Positions 1 to 64,000 of a stretch of DNA of 64,000 bases are shown here, one piece after another. How positions within the stretch are numbered: the stretch's first letter is position 1; the number at the start of each line of letters is the position of its first letter. Source of the stretch: Candidatus Eiseniibacteriota bacterium. GTDB taxonomy: Bacteria > Eisenbacteria > RBG-16-71-46. The notes under the pieces were generated by a model. That model did no database searches. It saw only the letters and a list, made by a program, of their open reading frames with translations, and was not told the origin of the DNA. The stretch spans positions 20 through 64,019 of the forward strand of contig JAWOLC010000052.1 of NCBI GenBank assembly GCA_033853925.1, written 5' to 3'. A program made the position numbers and the translations under genes.

Positions 1-98
1 CGGCCGGCACCCCGGCGGGGACCGCGGGAGGCCGCCCCCGCGGGCAAGCGAGCCGAACATTTTTCGCCGGTTGTGCCCGCGCCGCGCCGCTCTTTCGG

Positions 99-128
99 TT
101 GTTCGGCGATTCGCCAGCGGACTATACT
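99..128 (+). promoter_or_regulatory. Candidate sigma70-like promoter: -35 TTGTTC (99-104), 18-nt spacer, -10 TATACT (123-128)
   Basis: Hexamers read directly in the sequence; about 55 nt upstream of a GGAGG SD and ATG 189. Confidence 0.35.
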
Positions 129-188
129 GCCTCGGTCACTTGCCCCGCGGCGCAGCCGCAGGTATCGCAGTCAGGAGGTGACCCACCC

Positions 189-1402
189 ATGGGCCTCAGC
201 CAGCTGGCACAGTCCATCGCCGAATCGCCCACCCTCAAGCTGAACGAGGAGGCCCGCATCATGCGGGAGAAGGGCGAGGCCGTCATTCACCTCGGCATCG
301 GCGAGCCCAAGAACAAGACCCCGATCAACGCGATCCTCTCCTCGGCGGTGCGCCTCAGCTCAGGCGAGGTCAAGTACGCGCCCACGGACGGCATGCCCTC
401 CCTCAAGAAGGCGATCATCCGCTACACGGAGGAGAGCTACGACAAGGTGGTGGCCCCGGAGAACATCATCGTCTCCTCGGGGGCGAAGCAGGCCATCTAC
501 AACGTCCTCTTCACCCTGCTGAACCCGCAGGACGAGGTCATCATCCTGGCGCCGTTCTGGGTGAGCTATCCCGAGATCGTGCGCATGTGCTACGGGGTGC
601 CGGTGGTGGTCACCCCGGAGGACGGGACCTTCCACCCCCGCATGGCCGACATCCAGCGCGCCGTCTCCTCCCACACCAAGGCGATCATCTGCAACAGCCC
701 GAACAACCCCTCGGGCGCGGTGTTCGCCGACGCCTTCATCGAAGAGCTGGTCCGCTTCTGCGAGCGCAAGGGCATCTACGTGATCATGGACGACATCTAC
801 CACAAGCTCGTCTTCGACGGACGCCGGCCGGCTCCCGCCTACCGCTTCACCGACAAGGACCTCGAGAGCAGCCGGGTGATCGTGGTGAACGGCGTGTCGA
901 AGCTCTACGGCATGACCGGCTTCCGCATCGGCTGGGTCGTGGCCAGCCGCAAGCACGTCGAGGTCATGCTCAACGTCCAGGCGCAGACGACCTCCTGCGC
1001 CTCCCCCGCCATGCAGGCGGGAGCCGAAGGCGCCCTCAACGGGCTGCAGAGCACGGTCGAGGCCCTTCGCCTCACCATCCAGAACAATCGGGACGTGATG
1101 ATGCAGGAGCTGGTGTCCTTCACCGGCGTCAAGTGCCCGAAGCCGGAGGGCACGTTCTACTGCCTGCCCGACTTCAGCGCCTACATGAAGGACTCGGTGA
1201 AGCTCTCCGAGCTCCTGCTCAAGAAGGCCCTGGTGGTGACGGTGCCGGGCCGCGAGTTCGGGATGGAGGGTCATCTCCGGCTCTCCTACGCGGGCACCGT
1301 CAAGGACGTCACCGAGGGAGTCGCCCGCATGAAGTGGGCGCTGGACCCGAACTCGCCCTCCGAGATCTACATCGGCGACCGGAAGTGCGTGAGGGACTGG
1401 AT

Positions 1403-1406
<4 letters not shown>
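189..1406 (+). CDS. Class-I PLP-dependent aminotransferase (aspartate/aromatic aminotransferase family)
   Basis: ORF 99..1406; internal ATG at 189 preceded by GGAGG; fold motifs NSPNNPSG and SKxxGMTGxRIGW (PLP lysine); the TTG start at 99 sits inside the promoter-like sequence. Confidence 0.85.
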
Positions 1407-3076
<1,670 letters not shown>

Positions 3077-3101
3077 GGCGGCTTCGCTCGCTGGCGCACG
3101 C

Positions 3102-3126
3102 GCCCCGCCGGCTCTCCCGGCGGGGC
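3102..3126 (+). terminator. Perfect 10-bp GC hairpin (GCCCCGCCGG-ctctc-CCGGCGGGGC) downstream of pckA
   Basis: Inverted repeat read in sequence 26 nt after the pckA stop; no U-tract. Confidence 0.4.
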
Positions 3127-3200
3127 GTCGGCGCAGGGTGTCGCCGGCGGGGCCCGGTCCCCTTCACCGCACCCGGCCGCGCGGGCTATTCTGCGCCGTC

Positions 3201-4592
3201 ATGACCCGGCCACGCCGCCCCCTGCCCCTCTTCCTCGCGCTCGCCACGCTGCTCGCCCTCGCCGCTCCGGCGGCCAGGGCGGCCCCCCGGCCGGAGGCGG
3301 GCGCCGCCCGCCCGCGCAGCGTCGTGTTCCTGATCCCCGACGGCTGCGGCCCTGCCGCCATCACCCTCGCCCGCCTGCTGGCCGGACATCCCCTGGCGCT
3401 CGACAGCCTGCTCGTGGGGGCCGTGGAGACGCAGTCGGCCGATTCGCACGTCACCGATTCCGCGGCGGGCGCGACCGCCTACGCCACCGGGGTCAGGACC
3501 GACAACCGCAAGCTGGGCGTGGATCCCGCGGGCCGGCCGCTGGGCACCCTGCTCGAGGCGGCCGCGGCGCGGGGGCTGGCGACAGGCCTCGTGACCACGG
3601 CGCCGCTCACCGATGCGACGCCGGCGGCGTTCGCCGCGCACGTGACGCGGCGCACCCAGGAGGACGACATCGCGGCCCAGATGCTCGCCCATCGCGTGGA
3701 CGTGCTGCTCGGCGGCGGGGCCCGTCACTGGCGGCCGCAGGCGGCGGGCGGGGCCCGGCGCGACGGCCGCGACCTGCTCGCCGAGGCGCGCCGCGCGGGC
3801 ACGCAGGTCGTGACCACGCGGCACGAGCTGGCCGGGGCCCACGCCGCTCCCCTGCTCGGGCTCTTCGGCCGCCGGCAGATCGACTTCGAGGCCGACCGCG
3901 ACACCTCGCTCGAGCCCTCCCTCGACGAGCTGGCGGCGAAGGCCCTCGAGCTGCTCGGCGCGCGTCCGGGCGGCTTCTTCCTCCTGGTCGAGGGCGGGCG
4001 CATCGACGACGCGGCGCACGAGAACGACCCCGCCACCCTGGCCCGCGAGGTGCTGGCCTACGATCGCGCCCTCGCCCGCGTGCTGGCCTTCGCCCGGCGC
4101 GACGGCCGCACCCTGGTGGTCTCGGCCGCCGATCACGAGACCGGCGGGCTGGGCCTGGGCCTGCGCACCGGGTACGACAGCCCCTACGCCGTCCACCCCG
4201 AGTCGCTCCGGGCCGCGACCCGCTCGCTGGGGCGCATGGCCGACTCGATACTCGGCGGCGCCGAGCCCGCCGGCGTGGCCGAGCGCGGCACGGGGGTAGC
4301 GGCGCTCGACGGCGACGAGCGGGCCGCGCTTCGCCGCGCGGCCGCCGCCCCCGACTCGCTCGCGCGCGACGAGCTGCTGGAGGCGCTGAGCGGCATCGAG
4401 AGCCGCCGCGCGCGCCTGGGTTGGAGCACTGGCGGCCACACCGGCACCGACGTGGGGCTCTACGCCTTCGGGCCGGGGCGCGAGCGCTTCGTCGGGGTGC
4501 ACGTGAACACCGAGGTCGCGCACTTGATCGCCGCGCTCCTCGGCCTCGATCTCGAGGCCGAGACGGCGCGGCTGAGACACGGGAGCCCATGA
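3201..4592 (+). CDS. Alkaline phosphatase (PhoA family), secreted
   Basis: ORF 3138..4592; start MTRPRRPLPLFLALATLLALAAPAARA is a signal peptide; motifs DSAAGATAYATG and HETGGL. Confidence 0.8.
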   Translation: MTRPRRPLPLFLALATLLALAAPAARAAPRPEAGAARPRSVVFLIPDGCGPAAITLARLLAGHPLALDSLLVGAVETQSADSHVTDSAAGATAYATGVRTDNRKLGVDPAGRPLGTLLEAAAARGLATGLVTTAPLTDATPAAFAAHVTRRTQEDDIAAQMLAHRVDVLLGGGARHWRPQAAGGARRDGRDLLAEARRAGTQVVTTRHELAGAHAAPLLGLFGRRQIDFEADRDTSLEPSLDELAAKALELLGARPGGFFLLVEGGRIDDAAHENDPATLAREVLAYDRALARVLAFARRDGRTLVVSAADHETGGLGLGLRTGYDSPYAVHPESLRAATRSLGRMADSILGGAEPAGVAERGTGVAALDGDERAALRRAAAAPDSLARDELLEALSGIESRRARLGWSTGGHTGTDVGLYAFGPGRERFVGVHVNTEVAHLIAALLGLDLEAETARLRHGSP

Positions 4593-5989
4593 CCATGCCC
4601 GCCCGCCGCCCATCCACCACCCGCAAGCGCCGGAGCGCCGCGCGCAGGCCGCCCGAGCACGGCTACGGCCGCCAGGCCACGGCCATCGAGGAGCGTTACG
4701 CCCCGAGCACCGTGCTCGTGCACGGCAAGTTCCATTCGCGCCACTGGAACTACTCCGACCACATCGTGCCGCCCATCTCGGCCTCGGCGGCCTACCGCCT
4801 GGAGAGCGCCGGTCGCGGCGCCGAAGGGTTCCTCGAGTTCGCGAACCCCGAGTTCAACCGCACCCAGCGCGCCCCGATCTACATCTACGACCGGCTCGAC
4901 GAGCCCACCCGCGGGATGCTCGAGGAGAGCCTCGCCCTGGCGGAGGGAGGCGAGCGGGCGCTCTGCTTCGCCACCGGCATGGCGGCCATCGCGGCGGCGC
5001 TGGGCGTGCTCCTGCGCGCCGGCGATCGGGTGGTGGCGCACCGCACCCTCTACGGCTGCACCTATTCCCTGTTCGCCAACTGGTACCCGCGCTACGGCAT
5101 CGAGGTGGACCTCGTGGACTTCCGTGACCGGGCGGCGCTGCGCCGGGCGCTGGAGCCCGGCAACGTGATGGCCGCGTACTTCGAGACGCCGGCCAACCCG
5201 ACGCTCGACCTGGTCGACATCCGCGCCGTGGTGGAGGAGGTGCGGCGCGCCAACGCGCGGCGGGCCGCCTTGAAAGGCGGGCGAAAGCACCGTCGCATCT
5301 TCACGGTCGTGGACAACACCTTCGCCACGCCGCTCTGCCAGCGGCCGCTCGGGCTCGGCGTGGACCTCGTTGTCCACAGCCTCACCAAGAACCTCGGCGG
5401 CTTCGGCACGGACATGGGCGGGGCCGTCGTGGGCCCGCGCCTGCTGGAGCCCGACCTGCTCCTCTTCCGCAAGGACTACGGCGCGCCGCTCGCGCCCAAG
5501 AGCGCCTGGCCGGTGCTGGCCTGCGGGCTGCCCTCCCTCCACCTGCGCGTCCAGGCCCAGCAGGCCGCGGCCCTGGCCGTGGCCCGCTTCCTCGAGCGGC
5601 ACCCCAAGGTGGCGCGCGTCTCCTACCCCGGGCTGCCCTCGCATCCCGACCACGCGCTGGCGCGGCGGCAGATGCGCGACCCCGAGGGCCGCTTCGCTCC
5701 CGGCACGCTCGTCTACTTCGTCCTCCGGGGCGACCCGGCCCGGGCGCGGCGCCGCGGCGCGCGCCTGATGGACCATCTCGCCCGGCGCTCGCTGGCGATC
5801 ACGCTGGCGGTGAGCCTGGGACAGGTGCGCACGCTGATCGAGCATCCGGCCTCGATGACCCACGCGCCCATCCCGCCGGAGGAGCAGAAGCGGGCGGGCA
5901 TCGAGCCGGGAGGCGTGCGCATCTCGCTGGGCGTCGAGAGCGTGGCCGACGTGATCGGCGATCTGCGCGAGGCGCTGGCGCGGGCGTAG
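4589..5989 (+). CDS. Cys/Met-metabolism PLP-dependent enzyme (methionine gamma-lyase / cystathionine gamma-synthase / O-acylhomoserine sulfhydrylase family)
   Basis: ORF 4421..5989, start MTMPARR with ATGA overlap on the upstream stop; VVDNTFATP and SLTKNLGG (PLP lysine) motifs; Arg-rich N-terminal extension and a basic insertion. Confidence 0.8.
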
Positions 5990-6091
5990 CCCGGGCGCGG
6001 CGCCGAGATTCTCGGAACGGGCCCGGCCTGCTATCGTGACGGCGGCCGCGCCGGCGCCCGAGCCGGGCTTCCCGCGACCAGGAGGGTGACG

Positions 6092-6541
6092 ATGGGTACG
6101 AACTGGAACTGGTTGCTCGTGATCCTCGGCGCGGTGCTGATCCTGATCGAGGTCGCGGCCGGCGGCTTCGCCGGCTTCGATCTCGTCCTGATCGGCTCGT
6201 CCTTCGTGCTGGGCGGCGCGCTGGGGCTGCTCTTCGGCAGCGCCGAGGCCGGCTTCATCACGGCGGCCGTGCTGTGCGTGCTCTACATCGCCGTCGGGCG
6301 CCGCTGGGTGCGAGTCCGCCTGCGCCGGCCGAAGGTCCCGACCAACATCGACGCCCTGATCGGCCAGCGGGCGCTAGTGACGCAGGACCTGTCGGAGCAC
6401 CAGGCCGGCCAGGTGCGCGTACGTGACGAGGTCTGGCGGGCGCGCCCGGCAGCCGGCGAGCAGGGCGCGATCGCGAACGGAACCGAGGTGCTGGTGGAGG
6501 GCGTGGACGGCGTCACGCTCCTCGTACGGAGGGCTTCCTGA
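6092..6541 (+). CDS. NfeD-like membrane protein (stomatin-operon partner)
   Basis: ORF 6086..6541; N-terminal transmembrane helices plus a C-terminal OB-fold-like tail; GGAGGG SD 6 nt before ATG 6092; TGATG overlap with the next gene. Confidence 0.75.
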
Positions 6542-7416
6542 TGGTCGCGCAGATCGGCTCCCTGCTCCTGATCCTCATCCTGCTCATCGTGCTCATCGCC
6601 CTGGCGCGGGCGGCACGCATCGTCTCGCAGTACGAGAAGGGCCTGGTCATGCGGCTCGGGCGCTACCGGGCGACGGCCGACTCGGGCCTCACCTTCCTCG
6701 TGCCCATGATCGAGGACATGGTCAAGGTGGACATGCGCGAGCGCGTGATCAACGTCGAGCCGCAGAAGGTCATCACCAAGGACAACGTGCTCGTCACCGT
6801 GGACGCCGTGATCTACTACCGGATCATCGACCCGGTGAAGGCCACGTTCGAGGTGCAGAACTTCGCCTACGCCGCCACCACGCTGGCGCAGACCAACCTC
6901 CGCAACCTGATCGGCGACAAGTCGCTCGACGACACGCTCACCGCGCGCGACATCATCAACCAGAACCTGCGGAACGTGCTGGACGAGGCCACGAACACCT
7001 GGGGCGTGAAGGTGACGCGGGTGGAGGTGCAGAAGATCGACCCGCCGGCCGACATCACCGAGGCCATGTCGCGGCAGATGAAGGCCGAGCGCGACAAGCG
7101 CGCCGCGATCCTCGAGGCCGAAGGCGTCAAGCAGTCGCAGATCCTCCAGGCCGAGGGCATCAAGCAGTCCGAGATCCTGAGGGCCGAGGGCGACGCCCAG
7201 GCCCGGGTCACCCGCGCCACCGCCGAGGCCAAGGCCATCGAGATGGTGTCCAACGCGGCCGAGTCCTTCTTCAAGGAGCGCGCCGAGATGAGCAAGAAGC
7301 TCGACGTGCTGAACACGGTGCTGGCGGGCCAGACCAAGTTCATCGTCCCGGCCGGCTCGGACCTGGTGAACGTGCTGGGCCTGGACGACAAGAGCGTGGT
7401 GCCGGTGAAGCGATAG
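6541..7416 (+). CDS. SPFH/band-7 (stomatin/prohibitin-like) protein
   Basis: ORF 6541..7416; N-terminal transmembrane helix, SPFH core, C-terminal coiled-coil Ala/Glu-rich region. Confidence 0.9.
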
Positions 7417-7439
7417 GCGCGACCGGCTTCGATCCCAAC

Positions 7440-7477
7440 GCGCGTCCCCGGGGTCCGCGAGGGCTCCGGGGACGCGC
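7440..7477 (+). terminator. 12-bp inverted repeat GCGCGTCCCCGG...CCGGGGACGCGC downstream of the SPFH gene
   Basis: Perfect arms read in sequence, 14-nt loop, no U-tract. Confidence 0.35.
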
Positions 7478-7678
7478 CCGTTGAGATGCGCGCCTCGCGT
7501 CCCGACCGCGGCTCCACGGAGCGATTCCCGCCCCGCGGACCGGCCACGGAGGGAGGCGTCCCGCGCAACACCGTGGATGGCCGCCCGGCGCAACGATCGC
7601 TTCGCGCGCGGTGACGCGCGGGGTATCATCGCGCTGCCGTTCCCCAGGGCCGGCCACGGTCGGATTCCGGAGTCCCCC

Positions 7679-7894
7679 ATGAGCCGCCGTCTCGTCGTTC
7701 TCGCCTCGTCGGTGGCGCTCGCCGCGCTGCCGCTCGTCTCCCTCCTCACGCCCACGGCCCACGCCAGGGCGTGGGCGAAATGGGCGCCAGCGCCGCTGGC
7801 CTCGGACAGCTCGTACCTGGCAGCGGGAATGGTCGGGGCAGTCGCGGCGTTCCTGGTGGTCGCCAGCCTGTTCGGCAGCATCAAGACGCCCTGA
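7679..7894 (+). CDS. Hypothetical small (72 aa) protein with signal-peptide-like N-terminus and a C-terminal hydrophobic segment
   Basis: Internal ATG of ORF 7481..7894; high GC3; no family recognised. Confidence 0.3.
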   Translation: MSRRLVVLASSVALAALPLVSLLTPTAHARAWAKWAPAPLASDSSYLAAGMVGAVAAFLVVASLFGSIKTP

Positions 7895-7982
7895 CCTCTC
7901 TCCGCGAGCCGCGGCCTCGGGTCCACTGGCTCGCGCCACATGCCGCTTGCCCGCGCCGCGCCCCTCGCGCATCATGCCGGCC

Positions 7983-8753
7983 ATGAGTCCCGCGCCCCTC
8001 GGCAGCGTCCTGGTCACCGGCGCGGCGCGCCGCATCGGTCGCGCCATCGCCCTCGATCTCGCGCGCCGGGGCTGGGCGGTGGCCGTGCACTACCACCGCT
8101 CGGCCGACGAGGCGCGCGAGGTCACCGCCCTCGTCCAGCGGGAAGGCGGCCGCGCGGCGCTCGTCCAGGCGGATCTGGCCCGGGAAGCCGAGGTCGAGGC
8201 GCTGGTGCCGCAGGCGACGGCGGCCCTGGGCGCCCTCACCTGCCTCGTCAACAACGCCTCGACCTTCGAGCTGGACCAGGCCGACACGGTGACCCGCGCG
8301 TCCTGGGACGCGCACCTCGAGACGAACCTGCGCGCGCCCTTCGTGCTCACCCAGGCGTTCGCGCGCCAGCTCCCCGAGGACCGGCCGGGCAACGTCGTCA
8401 ACCTGCTCGACCAGCGGGTGTGGAACCTCACGCCCTACTTCATCTCCTACACGGTGAGCAAGACGGCGCTCTGGACCCTGACCCGGCAGCTCGCGCTGGC
8501 GCTCGCGCCCCGAGTCCGGGTGAACGCCATCGGGCCGGGGCCCGCCCTCAAGAGCCCGCGCCAAACCGAGGCCGACTTCCAGCGGCAGTGCGAGATGACG
8601 CCGCTCAGGCGCGGCACCTCCCCCGAGGAGATCTGTGCCGCCGTCCGCTTCATCCTCGACTCGCCCGCGCTCACGGGACAGATGATCGTCCTGGACGGCG
8701 GGCAGCATCTGGGCATGAAGCTGCCGCCGGGGGTGTCGCTGCCGCCGGAGTAG
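7983..8753 (+). CDS. Short-chain dehydrogenase/reductase, pteridine reductase (PTR1/FolM)-like
   Basis: ORF 7947..8753; VLVTGAARRIGRAIA...HYHRSA closely matches the PTR1/FolM N-terminus; YxxxK as YTVSK. Confidence 0.8.
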   Translation: MSPAPLGSVLVTGAARRIGRAIALDLARRGWAVAVHYHRSADEAREVTALVQREGGRAALVQADLAREAEVEALVPQATAALGALTCLVNNASTFELDQADTVTRASWDAHLETNLRAPFVLTQAFARQLPEDRPGNVVNLLDQRVWNLTPYFISYTVSKTALWTLTRQLALALAPRVRVNAIGPGPALKSPRQTEADFQRQCEMTPLRRGTSPEEICAAVRFILDSPALTGQMIVLDGGQHLGMKLPPGVSLPPE

Positions 8754-8762
8754 TCCCGCCCG

Positions 8763-9773
8763 CTAGCGAGCGGGCCGCGCCGGACCCTTGCCGGCGCCGG
8801 TGCGGGCGATGGCCGCGGCGATCTCGTCCAGCTCCGCCGGCGCGAGCGACAGGCTCGCGCCGCTCACCCAGCCGTCCACCTGCTCGGGCGAGCGCGCCCC
8901 CACGATCGCGCCGGTCACGCCCGGCCAGGACAGCACCCAGGCCACGGCCACCGCCGAGGTGCTCACTCCGTGCCGCCGGGCGAGCGGGCGCAGCGCGTCG
9001 CGCAGCGCCAGATTCCGCTCGAGCGCCGGCGAGCGGAACTGCGGCGACTGCCGGCGCCAGTCGTCGGCGGGAAAAGCCGCGGCGCGCGCGGCCGTGAAGC
9101 TCTCGGTCAGGAGGCCCGACTGCATCGGGCTGTAGCCGATCACCCCCGTCCCGTGCGCCGCGCACCAGGGAATCGTCTCGGCCGCGGCGTCGCGGCGAAT
9201 CAGCGAGAAGCCGGGCTGTAGCGAGTCCACGTGGCGCACCGCCTCGCAGCGCGCCAGGAGCCCCGAGTCGAAGTTGGACACGCCGATGGCGCGCACCTTC
9301 CCCCGCTCGACGAGGCGCTGCATCTCCGCCCACGACTCCTCGACGGGCGTGCCCACCGCGTCGGGCCAGTGGAACTGGTAGAGATCGATCCGCTCGAGGC
9401 CCAGCCGCCGCAGGGAGGCTTCGCACTCGGCGCGGATGGACTCCGGCTTCAGCACGCGCCGGGGCTCGGTCAGCGGCTGGCGCTCGTCCCAGATCAGGCC
9501 GCACTTGGTGAAGACGAGCGGGCGGTCGGCGGCCGGCAGCCGGGCGAGCAGACGCCCCACGACCTCCTCGGAATGGCCCAAGCCGTAGACCGCGGCGGTG
9601 TCGATCCAGTTGATGCCCAGCTCCAGCGCGTGCCGCAGCGCGGCGAGCGACTGCGCGTCGTCCTGCGGCCCCCAGCCGTAGGTCCAGCCGCCGCCGCCGA
9701 TGGCCCAGGCGCCGAAGCCGACGGGCGTGATCGCGAGCCCGCTCGTGCCGAGGGGCCGCGTGGGAAGGGTCAT
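8763..9773 (-). CDS. Aldo/keto reductase family oxidoreductase
   Basis: C-terminal 336 aa of ORF 8763..10163 from MTLPTRPLG; AKR motifs (GFGAW, IDTAAVYG, GVSNF); ATGA overlap with the upstream methyltransferase stop. Confidence 0.85.
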   Translation of the reverse strand: MTLPTRPLGTSGLAITPVGFGAWAIGGGGWTYGWGPQDDAQSLAALRHALELGINWIDTAAVYGLGHSEEVVGRLLARLPAADRPLVFTKCGLIWDERQPLTEPRRVLKPESIRAECEASLRRLGLERIDLYQFHWPDAVGTPVEESWAEMQRLVERGKVRAIGVSNFDSGLLARCEAVRHVDSLQPGFSLIRRDAAAETIPWCAAHGTGVIGYSPMQSGLLTESFTAARAAAFPADDWRRQSPQFRSPALERNLALRDALRPLARRHGVSTSAVAVAWVLSWPGVTGAIVGARSPEQVDGWVSGASLSLAPAELDEIAAAIARTGAGKGPARPAR

Positions 9774-10543
9774 GGCAGATCCTCCGCTGCTCGGCCTTGC
9801 CCCGCGAGCGGGGCGGGCGGCTGCCGCCTCGCTCGCCACCAGACCCCCGTGCACTCGGGGATGCGCGACCAGCCCTCCCGGCGCACGCGGGCCGCGAAGT
9901 CGTCGCCGAAGAAGAACGCGGTCGCCCGCGCCGCGGCCTCCGCGTCGGCGAAGGAGTAGTCGGTGCGGATGGCGAGGCTCCGCATGCCCTGCGCTTCCCC
10001 GAGCCAGGCGTAGTACTCGGCCAGCTCGCGCGTGGGCGGGGCCGGGCTCGTCTCGCCCGTGCCCAGCGTCTCGACGACGATCAGGGTCCCGCCCGGCCGC
10101 AGCGCCCGATCCATCTCGGCCAGGGCCGCGGCGACGGCCTCGAGCCAGGTCTCGTGCTCCCACGAGAGCAGATGCCCGAAGACCCAGCCGGCAATCGCCA
10201 CGTCGGCCCAGCCGGGGCGGAGCGGCAGCCGCCGCGCCTCCGCGCGCAGCAGCTCGCCCCCCGTCGAGGCGAGCCCGCGCAGGCGGCGGCGGGCCAGGGC
10301 GAGCATGGCGGGTCCCGGCTCGACGGCGACGACGCGCGCTCCCCGCGAGAGCACCAGCTCCGTGATCCGCCCGGTGCCCGCGCCGACCTCCAGGACGTGG
10401 GCCCCCGCCAGCGGCGCGACGGACTCCAGCGCCGGCAGCAGGCGCCCCTCGCAGTCCTCGGCGCGCACCAGCGCGTCGTAGGCGTCGGCCTGCTCCGCGT
10501 AGATCCGGCGGAAGTCGCGCGACGATCCTGCCACCGCGCTCAC
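9770..10543 (-). CDS. Class I SAM-dependent methyltransferase
   Basis: C-terminal part of ORF 9770..11320; probable GTG start at 10543 behind AGGCGAGG; motif LEVGAGTG; GTGA overlap with the folE stop. Confidence 0.75.
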   Translation of the reverse strand: MSAVAGSSRDFRRIYAEQADAYDALVRAEDCEGRLLPALESVAPLAGAHVLEVGAGTGRITELVLSRGARVVAVEPGPAMLALARRRLRGLASTGGELLRAEARRLPLRPGWADVAIAGWVFGHLLSWEHETWLEAVAAALAEMDRALRPGGTLIVVETLGTGETSPAPPTRELAEYYAWLGEAQGMRSLAIRTDYSFADAEAAARATAFFFGDDFAARVRREGWSRIPECTGVWWRARRQPPAPLAGQGRAAEDLP

Positions 10544-11178
10544 CTCGCCTGTGGGCTCCCGAGCCTGAGACGCTGGACCCAGGCGGGCTTCGACAGCAGC
10601 CCGCGCAGGGCGCGCGTCTCGAACCAGCCGCTCTTGCGCACGCCGCGCATCTCCATGCACAGGTGCCGACCCTCGAGCACGACCGCGAGTCCCCGGGGCG
10701 AGAGCAGGCGCTCGAGGTGATCCGCGACCTGGGCGGTGAGGCGCTCCTGGAGCTGCGGCCGCCGGGCGTAGAACTCGAGCACTCGGGCGACGCCGGAGAG
10801 CCCGATCAGCCGCTTCCCGGGTACGTAGGCCACGTGGGCCCGGCCAAAGAAGGGAACGAAGTGATGTACGCAGAGCGAGTAGAAGGGCAGATCGCGCACG
10901 ATCACGAGGTCGCCCACCCGCTCCCCCGTCTCGTGACCCGTCTGGCCGGCGGGGAAGGTGGCCGGCCGGGGCTCGGCGCCAGGGTCGAGGCCCGCGAAGA
11001 TCTCGGCGTAGAGGTCGGCGACGCGCTCGGGGGTCTGGAGCAGCTCGGGCTCGGCGGCGGGATCGAGGCCCAGGGCGGCGATCAGGGTCCCCACCGCCTG
11101 GCGGACGGCGCGGGGATCGGCGGGGCGGGGAGCGGGCGAGCCTGTCGAGGCGGGCCGCTTCCGGGGTCGCGGGGCCAT
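10540..11178 (-). CDS. folE: GTP cyclohydrolase I
   Basis: C-terminal 212 aa of ORF 10540..12111 from MAPRPRKRP; FYSLCVHHFVPFFGRAHVAY matches the FolE active-site region. Confidence 0.85.
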   Translation of the reverse strand: MAPRPRKRPASTGSPAPRPADPRAVRQAVGTLIAALGLDPAAEPELLQTPERVADLYAEIFAGLDPGAEPRPATFPAGQTGHETGERVGDLVIVRDLPFYSLCVHHFVPFFGRAHVAYVPGKRLIGLSGVARVLEFYARRPQLQERLTAQVADHLERLLSPRGLAVVLEGRHLCMEMRGVRKSGWFETRALRGLLSKPAWVQRLRLGSPQAR

Positions 11179-11275
11179 GGCTCCTCCCGGGGACGCCGCG
11201 AGACCGGCCGATCCGGGACCCGGCCTCGCGCCGCAGGGAACCCGGCTGCCGGAGCCTCGACCGGCCCCGCAAGTA

Positions 11276-11352
11276 TGGAGCGGAAGACGGGATTCGAACC
11301 CGCGACATCCACCTTGGCAAGGTGGCGCTCTACCGGGCTGAGCTACTTCCGC
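11276..11352 (-). tRNA. tRNA-Gly (anticodon GCC), CCA encoded
   Basis: Reverse complement reads GCGGAAGTAGCTCAGCCCGGTAGAGCGCCACCTTGCCAAGGTGG...GGGTTCGAATCCCGTCTTCCGCTCCA; 7-bp acceptor stem pairs perfectly; anticodon loop TTGCCAA. Confidence 0.85.
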
Positions 11353-11641
11353 TCGAAGGCCTTCAAGGGCGAGGGATAGTAGCGAGCCGGGCGCTAGAAC
11401 GTCAAGGCAACCCCGCGCGTGGTGGTGTCCGCGTAGGGCGCTACCCGGCGCGTCGCGCCTCGTCATCGGCCCGGCGCGCCTCCGCCCGCGTGGTGGCCGG
11501 CACCGCGCACGCATCCGCGCGAGCGCGGGCCACGTCGCTCGGCGCGGCCGACCGCCGTCGCGGCCGAGGCGGGGCGGGGCGAGAAGTCTTCTCGCGCCGC
11601 CCCGCGTGCACCCTCGGCCTCGAAGCCGTATAACTCCCGCG

Positions 11642-12850
11642 ATGGCCGTCCTCGTCCAGAAGTACGGAGGCACCTCGGTCGCCGGACCAGAGCGCATTCG
11701 CGCGGTCGCCCGCCGGGTCGCGGCCGCACGAGCCGCGGGCAACGATCTGCTGGTGGTGGTCTCGGCCATGGGGCAGACCACGGACGAGCTGCTGCGGCTG
11801 GCCCGCGCCGTCTCGCGCGAGCCCAGTCGGCGCGAGCTGGACATGTTGCTCACGACGGGCGAGCGCGTGAGCATGGCCCTGCTGGCCATGGCCCTGCACG
11901 ACCTGGGCGTGCCGGCGATCTCCTTCACCGGCTCGCAGAGCGGCATCCTCACGGACGCGGGACACGGAGCCGCCCGCATCACCTCGGTGCGCCCGGACCG
12001 CCTGCGGCGCGAGCTGGAGCGGGGCAAGGTCGTCATCGTCGCCGGCTTCCAGGGGGTGAACCCCGACACCCGGGAGATCACCACCCTCGGCCGGGGCGGC
12101 TCGGACACCACCGCGGTGGCGCTGGCCGCCTGCTTCGGGGCCGCGCGCTGCGAGATCTACACCGACGTGGCCGGCGTCTTCAGCGCGGACCCGCGTGCGG
12201 TTCCCGCCGCGCGCGTCCTCGCGAGGCTCGATTACCGCGTCTGCTCGACCCTCGCCCACCTGGGCGGCCAGGTCCTGCACGCGCGCTGCGTGGATCTGGC
12301 GGCCCGCGAGGGCGTGCCCCTCGTCGTGCGCTCGTCCTTCGACGAGACGCCCGGCACCGAGATCGGAGAGTTCGAGATGGAAGGACCCCGGGTAGAGGCG
12401 GTGGCGCAGCGGGGAGACTGCTCGATCGCGGTCGCGGAAGGCGACGCGGCCGGGCGCGGAGAGGCTCGCGCCTTGATCGAGTCGGTGGCCGACGCGTTCC
12501 CCGAGCTGGAGCTGGTGGCTCACGAGCGGAGCGCCGAGGCGCACCACGGGCTGGTGTGGACCGGCTCGCGGCAGGACGTGGAGGCACTGGAGAAGGAGTT
12601 CCGCACCCTGCGCGGTCCCGGAGGCGAGTGGACGCTCCGCGCCGAGCACGGCGTGGCCTTCGTCTCGGTGATCGGGCTGGGGCTGGGGGCGCGCGAAGCG
12701 GCGCAGGCGGAGGGTGCTCTGGAGCGCGCCGCGGTGCCGGTCGTCGCCCTGCGCGTCTCCCCCACGGCTCTCGTCTTCCGCGTGCCGGGGGAGCGCGTCG
12801 AGGAGGCGGCGCGGGCCCTGCACGCGGCGCTGATCGAGAGCGGCGACTGA
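11642..12850 (+). CDS. lysC: Aspartate kinase
   Basis: ORF 11606..12850, start [13 protein letters not shown]; amino-acid kinase fold plus C-terminal ACT domains. Confidence 0.9.
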
Positions 12851-12963
12851 GGGCCGGCGGGGACCGGCGCGCCGCGTGGACGTGACGCGGCCGCGACGCC
12901 GGCGGGCGGAGCCGCCCGAGGTCGCGGATCGGCGCGGCCGCTCGCGCCGGTGGCCCGAGGCGG

Positions 12964-14487
12964 TCAGTAGCTGCGGATCACCGACTCGAGCGTCTGCACC
13001 TGCCCGGCCCGCACGCGGGCGAGCGCCCGCGCGTAGAGCCGATCGTAGCCGTCGGCGCTGGCCCGCCAGGAGAAGTCCCGGCTCATGCCGTTCCTCTGCA
13101 GCGCCCCCCACAGCTCCGGCTGCTTCTGGATGGCCAGGGCGCGTTTGAGCGCTCCCAACAGGGCCTCCGGCTCGTACGGCCCGAAGAGGAAGCCCGTGCC
13201 CTCCCGCGAGGCGAGGTCGAACTCCTCGACCGTGTCGGCCAGCCCGCCGGTCTCGCGCACCACGGGGATCGTGCCGTAGCGAAGCGAGTACATCTGGTTG
13301 AGGCCGCACGGCTCGTAGCGCGAGGGCATGAGGAAGAGGTCGGCCCCGCCCTCGATCAGGTGAGCGAAGCGCTCGTCCTGGCGGCCGCTGAAGTGCAGGC
13401 GCTCGGGATGCTCGGAGGTCAGGGCCTCGAGCCATTCCTCGTACCGCGGCTGGCCGTAGCCCAGAACGACGTAGTTGGCGTTGAGCGTGAGCAGCTCGGG
13501 CCCGACCTGCTCCAGCAGGTCGAACCCCTTCTGGTCCACCAACCGCGAGACCATGCCCACGATCGGCCGCTCGGGCGCGAAGCCGCACTCCGTGGCGAGC
13601 GCCTGGCGGCTCGCGAGCTTGCCCTCCAGCGAGTCCGCGTCGTAGGGCTGCGGGAGGAACGGATCGCGGGCCGGGTCCCAGGCCTCGTCGTCGATGCCGT
13701 TGAGGATGCCGAAGAGATCCTCGCCGCGTCGCCGCAGCACCCCTTCCAGGCCGAAGCCGTACTCGCCGTCCTGCTGGATCTCGCGCGCGTAGCGCGGGCT
13801 CACCGTGGACAGGAGGTCGGCGAAGGAGAGCCCCACCTTCATGTAGTTGACTCGCCCCCAGAACTCGAACGGGCCTCCGGCGCGGAAGAGGTCGCGCGGG
13901 AAGCCGGCCAGCCCCAGCACCCAGGGATCGTAGATGCCCTGGTAGCCCAGGTTGTGGATGGTGAAGACGGTGGCCGAGCCCCGCAGCACCGCGGCGCGGG
14001 CCTCGTGGGTGCGCACGAAGCACGGCGCCCAGGCGGCCTGCTGGTCGTGGGCGTGCACCACGTCGACCGCGTCGCCCAGGGCCTTGAGACCTTCCAGCGC
14101 CGCGCGCGCGAAGAAGAGGAAGCGCTCGGCGTTGTCGGCATAGCCCTCCGCGGTCGAGGGCTCGTCGTAGATGCCGGTGCGGTCGAAGAAGCGGCGGTCG
14201 CCGGTGTGGGCCACGAGCAGCACGCGCAGACTGCCGGCCGTCTGCGGGGTGAAGGGGGGTCGCAGGAGCTCGAAGCGCGCCCGCTCGCGGCCCATGCCCC
14301 AGGGCACGTTGGCGGTCGCGACGACCTCGCGGGTCCAGCCGGGGGGAACCTCGACCGAGCGGTAGCCGGGGATGACGACGGTGACGCGGTGGCCGCGGCG
14401 GGCCTGCTCGCCGGCGAGCGAGCCCACCACGTCCGCGAGCCCCCCCACCTTGACGAGAGGCGCCATCTCGCTGGCGAGATGCGCCAC
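12964..14487 (-). CDS. glgA: Glycogen (starch) synthase, ADP-glucose type
   Basis: Part of ORF 12964..14985; K-x-GGL motif in EMAPLVKVGGLADV; likely GTG start at 14487 (MAHLASEMAPL); GT5 family. Confidence 0.85.
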   Translation of the reverse strand: MAHLASEMAPLVKVGGLADVVGSLAGEQARRGHRVTVVIPGYRSVEVPPGWTREVVATANVPWGMGRERARFELLRPPFTPQTAGSLRVLLVAHTGDRRFFDRTGIYDEPSTAEGYADNAERFLFFARAALEGLKALGDAVDVVHAHDQQAAWAPCFVRTHEARAAVLRGSATVFTIHNLGYQGIYDPWVLGLAGFPRDLFRAGGPFEFWGRVNYMKVGLSFADLLSTVSPRYAREIQQDGEYGFGLEGVLRRRGEDLFGILNGIDDEAWDPARDPFLPQPYDADSLEGKLASRQALATECGFAPERPIVGMVSRLVDQKGFDLLEQVGPELLTLNANYVVLGYGQPRYEEWLEALTSEHPERLHFSGRQDERFAHLIEGGADLFLMPSRYEPCGLNQMYSLRYGTIPVVRETGGLADTVEEFDLASREGTGFLFGPYEPEALLGALKRALAIQKQPELWGALQRNGMSRDFSWRASADGYDRLYARALARVRAGQVQTLESVIRSY

Positions 14488-14552
14488 GCACAGCGAGGCG
14501 CGGCTCGGGACCCTGTACGGGGAGTCGGTCAACGGTCGTTCCGGGCGGCCGG

Positions 14553-15566
14553 TCAATCCTCGACCGCGATCTCTCTCAGGTACTGCGCCGCGTCTTCGGG
14601 CGGCGTGGGGTTGATGTGGAACCCCGAGCCGATCTCGAAGCCGGCCACGCGGGTGAGCGTGGGCATGATCTCCAGGTGCCAGTGGTAGTACTCGAGCTCG
14701 CCCTCGGTGACCGGTGCCGTGTGCACGACGAAGTTGTAGGGCGGGCGATCGAGAGCCCGGTTCAGGCGGCCGAGCGTGTCCTTGAGGATGTTCGCCAGGT
14801 CCTTGAACTCGTCCTCGTCCTTCACCACCTGGAAGGAGGAGTCGTGGCGGCGGGGCAGGATCCACGTCTCGAAGGGGAACCGAGGCGCGAACGGCTCGAT
14901 GGTGAGGAAGCGGTCGTTCATGGTCACGACCCGCCGGCCGTTGTGGTCCGCCGTGTCCTGCTGGATGACGTCGCAGAAGACGCACCGCTCCTTCAGCTCG
15001 TAGTAGCGACGCGCCCCGTCCAGCTCCTCCTGGACGAGGCGGGGGATGATCGGGGTGGCGATGAGCTGGGTGTGCGTGTGCTCGAGGGTGGCCCCGGCGC
15101 CGGCGCCGTGGTTCTTGAAGATCAGGACGTAGCGGAAGCGGCGGTCCCGGTGCAGGTCCACCATCCGCTCCCGGTAGGCCTTCAGCACCTCCACCAGGTG
15201 GTCCGCCGGCAGGTCGGCAAGGTCCAGGTCGTGCAGCGGCCCCTCGATCACGACCTCGTGGGCTCCCACGCCGTTCATCTTGTCGTAGAGCCCCTCGCCC
15301 CGGCGGTCCAGCGCCCCCTCGATCTGCAGGGCGGGGAACTTGTTCGGGACCACCCTGACCTTCCAGCCCGTGCTGTTCGGCCCCCCGCCATTCTGGCGGT
15401 AGGCATAGACCTCGGGCGGCGTCTTGTCCTCCTGCCCGGGGCAGAAGGGACAGAAGTTCGTGGTCTTGACGACCCGGACGGGCGTGAAGTTCGTGGGACG
15501 CCGACTGCGGTCAGTGGAGATGATGACCCACCGGCCGACGACCGGGTCCTTGCGCAGTTCCGGCAT
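14553..15566 (-). CDS. Galactose-1-phosphate uridylyltransferase (GalT)-type HIT-family nucleotidyltransferase
   Basis: 337 aa from MPELRKDPVVGRW of ORF 14553..15650; CPFCPG zinc motif and HTHTQ (HxHxQ) catalytic motif; GGAGAG SD. Confidence 0.8.
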   Translation of the reverse strand: MPELRKDPVVGRWVIISTDRSRRPTNFTPVRVVKTTNFCPFCPGQEDKTPPEVYAYRQNGGGPNSTGWKVRVVPNKFPALQIEGALDRRGEGLYDKMNGVGAHEVVIEGPLHDLDLADLPADHLVEVLKAYRERMVDLHRDRRFRYVLIFKNHGAGAGATLEHTHTQLIATPIIPRLVQEELDGARRYYELKERCVFCDVIQQDTADHNGRRVVTMNDRFLTIEPFAPRFPFETWILPRRHDSSFQVVKDEDEFKDLANILKDTLGRLNRALDRPPYNFVVHTAPVTEGELEYYHWHLEIMPTLTRVAGFEIGSGFHINPTPPEDAAQYLREIAVED

Positions 15567-15653
15567 GGATCTCTCCGATGTCTCTCGGATGCCGCCATTC
15601 AGCGTACAGCCCGCTCGGGGATCGCGGGGCGAGAGCGGCAAAAGGAGCACCGT

Positions 15654-15683
15654 AGTCTAGTGATGGAGACAAGCTTAGGTCAA
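15654..15683 (-). promoter_or_regulatory. Candidate sigma70-like promoter for galT-like/glgA: -35 TTGACC, 18-nt spacer, -10 TAGACT
   Basis: Read on the reverse strand in the 260-nt lower-GC intergenic region upstream of ATG 15566. Confidence 0.35.
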
Positions 15684-15828
15684 GAACCCATCGCCTGACC
15701 CCGGCACCGCAGCGACCTGGCGCCACTCCCTAGTCAGCCGCTGCTAAACTTCGCCTCTTGGCATCCCTTCGGATGCGCCGGATTGTCCCGGGAGGCAGCC
15801 TGTCGCGTCCGCCGACGCAGTGCACGGC

Positions 15829-17109
15829 TCAAGCGTGCAGGTCCCGAGCCGCGGCCGCCGCCTCCGTCCGCAGCCATTCCCCCCGCTCGACGGCGCTGGC
15901 CCGGAAGTGAGCCTCGAGAAGGGCGCGCTCGGCGGCCTCGAGGGCCCGTCCGCGCCGTCCCATGACCACCGAGGCGGTGCGCAGGAAGGCGTCGAGGCGG
16001 TGCTCCACCGCCCGCTCTCCGTCCCACCAGGAGAACGGGGGCAGCCGCTTGGGCGCGAACCGCCCCGCTCCGAAGAGATTCGTGCCCACGCCGACCGAGC
16101 CTCCCGTAGGCAGGAGCGAGCCGATCCCCGTCTTGACGTGGGCGCCGATGAAGCTGCCCACCTTGCTCGTGCCGCTGTCCCGCTCGCGGCCTCCGGCCCA
16201 CGCGCGCACCAACCCGTAGTTGTTCTTCAAGTCGCTCGTCGTCGTGAGCGCGCCCAGGTTGACCCACTCGCCCACGATGCTGTGTCCGACGAAGCCGTGG
16301 TGCCGCTTGTTCGCCAGGCCCTGCCAGATCGACTCCTCGATCTCGCCCGCCACCCGGCAGTCCGGCCCCACCGTCGAGCGGCGCACGACGCCTCCCAGCA
16401 CCTGCGTGCCCGCGCCGATGAAGCACGGCCCCTCGACGACACTGTGCGCGAGAATCAGGGCGTCGCGGCCGATCCAGATGGGCCCCTGGCGGGCATCCAG
16501 CACGGCGAAGGGATCCACGCGGGCGCCCGGCTCCACGGTGATCCGCGCGCGCTCGAGCAGGGCCGCACCCGGGGCCACCTCCCCGGCCACCACCCCTGCC
16601 CGCGCGCCCAGGTCGGCCTCGAGGGCCGCGAGATTGCCCCGAACGAAGTCCCATGGCCAACGCAGGACCTCGGCTTCCACCTCGACGCGAGCGAGGTCGA
16701 GCGCCCGGAGCCGCTCGTCGAACCGCGGGCCCGTGCCGAGACAGCCCTGGAGCGACGAGACCGCGAGGCGCGCCCCCACGGGCTCACCTCCCGACACGTA
16801 GAGCGCGGGCGGACCTTCCCGCGCGAGCTCTGCGGCCCAGGCGCCGGGCGTCGCCGCCGCGTTCACGGCCAGGACCTCGTCACCGGCATCCGGCCTCCGC
16901 CCCGCCACCGCGGGCGCCTCGTGCCAGGCCGCCAGAGCGCCGGCCCGCGCCTCGACCGCCAGGAGGGGCAGCTTCAGCGCTGCCAGCCAGCGCTCAGCCA
17001 GGCTCGAGGCGCCGAAGCGCAGGCCCGGCACGGGCAGCAGGTCCGCGAGTGGGCTCAGATCCTCCCAGTGCGAGTCTTCGTACAGCAGCAGGAAGCGGCT
17101 CACGCTCAC
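15829..17109 (-). CDS. GlmU/GlgC-like protein: degenerate N-terminal nucleotidyltransferase-like region plus left-handed beta-helix (hexapeptide repeat) domain
   Basis: ORF 15829..17109; hexapeptide repeats in the C-terminal half; N-terminus lacks the GxGxR signature. Confidence 0.7.
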   Translation of the reverse strand: MSVSRFLLLYEDSHWEDLSPLADLLPVPGLRFGASSLAERWLAALKLPLLAVEARAGALAAWHEAPAVAGRRPDAGDEVLAVNAAATPGAWAAELAREGPPALYVSGGEPVGARLAVSSLQGCLGTGPRFDERLRALDLARVEVEAEVLRWPWDFVRGNLAALEADLGARAGVVAGEVAPGAALLERARITVEPGARVDPFAVLDARQGPIWIGRDALILAHSVVEGPCFIGAGTQVLGGVVRRSTVGPDCRVAGEIEESIWQGLANKRHHGFVGHSIVGEWVNLGALTTTSDLKNNYGLVRAWAGGRERDSGTSKVGSFIGAHVKTGIGSLLPTGGSVGVGTNLFGAGRFAPKRLPPFSWWDGERAVEHRLDAFLRTASVVMGRRGRALEAAERALLEAHFRASAVERGEWLRTEAAAAARDLHA

Positions 17110-17798
17110 CTTCCCCGGAGGCGGAACACTCCCGTGAAGCCTGCCTCGAGGGCGCGCCGCCGCAGGACGTCGGCGACCGTCCGATCCAGGCAGTCACGGG
17201 TGCGGACCTTGTAGAGGCCTCGCTCCTTCTCGATCGTCATGGGCACGAGGAGCTGCGACTGCCCGGCCTGCTGGTAGCGGCGCGCCTTCGCCAGCTCGGC
17301 CGGGGCGGCGATCTGCACTCGCCAGCACGTGTCGGACCGCGCCGCCTGCGCGCGCCCGGGGGGCGCAAGGAGCGCGGCGGGCGGCGGCGGCACGGCGGTG
17401 TCCGGCGCGGCCTCCGCCTGGGGCAGCGGCCGCTCCCCCAGCACGGGCACGGGCGCGGGCACGGGAATCTCCGCGGACGCCGTGTCCGCCTGGGCCACCG
17501 CGGACGATTCGGCCGCGGCCGCGGCAGGAGCCACCACCGGCGGTGGAGGGACGCGTTCCTCGGGCTTGAGGGGCTCGGGAATCGTGGCCAGCACCGCCCG
17601 GGCCTCGGCGGAGGGCGTCGTATCCGGAGCCGCGGGCGCCTTGGCCATCGGCGTGGGCCGCGCGCCTGGCGCCATCGTCGGGGCGGGCGCCGGAGCCGCG
17701 GGCGGCGGCGCCGTGGCGCAGCCGCCCATCCCCAGGCTCGCCGCCGCCAGGGCGAGCGCGATCCCCGCCCCCAGGACCGCCTCTCTCCCTCGGCTCAT
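17106..17798 (-). CDS. Lipoprotein with C-terminal SPOR (peptidoglycan-binding) domain
   Basis: 230 aa from MSRGREAVLGAGIALALAAASLGMGGC (lipobox) of ORF 17106..18974; Pro/Ala-rich linker; SPOR-like C-terminus CWRVQIAAP...GLYKVRTRDC. Confidence 0.7.
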   Translation of the reverse strand: MSRGREAVLGAGIALALAAASLGMGGCATAPPPAAPAPAPTMAPGARPTPMAKAPAAPDTTPSAEARAVLATIPEPLKPEERVPPPPVVAPAAAAAESSAVAQADTASAEIPVPAPVPVLGERPLPQAEAAPDTAVPPPPAALLAPPGRAQAARSDTCWRVQIAAPAELAKARRYQQAGQSQLLVPMTIEKERGLYKVRTRDCLDRTVADVLRRRALEAGFTGVFRLRGR

Positions 17799-18862
17799 CG
17801 CGCCCCTCGCTTGCGCACGGCCTCGGTCACGCTCCGTACGCGATCGGTCTCCGCGCGGCGGCAGGCGAGGGTGGAGCCTTCGGCGTGGACGATCACCATG
17901 TCCTCGAGGCCCATCGCCGCCGCCGTGCCTCCCTCGCCCACGACGATGCAGCGGCTGCAACCCACGGCCACGGCGTCGCCGAAGAGCACGTTGCCGTGCT
18001 CGTCCGTCGGCTGCCGGCGAGCCCAGGCTCCCCAGGAGCCCAGGTCGTCCCAGTCGAAGGAGGCCTCGAGCACGAGCGTGTTCGGGGCCCGCTCCAGCAC
18101 CGCATAGTCCACCGAGATGGCCTCGAGGCCGGGGAAGACCGGCCCGAGCGCGCGCTCGAAGGCCCCCTCGGCGGGCTCCCCTTCCCAGCGCAGCCCCCGC
18201 AGGGCCGCGGCCATGGCCGGGCGGCTGGCCTCGAGCGCGTCCAGGAACACGTCTCCGCGCCAGACGAACATGCCGCTGTTCCACAGGTGCTCGCCGCCCC
18301 GCAGATACTGCTCGGCGCGGGCGCGGTCCGGCTTCTCCACGAAGCGCGCGACGCGGTGCAGCCGGTCGCCCACGGGAGCCCCGCGCTGGATGTAGCCGAA
18401 GTTGGTCTCGGGCGACGTGGCCCGCACGCCGAAGGTGAGCAGGACCCGCTCGCGCTCGGCCGCCGCGAAGGCTCGGCGCGCATCCGCGGCGAAGGCGTCC
18501 AGGTCGTCGATGAGATGGTCGGAGGGCAGGACCAGGAAGGCCCCGCTCCCCCGGGCCGCGAACCAGACCGCCGCGGCGCCGATCGCCGGCGCCGTGTTGC
18601 GGCCGACCGGCTCGCCCACCACGGCCACTCCCGGGCAGTCGCGCCGCACGGCCTCGACGAGGTCGCGCGCGGTCAGCACGAGCACGTTCTCGCGCGAGGT
18701 CAGGCGCAGCGCCCGCTCGAGCGTGGCGGCGAGCAGCGTGCGGCCGCCCCGGGCGAGCGGCAGGAGCTGCTTCGGGCGCTCGGGACGGCTCCACGGCCAG
18801 AAGCGCTCGCCGCGGCCGCCGGCCAGGATGACGACGGATCGGATCGGGGAGGAAGCGGTCAA
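17795..18862 (-). CDS. Mannose-1-phosphate guanylyltransferase-like sugar nucleotidyltransferase (TTG start)
   Basis: ORF 17795..18862; ILAGGRGERFWP nucleotidyltransferase motif; start codon TTG preceded by GAGG. Confidence 0.8.
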   Translation of the reverse strand: MTASSPIRSVVILAGGRGERFWPWSRPERPKQLLPLARGGRTLLAATLERALRLTSRENVLVLTARDLVEAVRRDCPGVAVVGEPVGRNTAPAIGAAAVWFAARGSGAFLVLPSDHLIDDLDAFAADARRAFAAAERERVLLTFGVRATSPETNFGYIQRGAPVGDRLHRVARFVEKPDRARAEQYLRGGEHLWNSGMFVWRGDVFLDALEASRPAMAAALRGLRWEGEPAEGAFERALGPVFPGLEAISVDYAVLERAPNTLVLEASFDWDDLGSWGAWARRQPTDEHGNVLFGDAVAVGCSRCIVVGEGGTAAAMGLEDMVIVHAEGSTLACRRAETDRVRSVTEAVRKRGAR

Positions 18863-18881
18863 GAGAACCTCGTCGGCGGCG

Positions 18882-18887
18882 GACTAT
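18882..18887 (-). promoter_or_regulatory. TATAGT -10-like hexamer 19 nt upstream of the manC-like TTG start
   Basis: Reverse-strand read GGGGTATAGTCC; no convincing -35. Confidence 0.3.
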
Positions 18888-18995
18888 ACCCCAGCCGGAG
18901 GCGGGGCACAGCCCGCGCGCCGGCCTCGCCGGATCGCGTCGCGGCGCCCGCGCGGGCGGGGCGTCGCCGCGCACGGACTCCCGCCCGCGTCGCGC

Positions 18996-20105
18996 TCAAC
19001 GGCGCGCCCGTCCGTCCCCGAGCAGGTCCAGGTACACGCCCTCGGTGCGCCTCGCCACCGGGTCCCAGGAGTAATGGGCCCGGATGTGCTCGCGCGCCTT
19101 CACCTCGTAGCTCCGCACCAGCTCGGGGTTGCGGATGAGCATCTCCAGCTTGGCGCGCAGGTCCTCCGCGTCCCGGCTGCGGAAGGAGACGGCGCACTCC
19201 TCGGCGACCTCGAGGTTCTCGGGGATGTCCGAGACCAGCACGCAGCGGCCGTACGAGAGGGCCTCGAGCAGGGCGATGGAGAGACCTTCCATGACCGACG
19301 GCTGCACCACGAGGTAGGCGTTGCTCCACAGCTCCTCGAGGGTCTCGCCGAACACGTAGTCGAGCAGGCGGATGCGCTCGCCCTCGTAGCTCTTCAGCAG
19401 CCGGACGTAGTCCTCCGAGGCCGACGCGCCGCCCACCACGGCCAGCTTCAGCCCCGTGTCGATCTGCGAGAACGCCTCGCAGAGGAAGTGCACGCCCTTC
19501 TCGGGCACCAGCCGGCCCACGAAGAGCACGTACTGCCCGGGCACGAGCCCGAGCGGCAGGATCTTCCGCGCCGGGCGCGCGGGGACCAGGTTCGTCCCGT
19601 TGGGGATGAACACCGCCTGGGTGTGGTGGTGCTTCTCGAAGTAGTCGCGCAGCGTCTTCGACACGACGATCGTGCGGTTGGGGAAGCGCGCGGCGGGCCC
19701 TTCGCACTGCTTGAGGATCCAGGCCGCGACCCGTCCCCACTTCTCCCGCTGCCAGTCCAGCCCGTGCACGGTCACGACCGTGCGCGCCCCGCCGAGACGA
19801 GGCAGCCAGGAGAACACCGACGGCCCCAGGGCGTGGAAGTGGACGATGTCGTAGTGACGGGCCATGGCTTCGGCCGTGGACCAGGCCACGTGCGTGAAGG
19901 TGTCGAGATGCTTCGTGTGCACGCTGGGGCGGCGCAGCAGGCGCACGTTCCGGTAGGTCGTCCCCGGGGGCGTGTAGTGGAAGCGACAGTAGACGTCGAC
20001 CTGATGTCCCATGCCCGCGAGCCGCCGCGAGATCTCCTCGACGTGCCTCTCGATGCCGCCGTAGGTGGCGGGGATGCCCTTCTGCCCGATCATGGCCACC
20101 CTCAC
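18996..20105 (-). CDS. Glycosyltransferase family 4
   Basis: C-terminal part of ORF 18996..21221; GTG start at 20105 (M-RVAMIGQKGIP) after a GGGGGG SD, alternative ATG 20093; GTGA overlap with the upstream stop; EX7E-type C-terminal region. Confidence 0.8.
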   Translation of the reverse strand: MRVAMIGQKGIPATYGGIERHVEEISRRLAGMGHQVDVYCRFHYTPPGTTYRNVRLLRRPSVHTKHLDTFTHVAWSTAEAMARHYDIVHFHALGPSVFSWLPRLGGARTVVTVHGLDWQREKWGRVAAWILKQCEGPAARFPNRTIVVSKTLRDYFEKHHHTQAVFIPNGTNLVPARPARKILPLGLVPGQYVLFVGRLVPEKGVHFLCEAFSQIDTGLKLAVVGGASASEDYVRLLKSYEGERIRLLDYVFGETLEELWSNAYLVVQPSVMEGLSIALLEALSYGRCVLVSDIPENLEVAEECAVSFRSRDAEDLRAKLEMLIRNPELVRSYEVKAREHIRAHYSWDPVARRTEGVYLDLLGDGRARR

Positions 20106-21334
20106 GAGCGCACCCCCCCGGCCGCCGGCTCGGGCCGTGCCCCGCCCGGGCTCACCGCCGCGCCACCGCCCGACTGCGCCCGGAGCCTCGCGCCCAGCGC
20201 CTCGCCGAGCCTCTCGCCCAGTCGGCCCCAGGCGTACTCCGCCACCGCCCCCGGCATGGCGAGACCCCGCGCCAGCCAGCCCGCCGGGCGCGCACGCAGC
20301 GCCTCGGCCAGCTCGGGCAGCCCGGCCGTCACCACCCACGGCGCCAGCGACGCGTACCCGCGCAGGCCGAAGGGCGTCGTGACCACGGCCATTCCCGCCG
20401 CCAGGTAGGTGGGAAGCTTCACGTTGGTGCCTCCGCCGAGCGTCATGGGGTTGAGCCCCGCGTCGGCGGCGTGCAGCAACGGCGAGAGGTCGGGTGCCTC
20501 GGGCCGGGCGAGCAGCCAGCTCTCGCGCCGCCCGGCGAGGGCGCGCGTGACCGAGCCGGCCACCAGCAGGCGGAAGCCCTCGCCCGCCAGCTCGGGCAGC
20601 ACGCGGTCCATGAGCCAGGCCAGGCCGGCGCGGTTGTGCGGGAAGTCCGAGCCCACGAAGAGCGCCACGTACTCGCGCGGCCCGATGCCCAGGGCGGCGC
20701 GGGCGCGCTCCCGCTCTCCCGTCGCCGGCGGGCGGACCATGGTCTCGTCGTAGCCGTTGGGAATCACGACGAGGGTCTCGGCCGGGGCGCCGTACAGCTC
20801 GCGCACGCGAGCCGCATCCTCGTCGCCGCAGACCACGGTGAGGCCCGCGCGGCGCACGGCCCGACGCTCCAGCGCGCGCAGGCGCTCGCCCCAGAAGGCC
20901 GCGGCCGCCACCTCCGCGCGCGTCATCCGGAATTGGTCCAGCTCCACGTTGTGCGCGGTGTAGACCTTCAGCGGGGCGGGATCGGCGGCGAAGAGCCCGG
21001 TGAGGTGCAGATCGGCCAGCAGCGCGTCGGCCCGTCCGGAGAACGTCCGCGCCAGGCGGCCCGCGCTCGCCGCGTGCCCGGCGGCCACGAGGAAGAGCGG
21101 CGCCAGACGCGCCCGCTCGAGCCGCCAGGCCGCGCTCGTGTACCAGGCCTTGCGTCGCAGGATGCGCACGCCCGCGATCCGTTCCTCGCGCGCCGAGCGG
21201 TTCCGGTTCTCCACCAGGCACAGAGCCTCGACCTCGTGCCGTCGCGCCAGCCCGCGGTAGAGACCGAAGGAGCGCTGCGTGCCGCCGGAGAGCGGCGGGT
21301 GGATGTCGTTCTCGGTGGCGGCGTGGATCAGCAT
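20102..21334 (-). CDS. Glycosyltransferase (GT4-like / GT-B fold)
   Basis: 410 aa from MLIHAATENDIHPPLSGGTQR of ORF 20102..22330. Confidence 0.7.
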   Translation of the reverse strand: MLIHAATENDIHPPLSGGTQRSFGLYRGLARRHEVEALCLVENRNRSAREERIAGVRILRRKAWYTSAAWRLERARLAPLFLVAAGHAASAGRLARTFSGRADALLADLHLTGLFAADPAPLKVYTAHNVELDQFRMTRAEVAAAAFWGERLRALERRAVRRAGLTVVCGDEDAARVRELYGAPAETLVVIPNGYDETMVRPPATGERERARAALGIGPREYVALFVGSDFPHNRAGLAWLMDRVLPELAGEGFRLLVAGSVTRALAGRRESWLLARPEAPDLSPLLHAADAGLNPMTLGGGTNVKLPTYLAAGMAVVTTPFGLRGYASLAPWVVTAGLPELAEALRARPAGWLARGLAMPGAVAEYAWGRLGERLGEALGARLRAQSGGGAAVSPGGARPEPAAGGVRS

Positions 21335-22353
21335 GCCGCGTCCTCCGCGCGAGTCTCCCGCGCCGGCGCGGGGTCCGCCTGCGCCGCGGGCAGGGGACGG
21401 AGGAAGCCCACGACCATGCCGAGCCCGTTCATCGTCCAGGTCAGCAGCGAGTGGAGCGCGACCCGCGAGCTGCGCTTGCGCGCGGTCATCACGGCGAGCA
21501 CGCCGAGGGGCACCAGGACCCAGAGCGCGAGGGCGCGCTCGTCGCCCGTGGCCAGCCCGAACGCCAGGGCGCCGAGCCCCAGCAGCCACAGGCCCATCGT
21601 CGCCACGTACAGCCGCTGGCGCACGAGCAGGGTGCCGAATCCCCGCCGCCCGGCGTACAGCCTCAGCACCTGGCCCTGGCCGAAGCACAGGCCCGTGCGC
21701 CAGCGCCGCGACAGCTCGCGGAAGCTCGGCCGGGGCGCGCTCCAGTGCCGCCCCGCCCTCTGGCCGAGGCAGAGGATCCCGTAGCCGCGCCAGCGGAGCC
21801 GCATGCCCAGCTCGAAGTCCTCGTCGGAGCTGAGCCGCACGTCGTAGCCCCCGGCGGCCAGCAGGGCCTCGCGCCGGTAGAAGGCGACGTTGGCGAGATA
21901 GCCCACGGGGCGATCGCGATCCCCCGCGCCGTACATGTCGTGATGCGGGCCGGGCCGCTCGACCACCCCGTCCACGAACCACTCCTCGATACGACCGCCG
22001 ATCCCGCCCAGCTCGGCCCCCCGGGCGCCGGCCGCGATGGCCGCGTGCACCCAGGAGGCGTCCAGCTCCATGTCGGAGTCCACGAACAGCACCCACTCGC
22101 CCTCGCACGCCGCGAGCCCAGCCATGCGCCCCGCTCCCGGGGTGAGGAGCCGGAGCGGACGCCCGCTCGCGGGCTCGTAGCTCGGGAGGAAGCGCCAGCG
22201 GGCCGCGAGCCGGGGGAGCGGCTCGGGCGAGGGCGCCGCGACCTCGAGCACGCCCTGCCAGTCGTGGCCTGCCAGCGCCCGCTCGAGCGCGGCCACCGTG
22301 CGCGCGAGGAAGCGCTCCTGCCGGTAGCACGAGACCACCACCCCGATCTTCAC
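21328..22353 (-). CDS. Glycosyltransferase family 2
   Basis: GTG start (M-KIGVVVSCYRQ) after an AGGGGG SD; DSD and EDFE motifs; GTGA overlap with the upstream stop. Confidence 0.75.
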   Translation of the reverse strand: MKIGVVVSCYRQERFLARTVAALERALAGHDWQGVLEVAAPSPEPLPRLAARWRFLPSYEPASGRPLRLLTPGAGRMAGLAACEGEWVLFVDSDMELDASWVHAAIAAGARGAELGGIGGRIEEWFVDGVVERPGPHHDMYGAGDRDRPVGYLANVAFYRREALLAAGGYDVRLSSDEDFELGMRLRWRGYGILCLGQRAGRHWSAPRPSFRELSRRWRTGLCFGQGQVLRLYAGRRGFGTLLVRQRLYVATMGLWLLGLGALAFGLATGDERALALWVLVPLGVLAVMTARKRSSRVALHSLLTWTMNGLGMVVGFLRPLPAAQADPAPARETRAEDAAC

Positions 22354-23537
22354 CGTGCCCCCTGCGGCAGCTTGCGATCCTCGAGCGCGAAGCTCGCCAG
22401 GCCCAGGACCTCGTCGTACACGGACTCGAAGGCCTCCACCACCCGCGACCAGGTGAAGCTCTCGCTCACGCGAGCCGCCCCGCGCCGCCCGAGGCGCAAG
22501 GCGGCATCCGGGTGGGCGTGGAACTCCTGCAGCACCGCCGCCAGCGCGCGCGGGTCCTCCGGCGGCACGAGCCGCGCCTGCTCGCCGTCCGCGACCACCT
22601 CCGCGACGCCGCCCACGCTCGTGGCCGCCACCGGTCGCCCGCGGGCCAGCGCCTCCAGCAGCACGAGCGGCAGACCTTCCCAGCGGGAAGGCAGCACCAC
22701 GGCGTCGGCCGCGGCCAGCAGCGGGCCCAGCTCGTCCACCTGGCCGAGGAAGTGGACCCGGTCGGCGAGGCCCAGGGCGCGGGTCTTCTCCTCCAGCGCG
22801 GCGCGGCGCGTGCCTTCTCCCGCCAGGGCGGCGACGAAGTCGAGTCGGCTCGCGGCGACCTGGGCCAGCGCCTCGAGCAGCACGTCCTGCCCCTTCTGCT
22901 GCTCGAGCCGCCCCGCGCAGACCCACAGCGGGCAGCGGGGCCCGGCCCCGAGCTGCTCGCGCAGGCGGCGCGCGTCCGCCCGCTCGGCCAGCTCGTCCGG
23001 CGGGTCGGCGCCGTTGGGCACCACGCGCACCCGCGCGCGGTCCACGCCGTAGTCGCGGACGAGGGAGTCGGCGACCGCGACGCTCACCGCGGTCACGACC
23101 GCGGCCCGAGCCAGCTCGCGGCGCTTCAGCCGGGTCTGCGCCGCGGAGTTCGGCTGGCCGACGATGTGCTCGGTGACGACCAGGTGAGGGACGGCCGCCG
23201 CCCCGGCCAGGGCCGCGAGGTAGCGGTCGGCCGCCGGCCACACGTGATGGATGTGGAGCAGGTCCGGGCGCTCGCGCCCGAGCCGCCGCCACGTCGCCCA
23301 CATCCCCGCCCAGTCCCACCGCGAGTCCACCTCCGCCACGCGCTCGACGGGAAGGCCGCGCGCCGCGAGGGCCGCGGCGAACTCGTCCACGCCCGGCGCG
23401 GGCGACAGCCAGACGCGCACCGCCCAGCGGCTCGGAGGCAGACGGGTGGCCAGCTCCCACAGCACGCGCTCGGTCCCGCCGACCGTGGTTCCGCTCTCGA
23501 CCAACAGCAGCTTCAGTCGCTCCGACTCGGCTTGCAT
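22350..23537 (-). CDS. Glycosyltransferase family 4
   Basis: 395 aa from MQAESERLKLLLVESGTTVGG of ORF 22350..24659. Confidence 0.8.
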   Translation of the reverse strand: MQAESERLKLLLVESGTTVGGTERVLWELATRLPPSRWAVRVWLSPAPGVDEFAAALAARGLPVERVAEVDSRWDWAGMWATWRRLGRERPDLLHIHHVWPAADRYLAALAGAAAVPHLVVTEHIVGQPNSAAQTRLKRRELARAAVVTAVSVAVADSLVRDYGVDRARVRVVPNGADPPDELAERADARRLREQLGAGPRCPLWVCAGRLEQQKGQDVLLEALAQVAASRLDFVAALAGEGTRRAALEEKTRALGLADRVHFLGQVDELGPLLAAADAVVLPSRWEGLPLVLLEALARGRPVAATSVGGVAEVVADGEQARLVPPEDPRALAAVLQEFHAHPDAALRLGRRGAARVSESFTWSRVVEAFESVYDEVLGLASFALEDRKLPQGAR

Positions 23538-24724
23538 AGCCTCTCGTAGGCGCGCAGGAGCTCTCCCGCGGAGTGCTCCCAGGACATGGTCTCCAGAAAA
23601 CGCTGGCGGTTGTACGCCCCCATCCGCTCGCGGCGCTCGGGATCGTCGAGCAGCTCGGCGATCCGGTCCGCCAGGCGGCGCTCGTCGTTCGGCTCGGCGT
23701 AGAGGGCGCCCTCCCCCGCCGAGTAGCGGTGCTCGCGGAGGTCGTAGGCCACGATGGGGCGGCCGCAGGCCATGTACTCGAGCACCTTGTTCATGGTGGA
23801 GACGTCGTTCAGGGGATTCTTGGGATCGGGACAGACGCAGACGTCCGCCGTGGCCAGGAACCTCTCGACTTCCTCGTCGGGGATGCGGCCCGTGAACTCC
23901 ACGAACGAGGCGATGCCCAGCTCGCGCGCCAGGACCCGCAGGTCCTCGAAGGAGTCGCCCGCCCCGATCAGGGTGTAGCTCACGTCGCCCCGGCCCCGGT
24001 CGGCGAGGATGCGCGCCGCGCGCAGGAGGTGGTCCACGCCGTCCTGCGGGGCCATCACTCCCAGGTAGACGACGAGCTGCCGGCGGCCCCGCCGCAGCCG
24101 CGCATCCACGGCCCGCAGGGTGGCGAAGCGCTCCCGGCTCGGGCCGCTCCGCACGACGAAGACCCGGTCGGGCGGCACGCGCCCGCGCGTCAGCGCCACC
24201 TGCCGGTAGGACTCGTTGGTCGAGATCACCAGGTCGGCGGTGAGGAACTGCGCGCGCTCCAGCAGCCGCAGGAGCCGGTGCGGCAGCGAGCCTTCGCGCT
24301 CGAGGCCGAAGCGCGAGAGGTACAGCTCGGGACACAGGTCGTGGTGGTCGAAGACGTAGCGCTTGCCGAAGAGCTTGTACGGGGCCGCCAGGGCCCAGAA
24401 CGTGTCCGGCGGGTTCGCGGAGTGGATCACGTCGAATCCGCGCCGCGCCAGCACGACGAGCGACAGGCGCGCGGTCTGCACGAAGCAGTAGAGGAACTCC
24501 CAGACATAGGAGAGGAAGCCCCGCGTGGGCGGCGGCGCCGGGTAGCGCCAGATGTGGATGCCGTCGATGACCTCGTAGGGAGCGGTCCAGCCCTGGCCCG
24601 TCGGGCAGATGGCGGAGATCTCCCAGCCGCCCGCGCGCAGGGCGCTCAGCTCCATCCACACGCGGCGGTCGAAGGGCAGCGTCAGGTTCTCCGAGAGATG
24701 GAGGACGCTACCACACGAAGCCAT
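23513..24724 (-). CDS. Glycosyltransferase family 4
   Basis: 403 aa from MASCGSVLHLSENLT of ORF 23513..25075; GGGGAG SD. Confidence 0.8.
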   Translation of the reverse strand: MASCGSVLHLSENLTLPFDRRVWMELSALRAGGWEISAICPTGQGWTAPYEVIDGIHIWRYPAPPPTRGFLSYVWEFLYCFVQTARLSLVVLARRGFDVIHSANPPDTFWALAAPYKLFGKRYVFDHHDLCPELYLSRFGLEREGSLPHRLLRLLERAQFLTADLVISTNESYRQVALTRGRVPPDRVFVVRSGPSRERFATLRAVDARLRRGRRQLVVYLGVMAPQDGVDHLLRAARILADRGRGDVSYTLIGAGDSFEDLRVLARELGIASFVEFTGRIPDEEVERFLATADVCVCPDPKNPLNDVSTMNKVLEYMACGRPIVAYDLREHRYSAGEGALYAEPNDERRLADRIAELLDDPERRERMGAYNRQRFLETMSWEHSAGELLRAYERLCKPSRSD

Positions 24725-26024
24725 GGTACTCCCCGCGGACGACGCTGGACGGATCCACGGCATGCACGAGGTCGAGGAGCACCTGGCCGGGCTCGAGGAG
24801 CGCGCCCACCTCGCGATACTCCCGGGCGCGGTTGGCCACCACCACCACCTCGCTGCTCCGCACCACCTCGAGCAGGTCCCCGCGCAGGCGCTCGGGCAGG
24901 TAGGGGAGCTCGTCCTCGACGTAGCGCCGGTTGGCCCCCAGCACTCGGGCCATGTCCAGGTTGGGGTCGTGGAGGAGCACGCTGTAGCCCTTGCCCACGA
25001 GCGTCCCGACCACTCGCAGGATCGGGCTCTCGCGCAGATCGTCGGTCTCGGACTTGAAGGAGAGGCCGAGGACACCCACGTGCCGGCGCTTCAGGCGCTC
25101 GATGTGCTGGATCGCCTCGTTCACGTGGCGCTCGTTCGAGCGCGGGATGGCGTCGATGATCGGCAGCTCCACGCCCAGCACGCGCGCCCGTTGCTGCAGG
25201 GCCCGCACGTCCTTCGGCAGGCACGAGCCGCCGTAGGCGAAGCCCGGCTTGAGGTAGTACGGGCTCAGGTTGAGCCGCTTGTCGCGCACGAAGAGGTCCA
25301 TCACCAGATGGCTGTCGATCCCCTCACGCTTGCAGATCCGTCCGACCTCGTTGGCGAACGCGACCTTGAGGGCGTGGTAGGCGTTGTTGACGTACTTCAG
25401 GATCTCCGAGGTGCGCAGCGGGATCACCACGGTCTCGCCGCCGATGTCCGCGTAGAGACGGCGCAGGATCTCCGCGCTGCGCTCGTCGTCGGCGCCGATC
25501 ACCGTCAGCTCGGCGTCGAAGAAGTCGCGGATGGCCGTGCCCTCGCGCAGGAACTCGGGGTTGTAGGCCACGCCGAAGTCGCGGCCCGCCTTCAGCCCGG
25601 AAGCCTCCTCCAGCGCCGGAGTGAGCAGGCCCTGGACGCTCCCCGGGAGCATCGTGCTGCGCATGACGACGACGGTGTAGGTGCGCGTGGCCCGCAGGGC
25701 GTGGCCCACCTCCTGCACGGAGCGCAGCACGTGCGCGAGGTCGAGGCTGCCGTCGGGCGCGCTGGGAGTCCCCACGCAGACCAGCACCGCCTCCGCGCCG
25801 GGCAAGGCCTCGTCGATGCGGGTCGTGGCGGTGAGGTGGCCGGCCGCGCGCGCGGCGGAGATCAGCTCCCCGAGGCCGCGCTCCACGATGGGGCTGTCGC
25901 CACGCCGAATGCAGTCCACCTTGTACTCGTTCGTGTCGACGCCCACCACCTCGTGCCCCCGGCTCGCCAGGCAAGCCGAGCACACGGAGCCGACGTACCC
26001 CAGTCCCACCACCGCCACACGCAT
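24708..26024 (-). CDS. UDP-glucose/GDP-mannose 6-dehydrogenase family (nucleotide-sugar dehydrogenase)
   Basis: ORF 24708..26024; MRVAVVGLGYVGSV Rossmann fold; catalytic-cysteine region GGSCLPKD; GGGAGGTG SD. Confidence 0.9.
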   Translation of the reverse strand: MRVAVVGLGYVGSVCSACLASRGHEVVGVDTNEYKVDCIRRGDSPIVERGLGELISAARAAGHLTATTRIDEALPGAEAVLVCVGTPSAPDGSLDLAHVLRSVQEVGHALRATRTYTVVVMRSTMLPGSVQGLLTPALEEASGLKAGRDFGVAYNPEFLREGTAIRDFFDAELTVIGADDERSAEILRRLYADIGGETVVIPLRTSEILKYVNNAYHALKVAFANEVGRICKREGIDSHLVMDLFVRDKRLNLSPYYLKPGFAYGGSCLPKDVRALQQRARVLGVELPIIDAIPRSNERHVNEAIQHIERLKRRHVGVLGLSFKSETDDLRESPILRVVGTLVGKGYSVLLHDPNLDMARVLGANRRYVEDELPYLPERLRGDLLEVVRSSEVVVVANRAREYREVGALLEPGQVLLDLVHAVDPSSVVRGEYHGFVW

Positions 26025-26159
26025 GCAGTCACCTCCCGGTCAGGGAACCTTCGCCCGCGGGCCCCGGGACCGATGCCGTGCCCCGCGGTAATCCGTCCGC
26101 TCTCGCCGCTCGCGCCCCGCCGGAAGCCGGAGCTGGCGGCCGACCTGCCCGAGGCGGAA

Positions 26160-27695
26160 TCAGGGAGCCGCGTCCCGGCTCGCGCCCCACCCCGGGACGT
26201 GCCACACCTGGACGCCCGCGAAGCGGTACTCCTGCGCCTCCGGATGGCGGGCGGCGAGAATCCGCGCGAAGACGCCCCCTGGATCCAGGTCCTCCGCACG
26301 GCTGAGCACGATCCAGGTGCCTCGCGCGCCTGCCAGCTTGCCCTCCAGCTCTTCGCTCAAGCGTCGCGGTCGGTCCGCGTAGCCCAGCCAGAGCTGGTCG
26401 ACGGGAAGCGGCCCACGATAGTAATAGTAGATCGGCTCCTGCGCACCTAGGGCCAGGACCTTCTCGCCGAGCCGGCCTTGCTGGCGGACGAGCTGCGCCG
26501 CCGCTCGGTAGTCCTCCTTGCCGTAGCGCGGGTCGAAGTAGAGGTGCGCGAGCGACACCGCCCAGAGCAGGCCGACGGCGAGGCCGGCTCCGACCTTCCA
26601 CCCCCTGCGCAGGTCCGCCAGCCCTGCGGCCAGCACGAGCAGCAGCAGCGGCGCCCCGACCGCGAGGTAGCGCGGGTTGAAGACCTTGAAGTTGCGCAGG
26701 GCGAAGAAGCTGACCACCACGATGGGCACGCCGAGCCAGAGGAGCGCGTCCAGGAGGCGCCGGCGCCGCACCAGGCCCCGGAGCCCGGCGAGGCCGAGGA
26801 AGCCGAAGACCAGGGTGGTCGCGACGAGCTCGGGAACGTGGCGGCCCAGCACGGCCGTCGGCGAGCCCGACTTCAGCTCGCGCAACGCCGGCCCGAGCGA
26901 GTACCCCACCGTCAGGGCGTGAAGGGCGAAGGGAATGGCCGCCGCGTGGAACGTGGTGGCGCCCCGCAGAGGCGCCTGCCCGGCGGGCGCCGCGCGTCCG
27001 AGGTGCAGCCGGCTCCAGTCCCAGGTACGCGTCATCTGCGGCACCCACGGCAGGAGGATCAGGGCCAGGAGAACGGCGAGCGCCACCAGCCCCAGCGCGC
27101 GCCAGAGTCCGCGCGACCGATTCGCCGCCCGCGGCACCGAGGGATCGCCGGCCGACTCCCCGGCGCCGACGAGCCACCAACGCAGGTGCAGCGGGCCCAG
27201 GAGCGCGAACGAGAAGTTGGCGAGCAACCCCGCGCCCGCCGCGAGGAAGTAGCCGACGAGGCGCAGGAGCGGGCGGCGGACGGGCCCGGCCAGAACGGCT
27301 CCGGCCAGGCAGGCGCAGAGGACGAGCAGCATGTAGTTGCGCGCTTCCTGCGAGTACCAGACGAGGAACGGCGAGCCGGCGGCCAGCCAGGCGGCCGGGA
27401 CCGCGGTCTCGCGGCCGAGCCAGCGCGCCGCGAGCCAGGCCAGCGCCGGCACCACCATCACGCCGAACAGCATGGATGGCGCGCGGAGCGCCCACTCGGA
27501 GTCGCCGGCCACCGCGCCCCAGGCGTGGAGGATCAGCGTGTAGAGAGGTCCGTGCACGTTCTCGAGCAGCGTGGCGAGCGGCAGGCGTCCGCCGAGGTCG
27601 GCGCCCAGCCAGGTGAAGGCCTCGTCCACCCACAGGCTCTGCGCGCCCAGGTGGAACACCCGCAGGGCGAGGGCCGCCAGCGTGGCGGCGAGCAC
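26160..27695 (-). CDS. GT-C glycosyltransferase, ArnT/PMT_2 (GT83/GT39-like) family
   Basis: ORF 26160..27695 (GTG start); motifs SLWVDEAF and HGPLYTL; multiple transmembrane helices; N-terminus may extend further via a non-canonical start. Confidence 0.75.
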   Translation of the reverse strand: MLAATLAALALRVFHLGAQSLWVDEAFTWLGADLGGRLPLATLLENVHGPLYTLILHAWGAVAGDSEWALRAPSMLFGVMVVPALAWLAARWLGRETAVPAAWLAAGSPFLVWYSQEARNYMLLVLCACLAGAVLAGPVRRPLLRLVGYFLAAGAGLLANFSFALLGPLHLRWWLVGAGESAGDPSVPRAANRSRGLWRALGLVALAVLLALILLPWVPQMTRTWDWSRLHLGRAAPAGQAPLRGATTFHAAAIPFALHALTVGYSLGPALRELKSGSPTAVLGRHVPELVATTLVFGFLGLAGLRGLVRRRRLLDALLWLGVPIVVVSFFALRNFKVFNPRYLAVGAPLLLLVLAAGLADLRRGWKVGAGLAVGLLWAVSLAHLYFDPRYGKEDYRAAAQLVRQQGRLGEKVLALGAQEPIYYYYRGPLPVDQLWLGYADRPRRLSEELEGKLAGARGTWIVLSRAEDLDPGGVFARILAARHPEAQEYRFAGVQVWHVPGWGASRDAAP

Positions 27696-27804
27696 CTGGG
27701 CGACGACGGCGCGGTTGCCGACCGGGGAGAGCGCGGGCGCGCCGACGAACCGGCCGGGAGTGGCTCCGCGGATCCCCGTAGGTGCTCCGGTCAGCCGTCC
27801 GGGA

Positions 27805-28719
27805 CTAGTAGGCTCCCTCGCGGGAGAGCACCGCGGGGATCGTCCGGACGAGGATCTTCAGGTCGAGCCAGAGGCTGCGGTGCTTGATGTACTCCAGATC
27901 CAGCCGCATCCACTCCTGGAAGCCGATGCGGCTCCGCCCACTGATCTGCCAGAGGCAGGTGATGCCCGGGAGCACGTCGAGGCGCCGAAGCTGCCAGGGC
28001 TCGTACTGCACGACCTCCTCGGCGATCGGCGGGCGCGGGCCCACCAGGCTCATGTCGCCCTTCAGCACGTTCCAGAGCTGCGGAACCTCGTCGACGCTGG
28101 TGATGCGCAGCCAGCGACCGATCGTCGTGACGCGCGGGTCGCGCGCCATCTTGAACACCGGGCCATCCGTCTCGTTCAGGTGCGAGAGGGAGTGCCGGTG
28201 GCGATCGGCGCCGTCCACCATGGTGCGCAGCTTGTAGAACGTGAACGGCTTCGCGCCCCGCCCGATCCGCACGGACTTGTAGACCACGGGGCCACGCGAC
28301 CCGAGCTTGATGAGGACGGCGGCCAGGAGGAGGAGCGGCGAGGCCACGACCAGGCCGACGAGCGCGCCGCAGACGTCCAGACCGCGCTTCCCGGCGCGCA
28401 GGTACGGGCCACGCTCGGGCGGGATCTGGTGCGCGGCGCGGAGGCGCACCACCGAGGCCCTCGCAGGCAGGAGGCCGGGCCAGGTGGTCGCCCCATTCCC
28501 GTTCCCGGAGCCGTTCAAATGAGCCCCGGCTCCGTTGTGCAGGGCCGCGGCCTTGCCATTGGTCGCGATCGTCGCGTGCCGGTCGTCGATGACCAGCGGT
28601 GGCCTGGCTCCGTGCTTCCCGTCCTTGGGCGTGTCATGCAACACCTCATCGGCCGGCAGCGGCCATCCTCTGGCACTGGGAGCCGCGCTCTTCTGGGAGG
28701 CGAGGATGTTGGGCTCCAT
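27805..28719 (-). CDS. Polyprenyl-phosphate sugar phosphotransferase (bacterial sugar transferase, WbaP/PssY C-terminal type) - priming enzyme
   Basis: ORF 27805..28785; catalytic motifs DVLKGDMSLVGPRP and ISGRS; start taken at MEPNIL (28719) because 28785 lies inside a strong hairpin and uses a rare TTA codon. Confidence 0.8.
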   Translation of the reverse strand: MEPNILASQKSAAPSARGWPLPADEVLHDTPKDGKHGARPPLVIDDRHATIATNGKAAALHNGAGAHLNGSGNGNGATTWPGLLPARASVVRLRAAHQIPPERGPYLRAGKRGLDVCGALVGLVVASPLLLLAAVLIKLGSRGPVVYKSVRIGRGAKPFTFYKLRTMVDGADRHRHSLSHLNETDGPVFKMARDPRVTTIGRWLRITSVDEVPQLWNVLKGDMSLVGPRPPIAEEVVQYEPWQLRRLDVLPGITCLWQISGRSRIGFQEWMRLDLEYIKHRSLWLDLKILVRTIPAVLSREGAY

Positions 28720-28755
28720 GATGCTGCTCTCTGTTGCGTTGCCCGTTAAGCAGGA

Positions 28756-28781
28756 GCCGAGGGCGTAGAAACGCCCTCGGC
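28756..28781 (-). promoter_or_regulatory. Perfect 11-bp GC-rich hairpin (GCCGAGGGCGT-ttct-ACGCCCTCGGC) in the 5' leader of the priming sugar transferase
   Basis: Inverted repeat read in sequence about 35 nt upstream of ATG 28719. Confidence 0.45.
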
Positions 28782-29655
28782 TCAACGCTCTCGCCTAATG
28801 CAGATGCACTGGGTCCCGGTCTCGAAGACCACGAGCAACAGGGGGGGAAACAGCAAGTTGTCGATCCTCAGAAGCGTGTCCTGGGCTCGGTAGGTGGCCG
28901 GGCCGCACTGGCGACCCTCGATCTGGCCTCCCCTACGGCGAACCGCTGTAGCAACGCGTCGCTAGCGCGCCCTCCTCTGGGGACTTTGCGGGGCCCTGAA
29001 CTCCAGGCCTAGGTTAGCAAAACTATGACAGTCGGCGCAAGTCAAACGTTCGGCTCGCACTGATCGCCTAAGACGCTGCCGGACAAACGGATAGCCGATG
29101 GGGCCCTACCCGCTTCCTCCGCTCCGGGCCGAGGCGGCCCCGGACCCACCCCTCCGCACTCGTCCCCGAGGCATGCTTCGGGCGCTCGTCCGAGGCGGGC
29201 CCGGCGCTGGTCGTCGTGCCCCCGCTCGCAAGGCCGCCTTCCCTCCATGGCCACGATGTCCAGCCGGGACCATGGAGGCGCGCGGGGCGCGCGCGAGAAG
29301 GTGCTCTGCAAGACGCAGCCGCGAGTCCGCGGCCGAGCCGGGACGTCGCGCGCCGTGCTCGAGCGTGGACGCGGGGATGACCGCGGGCCGCTCCGGATGC
29401 CGCCCGCGCGAGAGAGGAATGGTCTCCGGAGAAGCACCCCCGCGGGCTCGGAACGAACGCGGAGCGCAGCGCGCCGCTGCGCGCCGCCGGCGGCGGGGTC
29501 ACGCCCGTTGCGTCCGGCGCGGTCGGATCGCGGGCGAGGAAGTCGGGAGCCGCATCCGCGGGAAGGCGTTCCTTGCCGCCATCGGTGTGCGGTTGCTAGA
29601 GTCCCGCGAGCATGACTCCCGACCTCGGCCATTTCCTCCGGATCGCGCGGCCTTC

Positions 29656-30330
29656 ATGATCGGCGGCCTGCGGATCTCCTGCGTCATTCCCTGCTACAAC
29701 GAGGAGAACGGGATCCAGGAAGTCCTGGGGCGCATGCCTCCGGCGGTGGACGAGGTCGTGGTCGTCGACAACAACTGCACCGACCGCACGGCGGAGGTCG
29801 CGAGCGCCCGCGGCGCGCGCGTCGTCGCCGAGAGGACGCCCGGCTACGGAGCCGCCTACAAGACCGGGCTCGGCGCCGCCACGGGGGACCTGGTCGCCAC
29901 CATGGATGGGGACGGCACCTATCCGCCGGAGGAGATCCCGCGGCTGGTGGGCGTGTTGCTCGACCGGCAGTGGGACTTCCTCTCCGCCAGCCGCTTCCCC
30001 CTCGCCGACCCGCGCGCCATGGGAGCCAGCAACCGTCTCGGCAACTGGGTCCTGACCGTGGCCGCGGGCATGCTGTTCTTCAAGCCGATTCGCGACAGCC
30101 AGTCCGGCATGTGGGTGTTCCGCCGCGCCGCCCTCGAGCGGATGCGGCTCACCTCCGACGGCATGGCCTTCAGCGAGGAGATCAAGCTGGAGGCGCTGCT
30201 CCGAGGCCTGCGCTTCGGCGAGGAGCACATCCCCTACGGGACTCGCGTGGGAGAGGTCAAGCTGCAGAAGTGGCGCGACGGCTGGAACAACCTCCTCTTC
30301 CTCCTGCGCAAGCGTCTCGGTTGGCTCTGA
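29656..30330 (+). CDS. GtrB/DPM1-like polyprenyl-phosphate glycosyltransferase (GT2)
   Basis: Internal ATG of ORF 29098..30330; MIGGLRISCVIPCYNEE and DGDG motifs; the upstream part of the ORF has low GC3. Confidence 0.8.
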   Translation: MIGGLRISCVIPCYNEENGIQEVLGRMPPAVDEVVVVDNNCTDRTAEVASARGARVVAERTPGYGAAYKTGLGAATGDLVATMDGDGTYPPEEIPRLVGVLLDRQWDFLSASRFPLADPRAMGASNRLGNWVLTVAAGMLFFKPIRDSQSGMWVFRRAALERMRLTSDGMAFSEEIKLEALLRGLRFGEEHIPYGTRVGEVKLQKWRDGWNNLLFLLRKRLGWL

Positions 30331-30622
30331 GGCCTGGCGCCCCGTGCGCCGCGGGCACGGAGATCGCTGCCGCAGCGACCTCGGCCGCGTGAGCCCGAAC
30401 GCCCTGCCTCGCCGCCACGAGGCGCGGCCCACCACTGCGAGACGCTGGGCTCGCGGGTTGCGCTTCGAGGCGACCGACATCCGGCTGGGGTAAGATATCG
30501 TCGTGCGTGACTGCGGGCCCGAGGCTCGGGGGATCGCCGTGCCTCACGCCCGGTTCCAGCGCTGGGCGCGCCTCTGGATCGTCCCGGCCGACCAGGGGGA
30601 GCGGAGGAGAGCGGAGAGGAAG

Positions 30623-32092
30623 ATGGCACTCCAAGGGGCGGGGCGCACCCGACTCGCGCTCGGCGCGATCTTCGTGCTCGCGCTCCTGGTCCGCGCCGCC
30701 GTGGGCTACATGGCCCGGGGACACGGCGAGATGGAAGGCCTCGCGGACCGTTACCAGGAGGAGGCGTACGCGCTGGCCGCCGGATACGGCGCGGTGCGCC
30801 CGCTCGCGACCCGGCCTCCCGAGGTGAACCTGATCCGCCTCGCGGACAGCCTGGAAGCGCGGGGCGCCAAGCTCACGCCCCGGACGGCGCCGCCCATCCA
30901 TCGGGCCCTCTGGCGGCCCTCGACCATGCATCCGCCCGGGTACGCCGTCTTCCTCTTGGGGATCTATCGGCTGCTGGGCGAGCCGCTCATCCCCAAGGCC
31001 AAGGTCGTGCAGGTTCTGCTCGACGCCGCCTCCATCCTCCTCGTGTACTCCATCGGCAAACGCTTCGCCGGCCGCACGGTCGGGCTCCTGGCTGCCACGG
31101 CGGCGGCGCTGTCGGCGCCGGCGGCCTTCCTCGCCACCTCGAGGGTGGCCGACTCCCTGTGCCCCGCGCTCTACGTCCTCGTGTTCTGGCTGTCGGTGCG
31201 GGCCCTCGAAACCCGACGCGCGCTGTGGTTCGTCGCGGCGGGGGCCGCCTGCGGCATCATCTCCCTCATGCGCCCCGACTACCTGGTCTACCCGCCCTTC
31301 CTCTTCCTGGGCGCGCTTCTCTTCCTCCGGCAGCCGCTGGCGGCCATCAGGGGGACCGCCTTCTTCGCGGCGGCGATGTTCCTGGTGCTCCTCCCCTGGG
31401 GACTGCGCAATCAACGCGTCTTCGGGACGTTCACGGTGAGCTCCACCTGCGGGTGGGCGGGGCTCTACCAGACGATCGGACAGTTCAAGAATCCGTACGG
31501 AATCGTCTTCAGCGACGCCCTCATGGACGCGCTCGCCCGGGACGCCGGCTTCGACAGCTTCGACGATCCCGCGGCCAACAGCTACTTCAAGGGGAAGTTC
31601 CTGGCCATCGTCCGGGAGAATCCGGCCTTCCTGGCCGGCGAGGCGCTACGGCGCATCCCCATGGCCGTGGCCCCCATGTATCGCTGGGGCTACGTGAACG
31701 CGCACTACGAAGCGGGGCACGGCTTCTACGACTACCTGGCGCGCGAGGGGCTGAGCACGGGCCAGGCCGTGCGGCGTCACCCCCGAGAGCTGCTGCTCGC
31801 CTACTGGGACCGGCTGCTCTCCGGGGCGATCTCCCTCGGGCTCTTCGTGGCCAGCGTGGCGTTCCTCGTGGCCGAGCGGCGGCGCTGGCGGACGGCCGTG
31901 CTCCTGCTCCTGCCCTACGCCACGATCGTGCTGACGCACCTCGGCTACAACATGGGGGCCCGCTTCCTCGCGCCGGCGCTCTTCTGCCAGCTCGTGGTCG
32001 CGGCCTACTGGATCGTGCGCCTGTCCGGCTCGGAGCCCGTGACGCTCTGGGAGCCCGGTCGGCCTCCGTCCGTGGGCCCGGCGCGCGCCTAG
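30623..32092 (+). CDS. GT-C type integral-membrane glycosyltransferase (ArnT/PMT_2-like)
   Basis: 489 aa from MALQGAGRTRLALGAIFVLALL of ORF 30503..32092; GGAGAGGAAG SD; motif MHPPGYAVFLLG; at least 10 predicted transmembrane helices. Confidence 0.7.
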   Translation: MALQGAGRTRLALGAIFVLALLVRAAVGYMARGHGEMEGLADRYQEEAYALAAGYGAVRPLATRPPEVNLIRLADSLEARGAKLTPRTAPPIHRALWRPSTMHPPGYAVFLLGIYRLLGEPLIPKAKVVQVLLDAASILLVYSIGKRFAGRTVGLLAATAAALSAPAAFLATSRVADSLCPALYVLVFWLSVRALETRRALWFVAAGAACGIISLMRPDYLVYPPFLFLGALLFLRQPLAAIRGTAFFAAAMFLVLLPWGLRNQRVFGTFTVSSTCGWAGLYQTIGQFKNPYGIVFSDALMDALARDAGFDSFDDPAANSYFKGKFLAIVRENPAFLAGEALRRIPMAVAPMYRWGYVNAHYEAGHGFYDYLAREGLSTGQAVRRHPRELLLAYWDRLLSGAISLGLFVASVAFLVAERRRWRTAVLLLLPYATIVLTHLGYNMGARFLAPALFCQLVVAAYWIVRLSGSEPVTLWEPGRPPSVGPARA

Positions 32093-32341
32093 GAGGCACG
32101 AAGGCGTCGAGGCGTTCGGCCGCCAGGCGAAGCGCCGCGCTCTCCCTCGCGGCACACGCGGCTTGCCGCAGGGCCGGGGCTCGCGTAGCCTGACCGCCGC
32201 GCGTGGTCGTCCGCTCGCGTGGCCGTGCCGTCCGCCGGTTCCCGGCAGCGCGCCGTGCCGGCGGCTCCCGCGACGGAGAGCCAGAGGCGCCCCGCGAGCC
32301 TCCACCGCGCGGGTTCGAGATCACGTCGGGAGACCAGGCAG

Positions 32342-33529
32342 ATGACCAGAACAGGCGCCAATCCCGCGACGCACGGGCAGGATCGCTCGCTCCCGGCCGC
32401 TCTCCGGCTGGAGAGCCCGGCGTTCGTCACGCGACCCACGATGCCGGACCTGAAGGAGTACGCGCGGCTCCTGGAGGAGATCTGGGGCTCGCGGTGGCTC
32501 ACGAACCAGGGCCCCTTCCACCAGCGCCTCGAGCAGAGGCTGGGCGAGTACCTCGGCGAGGATCACGTCAGCCTGTTCTGCAACGGCACGATCGCTCTCC
32601 TGGTGGCCCTGCAAGCCCTGCGGATCAACGGCGGACAGGTCATCACGACGCCCTTCACCTTCCCCGCCACGACGCACGTGCTCTTCTGGAACCGGATCGA
32701 GCCGGTCTTCTGCGACATCGATCCCGACACCATGAACATCGACCCGCGGCAGATCGACGGGCTCATCGGCCCCGACACGCGGGCGATCCTGCCGGTGCAC
32801 GTCTTCGGCCAGCCCTGCGACACGGAGGCCATCCAGGAGATCGCCACCCGCCACGGCTTGCACGTGATCTACGACGCGGCGCACGCCTTCGGGGTGCGCT
32901 GGAAGGATCGCTCCATCACCGCGCAAGGCGACATCTCGATGCTGAGCTTCCACGCCACGAAGCTGTACTCGAGCATGGAGGGCGGGGCGTTGGCCTGTCG
33001 CTCCGCCGAGGTGAAGCGGCGCATCGACTCCCTCAAGAACTTCGGCATCGCCGACGAGGAGACGGTGATCGCCCCGGGGATCAACGGCAAGATGATCGAG
33101 GCCTGCGCGGCCTTCGGCCTCCTGCACTTGAACATGGTGGACGAGGAGATCCGGCGGCGGCGCGCGGTCGCCGCGAGATACACCGAGCGCCTCACGGGCC
33201 TGCCCGGCCTCAACCTGCTTCCCGCGCGCGCCGGCGTGGTCGAGAACTACTCCTATTACCCGATCCGCATCCGGGCGAGCGAGTTCGGCGCCTCGCGCGA
33301 CGAGCTGCACCGGTATCTGCGGGCGGGGAACGTCGTGTCGAGGAAGTACTTCTACCCGCCGGCGAACCGCTATCCCTGCTACGCGAAGCTGCCCAGCGCG
33401 GCGCCCGCCTCTCTGCCCGTCTCGGAGAGGGTGGCGCAGGAGATCCTCTGCCTCCCCATCTACGGCGAGCTGAGCCTCCAGGCCGTGGACGGGGTGTGCG
33501 ACATCATCGACTGGGTCAGGAGGAGCTGA
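32342..33529 (+). CDS. DegT/DnrJ/EryC1 sugar aminotransferase, ArnB-like (UDP-4-keto-sugar aminotransferase)
   Basis: ORF 32219..33529; LSFHATKLYSSMEGG (PLP lysine) and GSRWLTNQGP correspond to ArnB motifs; start 32342 after a GGGAGA SD (alternative 32441). Confidence 0.85.
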   Translation: MTRTGANPATHGQDRSLPAALRLESPAFVTRPTMPDLKEYARLLEEIWGSRWLTNQGPFHQRLEQRLGEYLGEDHVSLFCNGTIALLVALQALRINGGQVITTPFTFPATTHVLFWNRIEPVFCDIDPDTMNIDPRQIDGLIGPDTRAILPVHVFGQPCDTEAIQEIATRHGLHVIYDAAHAFGVRWKDRSITAQGDISMLSFHATKLYSSMEGGALACRSAEVKRRIDSLKNFGIADEETVIAPGINGKMIEACAAFGLLHLNMVDEEIRRRRAVAARYTERLTGLPGLNLLPARAGVVENYSYYPIRIRASEFGASRDELHRYLRAGNVVSRKYFYPPANRYPCYAKLPSAAPASLPVSERVAQEILCLPIYGELSLQAVDGVCDIIDWVRRS

Positions 33530-34506
33530 TGCCGGGCACGCCGTCGCCGGCGAAGCCGGTCGAGCTGTCGGCGGTGATCACCTGCTACTACGAGGAGCGG
33601 ACGATCGCCGAGTTCCACGAGCGGCTCGTCGCCGCGCTGCGCGACCTGGGGGCGACGTTCGAGATCGTGTACGTGAACGACGGCAGCCAGGACGCCACCT
33701 TCCGCTGCCTGGCCGAGATCTTCGCCCGGGACCCGGAGGTGGCCTGCGTGCTGGATCTCTTCGCCAACTCGGGCCAGCTCGCCGCCATCACCGCCGGCCT
33801 CCAGGAAGCCAGCGGGCGGGTGATCCTGAGCATGGACAGCGACCTGCAGCTCGATCCCGCGGAGATCCGCAACCTCTGGGGCAAGTACCGGGAGGGCTTC
33901 GACGTCGTCAGCGGCTTCCGCGAGAAGCGCGCCGACTCGCGGCTGCGCACCGTCCCCTCGAAGATCGCCAACGTCATCATGCGGCGGGCCAGCCACTCGC
34001 GGCTGAGCGACTTCGGCTGCACGTTCAAGCTCTACAACGGCGACCTGGTCCGCGCCTTCGGCTTCGGCCCCCACCGCCCGTTCAATCCGGTCCGCGTGGT
34101 GAGCCACGCCGGCCGCTGCGTCGAGATCCGGGTCACGCATCGGCCCCGGCAAGTCGGCAAGTCGGGCTGGACGTTCCGCAAGCTCTGGAACTACCAGATG
34201 GAGCACGTCGTGCGCCTGAGCGAGAAGCCCTTCCAGTTCCTCTCCGCGGCCTGCATGCTCCTCGCGGCGCTCATCGTCGTGCGCCTGATCCTGGCCTGGT
34301 TCGTCGACTTCCACTTCGTGAGCCAGGTGACGAACGGCCTCCTGCTGAACGTGCAGGTGGCGAGCACCCTCGTCGTCCTCTTCGTCCTGGCCGTGATGGG
34401 CGAGTTCGTGATCCGGGTGTTCATCTCGACTCAGGCCGAGCCCCGCTACATCGTGCGCACGAGGCTCCGCAAGCCCGCCGCGGAGGGCAGCGATGGAGCG
34501 CGCTGA
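33529..34506 (+). CDS. ArnC-like undecaprenyl-phosphate aminosugar transferase (GT2 with two C-terminal TM helices)
   Basis: In-frame part of ORF 32203..34506 from MPGTPSP (AGGAGG SD); VITCYYEE, DSD and DxxRxxxVxxHxxR-like regions; C-terminal hydrophobic helices; 1-nt TGATG overlap. Confidence 0.85.
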   Translation: MPGTPSPAKPVELSAVITCYYEERTIAEFHERLVAALRDLGATFEIVYVNDGSQDATFRCLAEIFARDPEVACVLDLFANSGQLAAITAGLQEASGRVILSMDSDLQLDPAEIRNLWGKYREGFDVVSGFREKRADSRLRTVPSKIANVIMRRASHSRLSDFGCTFKLYNGDLVRAFGFGPHRPFNPVRVVSHAGRCVEIRVTHRPRQVGKSGWTFRKLWNYQMEHVVRLSEKPFQFLSAACMLLAALIVVRLILAWFVDFHFVSQVTNGLLLNVQVASTLVVLFVLAVMGEFVIRVFISTQAEPRYIVRTRLRKPAAEGSDGAR

Positions 34507-35152
34507 GCGGCCGACGGGCGTCGCCATCCTGGGCGCCGGGGGGATGGGCCGCGAGGTGTACTGGTACCTCGCCACCGCGGGCGTCGGCCCCCTGGTCTTC
34601 GTGGACGACGTGAGCGGCATCCGCACCGTGCGCATGGGCGCGGTCGACGTCCCGGTCGTCGCGGACTGGACCTTCTCGGCGCGCGAAGGCCGCCCGGCGG
34701 TCGCACGCTTCGTGGTCGGCCTGGGCGACCCGCGGGGGAAGAGGCGGATGGTGGAGCGAGCCCTGGGCGCCGGCCTCCAGCCGATCCCGACGATCGTCCA
34801 TCCGCGCGCGTGTCTCGCCGCGGGTGACGCGGTCCTGGGCCTGGGCGGCGTCCTCTGCCCGGGCGTGGTCGTCAGCACGAACGTGCGCATCGGGGACTAC
34901 GTCATCTGCAACTGGAACGCCTCGATCGGGCACGACGCCGTGATCGGCGACTTCGCCACGGTCAACCCGGGGGTCTGCGTCTCGGGAAACGTGCACGTCG
35001 CCGAGGACGTCCTCCTCGGGGCCGGCGCGGTCGTGCGCGAGCGCATCCGCATCGCGCCGGGCGTCGTGGTGGGCGCGGCCGCCTGCGTCGTCAAGGACAT
35101 CGCCGAGCCCGGCTGCGTGGTCGTGGGCGTGCCGGCCAAGAAGCTGACCTGA
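34493..35152 (+). CDS. PglD/NeuD-like sugar N-acetyltransferase (hexapeptide left-handed beta-helix)
   Basis: ORF 34493..35152; N-terminal GAGGMGREV Rossmann-like domain plus hexapeptide repeats. Confidence 0.8.
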   Translation: MERAERPTGVAILGAGGMGREVYWYLATAGVGPLVFVDDVSGIRTVRMGAVDVPVVADWTFSAREGRPAVARFVVGLGDPRGKRRMVERALGAGLQPIPTIVHPRACLAAGDAVLGLGGVLCPGVVVSTNVRIGDYVICNWNASIGHDAVIGDFATVNPGVCVSGNVHVAEDVLLGAGAVVRERIRIAPGVVVGAAACVVKDIAEPGCVVVGVPAKKLT

Positions 35153-35309
35153 GCCGCGGCGCGCCGCCCGCGGGCTCGCCGGCGACCTCGGCCGCGGCAC
35201 CGGCGCCGAGGCCTCTGCGGCGCCGGCTCCGTCCGGCCCGCGCGCCTTGCCGCTTCCGGCGGGCGGTTGCTACACTGGTGTCCGCGCGATTGCGCCTCCC
35301 TGCCGGCCG

Positions 35310-35400
35310 GTCGTGGGCCGGAACCCGTGGCCGGCGACGCCTCGGGGCCGATGGGACCGCAGCGCCCAGGGTGGCCGAAGGGGTGGGTGTGGCCGATAAC
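35310..35400. repeat. Four copies of GTGGCCG(R) in two closely spaced pairs within the 450-nt leader upstream of the Wzy-like gene
   Basis: Read in sequence: GTCGTGGGCCGG, CCGTGGCCGGCG, GGTGGCCGAAG, TGTGGCCGATAA. Confidence 0.35.
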
Positions 35401-35603
35401 CGTCTTTCGAGGGGCGCGGTCGGGCTCGCCGCTCCTCCGGGAGTCCGCGCGCGGCCGCAGGAGCCGGCGAGGCGGGGCGCTCGCGGGCTCGTGGCGATCC
35501 CGGCCGCCACCGGACCCCATCATCGGGAGGGCACACCCCGGGTCATGGACGCGCCGCTCACCTCAGGACGGCCACGGATTCGACGCTTGCGCCGCGGCCA
35601 CGC

Positions 35604-37052
35604 ATGAGCCTCGCGCCACGCACACTTCGGGCGCCGCGCCCGCTGCTCGGACTGCTGAACCGCCTCGGCGCGGTCCTGCTGGTCGTGATCACCGGCGCGG
35701 TGCTCGGCCTGCAGTACATCGTGCCGAACAAGCGAGTCCTCGCCGTCCTGGCCGCCACCGTGCTGTTCGGCGTGGCCTGGCGCGTGGACATGGTGTCGGG
35801 CCTGGGCGTGTTGTCGCTCGCCCTGCCCTTCCCCCGCAACACCGTGTTCGGCAACACCAACCTCGCCTTCATCCTGCTCCTGCTCGTGCTCTGGCTGCTG
35901 CGCGTCTCCCAGAGGCAGCTCCCCCTGCCGCAGCGCACGCCCGCCGACGCGCCGATGGTCGCGATCTTCATCGCCTACGTGGTGTCCTTCTACAACGTCA
36001 CCTCGAGGGAGGCTCTCGGGCTGGGCCTCCTGCGGTTCGAGATCGTCGCCGCGACCATGTTCATGTTCGTCCTGATCACCAGGAACATCCGCTCGGAGTC
36101 GGACTTCCGGCGCCTGCTGGCGTTCCAGGCCGTCACCGTGCTGACCGTCTGCCTCCTCGCGCTCTTCGAGCTGGCCCACCCGGGCGGCACGGTCGTCCCC
36201 GGCTGGATCGGCTTCTCCGGAACCGAGAACCCCGAGATCAACCTCCACACGCTCCGCGTGGGCTCGGCCTTCTTCGACTACGAGCTGCTCGCCGAGTTCT
36301 GCGCCCTCTTCGGCCTGGTCGTGGTGTTCCTCATGATCCGCGCGGAGAACGTCAGCCTGCGGGTGATGTACGGGGGCCTCCTCCTGCTCGACGTGTTCGT
36401 GCTCTTCGCCGCGGTCACCCGGGGCGCGTTCCTCGCGCTCGCCGGGGGCCTCGCCTACTTCCTGTTCCTCGTCCGGCGGCGGCTGCGCTTCGTGCCGCTG
36501 GTGCTGGCGTCGGCCGGCATCGTGGCGCTCTTCCTGGCCATGGACTTCTACGTGAGCAACTACACGCGGTCGGGGAGCGTGGTGGGCCGGTTCACCACGG
36601 GCCCGCAGTTCAAGGGCATCGTCCCCGCGGACCGGGGCGAGACGTGGACCCTGGCCTTCACGCGCATGCTCGAGCATCCCTGGATCGGCCACGGTCCCTA
36701 CTACTCGATCATGACCGGCACGAACGTCTGGACCTGGCCCCACTGCGTCTATCTGCTGATCGCGAACAACGTGGGCCTGCTCGGTCTCGCCATGTACCTG
36801 TGGCTGTTCTGGACCCTGTTCAGGCTCTCCAAGCCGCCCACGGACGATCTGCGCCGGGGCCCCATCGCCGAGAGCTATCTGATCATCGCCCGCGTCCAGA
36901 TGGTGGTGTTCCTGGTGGACGAGATCAAGATCGACTACCTGCGCAACTCCACGTATCAGTTCCAGGTCTGGATGATGTTCGCCCTGCTCATGTCCGCCCG
37001 GCAGCTCACCCACTCCCTGCGGCCCACCAACGGTCAGTCCGTGACTCGGTAG
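35604..37052 (+). CDS. O-antigen ligase / Wzy-type polymerase family membrane protein (Wzy_C domain)
   Basis: ORF 35604..37052; 10-12 transmembrane helices; RGAFLALAGGLAYFL and HPWIGHGP typical of Wzy_C. Confidence 0.75.
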   Translation: MSLAPRTLRAPRPLLGLLNRLGAVLLVVITGAVLGLQYIVPNKRVLAVLAATVLFGVAWRVDMVSGLGVLSLALPFPRNTVFGNTNLAFILLLLVLWLLRVSQRQLPLPQRTPADAPMVAIFIAYVVSFYNVTSREALGLGLLRFEIVAATMFMFVLITRNIRSESDFRRLLAFQAVTVLTVCLLALFELAHPGGTVVPGWIGFSGTENPEINLHTLRVGSAFFDYELLAEFCALFGLVVVFLMIRAENVSLRVMYGGLLLLDVFVLFAAVTRGAFLALAGGLAYFLFLVRRRLRFVPLVLASAGIVALFLAMDFYVSNYTRSGSVVGRFTTGPQFKGIVPADRGETWTLAFTRMLEHPWIGHGPYYSIMTGTNVWTWPHCVYLLIANNVGLLGLAMYLWLFWTLFRLSKPPTDDLRRGPIAESYLIIARVQMVVFLVDEIKIDYLRNSTYQFQVWMMFALLMSARQLTHSLRPTNGQSVTR

Positions 37053-37723
37053 CGGAGCAGGGTGAAGAACGCCTCGAACGCGTCACGCCACCCGATCTTC
37101 TTGCCCTGGGCGCGAGTGCGGTAGTGGAAGTGGATGGGCACCTCGAGGATGCGCTCCCCCCGGCGGGCCACGCGCGCGGTCACCTCGGGGCAGAACTCGA
37201 AGCGCTCGCAGCGCAGGGGGAGAGACTTGAGGAGGTCGGCGCGGAAGGCCTTGTAGCCGGTGGCTTCGTCGGTGAGCCGCAACCCGTACAGCGCGTTCGC
37301 CACGAAGTTCAGGACGAGCACGCCCAGCTTGTAGTGGGTGAACGGCAGGTCGTTGCGCGGGTCCAGGTAGCGGGAGCCGTAGACCACCTTGGCCTCCCCG
37401 AGCGCGATGGGCTCCACGAGCCGCGGATAGTCCTCCGGGTCGTATTCGAGGTCGGCGTCCTGGACGATGACGATGTCGCCCTTCGCCTCGGCCAGCGCGC
37501 TGCGGATCGCCGCGCCCTTGCCCCGGTTCCTGGCATGGACGAGGAGGCGGATCGGCAGCCTCGCGGCGAGCCGGGCCAGCAGCTCGCGCGTCCCGTCGGT
37601 GGAGCCGTCGTCCACGACGATGATCTCCTTGTCCAGCGGCACGGCCACCACGCGCTCCAGGAGCCGCTCCACCGTGGAGCGCTCGTTGTAGGCCGGCACG
37701 AGGATCGAGAGCAGCGGGGCCAG
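37034..37723 (-). CDS. Glycosyltransferase family 2 (DPM1-like), probable CTG start
   Basis: ORF 37034..37699 begins at GTG inside the conserved LSILVPAYNE strand; an AAGGAG SD lies 7 nt upstream of an in-frame CTG at 37723, giving (M)APLLSILVPAYNE. Confidence 0.7.
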   Translation of the reverse strand: MAPLLSILVPAYNERSTVERLLERVVAVPLDKEIIVVDDGSTDGTRELLARLAARLPIRLLVHARNRGKGAAIRSALAEAKGDIVIVQDADLEYDPEDYPRLVEPIALGEAKVVYGSRYLDPRNDLPFTHYKLGVLVLNFVANALYGLRLTDEATGYKAFRADLLKSLPLRCERFEFCPEVTARVARRGERILEVPIHFHYRTRAQGKKIGWRDAFEAFFTLLRYRVTD

Positions 37724-37839
37724 GCGGGCGCTCCTTGTGGGGGACGGGCGGCGAGGGCTCCGAGTGGGAGATGCGAGCGCCGGATTCTAGCAGAGCGCCG
37801 CGAGGGGGAGGCAGCGCCACGGGGGCCCCTGTTGCACCG

Positions 37840-37848
37840 TGCTATAGT
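37840..37848 (+). promoter_or_regulatory. Extended -10 promoter element TGcTATAGT about 140 nt upstream of the FemAB-like gene
   Basis: TG one nt upstream of TATAGT, read in the divergent intergenic region 37724-37991. Confidence 0.45.
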
Positions 37849-37991
37849 GTCGTCGCCATGAGTGCTCCAGGCATGGCCGCAGGGCCGTCGCCGATCTCAC
37901 GGGGGCGCCGCTCGTCTCCGACCACCGCCCCCCGCCCGGCGCCCCCTCTTCCGCCCACGACCGGGTCCCCCTTCTCGAGAGGCCTCGACCG

Positions 37992-39008
37992 CTGAGAATT
38001 CGCCCGTTCATCGCCGCTGACCGCGAGCCCTGGGACGCGTACGTGCACGCCCGGGCCGACTCGCACTTCGGCCAGCTCACGGCATGGAGGGAGCTGATCG
38101 TCGAGACCTACGGCTGCCGGCCCCACTACTGGCTGGCCGAGGACGGGGACCGGATCCGGGGCGTTCTGCCGCTCTTCGAGCGGCGCGGCCGGGAGCCGGC
38201 GCTCTTCTCGGCCCCCGGAGGGCTGCTCGCGGATGACGAGGCGAGCGCGGCCGCGCTCCTCGAGCCGGCCCGCGAGGCGCTCGCCCGGGGGAAGCTGGAG
38301 TACATCGAGCTGCGTGACCAGCGCCGGGCCTGGCCGGGCCTCGAGACGAGCCAGGAGCACGTCACGATGGTGCTGGAGCTGGCGGGCGACGCCGAGGCGC
38401 AATGGCGCGCCCTGGACGGCAAGCTGCGGAACCAGATCCGCAAGTCGGAGAAGGCGGGATTCGAGGCGCGCTGGGGTCGAGAGCTGGCGCCGCTCTTCCA
38501 CGCGGTCCTGCTCGAGAACCTGCGCGATCTGGGCACGCCCGTGCGCGATCTTCCCTACTTTCGCCGGGCGCTGGAGGTCCTGGGACCGGCGGCCGACGTG
38601 CTGGTCCTGCTCCATCGCGGCGAGCCGGCCGGCGCGATGTTCGCCGTGGCGCACGGCGAGACCATGTCCGACCCGTGGGCCTCCTCCCTGCGCCGCTATT
38701 TCGCCCTCTGCCCGAACCAGATGCTCTACTGGCTGGGGCTGCAGCGCACCCTGGCCCTGGGCCTGCGCCGCTTCGATTTCGGCCGCAGCCAGTGGCACTC
38801 GAGCACCTATCGCTTCAAGGAGCAATGGGGGGCCGTGCCCGTGCCGCTCTTCTATCAGTACGCCCTGGGCCGCGCGCGTCGCCTCCCCACCCTCGAGCGG
38901 CAGAAGGCCGGCTACGCTCTGGCGGTGACCCTGTGGCGCCGGCTACCCTTGCCGATCGCCCGCCCGCTCGGCGAGCGGGTCAAGCGACTGTTCCCGGAGG
39001 TCCTGTGA
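37992..39008 (+). CDS. FemAB-like / BioF2-like acyltransferase (PEP-CTERM-locus type), probable CTG start
   Basis: ORF 38043..39008 (GTG) lacks the family N-terminus; an in-frame CTG at 37992 gives (M)RIRPFIAADREPWDAYV, which matches the family start, with a GAGAGG SD 9 nt upstream. Confidence 0.7.
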   Translation: MRIRPFIAADREPWDAYVHARADSHFGQLTAWRELIVETYGCRPHYWLAEDGDRIRGVLPLFERRGREPALFSAPGGLLADDEASAAALLEPAREALARGKLEYIELRDQRRAWPGLETSQEHVTMVLELAGDAEAQWRALDGKLRNQIRKSEKAGFEARWGRELAPLFHAVLLENLRDLGTPVRDLPYFRRALEVLGPAADVLVLLHRGEPAGAMFAVAHGETMSDPWASSLRRYFALCPNQMLYWLGLQRTLALGLRRFDFGRSQWHSSTYRFKEQWGAVPVPLFYQYALGRARRLPTLERQKAGYALAVTLWRRLPLPIARPLGERVKRLFPEVL

Positions 39009-39045
39009 CGCCGGCCCGCGGCCGGGCGGGCGAAGGAGAGCGGCC

Positions 39046-39546
39046 TTGAAGATCAGCGCACGTGTTCCCCGCCGGCAGTACGAGCGCGAGATCGCCCCCC
39101 GCAGCCTGCTGCGCACGCTCTGGCAGAAGTCCCTCCACATCCTGGCGCGCTTCTGCATCCCGCCCGGCCCGCGGCTCTGGCTCTATCGCGGCATGGGGAT
39201 CGCGATCGGCCGCCACGTCTTCGTGGGGCTCGACACCTGGCTCGACGACCAGTTCCCCGAGCTGATCCGCATCGAGGACGAGGTCACGATCTCCTTCCGC
39301 GTCATGGTCGTCGTGCACGACGACGCCCGGCGCATGGACCGGACGGCCCCGGGAGCGGGAGACGGCACGGTGGCGCCGGTGGTGCTGGAGCGGGGCTGCT
39401 ATCTCGGCGCCGGCTGCATCATCCTCCCCGGCGTCACCGTGGGGCGCGGGGCCGTGGTCGGCGCGGGAGCCGTCGTGACCCGGGACGTGCCCCCCGGCAA
39501 GCTGGCGGTTGGCGTGCCGGCCCGTGTCCTCAAGGACGTGGGTTGA
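39046..39546 (+). CDS. Hexapeptide-repeat acetyltransferase (WcaF/WbbJ-like), TTG start
   Basis: ORF 39046..39546; AAGGAG SD about 9 nt before TTG; hexapeptide repeats in the C-terminal half. Confidence 0.75.
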   Translation: MKISARVPRRQYEREIAPRSLLRTLWQKSLHILARFCIPPGPRLWLYRGMGIAIGRHVFVGLDTWLDDQFPELIRIEDEVTISFRVMVVVHDDARRMDRTAPGAGDGTVAPVVLERGCYLGAGCIILPGVTVGRGAVVGAGAVVTRDVPPGKLAVGVPARVLKDVG

Positions 39547-41573
39547 GAGGCTCGCGCGCGCCGCTGGCGCCCCTCGCCCTCGGCCTGCTCGCCGTCGCCG
39601 GCTGGCTCGTCCCCGGCGTGGCCGGTCAGGCGCTCCTCTATCCCCTGCTCGGCGTCTTTCCCGGGATGGCGATCGCCGCGCTGCTGGCCGGGGCGCGCCA
39701 GCCCCGCTGGACGCTGGGGCTGGCCTTCGCGCCGCTGGCGAGCGCGGCGGGCGGGGCCCTGCTCCTTCTCGCCGGCCTGCCGCTGGCCCCCACGGCTCTC
39801 GGCCTCGCGGCAGCAGGCTGGCTGCTGTGGACCGCGCTCGAGGCCGCGCGGGCAACGCGGACCGGCGCTCCGCCGCCCGGGCCAGGCGGCGAGCCGCGCG
39901 CCGACCTCCGCTTCCTCGTCCTCTTCGCCGTGGGGATCGCGCTGCTCACGAGCGTGCCATGGCTCCTGAACCCCTGGCTGCGCTCCCGCTCGGACGCCTG
40001 GATCCACGGCGGCATCGTCTGGGACATCGTGCGGCACGGCATTCCGCCCGAGGATCCGCGCTTCGTCGGGCTGAGGCTCAACTACGTCTGGTTCTTCAAT
40101 CTCTTCATCGCCCTCGCGACCGGGCTCACGGGGCGCGACCCGTTCGTCTTCATGATGCTCTTCAACGCCGTCAACCTGGGCGTGTGCATCGCCCTCGTGT
40201 ACCGCCTGGCGCTGGAGCTGTGGCGCGAGCGCTGGGCGGCGGCCGGAGCCGCGATCCTCGTTCCGGTCGGCCTGGGCGCCGGCAACTGGCTGCTCTGGTC
40301 GCTCCCGGTGCTGAAGAAGCTGCTCGGCTCGCCGCACGGCTGGGCGGACGCCGCGAGCCAAGTGCGCGCCCTCCGCTGGGGCACTTGTGACGTCCTCGCC
40401 AGCCTCGGCGCGCCTTTCGCCTACATGGTCAACACGCTCGACAAGTTCACGGTGGGCACGGCCCTCTCCTACGCCTGGCTGATGATGCTGGCGTACCTGT
40501 GGGCGATGGTCTCGTGGCTGGCGCGCGGGAGCCGGCGGGCCCTGGTGTGGGCCGGCGCGGGGGCGGCGGGGATGCTCTTCTTCCATGGAGTCGTCGGCTT
40601 GAGCGTGATCCCGGTGGCTCTCGGCGCCCTGGCCGTCGCCTGGCTGGCCTCGTTCCGCTGGCCATGGCTCCCCCGGGGCCGGCTGCTCGGGCTCGCCGGG
40701 GCGACGGCGGCCGGAGCCCTGCTCGCCGCGCCCTACACCCTCGCCATCTCGAGGGGCTGGTCCGCGGAGGAAACGGCAGTGCCGAACCAGTACGTCCACT
40801 TCGGCCTGAAGATGGCCTGGACGATGGCGGCGTCCCTGGCGGTCGTGGCCGCGCTCGCCGGCCGCGGCCTGCTGCGGGTGGCGCGCGAGCGGAATCCAGG
40901 CGGGGCGGCGCTCGCGCTCTTCACGCTGGGCATGGCGCTCTTCGCCCTGATCGTGCACCTCCCGCTCGACAACGAGACCAAGTTCGTGTTCGAGGTCTTC
41001 TTCCCCCTGGCGATCTTCGCGGGGCCGGCGCTGCCTCCCTTCGCGGCCGCCACCGTGCGCCGGCTGGGGGCGCCCCTGGGCGCGGCCGCCCTGGCCCTGC
41101 TCTTCCTCGTCCCGCCCGTGGTCATGCTGGCCAGCTACGCGCTGGACCCCTCCGGCCGGACCGATCCGGCGGTCGCTCCCGCCCCCGGCGAGGACGCGCT
41201 CTATGCCTGGATCCGCGCGCACGTGCCCGACGACGGCTACCTCGTGGACCGCGGCGGTCGGGATCTCGTCATGGTGAAGGCGCAGCGTCGCCTCTGGGTC
41301 GGCACGACCTCCGGGCCCGAGAGAGCCGCCTTCCCTGCACGCGAGCTGGCCCGGCGGCGGGCAGTGGAAGCGGACCTCTACGGCTCCGCGGACTCCCTGG
41401 AGGCGGACGCGCGCGCGCTGGCCGGCCTGGGGCGGCCGGCCTACGTGCTCTATCGCCTCTCCGACTTCCGGGAGGCGAAGCCCTGGCGCGCGCTCGAGGC
41501 GCGGTACCAGAGGTTCATGACCGTGTACACGACCAGGGAGTTCCGGCTCTACCGCGTGCGGAGCGAGCGGTGA
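39543..41573 (+). CDS. Polytopic membrane protein, uncharacterised family (paralog A; possible GT-C-like enzyme)
   Basis: ORF 39543..41573, TTG start overlapping the upstream stop (TTGA); at least 12 transmembrane helices; conserved motif NPWLRSRSDAWIHGGIVWDIVRHGIPPEDP; C-terminal soluble domain. Confidence 0.7.
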   Translation: MRGSRAPLAPLALGLLAVAGWLVPGVAGQALLYPLLGVFPGMAIAALLAGARQPRWTLGLAFAPLASAAGGALLLLAGLPLAPTALGLAAAGWLLWTALEAARATRTGAPPPGPGGEPRADLRFLVLFAVGIALLTSVPWLLNPWLRSRSDAWIHGGIVWDIVRHGIPPEDPRFVGLRLNYVWFFNLFIALATGLTGRDPFVFMMLFNAVNLGVCIALVYRLALELWRERWAAAGAAILVPVGLGAGNWLLWSLPVLKKLLGSPHGWADAASQVRALRWGTCDVLASLGAPFAYMVNTLDKFTVGTALSYAWLMMLAYLWAMVSWLARGSRRALVWAGAGAAGMLFFHGVVGLSVIPVALGALAVAWLASFRWPWLPRGRLLGLAGATAAGALLAAPYTLAISRGWSAEETAVPNQYVHFGLKMAWTMAASLAVVAALAGRGLLRVARERNPGGAALALFTLGMALFALIVHLPLDNETKFVFEVFFPLAIFAGPALPPFAAATVRRLGAPLGAAALALLFLVPPVVMLASYALDPSGRTDPAVAPAPGEDALYAWIRAHVPDDGYLVDRGGRDLVMVKAQRRLWVGTTSGPERAAFPARELARRRAVEADLYGSADSLEADARALAGLGRPAYVLYRLSDFREAKPWRALEARYQRFMTVYTTREFRLYRVRSER

Positions 41574-42433
41574 ACCCGGCGGCGTTCTCGCTCGACATCG
41601 AGGACTGGTATCACTCGGAGCTGATCGACCGACGCGACCGGCACGGCCACGGCATGACCGTGGTGCGTCCCGGCACCGAGGCGCTGCTCGACCTCTTCGC
41701 CAGCCGGGGCGTGCGCGCCACCTTCTTCGTGCTCGGCGACGTGGCGCGAGAGCATCCCGACCTCGTCCAGCGTCTCGCCGCCGAGGGACACGAGCTGGGC
41801 TGCCACGGCATGGACCACCGCCCGCTCTGGGAGCTGGACCCCGCGGGATTTCGCCGGCAGCTCGTCGAGTTTCGCCGGGTCGTCGAGGGAATCCTCGGAG
41901 GCTTCCCCGTCACCGGATTCCGCGCGCCGGTTTTCAGCCTCGATCCCTCCACGGCCTGGGCGCTGGAGGTGCTGCGCGAGCAGGGCTACCGCTACGACTC
42001 GAGCATCTTCCCCGCCAAGGTGCCGACCTACGGCATGTCGCGGGCACCCCTGACCATCTACCGGCCGGCGCACGACGATCTCGCGCGCCACGACCCCCAG
42101 GGAGAGGTCGTGGAATTCCCGGTGGCCGTCCAGCAGTGGGGGCCGCTGCGGGTGCCGGTGGGGGGCGGCTTCTACCTGCGCGCTCTTCCACTGTGGATGG
42201 TCCGCCGCTCGCTCGACGAGATCCTCAAGGAGCGTCCGGTGGCCCTCTACCTGCACCCCCGGGAGTACGTGCCCGAGCAGCGGCGCCTGCGCCTGGCCCC
42301 CTGGCAGGCGCTCGTCACCTACACCAACCTGCACACCGTCCGGCCGAAGCTGGAAAGCCTGTTCTCCCGCTACGCCTGGGTGACGATGCGCGAGGCTCTG
42401 GAGCGGGGCGGCCACCTGCCCGCGGGCGCGTGA
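41570..42433 (+). CDS. Polysaccharide deacetylase (CE4) of the PEP-CTERM-locus subfamily (with DUF3473-like C-terminus)
   Basis: In-frame part of ORF 40499..42433 from GTG 41570 (GTGA overlap); NodB motifs TFFVLGDVA and HELGCHGMDH. Confidence 0.85.
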   Translation: MNPAAFSLDIEDWYHSELIDRRDRHGHGMTVVRPGTEALLDLFASRGVRATFFVLGDVAREHPDLVQRLAAEGHELGCHGMDHRPLWELDPAGFRRQLVEFRRVVEGILGGFPVTGFRAPVFSLDPSTAWALEVLREQGYRYDSSIFPAKVPTYGMSRAPLTIYRPAHDDLARHDPQGEVVEFPVAVQQWGPLRVPVGGGFYLRALPLWMVRRSLDEILKERPVALYLHPREYVPEQRRLRLAPWQALVTYTNLHTVRPKLESLFSRYAWVTMREALERGGHLPAGA

Positions 42434-42603
42434 TGCCCGGCGCCGCTTCTCCCGGCGCGCGCGCCCGGGCTCGGGCGGTGGCCGTCACGCGGGGCCTGGC
42501 CTATGATCGCGGAGCCGCCGGCGGCCGGCCGGGCCCGCAGCCCGCGCCGGGCCTCGCGACTCCTCGGCTTCCTGCCTTCGCCTCGGGACACGCGCGCTAG
42601 ACC

Positions 42604-44661
42604 ATGCCGATCGCCAAGCGCTCCTGGACTCCGTCCCTGCTCGTCCTGCTGGGCCTCGCTTCCCTGGCCGCGCGGGCGCTGCCGCCGGGCCTGCGCGAGG
42701 TGGCCTTCTATCCGGCGCTCGGGCTCTTCCCCGGCTTGCTCGTCGCCGAGCTGCTGGCGGGCCGCGAGCGGGAGTTCGATCGCTGGATCCTGGGGCTGGC
42801 CCTCTCGCCGCTCGTCGCCGCCCTCGCCGGAATCGGATTGTGCCGGCTCGGAGTGAGCCTGGCAGTGGGCACCTCGCTCATCGCCGGCGTGAGCTTCGGC
42901 GGCTGTCTGATCGCCCAGGTCGGGCGCCGGCTCCGGCGCCCCTCTTCCTCCGAGTTCCCCGAGCGACGAAGCTGGCAGTGGCTCGGCTGGGCTCTGGGGT
43001 TCGCCGGCGTGCTCGCCCTGCTCCCGATCGTCAATCCGTGGCTGCTCGTCCGCGCCGACTCGTGGTTCCACGCCGGCATGGTCTGGGAGATCGTGAGGCG
43101 CGGCATCCCCCCGGAGACGCCGAGCGTGGCCGGCCCTCCCGCCAACTACATGTGGACCTACAACTTCTTTCTCGCCCAGTCCACGAGCCGGGGGTGCGAT
43201 CCGTTCGTGCTGATGGCGGTCCTGAACGTGGTGTCCGGCTTCCTCCTCGTCGCCATCGTGCGGCGCCTGGCGTTGCTGGCGTGGCGCAGCGAGCAGGCGG
43301 CCACCGGGGCCGCCGCCTTGGCTCTCGTGGGCCTCGACGCCGGCACCTGGCTGCTCTGGCCCCTGAGCCCGCTGCGGGCCCTGACGGGACAGGTGCGGGG
43401 CGGGGCGGAGCTGACCCGGCAGCTCCACAACGTCCACCTCCTCGATGCGGGCGTGCTCTACTTCGTCGCCGCGCCCTTCTCGTCCGTCGCGAGCCTCATC
43501 GACAAGCTCACGGAGGGTACGGCGCTCGGCTACGCCTGGATCCTCCTGCTGCTCCTCCTGTGGAGCGCGCTGGCCTGGCTCGAGCAGGGGCGCAGGAGAA
43601 CCCTGGGCGTGGCGGCCCTGGCGACCCTCGGGCTCTTCTTCCTCCACGCCGTGGTCGCCCTCTCGGTCGTGCCGGTGATGCTCGTGACGCTGGCGGCGAT
43701 CTGGCTGCTGCGCGGCAGACAGACGTGGCTCCCGCCCAGGGGACGTGTGCTCTCCCTCCTGCTCGCGGTCGCCGTCGGGGCGGGACTGGGGATGCCCTAC
43801 CTCTGGTCGGTCATGCGGGCGTGGACGCGCGCGGACTCCGGTCCGCGCTTCCACTACCTCCCCCCCGACGCCTTCATGCTCTGGACCTTGCTGACGACCG
43901 TGGGAGTCGTGGGCTGGCTGGCCTGGCGGCCGGCGCTGCGCTCGTTCCGCGAGCGGCTCGCTCTCCCCGCCGTGGTGACGGCCTTCGCCCTCTTCATGAC
44001 GCTCTACGCCCTGGCCGTGCGGCTGCCCGTGCCGACCGACACGAAGCTCGTCGTCCAGGTCTTCTTCCCGCTCGCGCTCCTGGCCGGCGCCGGCTTCCTC
44101 CCGGGCGTGGCCCGGCTCGCCGCACGGCGGGGGCGCGGCTTCGCCGCCGCGGTGCTGGCTCTGGTGTTCGGCGTGGGCCCGCTCCTGACCGTGATCGGCT
44201 TCGCCGCGGATCCGAGCCGGGGGAGCGACCCGCACTTCCTCGAGACGCCGGCGGAGCGCCGCCTCGACGCGTGGGTCCGGGAGCGCACCCCGGTGGACGC
44301 CGTGCTCCTCGACGGGGGCTTCCGCAATCTCCTCACCGTCCGCGGGCAGCGGCGGCAGTACCTGGCCTCGGGTTACGAGCCTTTCGTCCTCGGCTTCCCC
44401 GCGGCGGAGCTGGCGCTGCGAACGGCCGTCATGCAGGATCTCTACGGCCCGGGCGCCGATCTTGCCGCGGACGCGGAGAAGCTCCGCGCGCTGGGAGCGC
44501 CGGTCTTCGTCGTGTACCGCCCCGAGGATCGCCGGGGTCCGCGGACCCCGTGGTCGGGGCCCGCGGGCCGCGGGGATCTCTACACGCCGGTCTACGCCGC
44601 CGACGGCTTCCACGTCTTCCGCGTGCGGGAGACGGCCGGAGCCCTCCCGCCCGCGGAATAA
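42604..44661 (+). CDS. Polytopic membrane protein, uncharacterised family (paralog B of 39543..41573)
   Basis: ORF 42604..44661; collinear with paralog A, including IVNPWLLVRADSWFHAGMVWEIVRRGIPPETP. Confidence 0.75.
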   Translation: MPIAKRSWTPSLLVLLGLASLAARALPPGLREVAFYPALGLFPGLLVAELLAGREREFDRWILGLALSPLVAALAGIGLCRLGVSLAVGTSLIAGVSFGGCLIAQVGRRLRRPSSSEFPERRSWQWLGWALGFAGVLALLPIVNPWLLVRADSWFHAGMVWEIVRRGIPPETPSVAGPPANYMWTYNFFLAQSTSRGCDPFVLMAVLNVVSGFLLVAIVRRLALLAWRSEQAATGAAALALVGLDAGTWLLWPLSPLRALTGQVRGGAELTRQLHNVHLLDAGVLYFVAAPFSSVASLIDKLTEGTALGYAWILLLLLLWSALAWLEQGRRRTLGVAALATLGLFFLHAVVALSVVPVMLVTLAAIWLLRGRQTWLPPRGRVLSLLLAVAVGAGLGMPYLWSVMRAWTRADSGPRFHYLPPDAFMLWTLLTTVGVVGWLAWRPALRSFRERLALPAVVTAFALFMTLYALAVRLPVPTDTKLVVQVFFPLALLAGAGFLPGVARLAARRGRGFAAAVLALVFGVGPLLTVIGFAADPSRGSDPHFLETPAERRLDAWVRERTPVDAVLLDGGFRNLLTVRGQRRQYLASGYEPFVLGFPAAELALRTAVMQDLYGPGADLAADAEKLRALGAPVFVVYRPEDRRGPRTPWSGPAGRGDLYTPVYAADGFHVFRVRETAGALPPAE

Positions 44662-44667
44662 GCCGCC

Positions 44668-46851
44668 TCAGGGCGTGCCCACCTTGCCGGCCGCGGCGCC
44701 CGTGGGCTTCGCCGGGGCCGGCTGGCGCCAGCTCACGCCCAGCTCGGCGAACAGGAACGAGTAGACGTCCGCGTTCAGCTCGTTGCGCGCCTTGAGCGGC
44801 GTGCCGATGTGGCCGGTGCCCTTCTCGGCGCGGAGCAGGACGGGCAAGCCGGAGGTGCTCGCCGCCTGGAGCCGTGCGGTCATCTTCCGCGAGTGCATCG
44901 GGTTCACGCGCGGGTCGTTCGAGCCGGTCGTGAACAGGACCGCCGGGTACTTCGTGCCGTCCACGACGTGATGATAGGGCGAGTAGGCGTAGAGGGCGGC
45001 GAATTGCACGGAGTCCTTCACGCTGCCGTACTCGGTCGTGTTGAAGAGGCCGTTCGACTCCAGCTCGCTCCTCAGCATGTCGTAGACGCCCACGCTCGAC
45101 ACCACCGCCCGGAAGGCGTCGGGGTGCTGAGTGATCATGGCCCCCATCAGGATGCCGCCGTTGCTCCCCCCCTGGCAGGCGAGCCTCGCCGGCGAGGTGT
45201 AGTGGTGATCCACCAGCCAGCGGGCGCAGGCGTAGAAGTCGTCGAAGACGTTCTGCTTCTTCGTCAGCATGCCGCCCTCGTGCCAGGCGTCGCCGAACTC
45301 GCCTCCGCCGCGGATGTGCGCGACGGCGTAGATGCCACCCTGGTCGAACCACACCCGCCGCGTGGCCACGAACGACGGACGCTGGCTGATCGCGTAGCCG
45401 CCGTACCCGTAGAGCAGCGTCGGGGCCGTTCCGTCCAGGCGCGTTCCCTTGCGCATGAGGATCGTGAGGGGGACGCGGGTGCCGTCCTTCGAGACGGCCG
45501 TGGCCCGCTGCACCTCGATGTCCGCGTAGCTCACCGGGGAGCGGCGGACGAGGGCGGTCGTCCCCACGGTCTTCCGCGCCGGGTCGTAGGTCACCCAGCG
45601 AGGCGGCTCCGTCCAGCGGGTGATGCCCAGCGCGACCTTGCCGCCGCCGGTCGGCACCATGCCGCCGACCGTGGTCTGCTCGGGCAGCGGCACCGTGCCC
45701 CTCGCCTGGCCGTCGCTCGTGAAGATCCGGACCTGGGAGGGGCCGCCGAGGATCTCCTCCACGTAGAGCAGGTCCTCCGAGGGCGTGAACCACTCGATGC
45801 CCGCCTGCCCCTCGGGGACCAGCACGGCGGCCTGGCTCAGCCCCTCGGCGGGCAGCGGAAGCCGCAGCACCTTCCCGTTCGGGGCGTCCATGCGCGACAG
45901 GAGGTAGAGGACCCCGGGACCGAAGCCGGCGTCCACCACGCGATCGGCGAAGGTCGAGAGCGGGTGGAACACGCCGTCGGCCTGCGACGCCAGCCACATC
46001 ATGTGGTCGCCGCCGTCGCCGTTCAGCACGTCGGCCAGCACCCACTTCCCGTCCTTCGAGGACGAGAGCTTGATCTCCGCGATCTTCGGGAACTCCTTCC
46101 CCACGGCGTAGGTGTCCGAGGCTTCCGGAGTGCCCAGGCGGTGGAAGTACACCTGCTGGTAGAAGGGCAGGTCCTCGTCGGGCCGCTCGCCGGGTGCCGG
46201 ATAGCGCGTCCGCCAGTACCCCGTCCCGTCGGCGTTCCACGCCAGGCTGCCACCGGCCGTGCCGCCATTCGTGCGCGGCACCTCGTCGCTCAGCTTCCGC
46301 CCCGTCGCCACTTCCCAGACGTGCACCGTGCCCGACTCGGTGCCGCCCTTGGAGAGCGAGACGGCGACCTTCGCCCCGTCGCGCGAGGGCACGTAGAAGT
46401 CGATGGTCGTGGCGCCGCTCGGGTCGATCGCGTTCGGGTCCACGAGCACCTTCTCCCCCGTCGGTCGCACGAGCGAGCGCAGGGTCACGAGGACGGGCTG
46501 CTGCTTGGGCGGATCGTCCTTGAGCGCGAAGTAGATGCCGCCCGCGCGCTCCACGGCGAACCAGCCGGGCGTGGGCTTCTCGGTGATGGACTCCACCTGG
46601 CGCAGAACGGCGGCGCGCATGGGCAGGCTGTCCAGGAAGGCCCGCGCCACGGCGCTCTCCGAATCGCTCCAGGCCGGCACCGCCGGATCGTGCCAGTCCT
46701 CGAGCCAGCGGTAGTCATCGGTGACCGTCACGCCCCAGTAGTGGTCCTCCACCGGGCGCTTCGGAGTGAGCGGCAGGGGCGGCCCGGCGACAGCCACCAA
46801 CGTGAGGGAGGCGATTGCCGCAGCCGCGGCGAAGATCGTCCACATGCGCAT
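44668..46851 (-). CDS. Prolyl oligopeptidase (S9A family serine peptidase), secreted
   Basis: 727 aa from MRMWTIFAAAAAIASLTLVAVA (signal peptide; AAGGAGA SD) of ORF 44668..46941; catalytic GGSNGG motif and C-terminal alpha/beta hydrolase. Confidence 0.85.
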   Translation of the reverse strand: MRMWTIFAAAAAIASLTLVAVAGPPLPLTPKRPVEDHYWGVTVTDDYRWLEDWHDPAVPAWSDSESAVARAFLDSLPMRAAVLRQVESITEKPTPGWFAVERAGGIYFALKDDPPKQQPVLVTLRSLVRPTGEKVLVDPNAIDPSGATTIDFYVPSRDGAKVAVSLSKGGTESGTVHVWEVATGRKLSDEVPRTNGGTAGGSLAWNADGTGYWRTRYPAPGERPDEDLPFYQQVYFHRLGTPEASDTYAVGKEFPKIAEIKLSSSKDGKWVLADVLNGDGGDHMMWLASQADGVFHPLSTFADRVVDAGFGPGVLYLLSRMDAPNGKVLRLPLPAEGLSQAAVLVPEGQAGIEWFTPSEDLLYVEEILGGPSQVRIFTSDGQARGTVPLPEQTTVGGMVPTGGGKVALGITRWTEPPRWVTYDPARKTVGTTALVRRSPVSYADIEVQRATAVSKDGTRVPLTILMRKGTRLDGTAPTLLYGYGGYAISQRPSFVATRRVWFDQGGIYAVAHIRGGGEFGDAWHEGGMLTKKQNVFDDFYACARWLVDHHYTSPARLACQGGSNGGILMGAMITQHPDAFRAVVSSVGVYDMLRSELESNGLFNTTEYGSVKDSVQFAALYAYSPYHHVVDGTKYPAVLFTTGSNDPRVNPMHSRKMTARLQAASTSGLPVLLRAEKGTGHIGTPLKARNELNADVYSFLFAELGVSWRQPAPAKPTGAAAGKVGTP

Positions 46852-47258
46852 CAGCACTTCTCCTTCTCGCGGGCCGGAGGGTCCGCGGCCCAAGAGGGAC
46901 GTAGCGGCGCGCGTTCGCGCCGCGGCGCGGTCGGCGACCACCGGGGTCGCCAGCCGAAGCGCTCCAGGTCGATCCTACCTCGGGCGTCGAACCTCACGCC
47001 CTCGCCTTCGAGCCGGAGACGCTGGGTGACGTCGTCGCCGCGCCCGGGGGGCAGGCTGATCCCGCCGCGCGCATTGACGACACGGTGCCAGGGAGCGTAG
47101 CTCGCCTGCGGCAGCGCGTGAAGGGCGTAGCCCACCTGCCGGGCGTGCCCCTCCAGCCCGGCCAGCCTGGCCACCTGCCCGTACGTCGCGACGCGTCCCC
47201 GCGGGATCCGGCGGACGACGGCGTAGACGCGCTCCCACCGGCTCGGTGCGCGCTGCAC
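46851..47258 (-). CDS. Alkyltransferase-like (ATL) protein - MGMT DNA-binding domain with Trp replacing the active-site Cys
   Basis: ORF 46851..47315; motif PWHRVV instead of PCHRV; probable GTG start at 47258 after GAAGGGGA; TGATG overlap with the oligopeptidase start. Confidence 0.65.
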   Translation of the reverse strand: MQRAPSRWERVYAVVRRIPRGRVATYGQVARLAGLEGHARQVGYALHALPQASYAPWHRVVNARGGISLPPGRGDDVTQRLRLEGEGVRFDARGRIDLERFGWRPRWSPTAPRRERAPLRPSWAADPPAREKEKC

Positions 47259-47302
47259 GCTTCCCCTTCGCGCCTCCGGCGGCCGAGTCCGCCCCCCGCC
47301 GC

Positions 47303-48412
47303 TCAGCGCGCCCATCTCTCGAGAACCCCCTCGAGGCGTGGGCGCACCCGCTCCCAGGCGAATCCCTCGGCGGTGCGGCGGGCGCCGGCGCCCAGCCTGC
47401 AGGCGAGATCCGGTCGCGAGAGCACGCGGGCCAGCGCCTCCCGCAGGGCGGCGGGGTCGCCGGGAGGCACGAGCAGCCCGTTCACCCCGTCCACGATCAG
47501 CTCACGCACGCCGGCGACCGGCGTGCCGATCACGGGCCGCCCCCACGACATGGCCTCGAGGAGCACGTTGGGCAGGCCTTCGCCGCTGCGCGCCGCGAGC
47601 ACGACACAGGCCGCGCCGGCGTACAGGGCGCCCAGCCCGGGGCGGCCCACGAAGCCCGCGAATTCCACGCTCGCCGACCGCCGACGGGCCAGCTCCTCCA
47701 GCCGGCTCCGTTCCGGTCCTGTTCCGGCGATGATCAGCCGACGGCTCTGCCCGGCGGCCGCCTCGATCGCCACGTCCATGCCCTTGTCGCGAATGAGTCG
47801 CCCCACCGCCAGCACCGGGCCCGTGGCCACGTCCGCCGCGGGCAGGGGCGGGTCGGGCAGGTCGAGCCCGTTCGGCACCACGTCGAGGTGGGAGTCCACT
47901 TCGGCGCGCGCCCACGGCGCGTACCGCTCCAACTCCCGCAGCAGCGCCTCGCGCCCCGCAGAGGTCTGGACGAGCACGCCGCGGGCCGCTCTCCAGGTCC
48001 GGCAATTGAGGGCGCCCTTCAGCCCGGCTTCCCCCAGACGATACTCACCCTCCCCGCGGATCCAGACGATCGCGGGAACGCCCAGCCGCCGCTGCGCCCG
48101 CACGCCCACCCAGCCACTGATGAACGACTGGAAGCAGACCAGCAGGTCCGGCCGTGGCTGCAGGGCGTCCAGCGCTCGGCCCGTGCGGTGCGCGTCGACC
48201 AGAGCCCGCAGGCCCCGGGCCGGGAACAAGGGCAGGCGAATCACCTCGTAGCCGTCCCGCGCCTCGCGCCCGGGCGGGGCCGGAGGCTCCTGCCGCGTGA
48301 TCACGACCACCCGGTGGCGATCGCTCAGACGGCGCGCCCACCCCTCGGCCTGGTGCTCCGCTCCTCCCTGGGGTCCGGGAGGAAACCGGCCGACCAGGAA
48401 GGCGAGGTTCAC
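47303..48412 (-). CDS. Glycosyltransferase family 4
   Basis: C-terminal part of ORF 47303..48745 from GTG 48412 (M-NLAFLVGRFPP); GTGA overlap with the asnB-like stop. Confidence 0.8.
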   Translation of the reverse strand: MNLAFLVGRFPPGPQGGAEHQAEGWARRLSDRHRVVVITRQEPPAPPGREARDGYEVIRLPLFPARGLRALVDAHRTGRALDALQPRPDLLVCFQSFISGWVGVRAQRRLGVPAIVWIRGEGEYRLGEAGLKGALNCRTWRAARGVLVQTSAGREALLRELERYAPWARAEVDSHLDVVPNGLDLPDPPLPAADVATGPVLAVGRLIRDKGMDVAIEAAAGQSRRLIIAGTGPERSRLEELARRRSASVEFAGFVGRPGLGALYAGAACVVLAARSGEGLPNVLLEAMSWGRPVIGTPVAGVRELIVDGVNGLLVPPGDPAALREALARVLSRPDLACRLGAGARRTAEGFAWERVRPRLEGVLERWAR

Positions 48413-50328
48413 GACGGCTCGCTCGGCCGCAGCGAGGCCAGCGGCGCCCCCAGCTCTTCTCGCGGCCGGTCCAGGTAGGTCCGGGCCCACAGCTCGAGGC
48501 AGACCAGCACCCAGGTCTGACGCGTGCGGCGCTCGTCCCTGGAGCCGCTGTCGCCGAGCTGCCGCTCGATCGCGGCCGTGTCCAGCCAGCCCCGGCGCCG
48601 GGTGACGGGATCCAGGAGCACCTCCCGCGCCAGCCGCGAGAAGCCGCCCCCGAACCAGTGCACGAGCGGCACGCCGAAGCCCTGCTTGCCGCGGGCCACG
48701 ATCTCCGGGGGCAGCAGCGGGCGGGCACACTCGCGCAGGATCCACTTGCCCACGTTCCCCCGCAGCTTAAGGTGGAAGGGAATGCGCGCCGCGAACTCCT
48801 GCAGCGGATGGTCGAGGAGCGGCTCGCGCGATTCCAGCGAGTGGATCATCGTCGTCCGGTCCACCTTGGCCATCACGTCGTCGACCAGGTAGGTCTGAGC
48901 GTCCAGGGGCAGGAGGGCGGGAATCTCCCCGAGACCCGCCGCCGCCGCGCGGTGGATCGCTCGCGGCGTGGCCCCCGCGTCGTAGTCGGCGACGGCCGCC
49001 CGCAGCTCCGGCGTCAGCATCGCCGCCAGCTCGAGGGGCGGGAAGGTGGCCTCGACGTGCAGGTGCCGCGCGCCGACATCCATCGCCACGCGCCGGAGCT
49101 TGCGCCCCAGCGGGTGATCGGGATGCATCCAGCCGGCCGGCCGTGCCAAGCCCCGGCGCAGGGCCGCCGGGAGGAAGTCCAGAGCCGCGTAACGCCGGGC
49201 CCACGCGTAGGTGGAGTAGCCGCCGAACGTCTCGTCGCCACCATCGCCCGAGAGGCTCACGGTGACGTGCCGCCTGGCCATCTGCGCCAGGTAGTACATG
49301 GGGATCATCGAGGCGTCGGCGTGCGGCTCGTCCATCTGCCAGATCAGGGTCGGCAGGAGCTCGAGGGCGTGCGCCTTCACGACCAGCTCGTGGTGCTCCG
49401 TGCCGAGGTGCCGCGCCACCTGCCGGGCGTGCTCGACCTCGGTGAAGTCCTCCTCCTCGAAGCCGATGGTGAAGGTCTTCACCCGCTCCGGGGCCACCTG
49501 CTGCATGAGCGCGACGACCACGCTGGAATCCAGGCCGCCGGAGAGAAACGCCCCCAGGGGAACGTCGGAGTGCAGGCGCAGGCGCACGGCCTCCCGGAGC
49601 AGGCTCGTGAGGCGCTCGCGATACCAGTCCTCGGGATGGCCGGCGTCCACTTCCGTGGGGAGCTGCCAGTAGCGCTCCAGCCGCGCCCCGTTCGCGTCGC
49701 AGATCAGCCGGTGGGCTGCCGGCAGCTTGCGCACGCCGCGCCAGATCGTGCGGGGCTGCGCCACGTACTGGTACGAGAGGTAGTCGGCCACGGCACACTC
49801 GTCGATCTCCCGCGGGATCGAGGGGTCCAGCATCAGGCCCTTGAGCTCCGAGGCGAAGACGAGGCGCCGCCCGTCGTCGTGATAGTAGAGGGGCTTCACC
49901 CCGAAGCGGTCTCGCCCGAGCACCAGCCGCCGCCGCCGGCGATCGAAGAGGCCGAAGGCGAACATGCCGCGCAGGCGGCTGAACATCTCGTCGCCGTACT
50001 CCTCGTAGAGGTGGAGCAGAGCCTCGGTGTCGCTCGTCCCCCGCAGGCGGTGGCCGCGAGCCACCAACCCGGGAGCGAGGTCGGGCCAGTCGTACAGCTC
50101 GCCGCTGTAGACGACCCAGACGCTCTCGTCCTCGTTGGCCATGGGCTGGCTCCCCGTCGGGCTCAGGTCGAGGATGGCCAGCCGCCGATGGGCGAAGGCC
50201 ACGTCCCCGTCCACCCACGTTCCCGCGCCGTCCGGACCGCGGTGCCGCATGGCCCACGCCTGCCGCTCGAGCAGAACGGAGTCGGCCGCCCCACCCCCAT
50301 AGTGGAAGACTCCGCTAATCCCGCACAC
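48409..50328 (-). CDS. Asparagine synthetase B-family glutamine amidotransferase (exosortase/EPS-locus-associated type)
   Basis: ORF 48409..50328; MCGISG N-terminal nucleophile Cys; SGGLDSS PP-loop. Confidence 0.9.
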   Translation of the reverse strand: MCGISGVFHYGGGAADSVLLERQAWAMRHRGPDGAGTWVDGDVAFAHRRLAILDLSPTGSQPMANEDESVWVVYSGELYDWPDLAPGLVARGHRLRGTSDTEALLHLYEEYGDEMFSRLRGMFAFGLFDRRRRRLVLGRDRFGVKPLYYHDDGRRLVFASELKGLMLDPSIPREIDECAVADYLSYQYVAQPRTIWRGVRKLPAAHRLICDANGARLERYWQLPTEVDAGHPEDWYRERLTSLLREAVRLRLHSDVPLGAFLSGGLDSSVVVALMQQVAPERVKTFTIGFEEEDFTEVEHARQVARHLGTEHHELVVKAHALELLPTLIWQMDEPHADASMIPMYYLAQMARRHVTVSLSGDGGDETFGGYSTYAWARRYAALDFLPAALRRGLARPAGWMHPDHPLGRKLRRVAMDVGARHLHVEATFPPLELAAMLTPELRAAVADYDAGATPRAIHRAAAAGLGEIPALLPLDAQTYLVDDVMAKVDRTTMIHSLESREPLLDHPLQEFAARIPFHLKLRGNVGKWILRECARPLLPPEIVARGKQGFGVPLVHWFGGGFSRLAREVLLDPVTRRRGWLDTAAIERQLGDSGSRDERRTRQTWVLVCLELWARTYLDRPREELGAPLASLRPSEPS

Positions 50329-52894
50329 GTGCCGCCTCCGCCGCCGCCACGCTCCCTCGCGGCGCCAGGAGCCGCAGGCTGCCCACGGCCCTCCCCGCGA
50401 AGTAGTCCTGGTCGAAGAAGTAGTCCGAGAGCCTGAAGTTCGCGAAGACCGGCGAGCGGATCATGCGCACGCGCACGACGTACTCGCCGGGAGCCACGTC
50501 CCTGGGCACCGCCACCGAGAACTCGTCACGCACGACCTGGTCGGGCCGCCAGAGATCCACCCCGTAGATCCCTCCCACGGGGAGATGGTCGTCCCGGAAG
50601 CGCAGGCGCTCGTGGAGCCGCCTCTCCAGCAGCTTCCGCCAGGGCTTCCCCAGGAACGCGGGAGGACTCCAGCCCGCGGGCAGGGGGCGGTCGAAGCGCA
50701 CGGCCACGGTGTAGGAGCCCGGCGGCATCGGCCCCGGCGCGCGCCAGTCCACGGCGCAGCGAAGCGTGTCGCCGGGCCGAGCCCGCTCGGGACGGAGCGC
50801 GAAGCCCACGATGGCCGGAAGAGCCGCGGAGCGAGACTCCGGCGCCAGCGCGTCTCCCGCCGTCACCGGCCGCACGAAGGGCCGCGGCGCCGGTGGACTG
50901 GCCAGCCGGTCCAGCCCGCGCGGGCGCACGCGGTAGACGACCACGCCGCGCAGGTCCGCCAGGCGCTCGAAGGCCCCGGGGGCCGAGTCCAGGCGCGCGC
51001 GCTCGGCGGCGTACCACGAGCGAGTCGGGGTCCAGTACAGGAGCGGGGCGGCATCGCCCAGCCGGCCGTCGAGCACGATCACGCTCACGCCGTACCGCCC
51101 GATCACGTCGCGCATCCGCGCCCACGGCTCGTAGGGGTCGAGCGCGTCGCGCGTGTCCAGGATCCGCCGCAGGGCCAGCGAGTCGTTCGGCGAGCTGTGC
51201 TGGTCCACGATGGCGACGACGTATCGCCCCGTCATCATGGGCACCATGTACGACGTGGCCAGGTCCGAGAGCACGACGTCGTCGGGCGGCAGGTGGGCGT
51301 TCATCCACGCGAAGACGTCCCCCCAGCGCCGGGGATCGTACTCGCGCCTGGCCTGCTGGAGCGGCTCGGGGGCCAGGAGCACCGTGGCCGCATCGCGCGC
51401 GGGCGCGGCGAGCAGCACCACCGCGAGCGCCAGCACCACGCCCGCCGCCGCGCGCCGCGCCCACGGGCCGGTCGCGGCCACGCGCGCGGCCAGCTCGGGC
51501 AGCAGCCAGCCGAGAATGCCCGCGAGGGGCACGAGCCAGATCAGCCGCATCAGCAGGTAGCCCAGGCGAGGCTGGAGCAGGGCGACGACCGGCGGGTCGT
51601 ACATGATCAGGCCCACGGCCAGGGAGGAGGTCAGCAGGTAGAGCACGGCGGGGTTGTGCCTCCCGCGCGCCCACAGCCATGGCCAGGCGAGCGGCACCAG
51701 CACCCAGGCCTCGCCCATGTGGGTCCAGAGCGCTCCGATCGTGACCACTCGCAGGGTTCCGACCAGGGTCAGCAGCCCCTGCGGCTCCGTATGGATGATG
51801 TTCGTGGGCGCGTACGCCTGTCCGGCGCGCATGACGACGTAGGGCAGGCATGCCGCGGCCATCAGCAGGACCGTGGGAACGAGCCGGCGCAGGTCGGGGC
51901 CGACCCGCCGGTCCCGCAGCAGGAGGCCGAGCGCGAGCGCCGAGAACACCACCGCGAAGTGAACGGCCGCGAACACGTGCGTCGCCACGGCCGCGAAGCC
52001 GAGGATCGCCGCCGAGACGCGCGTCCCGCGGGCGCGCATCCGGAGGTCTGCCAGGACCGCGACCACGGCCGCCAGCGCGAGCTGATCGCCGAAGTGGGAG
52101 GCGAAGGCCATCTGGCGCAGCTCCTCGGACCACAGGCCTCCGCCGAAGGTGAGGAGGAGCGCCCACGCGGCCAGTCCGGCGCCGATCGGCCCGCGGCAGA
52201 GGTACCCCAGCCCGGCCACGGTGAGCACGAAGAAGGGCACGATGAAGCTCCCGAGCCAACGCCAGGACTCGAGCGGGTCCACGGCCGCGAGCCGCGTGAT
52301 CAGCGCGATGACGACGTGCCAGACTCCCTTGCGCGGGTCGGCGCCCATGCGGCCCGCGTCACGGAAGAACGCGTCGGTGGGAAACGCCTGGCCGGTGAGC
52401 AGCATGCGCCGCAGCGTGCCCACGTGGTCGGGCGTGTCGGTGCCGTATCCCGTCGGCGGGCCGATGCTCCCCGCGGTCCAGGCCGCCACGCCCGCCGCCA
52501 GCAGCACGGCCAGCACGGCCCAGCGAGGCAGCGTGGGCGCCCCGTCCGGCCAGGGGACGCGCCCGCGCCAGACCACGACGCCCCAGAGCGCGGCGTTGGC
52601 CGGGAGCATCCAGAGCGTCAGGGGCAGGAAGCTCGGGACGAGCGTGTGCGCCAGCAAGGCCAGCGCCGAGGCCCAGGCCACCCCGAAGCCGAGCGCCCAG
52701 CCGGCGGCCAGCCAGGATCCTCCCGGCGGCCGGGCTCCCAGGGCGACGAAGGCCCAGCCGGGAACCAGGACGAGCACGCCGAAGGCCAGCGCCACCCGCA
52801 CGGGACCCGGCAGGGCGGCTCCCGCCCCCGCCAGCAGAGCGGCGTGGAACGCCAGGCTGGCGAGGCCAAGAGCCAGCGCTCGCGCTCGGGTCAT
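50315..52894 (-). CDS. Large polytopic membrane protein with C-terminal periplasmic domain (paralog C, distant from A/B)
   Basis: 860 aa from MTRARALALGLASLAF of ORF 50315..53053; DTPDHVGTLRRMLLTGQAFPTD aligns with the D-x-W-x-H-x-G...G-x-P-x-D motif of A/B; ATGA overlap with the upstream stop. Confidence 0.7.
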   Translation of the reverse strand: MTRARALALGLASLAFHAALLAGAGAALPGPVRVALAFGVLVLVPGWAFVALGARPPGGSWLAAGWALGFGVAWASALALLAHTLVPSFLPLTLWMLPANAALWGVVVWRGRVPWPDGAPTLPRWAVLAVLLAAGVAAWTAGSIGPPTGYGTDTPDHVGTLRRMLLTGQAFPTDAFFRDAGRMGADPRKGVWHVVIALITRLAAVDPLESWRWLGSFIVPFFVLTVAGLGYLCRGPIGAGLAAWALLLTFGGGLWSEELRQMAFASHFGDQLALAAVVAVLADLRMRARGTRVSAAILGFAAVATHVFAAVHFAVVFSALALGLLLRDRRVGPDLRRLVPTVLLMAAACLPYVVMRAGQAYAPTNIIHTEPQGLLTLVGTLRVVTIGALWTHMGEAWVLVPLAWPWLWARGRHNPAVLYLLTSSLAVGLIMYDPPVVALLQPRLGYLLMRLIWLVPLAGILGWLLPELAARVAATGPWARRAAAGVVLALAVVLLAAPARDAATVLLAPEPLQQARREYDPRRWGDVFAWMNAHLPPDDVVLSDLATSYMVPMMTGRYVVAIVDQHSSPNDSLALRRILDTRDALDPYEPWARMRDVIGRYGVSVIVLDGRLGDAAPLLYWTPTRSWYAAERARLDSAPGAFERLADLRGVVVYRVRPRGLDRLASPPAPRPFVRPVTAGDALAPESRSAALPAIVGFALRPERARPGDTLRCAVDWRAPGPMPPGSYTVAVRFDRPLPAGWSPPAFLGKPWRKLLERRLHERLRFRDDHLPVGGIYGVDLWRPDQVVRDEFSVAVPRDVAPGEYVVRVRMIRSPVFANFRLSDYFFDQDYFAGRAVGSLRLLAPRGSVAAAEAARVRD

Positions 52895-53622
52895 GCGCGG
52901 ATCTCCGGCGGCCGCGGCCGCACGGGAGCCGGAGGCTCGTCCGCCCCGCGGGGTCGAGCCTGGGCCAGCCACTGGAAGGCCATGAGGTCGGGAAGTGAGG
53001 CGCAGGCCAGCCGGTTCAGGGCCCGATCCATGGCCCCCAGGCGCAGCCGGCACAGGACGCGGTCGAGCCGGCAGGGCTGCAGGCTGAAGGTCAGCTCCAA
53101 GATGCGAAAGCCGCCACCCTCCAGCAGGGCCGAGAAGCTCCGCCGGGTGAAGAAGCGCAGGTGGGTCCGATCCAGGATGCCGTATTCCTCGTAGTCGAAG
53201 CGGCCGCGCAGCAGCGCCCGGCGAATCGTGTGATGCGCCACGTTGGGGATCGACACCAGCAGCCGTCCCTCCGGCGCCAAAGCCGCGCGACAGCGCGCCA
53301 GGACGGCTTCGGGCTCGCGCAGGTGCTCGAGCACGTCGGCGAGGATCGCCACGTCGAAGGGGGGCACGACGTCCGTCCAGAGCCGCTCGTCCTCCACGTC
53401 TCCCACGAGCACGGCTTCACAGAACGGCGCCGCGTGCGCGGCGGCGGTGGGGCTCCGCTCGACGCCCGTGACCCGGCAGGCTCGCCTCTCCCGCAGCACC
53501 CGGCTCATGTAGCCCGTGGCGCAGCCGATCTCGAGCACCCGCGTGCCCGCGGGCGTCCAGTCGACGAGCACGCGCTTGTTCGCCTCCAGCTCGTCGCGCC
53601 AGGGGTAGACCTTGTCTCTCAT
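52891..53622 (-). CDS. Class I SAM-dependent methyltransferase
   Basis: 243 aa from MRDKVYPW (AGGGAGG SD) of ORF 52891..53676; VLEIGCATGYM motif. Confidence 0.75.
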   Translation of the reverse strand: MRDKVYPWRDELEANKRVLVDWTPAGTRVLEIGCATGYMSRVLRERRACRVTGVERSPTAAAHAAPFCEAVLVGDVEDERLWTDVVPPFDVAILADVLEHLREPEAVLARCRAALAPEGRLLVSIPNVAHHTIRRALLRGRFDYEEYGILDRTHLRFFTRRSFSALLEGGGFRILELTFSLQPCRLDRVLCRLRLGAMDRALNRLACASLPDLMAFQWLAQARPRGADEPPAPVRPRPPEIRA

Positions 53623-54599
53623 GACGCCGCCGCCTCCCTGCCGCGCGCCTCGGGAGACACGAGCATCCGCAGGCATCTGCGCATCAGGCGAAGGACGTGC
53701 GCGGTCCGGGCCCGGCGGGGCGGGGCGAAGGGCGCCAGCAGCGCGTTGCGGAGGAGCGACAGCCCGAGGCTCGCCAGGAGCGCCAGCTTCAGCAGCGCAC
53801 CCGCCGGCCCCGTGAACGTCAGGTCCCAGAACACGCCGATCGAGCGCAGGCTGAGCAGGGAATTCGTCTCGACGTCCAGCTCACGGCTCGTGCCCCCCAG
53901 ATGCACCACCTCGGCCGCCGGCTCGTAGCGCAACGTGAGGCCATGACGCCGTGCGCGAAGGCTCCACTCCACGTCATCGTAGTTGAGCACCAGCCGCTCG
54001 TCGAGCAGCCCGACCCGGGCCAACGCCTCGCGGCGGAAGAGGATGCAGGCTCCCGACAGCACGTCCGGCACGCCCGGCTGCTCGTACCACCGCCGCGGGT
54101 AGGTGCCGCGCACGAAGGGGAGCAGGGCCGGCACCAGGGCGGGGAGCTGGGTGTGGCCGAGGAGCGAGGGCAGGAAGCGCGGCGCCCGGCGAGCGCAGAC
54201 CCACTGCGTGGAGCCGTCCGCGTGGAGGAGACGGGGGCCCACCGCTGCGGCCGACGGCTCGCCCTCCAGCCGGCGGACGAGCGCCCCGAGCGCGTCGCCG
54301 CGGAGCAGCGCGTCCGAGTTGAGCGCCAGCACGTAATGCCCGCGGGCCTCGCGGAGACCCTGGTTGCACGCGGGCGCGTAGCCGCGGTTCTCGCCGTTCA
54401 CGACGAGGCGCGCCGCGGGCCAGCGCTCCGCCACGCGCCGCGCCGAGCCATCGCTCGACGCGTTGTCGATCACGAGCAGCTCGCGCGCTATCTCCGGCGA
54501 GCTGGCGAGCGCGTCCTCCAGGCAGCGCACCAGCAGGTCGCGCGTGTTGAAGCTCACGACCACGATGCTGACGAGGGGCGCGCCGCTGGCCTCAGGCAT
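53619..54599 (-). CDS. Glycosyltransferase family 2
   Basis: ORF 53619..54599; VSIVVVSFNTRD, DNASSDGS and DxD region. Confidence 0.8.
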   Translation of the reverse strand: MPEASGAPLVSIVVVSFNTRDLLVRCLEDALASSPEIARELLVIDNASSDGSARRVAERWPAARLVVNGENRGYAPACNQGLREARGHYVLALNSDALLRGDALGALVRRLEGEPSAAAVGPRLLHADGSTQWVCARRAPRFLPSLLGHTQLPALVPALLPFVRGTYPRRWYEQPGVPDVLSGACILFRREALARVGLLDERLVLNYDDVEWSLRARRHGLTLRYEPAAEVVHLGGTSRELDVETNSLLSLRSIGVFWDLTFTGPAGALLKLALLASLGLSLLRNALLAPFAPPRRARTAHVLRLMRRCLRMLVSPEARGREAAAS

Positions 54600-56064
54600 C
54601 CGAGCCGCCTCCGGCGGGCTGCAGCCGCGCCAGCAGGACCTCGCGAATCCGCTCGATCTCGCGGCGGGTGATGGAGGTCAGCGCCCAGGCGAGGGCGATC
54701 GCGATGCCCACGAGGCGCAGGCGCAGATCGGGGAACGGCAGGGAGGCGACGGCCACGACCGCCACCGTGCTCGAGAGCAGCAGCCGCGTGTTCTCCGCCG
54801 TGAAGCGGAAGCCGTTCACCCGGCGCAGGTAGACCACCATCATGACGAAGGCCACCGCCCACGAGACCGTGTGCCCCCAGATGGCTCCCTGCAGGCGGGC
54901 CGCCGCCGGCACGCCGAAGAAGATCCCCGCGAACACCCCGTACTGGACGAGCGACATCACGTTGCGCGCGCGGAAGCGCTCCTGGGGAAGCATGGGGAGC
55001 TGGACCGCGAAGACCACGGCCTTGACGAGGTCGCCGACCATCTGCACGGGAAACAGCGCCGCCGCGTCCAGGAATCGGCTCGAGTACAGCACCCGGATCA
55101 TCACGTCCCGCGACAGGAGGAGCGCGAGGATGCCGGCCGTGGAGAAGAGGAGCGCCACGCGCGTAGCGTTGTTGACCTCCTGATTGATGGCCCCGAGCTC
55201 GCGGAGCTGGCTGATGCGGGGGAACGAGTACGCGGTCATCGCGTTCAGGGGAATGGCCAGGTACTGGGTGGAGACGGCGAAGAGCACCTGGTAGATCCCG
55301 TTCCGGGTCAGGCCCAGGTCGTGGACGATCTGGGCGCGCAGCACGAAGGGGAACATCAGGGTGAGGACGAACGGCGGCAGGTTCGCGTAGCCGAAGCGGA
55401 AGAGGCTGGTGATGGCCGGGCGGTCGAAGGGGGCTTCGTCCACGGCCCGCCTCATCTCGTGCCCCATCGCTCGGTCGGCGGTCCAGCGGGCGACGGCCCA
55501 GGCCAGGATGGCGAAGACGAAGAGGTGGATCGTGGCTCCCTTGAGCCCCCAGGCGAGCACCAGCGGAGCCAGAACGGCGAGCCCCAGCACCGAGGTCAGC
55601 ACCAGAGCCCGCGAGTAGGCGCGCATGTCGAGCCCGGCCTGCACGTAGGTCAGCCAGGTCTGGCTCTGCACCAGGAAGGGAATGCCCAGGATGGGCGGGA
55701 TGAGCAGGACCAGGTAGGCCGGCGAGTTCGTGGCCCACAGGGTGATCGGTCGGATGAAGAGCAGGCAGAGCGCCGTCGCCCCCACGGACAGCCACAGGAA
55801 GGTGCGTGCCGAGGTGGCCACGAAGCGGGCCTGCCGGTTCGGATCCCCGGTGCGATAGAGGGCGAAGTAGCGCAGCGCCCCGGTCTGCAGCCCGAGGGGC
55901 ACGATCCCGGCGGCCACGGTCTGCAAGCCGAAGAGCTGCGCGAACAGACCGATGCCCGTGGGCCCGAGGGTCACCGCCAGCAGCTTGTTGCGGAGAACCG
56001 ACACCCCCGTGTTCGCGACGGAGGAGAGGCCGATCAGGAAGACCGAGCGAACGAGCGCCCTCAT
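54592..56064 (-). CDS. Wzx-type flippase (polysaccharide biosynthesis protein, MOP superfamily)
   Basis: 490 aa from MRALVRSVFLIGLSSVANTG (GGGAGA SD) of ORF 54592..56241; about 12 transmembrane helices. Confidence 0.8.
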   Translation of the reverse strand: MRALVRSVFLIGLSSVANTGVSVLRNKLLAVTLGPTGIGLFAQLFGLQTVAAGIVPLGLQTGALRYFALYRTGDPNRQARFVATSARTFLWLSVGATALCLLFIRPITLWATNSPAYLVLLIPPILGIPFLVQSQTWLTYVQAGLDMRAYSRALVLTSVLGLAVLAPLVLAWGLKGATIHLFVFAILAWAVARWTADRAMGHEMRRAVDEAPFDRPAITSLFRFGYANLPPFVLTLMFPFVLRAQIVHDLGLTRNGIYQVLFAVSTQYLAIPLNAMTAYSFPRISQLRELGAINQEVNNATRVALLFSTAGILALLLSRDVMIRVLYSSRFLDAAALFPVQMVGDLVKAVVFAVQLPMLPQERFRARNVMSLVQYGVFAGIFFGVPAAARLQGAIWGHTVSWAVAFVMMVVYLRRVNGFRFTAENTRLLLSSTVAVVAVASLPFPDLRLRLVGIAIALAWALTSITRREIERIREVLLARLQPAGGGSDA

Positions 56065-57533
56065 GCCGTCTCCCGGGGCGCCGTCCACAGCGTGGCGACC
56101 TTGTCCAGGCCGGCGCCGCGGCCCAGCCAGGCCAGCACGGGGAGCGCCAGCAGGATCACTGCGGCCGACCGGACCAGAGCCGCCAGCACCGGCCGCGGCG
56201 GCCCCAGCTCGCAGGCCACGAACGCCGCCGCGCCGAGCCACAGCGTGGGCAGGAAGCTCGAGGCGGCGAAGGACAGGCGCGCGCGCGGCGCCGCATGGAG
56301 GTCACGCGCCGCGAGCGCCACGATGACCACCGCGAACAGTCCGTAGCCCGCGCAGGCCGCGGCGGCGACCGGGAAGGGCCGGGGCGCGCGCGCGGCCACG
56401 CCGAACACGACGGCGGCGGCGAGGGCGGCGCACAGGACGCCGGCCGCGAGCAGGGCGCGGGCGTGTCCCCGCCCCAGCAGCCAGTAGCCCGGCAGCGTGG
56501 CCGCCGAGAGCAGCAGGGCGGCCATCGCCAGCAGCCGGACGGACCTCGCGGCCGTCACGAACTGCGGCAGGAACAGCTCCAGCACGGGCGTCACCCAGAT
56601 CATGGACACCGCCACGGCCACGGGCAGCAGCAGGGACAGGGTCCGTTGCGCGCGCGTCACCTCGTGCCGGGTCCGCTCCAGATCGCGAGCCCCGTCCGCG
56701 GCCGCCACGATGCGGGGATAGAGGACCGCCGCCGCGGCCTCGGGCAGGTAGAACACGAGCCCCGCCGCCATGAGGCCCACGCTGTAGGCACCCAGGTCTT
56801 CCGGATGGCCGAAGCGGATGAGGGCGAGCCGATCCACGGAGCGGAGGACGAGCGACACCCCGTAGAAGGCGAACACCACGAATCCCCCGCGCACCAGCGC
56901 CCGCGAGCGGGCCAGCGCGCCGAGCCGGAAGGGCACGTCGGGGGCCGCGCGGCGCACCCAGACCAGGGCCACGGCCGTGCCCGCGAGCCAGCCCCACAAG
57001 AGCCCCGGGATCCCGAAGCGGTGCACGAGCGCGATCCCCAGCGCCCCTCCCACCAGGACCTGGGCGGCGGTCGAGCCGCTGACCGCATCGAATCGGCCGC
57101 GCGCGCGCAGGACCGAGCCGACGTACTGCAGCACGAGCTGGAGGAGCCCGGCTGCGAGCATGAGGAGCGGCGCCTGCCAGCCGAGCCCGCGCAGGATCCG
57201 GGGGTGCCCGTTCGCCAGCATGACGATCACGGCGAGCGCGAAGAGGGCCCCACCCCCCACCACCATGTTCCAGGTCCCCGCCAGGAGCCGCCGCGATTCC
57301 TGGGCCTCACCTCGCGCGCTGGTCGCGGGCAGGCGGAGATCCAGCCCCTGCAGGGCCCCGCAGGGAGCGTACGCGCTGTAGTCCAGGATCAGGTTCAGCG
57401 CGTTCCAGCTCCCGAAGCCCGCGGGTCCGAGCGTGGCCGCCGCCACCACACCCCGAGCGAGCAGCATCGCCCGCGAGACGTACTGGCTCGCGGCCAGCCC
57501 CAGCATGTCGCGGACGAAACGGCGCCCCGTCAC
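56061..57533 (-). CDS. MOP-superfamily polysaccharide flippase (Wzx-like), second copy
   Basis: ORF 56061..57533; about 12-14 transmembrane helices; ATGA overlap with the downstream gene. Confidence 0.7.
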   Translation of the reverse strand: MTGRRFVRDMLGLAASQYVSRAMLLARGVVAAATLGPAGFGSWNALNLILDYSAYAPCGALQGLDLRLPATSARGEAQESRRLLAGTWNMVVGGGALFALAVIVMLANGHPRILRGLGWQAPLLMLAAGLLQLVLQYVGSVLRARGRFDAVSGSTAAQVLVGGALGIALVHRFGIPGLLWGWLAGTAVALVWVRRAAPDVPFRLGALARSRALVRGGFVVFAFYGVSLVLRSVDRLALIRFGHPEDLGAYSVGLMAAGLVFYLPEAAAAVLYPRIVAAADGARDLERTRHEVTRAQRTLSLLLPVAVAVSMIWVTPVLELFLPQFVTAARSVRLLAMAALLLSAATLPGYWLLGRGHARALLAAGVLCAALAAAVVFGVAARAPRPFPVAAAACAGYGLFAVVIVALAARDLHAAPRARLSFAASSFLPTLWLGAAAFVACELGPPRPVLAALVRSAAVILLALPVLAWLGRGAGLDKVATLWTAPRETA

Positions 57534-57661
57534 GGCCCGGCCGCCCGCGGCCGCTGGAGCCCGAGGCGCACGTGTCCTAGAATCCGACGACCGATGCGCC
57601 CTCTCGTCTCGAACGCGGCCTGCCGGTCCTGCCGGGCTTCCGGACGCCGCCCACCGCGCCC

Positions 57662-58867
57662 GTGAGCGCTCCGCCCGCTCCTCTTGCCTCCCGCGGCGGC
57701 GCTCCCGTGCGCTCCGCCTTCCTGCCCTTCTCGCGTCCCTCGATCGGCCCGCGGGAGAAGGAGCGCGCGCTCGAAGCGCTGGACTCCGGCTGGATCACGA
57801 CCGGACCCCTGGCTCAGGAGCTGGGGCGCCGCGTGGCGGCGCTCGCGGGCGCGCGCCACGGCTTGGCGGTCAACTCGGCCACGGGCGCCCTGCATCTCGC
57901 GCTCCTCGGGCTGGGGGTGGGGCCGGGGGACGAAGTCGTGACCTCGGCCTACACGTTCGTGGCCTGCGCGAACGTCATCGAGCACGTCGGCGCGCGCGTG
58001 GTCCTGGCCGACGTCGAGGCGGACACGCTCTGCATGGACCCGCGCTCGCTGGAGCGGGCGCTGGGTCCGCGCACCCGGGCGATCCTGCCGGTGGACTACG
58101 CCGGCCATCCCTGCGACCTCGAGGCCATCGGGGCCCTGGCGCGCGCCCGCGGCCTGCCCGTGATCGAGGACGCGGCGCACTCGCTGGGGGCGGCGATCGG
58201 AGAGCGTCCCGTGGGCTCCTTCTCCACGGTGACCGCCTTCTCCTTCTACGCCACGAAGAACGTCACCACCGGCGAGGGCGGGGCCGCCGTCACCGACGAC
58301 GAGGCCCTGGCCGAGCGCATGGAGCAGTACGCCCTGCACGGCATGAACCGCGACGCCTGGCGGCGCTACTCGGACACCGGCTCCTGGTACTACGAGGTCA
58401 CGACGCCGGGGTTCAAGTACAACCTGAGCGACGTGCTCGCGGCTGTCGGCCTGGCCCAGCTCGAGCGCTTCGCGGACATGCAGCGCCGGCGCCGCGAGCT
58501 GGTGGCGCGCTACGACGACGCCCTGGCGGGAATCCCCGAGGTGCGCCGGCCGCGCTCGCGCCCCGGGGTGGTGCACGCCCATCACCTGTACCCCATCGCC
58601 CTGGAGCTGGACCGCCTGAGCTGCGACCGCGCCCGCTTCATCGAGGAGCTGCGGGCGGAGAACATCGGCGCCTCCGTTCACTTCATCCCCATCCACTTCC
58701 ATCCCTACTTCCGCGACCGCCTCGGGCTCGGAGCCGGCGCGTTCCCGGTCGCCGAGGAAGCCTACCGGCGCGCGGTCACCCTGCCGCTCTTCCCCGACAT
58801 GTCGGCGCAGGACGTCGCCGACGTGGCGAGCGCCGTGGGCAAGATCGTCGCCCACTACCGCCGCTAG
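57662..58867 (+). CDS. ArnB-like sugar aminotransferase (DegT/DnrJ/EryC1 family), second copy
   Basis: ORF 57662..58867; FLPFSRPSIG...ALDSGWITTGP and FSFYATKNVTTGEGG closely match ArnB; an alternative GTG start at 57707 gives M-RSAFLPFSRP. Confidence 0.85.
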   Translation: MSAPPAPLASRGGAPVRSAFLPFSRPSIGPREKERALEALDSGWITTGPLAQELGRRVAALAGARHGLAVNSATGALHLALLGLGVGPGDEVVTSAYTFVACANVIEHVGARVVLADVEADTLCMDPRSLERALGPRTRAILPVDYAGHPCDLEAIGALARARGLPVIEDAAHSLGAAIGERPVGSFSTVTAFSFYATKNVTTGEGGAAVTDDEALAERMEQYALHGMNRDAWRRYSDTGSWYYEVTTPGFKYNLSDVLAAVGLAQLERFADMQRRRRELVARYDDALAGIPEVRRPRSRPGVVHAHHLYPIALELDRLSCDRARFIEELRAENIGASVHFIPIHFHPYFRDRLGLGAGAFPVAEEAYRRAVTLPLFPDMSAQDVADVASAVGKIVAHYRR

Positions 58868-58974
58868 CTCTCGGCCCGCCTCCTCGCCCACCGGGCCGCG
58901 CCCGACAGGACCCTTCCCCGTTCCTCCCGCTTCCGGGCCGAGCCCCGGCCGCAGGCGCGCGGGCGCGCGAGCCT

Positions 58975-59982
58975 TCACGTGGTCACCTCCTGCGCCCGGT
59001 TGAGCGAGGCCAGGGAGAGGCCCTCGCGCCGGAGGTAGTAGAGGCCCACGACCGTGACCGGCAGCCACTGCGCGGCCCAGTAGAACCACGAGAAGGAGCT
59101 GGCCACGTCGCGGCTGCGGAAGCCGAACAGCGTCAGGCCCATGACGCACGCGGCGTTCATGGTGCCCACGTAGCCCGGCGCGGCGGGGGCCATGATGGCG
59201 ATGGCGGTGATCACGAGCAGGGTGAAGCCGGCGTACCAGGGCAGGTGGATGCTCAGGGCCTCGAGGCTCCACTGCAGGGCGACGCCGAAGCAGCCGAACA
59301 TGATGAAGGAGAGCAGGAAGACCCAGAGCAGGCGGGGCACGTCGCGGAAGAGGCTCAGGCCCTCCATGAAATGGTCCAGCATGACCTCGAGCTTGGTCCG
59401 GTAGCGCACGGGGAGCCAGCGCACGAGGGCGTGGACCAGGCGGCGCGCGGCCGTGGGCGTGCGCTCGAGCAGGACGAGCACCAGCGTGAGCAGGATGGTC
59501 AGGAGGATGAGGGCGATGGCTCCGCCGCGGATGCTCCGGCCGGCCTCGCTGTGGGCCTCGATGGGGTGCACGAGGAGCGTGAGGGCCAGGATCCCCAGCA
59601 GGGTCAGCATGTCCACGGCGCGCTCGACGACCACCGTCGCCAGCACCATGGTCCCCGAGCACTTCTCGCGGCGGGCGAGGGCCCAGGCCCGCACGAACTC
59701 GCCGAGCCGCAGAGGCAGGACGTTGTTGGCCATGAAGCCGATCATGGTGGCGCTGAACAGGCTGTCCAGGCTGGCCTGGCGGGGCGCGGCCAGGAGCGAA
59801 CGCCAGCGCAGGGCCCGCAGCCAGAAGGAGAACAGGGTGAGCCCCATGACCCCGGCGAAGAGCAGCAGATTGGACTGGCGCAGCGCCTCGATCACGCGGG
59901 GAAGGCTCACGCCCCGCATGGAGTACCAGATGGCGACGATGGAGATCGCCAGGCCCAGAGCGAAGTGCAGCCCGCGCTTCAT
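58975..59982 (-). CDS. UPF0104/flippase-like integral membrane protein (lysyl-PG-synthase TM-domain-like)
   Basis: 335 aa from MKRGLHFALGLAISIVAIWY of ORF 58975..60429; 8 transmembrane helices. Confidence 0.7.
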   Translation of the reverse strand: MKRGLHFALGLAISIVAIWYSMRGVSLPRVIEALRQSNLLLFAGVMGLTLFSFWLRALRWRSLLAAPRQASLDSLFSATMIGFMANNVLPLRLGEFVRAWALARREKCSGTMVLATVVVERAVDMLTLLGILALTLLVHPIEAHSEAGRSIRGGAIALILLTILLTLVLVLLERTPTAARRLVHALVRWLPVRYRTKLEVMLDHFMEGLSLFRDVPRLLWVFLLSFIMFGCFGVALQWSLEALSIHLPWYAGFTLLVITAIAIMAPAAPGYVGTMNAACVMGLTLFGFRSRDVASSFSWFYWAAQWLPVTVVGLYYLRREGLSLASLNRAQEVTT

Positions 59983-60368
59983 CCGCGCTCCGCGGGGGCG
60001 CCCGCCGGCCCGCCCCCCCGCCGGAGATCCTCGAGCTCGCTGCGCAGCAGGGCCAGCTCCCGCGTCAGCGCGTGGTTGTCCTGTCCCAGCCGGGACAGCT
60101 TGACGGAGAGATGGAGCAGCATGGCCAGGCTGAAGCCGATGCCGAAGGCGAAGACCGTGGAGCTCGCGCCCATCATGCCCAGCGCGCGCGTGATCCAGGT
60201 GAGCAGCGGCGTCGAGAAGCCCAGCGTGGCCACGAGCACGGTGCAGATGACCCACAGGAGCGAGTACTCCTCCGAGAGCTTGCGGCGGCGCACGAGGTCC
60301 AGCACGTACAGCACGAGCAGGACCGCGCCGATCGCCATGATGACCTGGGTTCTCGAGAGAAACGTCAT
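59979..60368 (-). CDS. DUF2304-family small membrane protein
   Basis: ORF 59979..60368; three transmembrane helices and a C-terminal amphipathic helix. Confidence 0.65.
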   Translation of the reverse strand: MTFLSRTQVIMAIGAVLLVLYVLDLVRRRKLSEEYSLLWVICTVLVATLGFSTPLLTWITRALGMMGASSTVFAFGIGFSLAMLLHLSVKLSRLGQDNHALTRELALLRSELEDLRRGGGPAGAPAERG

Positions 60369-60377
60369 GGAGGCTCC

Positions 60378-61088
60378 TCAGAGCTGGGCCGGCCGCTTCA
60401 GCAGCGCCATCAGCGAGGCCAGCAGACACTTGTAGGGGTAGTACAGCGATCGCCCGAGCGTGTAGAAGGATCGTCCCGCCCGCCGCTCACGCATCTCGAC
60501 CGGCACCTCCTCGAAGCGGAATCCGCGGCGGCCCAGGGTAATGAGGAGCGGGGCGTCGGGGAAGTCCCTCGGGAAGTCCTGCTGGCACACCTCCATGACC
60601 GCCCGGGAATAGGCGCGAAAGCCGGAGGTCGTGTCGGTGATCCGCCGTCGGAGCACGGCGCTCACGAGGTGGGAGAAGAGCACCATGCCGAGCCGGCGCG
60701 CGACCGGGGCGCGGTAGCCCGTGCGCCGCAGGTAGCGGGAGCCGATGCTCACGTCACAGCGGCCGGCGGCCAGCGGCTCGACCAGGGCGCCGAGGAAGGC
60801 CGGGTCGTGCTGCCCGTCCGCGTCGAGCTGGACCCCCACGTCGTAGCCGTGCTCCACGGCCCAGCGGAAGCCGGACTGCAGGGCCCCGCCCACCCCCAGG
60901 TTGACGGCGTGCCGCAGGACGGGCGCACCGCGCTCGCGCGCGACCCGCGCCGTGGCGTCACGCGAGCCGTCGTCCACCACGAGCGCGTCCATCTGGGGCG
61001 CGAGCGCGTGCAGCTCGGCGAGCGTGGCCGGCAGGCTCTCCTGCTCGTTCAGCGCGGGAATGATCACCAGCACGCGGGGAGCGCTCAC
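60378..61088 (-). CDS. GtrB/DPM1-like polyprenyl-phosphate glycosyltransferase (GT2)
   Basis: ORF 60378..61088; VLVIIPALNEQ, VDDGSRD and DADGQH motifs. Confidence 0.85.
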   Translation of the reverse strand: MSAPRVLVIIPALNEQESLPATLAELHALAPQMDALVVDDGSRDATARVARERGAPVLRHAVNLGVGGALQSGFRWAVEHGYDVGVQLDADGQHDPAFLGALVEPLAAGRCDVSIGSRYLRRTGYRAPVARRLGMVLFSHLVSAVLRRRITDTTSGFRAYSRAVMEVCQQDFPRDFPDAPLLITLGRRGFRFEEVPVEMRERRAGRSFYTLGRSLYYPYKCLLASLMALLKRPAQL

Positions 61089-62671
61089 GAGGGTCTCCGC
61101 GACTCGGCCAGGCGGGCGAAGAAGCCCAGGAACCAGACGAGGCTGCCGCGCACGAAGCGGGTCCAGGCGGCCTCGAGCGGCACCTCCTCCAGCTTCTCCA
61201 GGTCCTGGCGCCGCACCAACCCGAAGGCGAACAGGCCCACCGCCGCGGGGAAGAGCAGGACGACATGGAAGGCGAAGAGGGCGAAGACGTGCCCGCGCAG
61301 GCTCCAGTCGACGAGCAGCGTGATCCCGACCAGGGGCAGCACCAGCCCCAGGGTCGTCAGCGTCGCCCGCGACCGCTCGCGCGCCTCCTCCGGCAGCAGG
61401 CGGGTGCCCACGAAGAGCGCGGCCGCGTAGGACACGACCGCGCCCACCAGGTTGGACCAGGCCGCGCCGATGACGCCCAGGGTGGTCACCAACAGGAAGT
61501 AGGCCCCGAACTCGCCCACGAACTTCACGACCGCCAGGACCAGCTCGATGCCGGGGCGACCCAGGGCCCGGAACAGCATGGTGAAGGGCTGCTGGGCGGT
61601 GCGGGCGAGCGGAACCAGCGCGAGGACGCGCAGCAGCGGCACCGCGGGCAGGAAGAGTCGGCTGCCGAGCACCCGGGTCAGCTCGCGGGCGAACACGAAC
61701 AGGCCCAGCGAGACGACGAAGGCCAGCGCCTGGACCAGGCGGTGCGCCTGCGAGAACGCCAGGCGCAGCCGCACCCGCTCACCCCGAGCCACGAGCCAGG
61801 TGAGCGAGGGCAGCAGCGCGGAGGGGATGGCGTTCACGAACTCGCTGAAGCGCTCGACGGTCTGGTAGGCGAAGGTGAAGTACCCCAGCAGGGTCGTGTC
61901 GAACAGGCCGCCCACGATGATCTTGCTGAGGTTCTGCCCCGAGGTGAAGGCGATGCGCCCTCCGAGCAGCGGGAGGCAGTAGGCGAACATGCCGCGGAGC
62001 AGGCCGCCCCAGGTACGCTCGGGCGCCGGCGCCTCCCGCTCCTCCGGCTGCCGCAGGATCCAGAAGCAGACCGCGGTCTGCATCAGGCCCAGGCTCACCG
62101 AGAGCCCCGCGAAGCCCACGGCCAGAGGCACCAGGCCTTGCCGGCTCCACCACAGCGCCCCCACCAGGACGGTCTTGGCCACATGGAACACCACGGCCAG
62201 GACCGAGACCCAGCGGAATTGCTGGAGGCCGAAGAGCGTGGAGCGACTCGTCGTCGCCAGGCCGTCGAAGGCCACGGTGACCACGAGGATCGGCACGAGC
62301 ACGCGCAGCTCGGGAGTCTCCCAGCGCCCGGCCAGCCAGGGGAGGATCGCCAGCAGCACCGCGCTGGCCAGCAGGCCCAGCGAGACCTTGACCGCGAGCG
62401 CCAGCACGTGGGCGCGGCGGAGGGTCACGCCCAGCCGGCGTGCCTCGTACTCGGCGGCGTAGCGCTCGAGATACATCTCGAAGTTGCCCGTCGCCGTCGC
62501 CGCCATCCCGGTGAAGGCGAGGGCCAGGGTCATGATGCCCAGCTTGGTGGGCCCCAGCCAGCGCATCAGCAGCAACGTGTAGGCGACACCGGAGAAGATC
62601 GCGGCCGCCTTCTCGACGGCCAGCCAGAACGCGCCGCGCGAGACGCTGTGCGCGATGCCGCGGGGGTTCAT
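61085..62671 (-). CDS. Wzx-type flippase (MOP superfamily), third copy
   Basis: 528 aa from MNPRGIAHSVSRGAFWLAVEKAA of ORF 61085..62998. Confidence 0.75.
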   Translation of the reverse strand: MNPRGIAHSVSRGAFWLAVEKAAAIFSGVAYTLLLMRWLGPTKLGIMTLALAFTGMAATATGNFEMYLERYAAEYEARRLGVTLRRAHVLALAVKVSLGLLASAVLLAILPWLAGRWETPELRVLVPILVVTVAFDGLATTSRSTLFGLQQFRWVSVLAVVFHVAKTVLVGALWWSRQGLVPLAVGFAGLSVSLGLMQTAVCFWILRQPEEREAPAPERTWGGLLRGMFAYCLPLLGGRIAFTSGQNLSKIIVGGLFDTTLLGYFTFAYQTVERFSEFVNAIPSALLPSLTWLVARGERVRLRLAFSQAHRLVQALAFVVSLGLFVFARELTRVLGSRLFLPAVPLLRVLALVPLARTAQQPFTMLFRALGRPGIELVLAVVKFVGEFGAYFLLVTTLGVIGAAWSNLVGAVVSYAAALFVGTRLLPEEARERSRATLTTLGLVLPLVGITLLVDWSLRGHVFALFAFHVVLLFPAAVGLFAFGLVRRQDLEKLEEVPLEAAWTRFVRGSLVWFLGFFARLAESRRPS

Positions 62672-63813
62672 CGGCCCAGCTCCGCCAGCTCGCCTTCGAG
62701 GTAGCCGCGCACGTCCTTGAGGTGGCGCAGCGCCTCGGGCAGGGGGCGGTTGGCGAAGAGCAGCGCCGCCATGTCCGCGTGCCTCGGGTCGTAGCCGTGC
62801 ATGGCCGCCAGCGGGCGCGAGCCCATGAACGAGGGCACCATCAGCACGCCCGGATCGAGCAGGAAGATGTCGTCCCCGTAATCCCGCCCGGGGAACAGCG
62901 CCCCTTCCCGCTCCAGCTCGGCATCCGTGAGCCAGTGGCCGCCGGGCTGCGCGCCCAGGGCCGCGCGCACCTCCGCCCGCGCCCCGTCCGACCGCCACCA
63001 GAAGCGCGCCAGGGTGGAGTCGAAGAAGGGGACGAAGTCACGCGGCCACCGGCAGGAGCATCTCGCCACCACGCCCATCAGGTCGACGCTGCGGCCAACC
63101 CTCACCATCCCGTGGTCGGAGAGCAGCACGAGCCGAAGGTCCTCCCCGCGCCGCTCCGCCGCCCGGACGACGCGTCCGAGCCAGGCGTCGTAGAGTGCGA
63201 GCCGCTCCCGGGCCCCGGGGCCGTCGGGGCCCTCCTGATGCAGCACGGCGTCGAGCTTGCCAGTGTAGCAGAAGAGGAAATCCTCCGGCCCGCTCTCGAG
63301 GGCTCGCTCCACCGCCGCCAGGCTCTCCGACTCCGGCATTCGCCAGCTCCAGCCCTGCCAGAGGAGGCCGAGGCGCTCCGGCGCGCTCCACAGGCTGTCG
63401 CCGGGCAGGCCGTGGGCCGCGAAGACGTCCTCGCGCTCGGCCAGGTCGAATTCCTCGAGCAGCTCGCGCGGCACCTCGTAGAGGCTGAAGTAGCCACGCA
63501 CCCCGCGCGCCACCACGAGCCGCGTGAGCAGCACCGAGAGCTTCCAGCTCCGGCGCAGGCGAGGCGGCAGCCAAGCGAGCCGGCGGAAGCCGCGGAAGGG
63601 CGTTCCGGCGCCGGTGGCCCGGCGGTACATGAGCCAGCGCCCGTGCTCGTGCGGCAGCCGGCCGGTGAACAGGGTCGGCAGCGCGCCGGCGCTGAAGCCG
63701 AGGATCGTCTCCAGCCGGCGCCGATGCGGCAGCATGCCGGCGAAGCCGGGCGAGCGGCACGCCAGCTCCCAGCCCAGGGCATCCACGAGCAGGACCACCA
63801 GCCGTCGTCTCAC
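62668..63813 (-). CDS. Alkaline-phosphatase-superfamily metalloenzyme (type I phosphodiesterase/nucleotide pyrophosphatase-like)
   Basis: From GTG 63813 (M-RRRLVVLLVDALGWE) behind a GAGGAG SD in ORF 62668..63978; metal-ligand region SDHGM. Confidence 0.7.
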   Translation of the reverse strand: MRRRLVVLLVDALGWELACRSPGFAGMLPHRRRLETILGFSAGALPTLFTGRLPHEHGRWLMYRRATGAGTPFRGFRRLAWLPPRLRRSWKLSVLLTRLVVARGVRGYFSLYEVPRELLEEFDLAEREDVFAAHGLPGDSLWSAPERLGLLWQGWSWRMPESESLAAVERALESGPEDFLFCYTGKLDAVLHQEGPDGPGARERLALYDAWLGRVVRAAERRGEDLRLVLLSDHGMVRVGRSVDLMGVVARCSCRWPRDFVPFFDSTLARFWWRSDGARAEVRAALGAQPGGHWLTDAELEREGALFPGRDYGDDIFLLDPGVLMVPSFMGSRPLAAMHGYDPRHADMAALLFANRPLPEALRHLKDVRGYLEGELAELGR

Positions 63814-64000
63814 GCCGGCTCCTCGCTGCGCTGGCCGTCCAGCACCCAGCGATCCCAGACCGCCGCCACGGCCCCGGCCGCCGCCGGCCAGTCGGGGCGC
63901 GCGGCCGCGCTCACGACGCCCAGGCGGGCGAGCGCGCCGGCGGCGCGGGCCGGCAGGGTCGGGGCCGCGGCCGACCACGCCGCGGTCGCCGCGGCCCGCA

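Follow-up and report, generated by a model that had tools for sequence, protein, structure and literature searches.

A 45-kb envelope-glycan locus from a probable Candidatus Eisenbacteria genome carries GT-C enzymes and a trio of genes resembling exosortase-associated families

The DNA analysed here (the window, 64,000 nucleotides) is essentially the whole of a 64,019-bp contig; because of its high G+C content (67-76%) genes were called with a codon/GC3 model, which gave 52 genes, and these were assigned to families by Pfam and NCBIfam profile searches with curated cut-offs. The searches confirmed an envelope-glycan locus of ~45 kb, extending from g18 to g51 (18996-63798), in which 33 of 34 genes belong to a glycan-related family or fold. 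A preliminary description had reported about 35 consecutive genes of one polysaccharide pathway; the glycan content and approximate count held up, but the run is not unbroken, as it contains g38 (44668-46857, minus), an exported S9 prolyl oligopeptidase (Peptidase_S9, 176 bits; S9_N, 172 bits; signal-peptide-like N-terminus) that has no counterpart at the syntenic loci of relatives and interrupts the cluster, probably without relation to its glycan function. "One pathway" was likewise an overstatement, since the genes fall into six or more transcription units and form several modules for lipid-linked sugars. The ATP-type PEPCK mentioned in the same description is g2 (PF01293, 701 bits). Among named relatives, MAGs that carry the label Candidatus Eisenbacteria are the nearest, but labels are inconsistent among related MAGs, and the source is probably an uncultured high-GC bacterium of this group.

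Two sugar-nucleotide supply genes lie just to the left of g18: g15 (15829-17103, minus), an alternative bacterial GlmU for UDP-GlcNAc (TIGR03991, 296.3 bits, cut-off 225.3; NTP_transf_4 and Hexapep domains), and g17 (17795-18862, minus), a ManC-like mannose-1-phosphate guanylyltransferase for GDP-mannose (PF00483, 121.5 bits, and ManC beta-helix; TIGR01479, 262 bits, below 373). The locus itself opens with the GT4 glycosyltransferase g18 (18996-20093, minus; Glyco_transf_4, 85 bits; Glycos_transf_1, 81 bits), the divergent GT4 g19 (20102-21334, minus; Glyco_transf_4, 42 bits; Glyco_trans_1_4, 37 bits), the GT2 g20 (21328-22353, minus; PF00535, PF13632), with two C-terminal TM segments by hydropathy, and two further GT4 enzymes assigned by Pfam, g21 (22350-23537, minus) and g22 (23513-24724, minus), whose top NCBIfam matches are TIGR03088 (stp2; 166 bits, cut-off 409) and TIGR04063 (stp3; 115 bits, cut-off 442). 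The predicted UDP-sugar dehydrogenase is g23 (24708-26018, minus), a uronic-acid-forming NDP-sugar 6-dehydrogenase (TIGR03026, 396 bits, cut-off 189.8) nearest among NCBIfam models to UDP-glucose dehydrogenases (AglM 297 and TuaD 248, vs TviB 77); it is less like UDP-GlcNAc dehydrogenases and not WbpA/TviB-like. The priming phosphotransferase is g25 (27805-28644, minus), a small monotopic phosphoglycosyltransferase (Bac_transf, 214.6 bits; TIGR03025, 280 bits, below 295.6) with both the DE dyad (DEVPQ) and the PRP motif. Five GT4 (g18, g19, g21, g22 and g39) and six GT2 enzymes (g20, g26, g29, g32, g43 and g49) make 11, close to the "about 10" first estimated; no GT2, GT4 or DegT assignment reached an equivalog cut-off.

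The middle part of the locus is rich in lipid-linked-sugar genes. Three small GT2 enzymes resemble polyprenyl-phosphate sugar synthases, in line with the three anticipated: g26 (29656-30330, plus; PF00535), a hexose synthase-like protein whose best matches, to a dolichyl-P hexose transferase model (116 bits) and to AglJ (115 bits), are both below cut-off, g32 (37034-37699, minus; PF00535, 122 bits; AglJ-like, 112 bits, below cut-off), and g49 (60378-61088, minus), which is like the polyprenyl-P-HexNAc synthase PpgS (NF058614, 96 bits, cut-off 370). By profile likeness we add g29 (33529-34506, plus), an ArnC-like GT2 with two C-terminal TM segments by hydropathy that resembles polyprenyl-P amino-sugar synthases (ArnC NF007986, 154.6 bits over the full length, cut-off 529). 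On either side of g29 are a DegT-family sugar aminotransferase, g28 (32441-33529, plus; PF01041, 327.6 bits; top match DesI-type, 304 bits, below 650), and a NeuD/PglB/VioB-family sugar N-acetyltransferase, g30 (34493-35152, plus; TIGR03570, 167.3 bits, cut-off 160.8; PglD_N). The Wzy-like protein is g31 (35604-37052, plus), a polytopic Wzy_C protein (PF04932, 48.5 bits, cut-off 31.7) that may act as polymerase, ligase or O-oligosaccharyltransferase; g31 had no NCBIfam match at all, and thus none to TIGR03097.

The right part of the locus includes the SAM-dependent methyltransferase g42 (52891-53622, minus; Methyltransf_23, 88 bits), the GT2 g43 (53619-54599, minus; PF00535, 83.7 bits), a second DegT-family aminotransferase, PseC/ArnB-like g46 (57707-58867, plus; PF01041, 398.6 bits; PseC, 378 bits, below 423.5; ArnB, 372 bits, below 631), and the three expected Wzx flippases, all MOP/Wzx-type: WzxE-like g44 (54592-56088, minus; NF011679, 90 bits, below cut-off), with many hydrophobic segments (overlapping calls) consistent with a polytopic protein, g45 (56061-57533, minus; Polysacc_synt_3, 26.2 bits, cut-off 23; 27% identical to g44), and g50 (61085-62671, minus; Polysacc_synt, 72 bits; MOP flippase NF007773, 51 bits). 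Near g49 are g47 (58975-59982, minus), a flippase-like LPG_synthase_TM membrane protein (PF03706, 166.9 bits; TIGR00374, 81.8 bits, cut-off 43.2), and g48 (59979-60368, minus), a small membrane protein of the DUF2304 family (PF10066, 83 bits), to which Rv3632 of Mycobacterium tuberculosis presumably also belongs. The position of g48 corresponds to that of Rv3632, a small membrane protein that partners PpgS; in M. tuberculosis the GT2 PpgS, Rv3632 and the GT-C Rv3779 handle polyprenyl-P-GalNAc (PMC3485146). The locus ends with g51 (62668-63798, minus), an alkaline-phosphatase-superfamily phosphodiesterase lacking TM segments (PF01663, 55.5 bits, cut-off 23) whose position is kept in relatives, and the cluster continues past the contig edge at g52 (63810-63998, minus), the C-terminal 62 residues of a conserved protein cut by the contig end, which match the C-termini of L019:1208-2377 and L018:1-828. 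At L019 the genes after this match, which start two genes away from the g51 ortholog, encode a BY-kinase-like ATPase and a protein resembling chain-length determinants, and by synteny such a pair probably lies just past the contig end here.

Five GT-C glycosyltransferases are spread through the locus. Two were recognised by Pfam PMT_2, g24 (26160-27695, minus; PF13231, 34.2 bits, cut-off 26.1; multiple TM segments) and g27 (30623-32092, plus; PF13231, 44.9 bits, same cut-off), in keeping with the GT-C enzymes already suspected, and three are added here: g35 (39543-41573, plus), with an AglB-like C-terminal domain, its paralog g37 (42604-44661, plus; 41% identity over 650 residues; weak DUF6541 match, 21 bits), and g41 (50315-52894, minus), which carries a C-terminal beta-sandwich besides its AglB-like domain. 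For g35 and g41 high-confidence models with GT-C folds were obtained, and the two represent two undescribed GT-C families; g37, which has no counterpart at the syntenic loci, is a lineage-specific extra copy of g35.

Three genes near these enzymes had been taken as the trio that accompanies exosortase loci. They are g33 (38043-39008, plus), a FemAB-like (Acetyltransf_6) putative aminoacyl transferase (PF13480, 51 bits) that is 38% identical to the XrtA-type FemAB of D. vulgaris; g36 (41570-42433, plus), a CE4 polysaccharide deacetylase with DUF3473 (PF01522, 75 bits; PF11959, 98 bits) and an HGMDH His-His motif; and g40 (48409-50328, minus), a glutamine-dependent AsnB-type amidotransferase and putative uronamide synthase (PF00733, 328.9 bits; GATase_7; generic TIGR01536, 482 bits, cut-off 267) with Cys2 and an SGGLDS motif. 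Catalytic motifs are intact, and none of the three has a signal peptide; g33 and g36 are assigned to the cytoplasm. Their top full-length NCBIfam matches are indeed XrtA/PEP-CTERM models, but each falls under its cut-off (TIGR03019, 230.1 bits, below 260.35; TIGR03006, 218.3, below 276.2; TIGR03108, 563.8, below 816.9), while a genuine XrtA-type control scored 394 to 564 bits (394.5 for the XrtA-type FemAB of locus L017), far over the cut-off. By their profile scores the three are near-misses of exosortase-type families; they look more like a sugar-tailoring module tied to the two undescribed GT-C families. The corresponding VimA-like (g33), VimE-like (g36) and WbpS-like (g40) assignments point to such a module: VimE, VimA and WbpS yield 2-N-seryl/glycyl-3-N-acetyl-glucuronamide, and the likeness of g33 to VimA runs through a reported shared similarity to TIGR03019 (PMC7468200). 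As this trio is found with T9SS as well, and the vimA/vimE pair occurs beside Wbp-pathway genes also in species believed by those authors to lack exosortases (PMC7468200), the trio alone does not predict an exosortase.

The genomic setting agrees with this. The genes overlap closely (g34/g35 and g35/g36 by 4 nt, g40/g41 by 14 nt), and two cassettes, FemAB-acyltransferase-GT-C-deacetylase and GT4-AsnB-GT-C, recur in relatives on contigs of 175 kb to 1.16 Mb, where the trio genes adjoin GT-C enzymes, not XrtA. The FemAB-like gene is always succeeded there by a counterpart of the hexapeptide-repeat acyltransferase g34 (39046-39546, plus; Hexapep, Hexapep_2), and the GT4 g39 (47303-48412, minus; Pfam), downstream of AsnB, adjoins AsnB in relatives too. 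A Rosetta-stone link is provided by P0143, in which a g35-type GT-C and a GT2 domain form one protein, with the deacetylase and DUF2304 coming next; at L011 the separate genes stand in the order GT-C, GT2, deacetylase, DUF2304. As the preliminary description had said, exosortase, Wza/Wzc and a PEP-CTERM substrate are not in the window by profile and seed searches. Together the window and 17 related loci (337 kb) contain no exosortase, EpsI or PEP-CTERM protein, and no XrtA-type export, ATPase or TIGR03016 outer-membrane gene; the search was sensitive enough, as two exosortase seeds recovered each other at E=2e-24. No syntenic relative, one covering 31 kb around the cassette, shows an exosortase, and the window lacks the XrtA-associated chain-length determinant, tyrosine kinase and TIGR03013 glycosyltransferase (g25 scored 155 bits, below 393).

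These absences count against the view that the locus supplies accessory genes to an XrtA/PEP-CTERM system whose exosortase, substrates and Wza/Wzc lie elsewhere in the genome, with the trio making the acceptor onto which the exosortase would attach proteins. Canonical XrtA loci do hold a deacetylase-FemAB-GT-XrtA-amidotransferase arrangement, and the stp2 and stp3 matches of g21 and g22, together with the weak matches of the L019 BY-kinase-like and chain-length-determinant-like genes to XrtA-associated versions, point the same way as the trio's best matches; since all of these scores are under curated cut-offs, those of g21 and g22 far under, and the relatives pair the trio with GT-C enzymes, we consider this view improbable. 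Protein glycosylation, in which g35, g37 and g41 as oligosaccharyltransferase-like enzymes and/or a PglL-type g31 would place a glycan or single modified sugars on envelope or S-layer proteins rather than build a polysaccharide, draws on the match of the C-terminal GT-C domains to the AglB-S2 globular domain, on the archaeal AglJ and dolichyl-P-hexose transferase matches of the small GT2s, and on the fact that Wzy_C also occurs in PglL-type enzymes. It is unlikely, as g35, g37 and g41 lack a WWDxG motif, the GT-C enzymes match ArnT and AftA, whose acceptors are lipids or glycans, just as well as they match oligosaccharyltransferases, and the locus encodes no candidate acceptor protein.

We give similarly little credence to a T9SS-type anchor glycan, i.e., a Wbp/Vim-like "linking sugar" in an anionic polysaccharide to which a PorU-like sortase would amide-bond secreted proteins, as in Porphyromonas and Tannerella. 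VimA, VimE and WbpS do match the TIGR03019, CE4 and TIGR03108 families, the window has a uronic-acid dehydrogenase, DegT aminotransferases and hexapeptide acetyltransferases, and at L019 Gfo/Idh/MocA (WbpB-like) and Epimerase_2 (WbpI-like) genes lie beside the g41 ortholog. However, the window and related loci have no T9SS component or CTD-bearing cargo, a literature search found no Eisenbacteria-T9SS link, and nothing in the P. gingivalis pathway, in its described form, parallels the tight coupling to GT-C enzymes; moreover, the window has no WbpB-type oxidoreductase and g23 is not WbpA/TviB-like.

With moderate confidence we therefore favor a Wzx/Wzy-type polysaccharide with polyprenyl-phosphate/GT-C decoration branches, one of them a VimE/VimA/WbpS-like tailoring module. 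The GT2/deacetylase/GT-C layout follows the same logic as ArnC (GT2), ArnD (CE4 deformylase) and ArnT (GT-C), ArnC being the best match of g29 and ArnT that of g35. The repeat unit would be primed by g25, built on its lipid by g18-g22 and the dehydrogenase g23, carried out by the flippases g44, g45 and g50, and polymerised or ligated by g31. Single sugars would be put on polyprenyl phosphate by g26, g29, g32 and g49, the last acting with g48 and g47, and moved onto the glycan in the periplasm by g24, g27, g35, g37 and g41, although lipid A or protein may be the GT-C acceptor instead. As g23 resembles UDP-glucose dehydrogenases more than UDP-GlcNAc dehydrogenases and the window has no WbpB-type oxidoreductase, the sugar that is tailored need not be the Wbp product. 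By analogy with VimE, VimA and WbpS, the tailoring module, presumably translationally coupled to the g35/g41-type GT-C enzymes, would have g36 strip the N-acetyl group from an amino sugar in the cytoplasm, g33 re-acylate the freed amine, probably with an amino acid, and g40 turn a uronic carboxylate into an amide; these three would act on nucleotide- or lipid-linked sugars, whose final acceptor may be the glycan.

The combination of a FemAB-like protein, a CE4/DUF3473 deacetylase and an AsnB-type amidotransferase is widely taken as a marker of exosortase systems, and the preliminary description had proposed that the three such proteins encoded here (g33, g36 and g40 among our called genes, g1–g52, numbered left to right) be scored with the corresponding TIGRFAM models. 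Each found its best NCBIfam match, over the full length, in an XrtA-associated model; all three nevertheless stayed under the curated cut-offs in a consistent near-miss, with g33 scoring 230.1 bits against TIGR03019 (cut-off 260.35), g36 scoring 218.3 bits against TIGR03006 (cut-off 276.2) and g40 scoring 563.8 bits against TIGR03108 (cut-off 816.9), so that g40 cleared only the generic TIGR01536. Among the neighboring enzymes, the GT4 glycosyltransferases g21 and g22 reached 166 bits (stp2) and 115 bits (stp3), respectively, and the priming phosphoglycosyltransferase g25 reached 155 bits on TIGR03013 versus a cut-off of 393. These scores were calibrated on a genuine XrtA-type locus, L017, whose FemAB (394.5 bits), stp1 (455.7 bits) and stp3 (564.1 bits) proteins all exceed their cut-offs. 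The amidotransferase of that same locus (L017 4256–6106) matched TIGR03108 from residue 58 with 324.6 against 816.9, and therefore sub-cut-off amidotransferases exist even in true XrtA contexts. The catalytic motifs of the window proteins are kept (the CE4 His-His in g36, Cys2 and the SGGLDS PP-loop in g40), and no signal peptide was found in g33, g36 or g40. As a separate observation, an EPS locus on the Chelatococcus daeguensis plasmid pTAD1 (NZ_CP018096.1, 74365–115306) carries a deacetylase and a FemAB annotated as XrtA-system members, hence above cut-off, and the plasmid gene table, which is incomplete, lists no exosortase in the 20 kb to the left or to the right.

We compared the window with two canonical XrtA loci, on the D. 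vulgaris plasmid pDV (L006) and on a Vibrio alfacsensis plasmid (L020), which contain PEP-CTERM proteins, a TIGR03013 glycosyltransferase, an export protein, a chain-length determinant, a tyrosine kinase, an ATPase, a TIGR03016 outer-membrane protein, EpsI, and a deacetylase-FemAB-GT-exosortase-amidotransferase run. Like these loci, the window combines FemAB, a CE4/DUF3473 deacetylase, an AsnB amidotransferase and GT4 enzymes in one EPS-type locus; unlike them, its trio is sub-cut-off, it is without exosortase, EpsI, PEP-CTERM, TIGR03013 glycosyltransferase, export, ATPase and outer-membrane proteins, and polytopic GT-C enzymes rather than XrtA adjoin its FemAB/deacetylase and amidotransferase genes. 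When the L006 and L020 proteins were searched with phmmer against all ORFs of at least 60 residues in the window and related loci (337 kb in total), the only meaningful matches were to the deacetylase, the FemAB-like protein, the amidotransferase and the phosphoglycosyltransferase domain. The exosortases, export protein, chain-length determinant and O-antigen-ligase-like protein had no match at E ≤ 1 over the full 337 kb, the two exosortase queries finding nothing at that level in the window or in any of 17 related loci, and EpsI, the ATPase, the outer-membrane protein and the PEP-CTERM proteins had none in the window and the five related loci L001–L005; beyond these, the search gave only a borderline kinase match, in the related locus L019 (E = 3e-4), and weak matches of ligase-like and stp1-like kind. 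The exosortase negative carries weight because the two exosortases, from different phyla, detect each other at E = 2e-24. The exosortase models TIGR02602, TIGR03109, TIGR04178 and PF09721 likewise had no match among the polytopic proteins of the window (E ≤ 10), which bears out the earlier remark that no exosortase is in view, and the exosortase Pfam families did not occur in the long-contig contexts of relatives, one of which is covered over 31 kb by L004 and L018 jointly. No ORF of at least 60 residues in the window and L001–L005 had a C-terminus of PEP-TM-basic form, nor was anything there similar to the D. vulgaris PEP-CTERM proteins, and the XrtA accessory set (the TIGR03007 chain-length determinant, TIGR03018 kinase, TIGR03015 ATPase, TIGR03016 and the export protein) was not encountered in the window. 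Our literature search found nothing on Eisenbacteria with an exosortase or a T9SS.

The supercluster in which the trio sits is real and of a conventional kind, namely a large envelope-glycan locus. As the window has 67–76% G+C and shadow frames dominate its raw ORF lists, we trained a codon/GC3 log-odds model on the window for gene calling, which gave 52 non-overlapping genes. The glycan run proposed at 18996–63813 corresponds to 34 of these, g18 (18996–20093, minus strand) through g51 (62668–63798, minus strand), and Pfam and NCBIfam scans confirmed almost every item that had been listed for it: five GT4 (g18, g19, g21, g22, g39) and six GT2 enzymes (g20, g26, g29, g32, g43, g49); g23, an NDP-sugar dehydrogenase; g25, a priming phosphoglycosyltransferase of the small type whose DE dyad is intact; the three MOP/Wzx-type flippases g44, g45 and g50; a single Wzy_C protein, g31; the DegT aminotransferases g28 and g46; the hexapeptide acyltransferases g30 and g34; the trio itself (FemAB-like g33, CE4 deacetylase with DUF3473 g36, AsnB-type g40); and g24 and g27, the two of the five GT-C enzymes of the locus that Pfam recognizes. 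The assignment of all these genes to one pathway was too strong, as the run comprises at least six transcription units. The Wzx/Wzy core set is present (priming enzyme g25, flippases g44/g45/g50, and g31 as polymerase or ligase); no PCP (Wzc/Wzz) or OPX (Wza) exporter was found in the window, and a Wza-like gene was seen nowhere in the window and related loci. To the left lies a housekeeping flank with ATP-type PEPCK, alkaline phosphatase, an NfeD/SPFH (Band 7) gene pair (6092–7416), GTP cyclohydrolase I, a single tRNA-Gly(GCC) on the minus strand (11276–11352), aspartokinase and glycogen synthase, and the sugar theme reaches slightly left of the run, to an alternative GlmU (g15) and a ManC-like gene (g17). 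Between these two, g16 (17106–17498) encodes a small SPOR-domain protein (PF05036, 22 bits) that would be expected from this domain to bind peptidoglycan. A Mycobacterium-type reading was not supported, the PEPCK being ATP-type and the relatives being MAGs labelled Eisenbacteria and other taxa, none of them Mycobacterium-type. To the right, the cluster continues past the end of the sequence; the window is essentially one entire contig, as both g35 and g41 have an NCBI entry of 100% identity on a contig of 64,019 bp.

Two further features of the run deserve mention. The divergent genes g25 and g26 (GT2) are separated by a noncoding gap of ~1 kb (28645–29655), in which a credible ORF, an Rfam match and a sigma-70-like promoter were all sought and none found; its only repeats were a direct one of 15 nt (29129, 29190) and an inverted one of 14 nt (29242–29278). 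This gap may be a divergent regulatory region and the regulatory hub of the locus. At 42604–46857 the polytopic g37 converges with g38, which encodes an exported prolyl oligopeptidase of family S9 and is clearly foreign to the glycan run; the deacetylase lies on one side of the pair and the GT4-AsnB block on the other. Both genes are missing from all syntenic relatives and thus represent an insertion or duplication specific to this lineage. Some S9 enzymes function as transpeptidases; we found no link between g38 and the glycan genes, and g38 was set aside as a sortase-like partner, there being no copy in any syntenic relative.

The three GT-C enzymes that escape Pfam, the polytopic g35, g37 and g41, matched nothing in Pfam and NCBIfam other than a sub-threshold DUF6541, and had no PDB sequence match, searches with g35 and g41 returning only noise. 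All three have the GT-C membrane fold, the best fold match of g35 being ArnT, and g37 is a 41%-identical paralog of g35. Invariant in g35 are the motif SDxWxH (D151, W153, H155), which g37 shares, together with DK (300–301), H348 and K480, and in g41 the motif SDxPDH (D153, P155, D156, H157); the aspartates D151 of g35 and D153/D156 of g41 lie in loop-helix segments following the N-terminal TM bundle and are candidate counterparts of the catalytic Asp of ArnT or PglB. An exhaustive profile search for the g35 family yielded 1439 representatives at 50% clustering (333 with E ≤ 1e-30), and members only ~20% identical still keep D145 and H149; none of the latter reached a Pfam cut-off, showing only weak matches to DUF2298, DUF6798 and DUF6541. 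As even distant members miss every Pfam cut-off, the g35 and g41 types are two undescribed GT-C families without Pfam or NCBIfam coverage. They carry an AglB-like C-terminal domain; in contrast to the GT66 enzymes AglB, STT3 and PglB, to which they are 9–16% identical, they have the SDxWxH and SDxPDH motifs, no WWDxG and no Pfam/NCBIfam match. Neither WW[DE] nor WxDxG was found in g35, g37 or g41, and as WWDxG is missing, canonical oligosaccharyltransferases were ruled out; divergent exosortases and Wzy/ligases were also rejected for these proteins, given the GT-C fold and the lack of any exosortase HMM or phmmer match.

Homologs to g33 (the best 79% identical), g35 and g41 come nearly all from soil and sediment metagenomes, and those with names are mostly "MAG: Candidatus Eisenbacteria bacterium", with a few Limnocylindria, Udaeobacter, Terriglobales and "delta proteobacterium"; among species representatives the best FemAB match was 72% identical. 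The window is likely of Eisenbacteria-like origin. The nine loci L008–L016 carry the same cassette under taxon labels that conflict across MAG catalogues (Eisenbacteria, Terriglobales, Udaeobacter, "delta proteobacterium"), and the "delta proteobacterium" MAGs L012 and L014–L016 have FemAB-AcT-deacetylase without GT-C. Long-contig contexts and a phmmer synteny map revealed two conserved blocks. One reads Wzy_C-(AsnB)-FemAB-hexapeptide AcT-[~675-aa unknown]-deacetylase, with GT4-(GT4)-AsnB-[~855-aa unknown] on the opposite strand; the other is the entire right arm, g52-g51-g50-g49-g48-g47-g46-g45-(g44)-g41, and g42 and g43 have no counterparts in L018 or L019. Past the equivalent of the window end, beyond the g52 ortholog, L019 has a gene for a BY-kinase-like ATPase followed by the C-terminus of a chain-length-determinant-like protein, both weak and sub-cut-off matches; on the strength of these two genes, a split Wzc-like co-polymerase probably lies just past the end of our contig. 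Just downstream of its g41 ortholog (12692–18452), L019 also has an Epimerase_2 (UDP-GlcNAc 2-epimerase-like) gene and a 716-aa ADH/Gfo-Idh-MocA fusion, i.e., WbpI- and WbpB-like functions missing from the window, followed by a heparinase II/III-like gene. On a 1.16-Mb contig, the 924-aa protein P0143 (L005 10001–12775) unites a g35-type GT-C and a GT2 domain in one fused chain, and the deacetylase and DUF2304 genes come next, in a compact version of g23–g36 of the window; in L011 the same parts occur as separate adjacent genes.

The Wbp/Vim pathway of P. gingivalis and T. forsythia offers the best experimental precedent for the trio. In it, the CE4 protein VimE strips the 2-N-acetyl group, VimA, which matches TIGR03019, sets the added serine or glycine, and the AsnB-like WbpS forms the uronamide (PMC7468200). 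The same study noted the trio in XrtA loci and found vimA/vimE next to a full set of Wbp-pathway genes in species of Pseudomonas, Aeromonas and Vibrio that, as far as its authors know, have no exosortase (PMC7468200). The window resembles this pathway in having a putative VimA-like type (g33, TIGR03019-like over its full length, TIGR03019 being the link to VimA in PMC7468200), VimE-like CE4 and WbpS-like AsnB types at the family level (g36, PF01522 with His-His; g40, TIGR03108-like with Cys2 and PP-loop), a sugar dehydrogenase, DegT-family aminotransferases as putative WbpE counterparts (g28, g46) and hexapeptide acetyltransferases as putative WbpD counterparts (g30, g34). It differs in that the dehydrogenase g23 best matches UDP-Glc dehydrogenases (AglM 297, TviB 77) and does not qualify as WbpA, that no Pfam match to Gfo/Idh/MocA (WbpB) occurs among g1–g6 and g8–g51, and that neither a PorU/T9SS sortase nor CTD cargo was found in the window. 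It differs further in the company of the module, which shares operons with GT-C and PpgS-like GT2/DUF2304 genes, an arrangement suggestive of lipid-linked intermediates.

That arrangement recalls two other systems. The Arn (lipid A Ara4N) pathway employs ArnC (GT2), the CE4 deformylase ArnD and ArnT (GT-C) in series. The window shares a logic with this pathway and with the mycobacterial PpgS/Rv3632/Rv3779 galactosamine pathway: an N-acyl amino sugar is loaded on polyprenyl phosphate by a GT2, deacylated by a CE4 enzyme, moved by a flippase and transferred by a GT-C. By best match, g29 corresponds to ArnC, g49 to PpgS and, by fold, g35 to ArnT, with g48 being DUF2304. In M. tuberculosis, the GT2 PpgS and the small membrane protein Rv3632 make polyprenyl-P-GalNAc, and the GT-C Rv3779 uses this product (PMC3485146), and g49, g48 and g47 resemble this module. 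The window departs from both systems in its sub-equivalog matches, in the extra FemAB-like and AsnB-like steps and in the undescribed families of its GT-C enzymes.

Beyond the observed gene content, folds, synteny and absence of XrtA parts, we infer a chemistry, a carrier (nucleotide or lipid) and an acceptor. The trio would tailor an amino or uronic sugar in three steps, removal of the N-acetyl group, aminoacylation of the nitrogen and amidation of the carboxyl group; we place these steps at the cytoplasmic face because g33, g36 and g40 lack signal peptides and retain their catalytic motifs. The new GT-C enzymes would draw on lipid-linked monosaccharide donors, and a GT-C would hand the product, in the periplasm, to the polysaccharide made by Wzx/Wzy; it is the translational coupling seen in gene overlaps (4 nt between g34 and g35, 4 nt between g35 and g36, 14 nt between g40 and g41), the P0143 fusion and the known paradigms that tie these enzymes to the trio and to such donors. 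In its fullest form, with an N-aminoacyl uronamide sugar made on polyprenyl phosphate and transferred in the periplasm by GT-C, either as a free-amine handle to which a transpeptidase would attach proteins covalently or directly onto proteins, and with the trio tied to neither exosortase nor T9SS, this scheme is speculative and rather unlikely; if true, it would add a third, GT-C-based context for "linking sugar" chemistry.

Three other readings concern the ultimate acceptor, and all are compatible with the proposed enzymology. The exosortase model of the preliminary description, in which the trio with its XrtA-type best matches would serve an exosortase, has lost most of its specific support with the sub-cut-off scores and the XrtA parts missing from the window and related loci, and we regard it as unlikely. 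Chemically, a T9SS-type anchor glycan is an attractive idea, but the window and related loci gave no sign of a T9SS, and we consider it quite unlikely. A literal Wbp pathway is opposed by the missing WbpB and the resemblance of g23 to UDP-glucose dehydrogenase; L019, for its part, does have WbpB-like and WbpI-like genes beside its g41 ortholog. Protein glycosylation by OST-like GT-C enzymes, in keeping with their AglB-like C-terminal domain, or by the Wzy_C protein, is to our minds improbable to the same degree as the T9SS-type glycan.

What is new in this locus is that the "exosortase trio" occurs, in the window and related loci, as a conserved, sub-cut-off sister cassette without the exosortase hallmark, and that this cassette is tied physically, and by fusion evolutionarily, to two GT-C families without a description in any database. 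A cassette lacking exosortase hallmarks in a poorly known phylum supports the view, which comes from studies of T9SS, that the three genes form a portable module for sugar tailoring and not an exosortase accessory. In addition, the locus defines two sizeable GT-C families outside Pfam and NCBIfam, and the fusion and operon structure link these to polyprenyl-phosphate sugar synthases and tailoring enzymes, providing a concrete biochemical hypothesis.

Follow-up and report, generated by a model that had tools for sequence, protein, structure and literature searches.

A candidate cassette for lipid-linked acetamido sugar synthesis beside a second glycosyltransferase module in a polysaccharide locus of a Candidatus Eiseniibacteriota bacterium

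Introduction

A block of five plus-strand genes from an uncultured, high-GC Candidatus Eiseniibacteriota bacterium combines a sugar aminotransferase and an N-acetyltransferase with two family 2 glycosyltransferases (GT2) and a GT-C fold membrane glycosyltransferase, which raises the question of what sugar is made here, onto which carrier it is loaded and where it is used. A preliminary description of this DNA had read the block as one linear pathway ending at the GT-C enzyme. We examined the block within the whole 64,000 nucleotide stretch analysed (the window), and we lean, with modest confidence, towards two adjacent modules for extracytoplasmic glycosylation, with G3-G4-G5 (32342-35152) forming one and G1 with G2 (29656-32092) the other. 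Both lie within an extensive polysaccharide locus of the Wzx/Wzy type that also carries XrtA/PEP-CTERM-associated genes.

Results

The block contains five genes, which are numbered in order.

29656-30330, plus strand: G1, short DPMS/AglJ/PpgS-type GT2 (224 aa; PF00535, E 1.3e-21)
30623-32092, plus strand: G2, GT-C fold membrane glycosyltransferase, PMT_2 family (489 aa; PF13231, E 1.9e-11)
32342-33529, plus strand: G3, DegT/DnrJ/EryC1-family PLP sugar aminotransferase (395 aa; PF01041)
33529-34506, plus strand: G4, ArnC/GtrB-type polyprenyl-phosphate glycosyltransferase (325 aa; PF00535 and ArnC model)
34493-35152, plus strand: G5, NeuD/PglB/VioB-family left-handed beta-helix N-acetyltransferase (219 aa; TIGR03570)

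All five are borne out by third-position GC (0.93–0.97) and frame plots, and proteins translated from their starts were found exactly in the public collection, on a 64,019-bp NCBI contig; our gene models thus match those deposited. The preliminary description had placed the genes correctly and named the right superfamilies, and its family assignments hold for four of the five by Pfam and NCBIfam profile matches. The 1-nt overlap it reported is also real, with base 33529 common to the stop codon (TGA) of G3 and the start codon (ATG) of G4, while G4 and G5 overlap by 14 nt.

G3 matches PF01041 (DegT) with an E value of 1.9e-97 and has its PLP lysine at K207, within SFHATK (nt 32945-32962). It had been called ArnB-like, which gives the correct superfamily, but DesI is far closer: in the PDB, DesI (2po3) scored 223.6 bits with 36% identity over 363 aa, with perosamine synthase (154 bits) and ArnB (142 bits) among the lower matches. 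Profile searches, previously suggested as a check of specificity, again placed DesI first (312 bits, although below its curated NCBIfam cut-off of 650), followed by PseC (211) and ArnB (181).

G4 matches both the GT2 family PF00535 (E 5.2e-21) and the ArnC model NF007986 (E 3e-45), and aligns over its full length with ArnC (9hwj, 142 bits) and GtrB (109 bits). Its DSDLQ motif (nt 33835-33849), as DSDLQL, is aligned to DADLQN of ArnC, and R131, R140, S144 and R207 are aligned to ArnC R128, R137, S141 and R205; in ArnC the DXDLQ motif and this Arg/Arg/Ser/Arg set have metal-nucleotide and Und-P binding roles (PMC12690121). There are exactly two strong C-terminal hydrophobic helices (residues 241-259 and 281-299), in agreement with the earlier view of an ArnC-like GT2 with C-terminal transmembrane (TM) helices. 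The orthologous family is large (50–59% identity) and has conserved motifs, SGWTFRKL and VTNGLLLN, that differ from those of ArnC and GtrB.

G5 passes the cut-offs of both TIGR03570 (NeuD/PglB/VioB; 167.3 bits against 160.8) and PglD_N (26.8 bits against 23.4), and its His147, in IGHD (nt 34925-34936), is aligned to the catalytic His of PglD and relatives. The former PglD/NeuD-like label is consistent with TIGR03570 membership, with VioB the nearest relative in the PDB (96.7 bits), ahead of the Neisseria PglB acetyltransferase domain (88.4), PglD (60) and PerB (59.7). As G3, G4 and G1 all score below curated NCBIfam equivalog cut-offs, specificity is not fixed by profile scores.

Recurrence of the cassette in other genomes

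G3 is the opening gene of a conserved cassette. Orthologues of G3 at 54–67% identity sit immediately upstream of G4 orthologues; among the 38 metagenome loci with sufficient upstream sequence, 17 have such a G3 neighbour, of 50% identity or more and encoded on the same strand. G5 orthologues lie immediately downstream of G4 orthologues in 5 of 62 loci (48–52% identity; L087, L089, L091, L092/L093 and L142), and the full triad is present on five contigs, two of them nearly identical. Since the same arrangement recurs in other loci, the grouping is beyond chance, and the closely packed pair, extended to the triad at a minority of loci, is conserved as a cassette across several phyla. Joining an ArnC-type enzyme to a PglD-type one had been considered unusual. 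In the literature searched we found no description of this combination; in metagenomes it is recurrent.

An amine-tailoring gene, defined as a NeuD-type or LbH acyltransferase, ATP-grasp, FemAB-like GNAT or free or fused methyltransferase, was found within 3.5 kb in 32 of 51 relatives; these genes vary between loci while the aminotransferase-GT2 pair is constant. A protein of at least 430 aa with at least eight TM helices lies within 6 kb in 25 of 40 loci, and in L091 a YfhO-family GT-C with 13 TM helices directly follows the triad. In Hydrogenedentes loci a Gfo/Idh/MocA oxidoreductase adjoins the cassette, and Gmd is nearby in one lineage (L138).

These data bear on an alternative in which G3 and G5 would make a nucleotide 4-acetamido sugar for cytoplasmic GT4/GT2 repeat-unit enzymes, as VioA/VioB do, with G4 a GtrB-type Und-P-Glc or Und-P-GlcNAc synthase placed there by chance. 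The locus is rich in cytoplasmic glycosyltransferases, VioB and DesI work in purely cytoplasmic pathways, and for roughly half of the G4 orthologues the available sequence shows no aminotransferase. However, the pair keeps its order and strand in different phyla and contexts, many without polysaccharide genes, and stays fixed though its tailoring genes vary; the cassette genes overlap, and the G4 subfamily motifs are its own. We consider this alternative unlikely.

G1, G2 and other GT-C candidates

G1 has DGDG at its DXD position (nt 29905-29916), and its NCBIfam matches, to dolichyl-phosphate hexose transferase (116 bits) and AglJ (115 bits), are each under cut-off. The previous GtrB-like assignment is wrong for its architecture, because no TM helix was found in its 224 residues and its nearest solved relative is an archaeal DPMS (PfDPMS, 53 bits); G1 is instead a short DPMS-type enzyme, and a candidate alternative supplier of lipid-linked sugar to G2.

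G2 has a conserved GEME in its first outer loop (nt 30725-30736) and the MHPPGY motif noted before, with HPPGY at residues 103-107 (nt 30929-30943). Structure prediction, also suggested earlier, gave a confident GT-C model with ArnT as the nearest solved fold, although Pmt and oligosaccharyltransferases are also among the matches, which do not separate acceptor types. The nearest G2 orthologues (64–68% identity) occupy GT-C, GtrA and short-GT2 cassettes, at 50% identity a different GtrB-type GT2 comes next, and in the G2-orthologous loci examined no aminotransferase or acetyltransferase adjoins the GT-C. The linear pathway ending at G2 is thus not established, since in other genomes the orthologues of G2 are partnered by different lipid-sugar synthases; for this reason, and given at least three further GT-C-like proteins in the window, the link from G4 to G2 is only a candidate.

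26160-27695, minus strand: second PMT_2-family GT-C candidate, in a divergent operon (511 aa; PF13231, E 3.6e-8)
39543-41573, plus strand: unannotated 676-aa protein, probably GT-C-like (12 TM helices)
42604-44661, plus strand: paralogue of the 676-aa protein (685 aa; 13 TM helices)

The first of these scored 53.7 bits with an Agl23-type model and has at least seven TM helices. The 676-aa protein has no Pfam match, shares 41% identity with its paralogue and aligns with the G2 family over the PMT_2 core (hhalign probability 89%, E 2e-6); in L107, L123 and L155, remote homologues of it are found beside aminotransferase-GT2 cassettes. From sequence, G2, the second PMT_2 protein and the 676/685-aa paralogues are all candidate users of the G4 product.

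The surrounding polysaccharide locus

Four further genes in the window bear on sugar supply and acceptor.

17795-18862, minus strand: ManC-like mannose-1-phosphate guanylyltransferase (PF00483 and ManC beta-helix domain; TIGR01479, 262 bits)
27805-28785, minus strand: polyprenyl glycosylphosphotransferase, repeat-unit priming (PF02397, E 1.5e-63; TIGR03025 EPS_sugtrans, 279 bits)
35604-37052, plus strand: Wzy_C/O-antigen-ligase-family polytopic protein (482 aa; PF04932, E 1e-12; 11 TM helices)
41570-42433, plus strand: polysaccharide deacetylase, XrtA/PEP-CTERM-associated type (PF01522 and DUF3473)

The pathway primed by the glycosylphosphotransferase is the likely acceptor pathway, and from its context the Wzy_C protein would be the polymerase or ligase of the polysaccharide. 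Among the ~50 window genes there is no formyltransferase and no ArnA-type or 4,6-dehydratase-type SDR; the window encodes no 4-keto-sugar-forming enzyme and no GtrA/SMR-type small flippase. The earlier statement that ArnA and ArnD homologues are missing is accordingly right for ArnA, but the deacetylase, 6.4 kb downstream of the block, belongs to PF01522, the superfamily that includes ArnD. It is a weak candidate for unmasking the amine, and an orthologue (54% identity) occurs in L164 with no cassette within the ±10 kb examined.

In a further alternative the acceptor would be protein rather than polysaccharide, with the block's GT-C enzymes drawing on the lipid-linked acetamido sugar to O-glycosylate proteins that are secreted or sorted by PEP-CTERM. 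PMT_2, to which G2 and the second GT-C belong, includes protein O-mannosyltransferases, Pmt and oligosaccharyltransferases appear among the fold matches, the locus has XrtA/PEP-CTERM-associated genes, and PgfS, from the S. mutans Pgf model, is the second-best named NCBIfam match of G4. Yet the fold matches fail to discriminate acceptors, the window yielded no recognisable PEP-CTERM protein or exosortase, and the complete repeat-unit pathway is an obvious acceptor, and we find protein O-glycosylation highly doubtful.

Discussion

Sequence analysis of this MAG establishes the genes, their families, their catalytic motifs, the GT-C fold and the conservation of the cassette, and from these we infer the substrate, the step order, flipping, the GT-C partner and the acceptor. 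In the two-module reading, the most likely product of the cassette is an N-acetylated amino sugar, which would be loaded onto a lipid carrier in the membrane and used beyond the cytoplasm. The DesI-like, PLP-dependent G3 would aminate C4 of an NDP-4-keto-6-deoxyhexose supplied from elsewhere, most likely dTDP-4-keto-6-deoxyglucose or GDP-4-keto-6-deoxymannose, and the VioB/PglD-type G5 would N-acetylate the amine, drawing transamination forward as formylation does in the Arn pathway. G4 would then move the sugar, probably a 4-acetamido-4,6-dideoxyhexose, onto undecaprenyl phosphate at the inner membrane face, and after flipping by a putative flippase a periplasmic GT-C would add it to polysaccharide. 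Families and motifs support this chemistry, which had been predicted before. Clues to the nucleotide carrier point in different directions: DesI is a dTDP enzyme, whereas Gmd occurs nearby in L138, Hydrogenedentes loci have the Gfo/Idh/MocA oxidoreductase and the window encodes ManC, whose GDP-mannose supply would be relevant if the sugar is of the perosamine type. In the second module, G1 would act as a short DPMS-type lipid-sugar synthase with G2 as its GT-C.

The Arn pathway (ArnB-ArnC-ArnA-ArnD-ArnE/F-ArnT) of Enterobacteria and Burkholderiales places L-Ara4N on lipid A. Like the cassette, it has the order aminotransferase, polyprenyl-phosphate GT2 and N-acylating enzyme, as also seen in true arnB-arnC operons, and N-acylates a 4-amino sugar ahead of Und-P loading; G4 retains the catalytic and lipid-phosphate-binding residues and 2-TM architecture of ArnC, and G2 the ArnT-like fold. 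By analogy, the cassette is a direct counterpart of arnB-arnC-arnA, with acetyl replacing formyl. However, identities to ArnB and ArnC are just ~30–35%, scores are far under equivalog cut-offs, G3 is DesI-like, an acetyl-CoA LbH transferase stands in place of the folate formyltransferase, the ArnA decarboxylase, a dedicated ArnD and ArnE/F are absent from the window, and the context is a polysaccharide locus rather than lipid A modification. The earlier view that the sugar is probably not L-Ara4N is supported, and an Arn-type lipid A or core modification, in which a UDP-GlcA-derived UDP-4-keto-pentose would be aminated, N-acetylated in place of formylation, put on the carrier by G4, stripped of its acetyl group by the PF01522 deacetylase and passed on by the ArnT-like G2 to leave a cationic 4-aminopentose, is very improbable.

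Francisella (FlmF2/NaxD/FlmK), Bordetella (LgmABC) and mycobacteria (PpgS/Rv3632/Rv3779) have systems in which, as proposed for the cassette, a GT-C transfers an N-acetylated amino sugar from polyprenyl phosphate. The starting material there is ready-made UDP-GlcNAc or UDP-GalNAc, with deacetylation afterwards, whereas here a linked aminotransferase would form the amine de novo, and the cassette has no conserved dedicated deacetylase.

Among the nucleotide-sugar pathways VioA/VioB (dTDP-Qui4NAc), DesI, PerA/PerB (GDP-N-acetylperosamine) and PglE/PglD (UDP-diNAcBac), G3 is nearest to DesI, then perosamine synthase, and G5, which keeps the catalytic His, to VioB. Their products go to cytoplasmic transferases, but here G3 and G5 sit on either side of a polyprenyl-phosphate GT2 and are coupled to it, with no accompanying dehydratase gene in the window.

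Gtr-type three-component periplasmic glycosylation uses a GtrA flippase, GtrB and a serotype-specific GT-C (Mann & Whitfield 2016; PMC11127046). As here, it pairs a GT2 having two C-terminal TM helices with a GT-C in or beside a Wzx/Wzy locus, and the nearest G2 orthologues lie in precisely such cassettes; unlike it, the window has no GtrA homologue and the cassette embeds dedicated aminotransferase and acetyltransferase genes for its donor sugar. The cassette would be an undescribed variant of the familiar three-component/Arn mechanism, and not a new kind of system.

Gene content of the block

The block consists of five plus-strand genes, here called G1 to G5, with G3, G4 and G5 forming the cassette considered below:

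29656-30330, plus strand: G1, short family 2 glycosyltransferase (GT2), 224 aa
30623-32092, plus strand: G2, PMT_2 GT-C glycosyltransferase, 489 aa
32342-33529, plus strand: G3, aminotransferase, 395 aa
33529-34506, plus strand: G4, ArnC/GtrB-type polyprenyl-phosphate GT2, 325 aa
34493-35152, plus strand: G5, NeuD/PglB/VioB-family acetyltransferase, 219 aa

Shadow ORFs crowd the mechanical ORF list because the window has a G+C content of ~72%, and genes in the block were called using third-position GC and frame plots. Both supported the five-gene arrangement of the preliminary description, and the protein sequences of G1-G5 are identical to those on record for a 64,019-bp NCBI contig, in agreement with its deposited gene calls. 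Likewise, the 1-nt overlap previously described between the aminotransferase and the ArnC-like GT2 is exact, with base 33529 used by both the TGA of G3 and the ATG of G4, while the G4-G5 overlap is 14 nt. A second NCBI record has a 1,390-bp contig that matches 34079-35468 with 100% identity. A mechanical ORF at 29098-30330 (410 aa) was discarded as a high-GC artefact, as coding signal begins at ~29656 and the real gene encodes 224 aa. Ahead of it, 28786-29655 is an 870-bp stretch with no coding signal, situated between divergent operons (the priming transferase on the minus strand and G1 on the plus strand). A scan of 28700-37900 was uninformative, with zero promoter-like sites and a single terminator-like site, on the minus strand, which is below the shuffle count.

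Enzymes of the cassette

G3 matches the DegT family (PF01041; E = 1.9e-97, 327 bits against a cut-off of 19.8) and its PLP lysine, K207 in the motif SFHATK, aligns with the lysine of the DesI SFHATK, features that together define DegT/DnrJ/EryC1 sugar aminotransferases. Against curated models DesI (TIGR04427) ranked first with 312 bits, followed by PseC (211 bits) and ArnB (NF008658; 181 bits). Against solved structures DesI again led (223.6 bits, 36% identity across 363 aa), ahead of perosamine synthase (154 bits), DesV (148), QdtB (143), ArnB (142) and WbpE (140). The earlier label "ArnB-like" is not upheld, since DesI is ahead of ArnB in both models and structures, and with 181 bits against a cut-off of 631 G3 falls outside NF008658. 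The profile searches proposed for its specificity gave DesI rather than ArnB as the nearest relative, with every equivalog cut-off missed, including that for DesI/VioA-type dTDP-4-keto-6-deoxyglucose 4-aminotransferases (312 against 650 bits). G3 is therefore best described as DesI-like and, as judged from these scores, an equivalog of no characterised enzyme.

G4 could be aligned over its full length with both ArnC (142 bits) and GtrB (109 bits), and its DSDLQL at 103-108 corresponds to DADLQN at 100-105 in ArnC, where the D-x-D-L-Q motif of the GT-A domain binds metal and nucleotide (PMC12690121). In ArnC, R128, R137 and S141 hold the phosphate of the lipid, undecaprenyl phosphate (Und-P), and R205 holds the donor phosphate (PMC12690121); these align with R131, R140, S144 and R207 of G4, which are invariant among 29 members of the G4 family. 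Hydropathy analysis showed transmembrane (TM) peaks only at 241-259 and 281-299, C-terminal to the catalytic domain, and the ArnC alignment extends through both helices. G4 thus has the D-x-D-L-Q motif, the Arg/Arg/Ser/Arg set and the two C-terminal TM helices of the ArnC/GtrB/DPMS class, C-terminal TM helices having also been noted in the preliminary description, and is predicted to transfer a sugar from a nucleotide sugar to undecaprenyl phosphate. It lies outside ArnC proper, the Und-P L-Ara4FN transferase (NF007986; 154.6 bits against a cut-off of 529), and is ~31-35% identical to ArnC of true arn operons.

G5 scored 167.3 bits against the NeuD/PglB/VioB model TIGR03570 (cut-off 160.8), with a PglD_N nucleotide-binding domain (26.8 against 23.4 bits), an LbH domain, and H147 aligned with the catalytic His of PglD, VioB, PglB and WeeI, all as expected of this N-acetyltransferase family and in agreement with the PglD/NeuD-like enzyme first placed after the ArnC-like GT2. 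Its nearest solved relatives were VioB (96.7 bits), the acetyltransferase domain of Neisseria PglB (88.4), WeeI (69), PglD (60) and PerB (59.7).

Conservation and variation of the cassette

Homologues of G4 at 50-59% identity number in the hundreds and occur in several phyla. A scan of metagenome contigs using an alignment of the subfamily-specific C-terminal motif of G4 gave 80 loci (L-numbers below). Of the 38 loci whose upstream sequence is long enough, 17 have a G3 orthologue (54-67% identity) as the immediate upstream neighbour on the same strand, and 27 of 60 have one anywhere in the locus, while a G5 orthologue (48-52% identity) lies directly 3' in five contigs (L087, L089, L091, L092/L093, which are nearly identical to each other, and L142). 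Furthermore, 32 of 51 loci have a candidate amine-tailoring gene within 3.5 kb, encoding an ATP-grasp enzyme, an LbH acyltransferase, a FemAB-like GNAT or a methyltransferase (free or GT2-fused). This recurrence of the G3-G4 pair, or of all three genes, with tailoring genes thus indicates that the cassette is a conserved functional unit, and the neighbourhoods suggest that N-tailoring of the lipid-linked amino sugar is modular across relatives.

An ATP-grasp gene replaces the acetyltransferase in L094, L105, L107, L123, L138, L146, L153-L156, L160 and L162. The ATP-grasp enzymes of these cassette relatives bear a C-terminal extension, which at a guess is HAD-like, and are often accompanied by a methyltransferase (free, or GT2-fused and ~500 aa), an SDR and a metallophosphoesterase.

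For comparison with arn operons we used an earlier contig scan with a whole-family alignment, in which the matches listed were mostly true ArnC/GtrB at ~30% identity. The arnB-arnC operons of Betaproteobacteria share the geometry of the cassette, although identity is only ~30-35%; set beside arnB-arnC-arnA, the cassette has a DesI-like aminotransferase, and an acetyltransferase where arn has a formyltransferase. Good descriptions exist of both three-component periplasmic glycosylation and the Arn pathway (PMC11127046, PMC12690121), and a search of the full-text literature returned no description of a cassette of aminotransferase, NeuD-type acetyltransferase and GtrB-type GT2; an Actinoplanes paper among the matches was unrelated.

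Genomic surroundings

The block forms part of a polysaccharide region that spans from ~13 kb to the window end and includes:

24708-26009: UDP-glucose dehydrogenase
27805-28785, minus strand: priming phosphoglycosyl transferase
35604-37052: Wzy_C-family protein
38043-39008: XrtA/PEP-CTERM-associated FemAB-family gene
41570-42433: XrtA/PEP-CTERM-associated deacetylase (PF01522 + DUF3473)
48409-50328: XrtA/PEP-CTERM-associated asparagine synthase

The region also holds four GT4 genes, further GT2 genes, two Wzx-type flippases, and ManC-like and GlmU-like nucleotidyltransferases. By their family assignments the FemAB, deacetylase and asparagine synthase genes mark an exosortase-type exopolysaccharide locus; an exosortase or PEP-CTERM protein was not recognised within the window. 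The best named relative of the PEPCK is from Eiseniibacteriota (78% identity), followed by Bacteroidota and Ignavibacteriae, which points to an FCB-group MAG from a two-membrane organism.

The upstream edge of the region, at 12964-17103, encodes a GT5 starch-synthase-like protein and a GalT-like uridylyltransferase, together with an alternative bacterial GlmU. At 57707-62671 there is a second candidate module for a lipid-linked sugar, which we take to resemble the mycobacterial PpgS/Rv3632 pair:

57707-58867, plus strand: DegT aminotransferase (PseC 378 bits against a cut-off of 423.5; ArnB 372)
58975-59982, minus strand: LPG_synthase_TM protein
59979-60338, minus strand: DUF2304 protein
60378-61088, minus strand: short PpgS-like GT2
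61085-62671, minus strand: Wzx-type flippase

Identity of the sugar

The likeness of G3 to DesI and of G5 to VioB points to a 4-acetamido-4,6-dideoxyhexose as the predicted product. The window contains no formyltransferase, ArnA-like SDR or 4,6-dehydratase. Since the cassettes share no linked dehydratase, a housekeeping enzyme probably supplies the keto sugar. A Gmd (TIGR01472, 392 bits) at L138 3882-4877, ~3 kb 5' of the cassette aminotransferase gene and likewise in L139 and L141, is the sole dehydratase found near any cassette. The Gmd of the L138 lineage hints at a GDP-perosamine-type route, which, with ManC also in the window, is a candidate beside a dTDP-viosamine-type one. An Ara4N-like pentose is less likely because of the low similarity to ArnB and because, although Ugd is present, a decarboxylase is not; the preliminary description had likewise judged L-Ara4N improbable from the lack of ArnA/ArnD homologues, and neither a formyltransferase nor an ArnA-like SDR has since come to light in the window.

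A Gfo/Idh/MocA oxidoreductase adjoins the G4 orthologue at L001 6884-10164 (Hydrogenedentes), and also in L121 and L137; it may supply keto sugar by another route, or it may belong with the adjacent catabolic genes. A 3-aminotransferase reading of G3 drawn from this neighbour was kept as a caveat only, as the loci are few and catabolic genes adjoin. The PF01522 deacetylase was also dismissed as a dedicated ArnD analogue, being of the XrtA-associated type and retained in L164, which has no cassette within ±10 kb.

Candidate GT-C partners

G1 has zero TM helices and best matches dolichyl-phosphate hexose transferase, AglJ, PpgS and PfDPMS; by sequence it is a short DPMS-type enzyme, and its earlier description as GtrB-like fails on this difference in architecture. 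G2 matches PMT_2 and gave no match to solved chains by sequence. The structure model called for in the preliminary description, made with 32 homologues, has a GT-C transmembrane fold (pLDDT 91, pTM 0.91), and across 27 orthologues GEME (35-38) and D75, candidates for the acidic residue(s) expected in the first extracytoplasmic loop, show conservation of at least 95%. G2 falls outside ArnT proper (GT83), a group defined by membership at sequence level and a lipid A acceptor.

In the window G2 lies between G1 and the cassette. Its closest orthologues (64-68% identity) are found within classic cassettes of GT-C, GtrA and short GT2, and those at ~50% identity are followed by a GtrB-type GT2 that is only 25-30% identical to G4, overlapping the G2 orthologue by 4 nt in L164; neither an aminotransferase nor an acetyltransferase was found near these ~50%-identity orthologues. 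The partners are either a GtrB-type 321-aa GT2 or GtrA with a 237-aa GT2 (L164 10001-12396, L167 10001-12428, L168 2052-4719 and L170 257-2987), so the G2 lineage pairs with various lipid-sugar synthases, and around the conserved GT-C the synthase seems to have been replaced in different genomes. The dedicated small flippase that a Gtr-type three-component system has alongside GT2 and GT-C is lacking in the window: no GtrA/SMR-type ORF was found in the gaps, and tblastn with the L168 GtrA was negative.

Three other proteins in the window are rival candidates:

26160-27695: second PMT_2 GT-C
39543-41573: 12-13-TM protein without a Pfam family
42604-44661: paralogue of the preceding protein (41% mutual identity), 12-13 TM, without a Pfam family

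The two paralogues bracket the XrtA-type deacetylase, one per side, and hhalign matched their profile to the PMT_2 core of the G2 family with a probability of 89%. In L107, L123 and L155 aminotransferase-GT2 cassettes have remote homologues of these proteins at their flanks, and an orthologue is present in L164. For the 676-aa protein at 39543-41573, AF2 modelling from a two-sequence alignment gave an unusable result (pLDDT 44.6). These proteins probably represent an unrecognised GT-C family.

Among the wider loci, 25 of 40 encode a protein of at least 430 aa with at least eight TM helices within 6 kb, including PMT_2+TPR proteins. At L091 8162-13681 the three cassette genes are directly followed, on the same strand, by a gene for an 873-aa 13-TM protein with a match to YfhO, a GT-C family that glycosylates teichoic acids. 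LPG_synthase_TM proteins also recur near cassettes and may act as flippases. In the pathway first proposed, a lipid-linked sugar followed by periplasmic GT-C transfer, the choice of GT-C is the least secure step, given that orthologues of G2 pair elsewhere with other synthases and that rival GT-Cs occur in the window.

Functional interpretation

We regard as somewhat probable the general model in which G3 aminates the sugar, G5 N-acetylates it, G4 loads it onto undecaprenyl phosphate and a GT-C transfers it in the periplasm. The mechanism extends known logic in an expected way, but the cassette itself is widespread, modular and uncharacterised. A more far-reaching reading, which taken as a whole we consider tentative and rather unlikely, is that the G4 subfamily (SGWTF[RK]KL, VTNGLLLN) and the DesI-like aminotransferase constitute an uncharacterised class of Arn-like pathway. 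This class would be widespread in non-proteobacterial phyla (Eisenbacteria, Hydrogenedentes, Planctomycetota and others) and would use a dTDP- or GDP-sugar donor, loaded onto undecaprenyl phosphate. Its 4-amino-6-deoxyhexose would be N-tailored in a modular manner, with acetyl in the window and elsewhere acyl or aminoacyl added by ATP-grasp enzymes, acyl added by LbH enzymes, or methyl, and very divergent GT-C enzymes would decorate exopolysaccharide or PEP-CTERM-sorted proteins with it.

If the ordinary reading is right, the cassette is one more decoration module of an exopolysaccharide locus. Should the Arn-like class be real, its members would be the first GtrB/ArnC-type enzymes with a non-UDP 6-deoxy donor. 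To our knowledge the only lipid-linked monosaccharide donors established in periplasmic glycosylation are Glc, Gal, GlcNAc, GalN(Ac), GlcN, Ara4N, GalA, Man and pentofuranoses, and a lipid-linked N-acylated 4-amino-6-deoxy sugar made by the cassette would be a new donor class. In that case a large "glycosyltransferase family 2" protein family of uncultured phyla would gain a function, and the three genes would offer a compact unit for surface-polysaccharide glycoengineering. The range of tailoring genes points to a natural toolkit for altering how surface glycans are charged and acylated.

Follow-up and report, generated by a model that had tools for sequence, protein, structure and literature searches.

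Two paralogous membrane proteins of Candidatus Eisenbacteria are probable GT-C-fold glycosyltransferases of a family modelled by no database

The window analyzed here is a 64,000-nt stretch of Candidatus Eiseniibacteriota bacterium (assembly GCA_033853925.1, contig JAWOLC010000052.1, positions 20–64,019, forward strand; GTDB lineage Bacteria; Eisenbacteria; RBG-16-71-46). It encodes two large polytopic membrane proteins, paralog A (39543–41573, plus strand, TTG start, 676 aa), with 15 predicted transmembrane (TM) helices, and paralog B (42604–44661, plus strand, ATG start, 685 aa), which shares its architecture. BLASTP aligned them end to end with 41% identity over 650 residues and 9 gaps (E 5e-122), a score far above chance that bears out their description as collinear paralogs in an earlier note on this DNA. 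The loop motif pointed out there was recovered in both proteins, as NPWLLVRADSWFHAGMVWEIVRRGIPPETP in B (residues 144–173) and as NPWLRSRSDAWIHGGIVWDIVRHGIPPEDP in A (from nt 39969), and so was a second block, PF..V..L.DK.T.GTAL.YAW. The translational couplings of A were likewise found as described: its TTG(A) at 39543–39546 overlaps the stop of a hexapeptide acetyltransferase gene, and the GTG(A) at 41570–41573 overlaps the start of a deacetylase gene. B is uncoupled from the deacetylase, starting after a gap of 170 nt. The flanking of the deacetylase by both paralogs holds in this genome but is not a general trait, as only A-type genes adjoin it across more than 50 related loci. A represents the orthologous group kept beside the deacetylase, and the B-type group is found elsewhere downstream of GT2 and Wzy_C genes. 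The two types are old paralogs, which presumably differ in donor or acceptor specificity.

The genes preceding A encode a FemAB/VimA-like acyl (aminoacyl) transferase (38043–39008, plus strand; Pfam Acetyltransf_6) and the hexapeptide-repeat acetyltransferase (39046–39546, plus strand, 166 aa; Pfam Hexapep), and this Fem–Hexa–A order is conserved in related loci. The former scored 230 bits against TIGR03019 (the XrtA/PEP-CTERM-associated FemAB family, cutoff 260), and the latter matched WcaF, NeuD and YvoF-like NCBIfam models at about 1e-16, all below cutoff. The polysaccharide deacetylase (41570–42433, plus strand) combines Polysacc_deac_1 (PF01522, 5e-21) with DUF3473 (PF11959, 4e-28), has no signal peptide and resembles the XrtA-system and VimE enzymes, with 218 bits against TIGR03006 (cutoff 276). 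In about 30 related loci its neighbour is an A-type gene, and the pairing is kept even in a relative of only 24% identity (P0170), where the pair stands next to genes for an ATP-grasp enzyme and a FemAB-like protein. An AsnB/WbpS-like glutamine amidotransferase (48409–50328, minus strand; Asn_synthase 9e-98) also belongs to the conserved locus; it is like the XrtA/PEP-CTERM amidotransferase and scored 561 bits against TIGR03108, under the cutoff of 817. The locus further holds a DegT aminotransferase.

Two glycosyltransferases of family GT2 lie 1.8 and 9 kb from A. The nearer and smaller (37034–37786, minus strand, 250 aa; Glycos_transf_2 9e-37, with NCBIfam AglJ at 7e-34 and ArnC-type PRK10714 at 5.5e-21 below cutoff) is of the polyprenyl-phosphate glycosyltransferase type represented by AglJ, ArnC and DPM1 and is divergent from the Fem–Hexa–A operon. 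It is a candidate donor synthase, with close orthologues (70–73% identity) in only four related loci. The second, resembling polyprenyl-phosphate hexose synthases (29095–30330, plus strand; NCBIfam dolichyl-phosphate hexose transferase 6e-33, AglJ 2.5e-32), has orthologues that come first in the conserved locus of most related MAGs; in a tblastn survey they were 63–79% identical, except in one locus (L025, 57%). An LPG_synthase_TM membrane protein (58975–60486, minus strand; PF03706 3e-48) is encoded about 14 kb from B. This protein and the DUF2304 proteins seen in related operons are candidate lipid-sugar flippases.

A distant third paralog, C (50315–53053, minus strand, 912 aa), lies outside the region delimited by the earlier note. 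It was aligned to the family by hhalign (alignment A3) with a probability of 97.7% and an E-value of 1.6e-12 over 586 columns; a Pfam search of C returned no match. C retains the D...H loop motif and a 'W..H.PPDDVV' stretch and is longer at its C-terminus by about 190 aa. An arrangement of GT4, AsnB-like and C genes, convergent to A–deacetylase, is conserved in 16 related loci, and the positional orthologue of C in locus L051 is a DUF6541 (PF20176) protein.

The view that A and B belong to an unrecognised family stood up to database searches: both fall below every curated cutoff in Pfam and NCBIfam, and sequence and profile searches of the PDB were empty. A gave no Pfam match at E-values up to 1, B matched DUF6541 at a sub-threshold 21.1 bits (gathering cutoff 29), confined to B residues 41–167 and the N-terminal 139 model positions, and NCBIfam returned nothing relevant for either. 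The full-length family profile matched no PDB sequence at E-values up to 10. A profile search retrieved 1,771 metagenomic clusters at 50% identity, every one unnamed, and in the databases searched the whole family is called only 'hypothetical protein'; close relatives come almost exclusively from Candidatus Eisenbacteria MAGs. Among 51 family members checked, weak matches were found to DUF2298 (7 of 51, Pfam, best E 3e-7), TIGR03662 Chlor_Arch_YYY (6 of 51, NCBIfam, best E 3e-5), DUF6798 (4 of 51) and DUF6541 (3 of 51), the only curated sequence models with any signal for the family; A and B themselves did not match DUF2298 or TIGR03662. These models have no known function, and they therefore bring no functional information for A or B. 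Text searches on DUF6541, DUF2298 and Eisenbacteria together with glycosyltransferase yielded no relevant paper.

Several established families were considered and rejected. Membership in ArnT/PMT_2 (GT83, GT39) found no Pfam match, and hhalign against a PMT_2 protein of the window gave a probability of 0.4%; the window's two true PMT_2 genes do match the PMT_2 model. Neither Wzy_C/O-antigen ligase-polymerase nor YfhO models matched in Pfam at E-values up to 1. Exosortases (XrtA/EpsH) have conserved Cys, Arg and His residues; A and B showed no NCBIfam or Pfam match to them, have a predicted GT-C fold and lack Cys among their conserved positions.

AF2 models of A and B were confident (pLDDT 87.5 and 90.2; pTM 0.91 and 0.92), and structure searches with these predicted structures supported the GT-C-like reading proposed earlier from sequence. 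The modelled TM module is superimposable on solved enzymes of the GT-C superfamily (class GT-C_A), and no transporter, Wzy/WaaL or exosortase family competed in the searches, so the outcome that the earlier note named as refuting its reading did not arise. We consider it probable, with room for doubt, that A and B are inner-membrane GT-C-fold glycosyltransferases of a family that no database models. The estimate of at least 12 TM helices rises to 15 by the models and positive-inside analysis, in which the K/R content of short loops is about 1–1.6 on the side assigned to the cytoplasm and 0–0.2 on the side assigned to the periplasm. The predicted layout comprises four N-terminal helices, a helix leading into the first long periplasmic loop and, at the end, a C-terminal periplasmic domain. 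A large polytopic protein within a Wzx/Wzy-type locus, with B-type genes directly downstream of a Wzy_C gene in several contigs, could alternatively be a polymerase, ligase or exporter (Wzy, WaaL or Wzx-like) of the locus exopolysaccharide rather than a side-chain or monosaccharide transferase. This is very improbable: the significant fold matches include no Wzy, WaaL, SEDS or MOP/Wzx structure, Pfam and NCBIfam polymerase, ligase and flippase models give no match, and the window encodes Wzy_C (35604–37052) and a Wzx-like protein as separate genes.

The first periplasmic loop of A (NPWL..RSDAWIHGGIVWDIVRHGIPPEDP; 39969–40058, plus strand) was delimited from alignments A1 and A6, an alignment of 150 sequences and the topology, and contains the invariant Asp151 (nt 39993–39995) and His155 (nt 40005–40007), both on the plus strand. 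Its counterpart in B (43033–43122, plus strand) contains Asp152 (nt 43057–43059) and His156 (nt 43069–43071), also on the plus strand. The B loop follows TM5, a helix that rises from a K/R-rich cytoplasmic loop (residues 110–124), which by the positive-inside rule places the conserved Asp and His in the periplasm, as had been anticipated. D152 lies nine residues past TM5 within a 56-residue loop, the conserved acidic residue expected of GT-C_A enzymes. Among 150 full-length sequences chosen to represent clusters at 50% identity, D152 is present in all and H156 in 149, and Y182, K301, H348, K481 and R583 are each 99% conserved; all these invariant polar residues are assigned to the periplasmic side. 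By this model, Asp152 would be the candidate catalytic residue, and His156, Lys301, His348, Lys481, Tyr182 and Arg583 might hold the lipid phosphate or the acceptor. At the sequence level, K301, H348 and K481 seem unlike the DxD and TIxE/SVSE motifs (external loops 2 and 5) of oligosaccharyltransferases (OSTs).

The conserved residues also bear on whether these proteins are enzymes at all. The A cassette matches the XrtA/PEP-CTERM families TIGR03019, TIGR03006 and TIGR03108, all below cutoff, and no exosortase gene turned up in the window. In Porphyromonas the same gene set makes a linking sugar that bears an amine and to which proteins are attached, and in Nitrosomonas it adjoins an exosortase (PMC7468200). 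A and B might accordingly be accessory, non-catalytic GT-C-fold proteins that present a lipid-linked 'linking sugar' to another enzyme, like PIG-U/GAB1 in GPI transamidase; they would then stand where XrtA stands in proteobacterial FemAB/deacetylase/AsnB loci. We give this a slim chance, since a periplasmic Asp, two His, two Lys, an Arg and a Tyr nearly absolutely conserved across 150 divergent representatives are enzyme-like, and PIG-U scores far below catalytic GT-C enzymes. There is, moreover, no conserved transpeptidase partner in the loci, a simple regular expression detected no PEP-CTERM-type C-terminal tail in any ORF of the window or of 57 loci, and many family members are accompanied by only a GT2 and a flippase candidate.

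The closest structural relatives of both models were OSTs, and the likeness includes the C-terminal periplasmic domain (A, residues 535–676, 41145–41573; B, residues 536–685, 44209–44661; both plus strand), predicted to adopt the core fold of the OST C-terminal globular domain. This likeness had not been among the expectations of the earlier note. In B the domain carries a 'WvReRTPvDAV..D' motif. With OSTs as the closest structures, a lipid-pyrophosphate donor is also possible; the best-matching OSTs use lipid-pyrophosphate oligosaccharides, not lipid-monophosphate sugars, an observation that runs against the main reading.

A and B could then be OST-like en bloc transferases that, in the manner of STT3, AglB and PglB, move a finished glycan from undecaprenyl pyrophosphate to a protein or other periplasmic acceptor. 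With sub-domain profiles, the residues that follow the last TM helix matched STT3A residues 503–525, the segment just before WWDYG, and a fungal STT3, in both cases non-significantly (E 1.7 and 0.9–2.8), and an acidic position, D570 (Asp/Glu in 142 of 150), is close to the point at which WWDYG would begin. The OST-defining WWDYG itself is absent from A, B and all 51 C-terminal domains listed, and sequence membership in GT66 was rejected, the Pfam STT3 and OST-domain models being silent even at E 1. The post-TM motif fits DPY19, a Dol-P-Man user, better: 'LFDWIQHNTKQDAVF' of DPY19 aligns with 'LYaWIReNTPrDAVF' of the family at E 0.006, and no other solved structure gave a sequence match that came near significance. 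Together with operons of a small GT2 and a flippase candidate, which favour a monosaccharide-phosphate donor, and with neither a candidate acceptor protein nor a sequon identified, this leaves en bloc transfer unlikely, if worth keeping in sight.

The closeness to OSTs, the XrtA-associated neighbours and the failure to find an exosortase gene or PEP-CTERM-type tail in the loci also leave room for a more speculative variant. It is a long shot that the family is an OST-derived enzyme that lost WWDYG, was recruited to a Wbp/Vim-type aminoacylated-sugar cassette and joins secreted proteins, or some other part of the envelope, to a glycan or linking sugar that carries an amine. With the same low expectation, it would do in Eisenbacteria and their relatives what XrtA/PorU systems do by transpeptidation. 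If true, this would be a previously unknown glycosyltransferase-based route of anchoring to exopolysaccharide.

For the preferred reading, a periplasmic monosaccharide transferase, the operon context of relatives is informative. Synthase, flippase and GT-C proteins form three-component systems that are an established route to periplasmic glycan decoration (PMC11127046), and a GT2, a flippase candidate and the GT-C protein share one operon in loci L050 and L052–L056. A member of about 26% identity (P0071) forms an overlapping four-gene operon with a GT2 (227 aa), a DUF2304 and an LPG_synthase_TM protein, and in the P0022 locus the family member comes last, after genes for a GT2, a DUF2304 and an LPG_synthase_TM protein. 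A-type operons run GT2, LPG_synthase_TM, PMT_2, A and deacetylase with 4-nt overlaps. This gene context points to a polyprenyl-phosphate sugar as the donor class. Counting against the reading are the distance of some 14 kb to the flippase candidate in the window and the small number of related loci with a close orthologue of the nearer GT2.

Judging from this operon context, the most likely function of A and B is periplasmic transfer of a lipid-phosphate-linked sugar, probably an amino or aminoacylated one, and they probably decorate a cell-surface polysaccharide. Taking the Gtr, Arn and Wbp/Vim pathways as models, we hypothesize that a modified sugar would be made in the cytoplasm by the aminotransferase, the acetyltransferase, the AsnB-like amidotransferase and the FemAB/VimA-like aminoacyl transferase, and that a small GT2 would place a sugar on polyprenyl phosphate. 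The deacetylase, lacking a signal peptide, may unmask an amine at the cytoplasmic face, after which a flippase candidate (LPG_synthase_TM, DUF2304) would bring the lipid-linked sugar to the periplasmic face. There the GT-C protein would hand it to an acceptor, most probably the Wzx/Wzy-type polysaccharide or LPS-like glycan of the locus itself. The hexapeptide enzyme could instead be an O-acetyltransferase (its best NCBIfam matches include WcaF, LacA and YvoF-like families), which weakens an N-acetyl 'protect and deprotect' interpretation.

GT-C enzymes act outside the cytoplasm to decorate LPS, cell-wall glycans and glycoproteins, and new GT-C families are still founded singly, GT136 in 2024 (PMC11127046). 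In the present family a C-terminal domain of OST type goes together with operons organised like those of monosaccharide-phosphate three-component systems, and its association with a DUF3473 deacetylase and with aminoacyl-adding enzymes is persistent. If its donor and acceptor were defined, a large set of dark membrane proteins would gain a function, it would become clearer what the widespread FemAB/deacetylase/AsnB cassette of XrtA-type exopolysaccharide loci produces, and the envelope glycan chemistry of an uncultured phylum, Candidatus Eisenbacteria, would come into view for the first time. The residue set D152, H156, Y182, K301, H348, K481 and R583 is open to direct mutagenesis.

Among known systems, STT3/AglB/PglB (GT66) resemble the family in their N-in, C-out topology, in the Asp that is conserved in external loop 1 and in a faint common motif right after the last TM helix. 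Structure-based identity is only 9–14%, however, and the family has 15 TM helices, with four extra at the N-terminus, against 13 in OSTs. With a small GT2 and a candidate flippase as operon partners, its donor is more likely to be a monosaccharide linked through a monophosphate than an oligosaccharide linked through a pyrophosphate. DPY19 uses a lipid-monophosphate sugar (Dol-P-Man), but is a eukaryotic C-mannosyltransferase acting on tryptophan residues of proteins; it is about 10–12% identical overall, and no WxxW-type acceptor logic is evident in the family.

The accessory genes around A and B correspond to those of the Wbp/Vim 'linking sugar' system of Porphyromonas and of XrtA/PEP-CTERM exopolysaccharide loci: they encode a VimA/FemAB-like transferase, a VimE-like deacetylase, a WbpS/AsnB-like amidotransferase, a WbpD-like acetyltransferase, a WbpE-like aminotransferase, GT4s and a UDP-sugar dehydrogenase. 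The role of VimA, the function of WbpS and the deacetylate-then-aminoacylate chemistry of VimE/VimA have been described (PMC7468200), and the last is matched by the link of the A locus to its deacetylase. Those systems depend on a sortase-like enzyme (PorU, XrtA) and, unlike the loci studied here, have no described GT-C protein at the position of A and B. In the Arn pathway, by which aminoarabinose is transferred to lipid A, the lipid-linked sugar made by ArnC is deformylated by ArnD ahead of flipping by ArnE/F and GT-C transfer by ArnT (PMC12690121). Here a DUF3473 deacetylase of the XrtA-associated kind is found instead of ArnD, the flippase candidate is LPG_synthase_TM/DUF2304 instead of an SMR pair, and the C-terminal domain differs from that of ArnT, with no detectable sequence relation. 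ArnB and ArnA nevertheless find counterparts in the DegT aminotransferase and the acetyltransferase, and in their gene logic the family loci follow the Arn pathway and, more generally, the three-component systems of Gtr type: a GT2 for a polyprenyl-phosphate sugar, an enzyme of the deacetylase superfamily that would act ahead of flipping, a candidate flippase and a GT-C protein.

Genes A (39543-41573, forward strand; 676 aa, TTG start) and B (42604-44661, forward strand; 685 aa, ATG start) encode proteins that are 41% identical across 650 residues, with only 9 gaps (BLASTP, E = 5e-122), in agreement with the earlier note, which had described them as collinear paralogs. Both proteins contain the loop motif and the DK..GTA block that it had reported as shared, and the overlaps on either side of A were read directly from the DNA: TTGA with the upstream hexapeptide acetyltransferase gene (39543-39546) and GTGA with the downstream deacetylase gene (41570-41573). 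The latter (41570-42433, forward strand; 287 aa) encodes a Polysacc_deac_1 and DUF3473 protein and is separated from B by 170 nt. The boundaries of A and B are identical in the public protein collection. Scanning of the 37-45.2 kb region returned no promoter-like sites and a single terminator-like site, located inside B, which is fewer than expected by chance.

The two proteins had been assigned to an unrecognised family, and Pfam, NCBIfam and PDB sequence searches indeed gave no usable match for either. A matched no Pfam model at E-values up to 1; B matched DUF6541 at 21.1 bits (cutoff 29), over residues 41-167 only. NCBIfam yielded nothing relevant for A or B, and neither protein, nor a 26-sequence profile, matched PDB sequences by phmmer or profile search. 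A divergent ArnT/PMT_2 protein was ruled out at the sequence level, since profile-profile comparison with the window's own PMT_2 revealed no relation. A word-index search recovered 26 relatives among 5.8 billion proteins, which pointed to an extremely rare family; this view was overturned by exhaustive HMM search, which detected 1,771 cluster representatives (clustering at 50% identity) at E-values up to 1e-3 and 450 at up to 1e-30. Weak, scattered matches among 51 diverse members were to DUF2298 (7), TIGR03662 Chlor_Arch_YYY (6), DUF6798 (4) and DUF6541 (3), themselves families of unknown function. Ten diverse cluster representatives were listed as 'hypothetical protein' or were nameless in the cluster-member look-up, and a literature search on DUF2298, DUF6541 and Eisenbacteria with glycosyltransferase found nothing relevant.

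The close family, searched for with an alignment of 19 close sequences, was found at 46 loci among 185,579 species-representative genomes. The majority (29 of 46) are labelled Candidatus Eisenbacteria (phylum Candidatus Eiseniibacteriota), which is presumably also the source phylum of the window; 14 are from unclassified MAGs, and the remaining three from bins labelled Terriglobales, Limnocylindria and Methylomirabilota, one each. Identity patterns separate an A-like from a B-like orthologous group (A-type and B-type), and the A/B duplication is therefore old.

The modeled topology comprises 15 hydrophobic helices, consistent with the original estimate of at least 12, with four transmembrane helices upstream of the one leading into the first long loop. 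Charges counted in 19 close homologues average 0.8-1.6 K/R per short loop on the side of the N-terminus versus 0-0.2 on the opposite side. The predicted orientation is N-in, C-out, which places the C-terminal domain, together with the two long loops (144-199 and 243-307), on the periplasmic side. Full-length representatives of 150 different 50%-identity clusters were aligned with MAFFT to assess conservation. D152 (numbering of B) is invariant, H156, Y182, G262, K301, H348, K481 and R583 are 99% conserved, and position 570 (Asp in B) carries Asp or Glu in 142 of the 150 sequences; by the predicted topology, all of these residues lie on the periplasmic side. The proposed placement of a conserved Asp and His on a periplasmic loop corresponds to D152 and H156 in loop 144-199, external by charge count. 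GT-C enzymes such as ArnT and the OSTs carry an Asp shortly after a transmembrane helix, together with Lys, Arg, His and Tyr around the acceptor and the lipid phosphate, and the invariant Asp and Lys/Arg/His/Tyr set of the family appears to resemble theirs. The predicted assignment to the GT-C fold is very likely.

A sub-domain profile covering the last transmembrane helix and the start of the C-terminal domain was searched against the PDB. Its best match was C. elegans DPY19 (E = 0.006), in which 'LFDWIQHNTKQDAVF' aligned with the family's 'LYaWIReNTPrDAVF'. STT3 sequences reached E-values of only 0.9-2.8 with sub-domain profiles; the matched region of STT3A (residues 503-525) is the segment immediately preceding WWDYG. 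The C-terminal domains of the family and of the STT3/DPY19 branch are probably homologous. The WWDYG motif is absent in every family member examined, and therefore the family is not OST by the OST-defining motif. This absence, the better match to DPY19 and the occurrence of the family in GT2/flippase operons make it unlikely that A and B are OST-like en bloc transferases, a possibility suggested by their structural neighbours and C-terminal domain.

Genes for polysaccharide biosynthesis form an island that occupies the window from about 14.5 kb to the end and contains sugar-nucleotide enzymes, seven GT4/GT2 genes, a UDP-sugar dehydrogenase, a Bac_transf initiating transferase, two DegT aminotransferases and a PglD/NeuD-type acetyltransferase. 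It also carries one Wzy_C gene, three genes for flippase-like proteins of the Wzx type and one LPG_synthase_TM gene, encoding an MprF-flippase-like membrane protein (58975-60486, reverse strand). Its GT-C-fold proteins are five, namely A, B, a 912-aa paralog and two ArnT-like PMT_2 proteins (26160-27857, reverse strand; 30494-32092, forward strand), the second encoded right after a dolichyl-phosphate-hexose-synthase-like GT2 (29095-30330, forward strand). That A and B themselves act as a polymerase, ligase or exporter is highly improbable: neither fold nor model supports such a role, and separate genes encode these functions. On the opposite strand, 6 nt past the stop codon of B, lies an S9 prolyl oligopeptidase gene (44668-46974, reverse strand). 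It was rejected as a partner, since none of the related loci has a counterpart of it beside the family; it and B seem to have been inserted locally together.

The 912-aa protein (50315-53053, reverse strand) is a third, distant paralog, aligning with the family profile over 586 columns (hhalign, probability 97.7%, E = 1.6e-12). It keeps the D...H motif, extends about 190 aa further at its C-terminus and has no match in Pfam; its positional orthologue in the related locus L051 is a DUF6541 protein. Immediately upstream are genes for a SAM-dependent methyltransferase (52891-53676) and a GT2 (53619-54599), both on the reverse strand. A comparable methyltransferase gene precedes LPG_synthase_TM, PMT_2 and A-type genes in loci L053-L055, and these methyltransferases hint at a methylated sugar.

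Related loci were surveyed by tblastn with the window proteins and by precomputed gene calls. The DUF3473 deacetylase gene directly follows the A-type gene in about 30 loci, and genes for a GT4, an AsnB-like protein and a ~900-aa protein, equivalent to the 912-aa paralog, run convergently to this pair. Upstream of the A-type gene there are usually FemAB-like and hexapeptide acetyltransferase genes or, alternatively, a GT2 (325 aa), LPG_synthase_TM and PMT_2 in one operon with 4-nt overlaps. B-type genes come after GT2 and Wzy_C, in some cases also PMT_2 and AsnB-like genes. A-type and B-type genes occur together in no other surveyed locus, and both the tandem arrangement and the neighbouring S9 peptidase are peculiar to this genome. 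Distant members show two of these associations. A tightly packed operon joins P0071 (~26% identical) to a GT2 (227 aa), DUF2304 and LPG_synthase_TM. In L057 (10001-14017), on a 270-kb metagenomic contig, genes for a DUF3473 deacetylase and an ATP-grasp ligase come after that of P0170 (24% identical), and a FemAB-like gene lies nearby; the ATP-grasp enzyme suggests that the deacetylated sugar may receive an amino acid by another route than the FemAB-like one. Across L050 and L052-L056, LPG_synthase_TM shares an operon with a small GT2 and members of the family, frequently with DUF2304 as well; this gene context makes LPG_synthase_TM a candidate lipid-sugar flippase for such systems.

Several neighbours of A and B match XrtA/PEP-CTERM-associated NCBIfam models below cutoff: the FemAB-like gene (38043-39008, forward strand; TIGR03019, 230 bits), the deacetylase (TIGR03006, 218 bits), the AsnB-like amidotransferase (48409-50328, reverse strand; TIGR03108, 561 bits) and a GT4 (47303-48766, reverse strand). 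As called mechanically, the ORF of this GT4 shares about 360 nt with the 3' end of the AsnB-like gene, and its actual start probably lies close to 48400; similar overextension affects several stop-to-stop ORFs in this window of ~73% G+C. The exosortase hypothesis was rejected: no exosortase model matched the window ORFs scanned, and a simple regular expression, a crude test, detected no PEP-CTERM-type C-terminal tails in the window or in 57 related loci. A non-catalytic subunit that presents a lipid-linked sugar and replaces exosortase logic is very unlikely, given that the invariant residues are enzyme-like and a conserved partner is missing.

Together, our results are best explained if A and B take a polyprenyl-phosphate-linked sugar and pass it to a glycan acceptor in the periplasm, a reading of moderate confidence. 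The donor class is likely to be as stated; the nature of the sugar and of the acceptor is speculative. In the proposed mechanism, the cytoplasmic deacetylase would unmask an amino or aminoacylated sugar, the probable sugar type, which A would transfer with Asp152 as the catalytic residue, and B would act likewise with a different specificity. The family is large, persistently linked to a DUF3473 deacetylase and nameless in every database searched.

A synthase, a flippase and a GT-C transferase constitute the established three-component route of periplasmic glycan decoration (PMC11127046). In the Arn pathway (ArnC, ArnD, ArnE/F, ArnT), the lipid-linked sugar is deacylated before flipping (PMC12690121). 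In Porphyromonas, the VimE deacetylase, the FemAB-like transferase VimA and the amidotransferase WbpS produce a 2-N-seryl-3-N-acetyl-glucuronamide 'linking sugar', and according to the authors the same Vim/Wbp gene set stands beside an exosortase in other phyla (PMC7468200). The family itself is new and its kind is known, that of a GT-C glycosyltransferase in a three-component or Arn-like setting; its architecture is distinctive, combining four extra N-terminal helices with an OST-type C-terminal domain without WWDYG.
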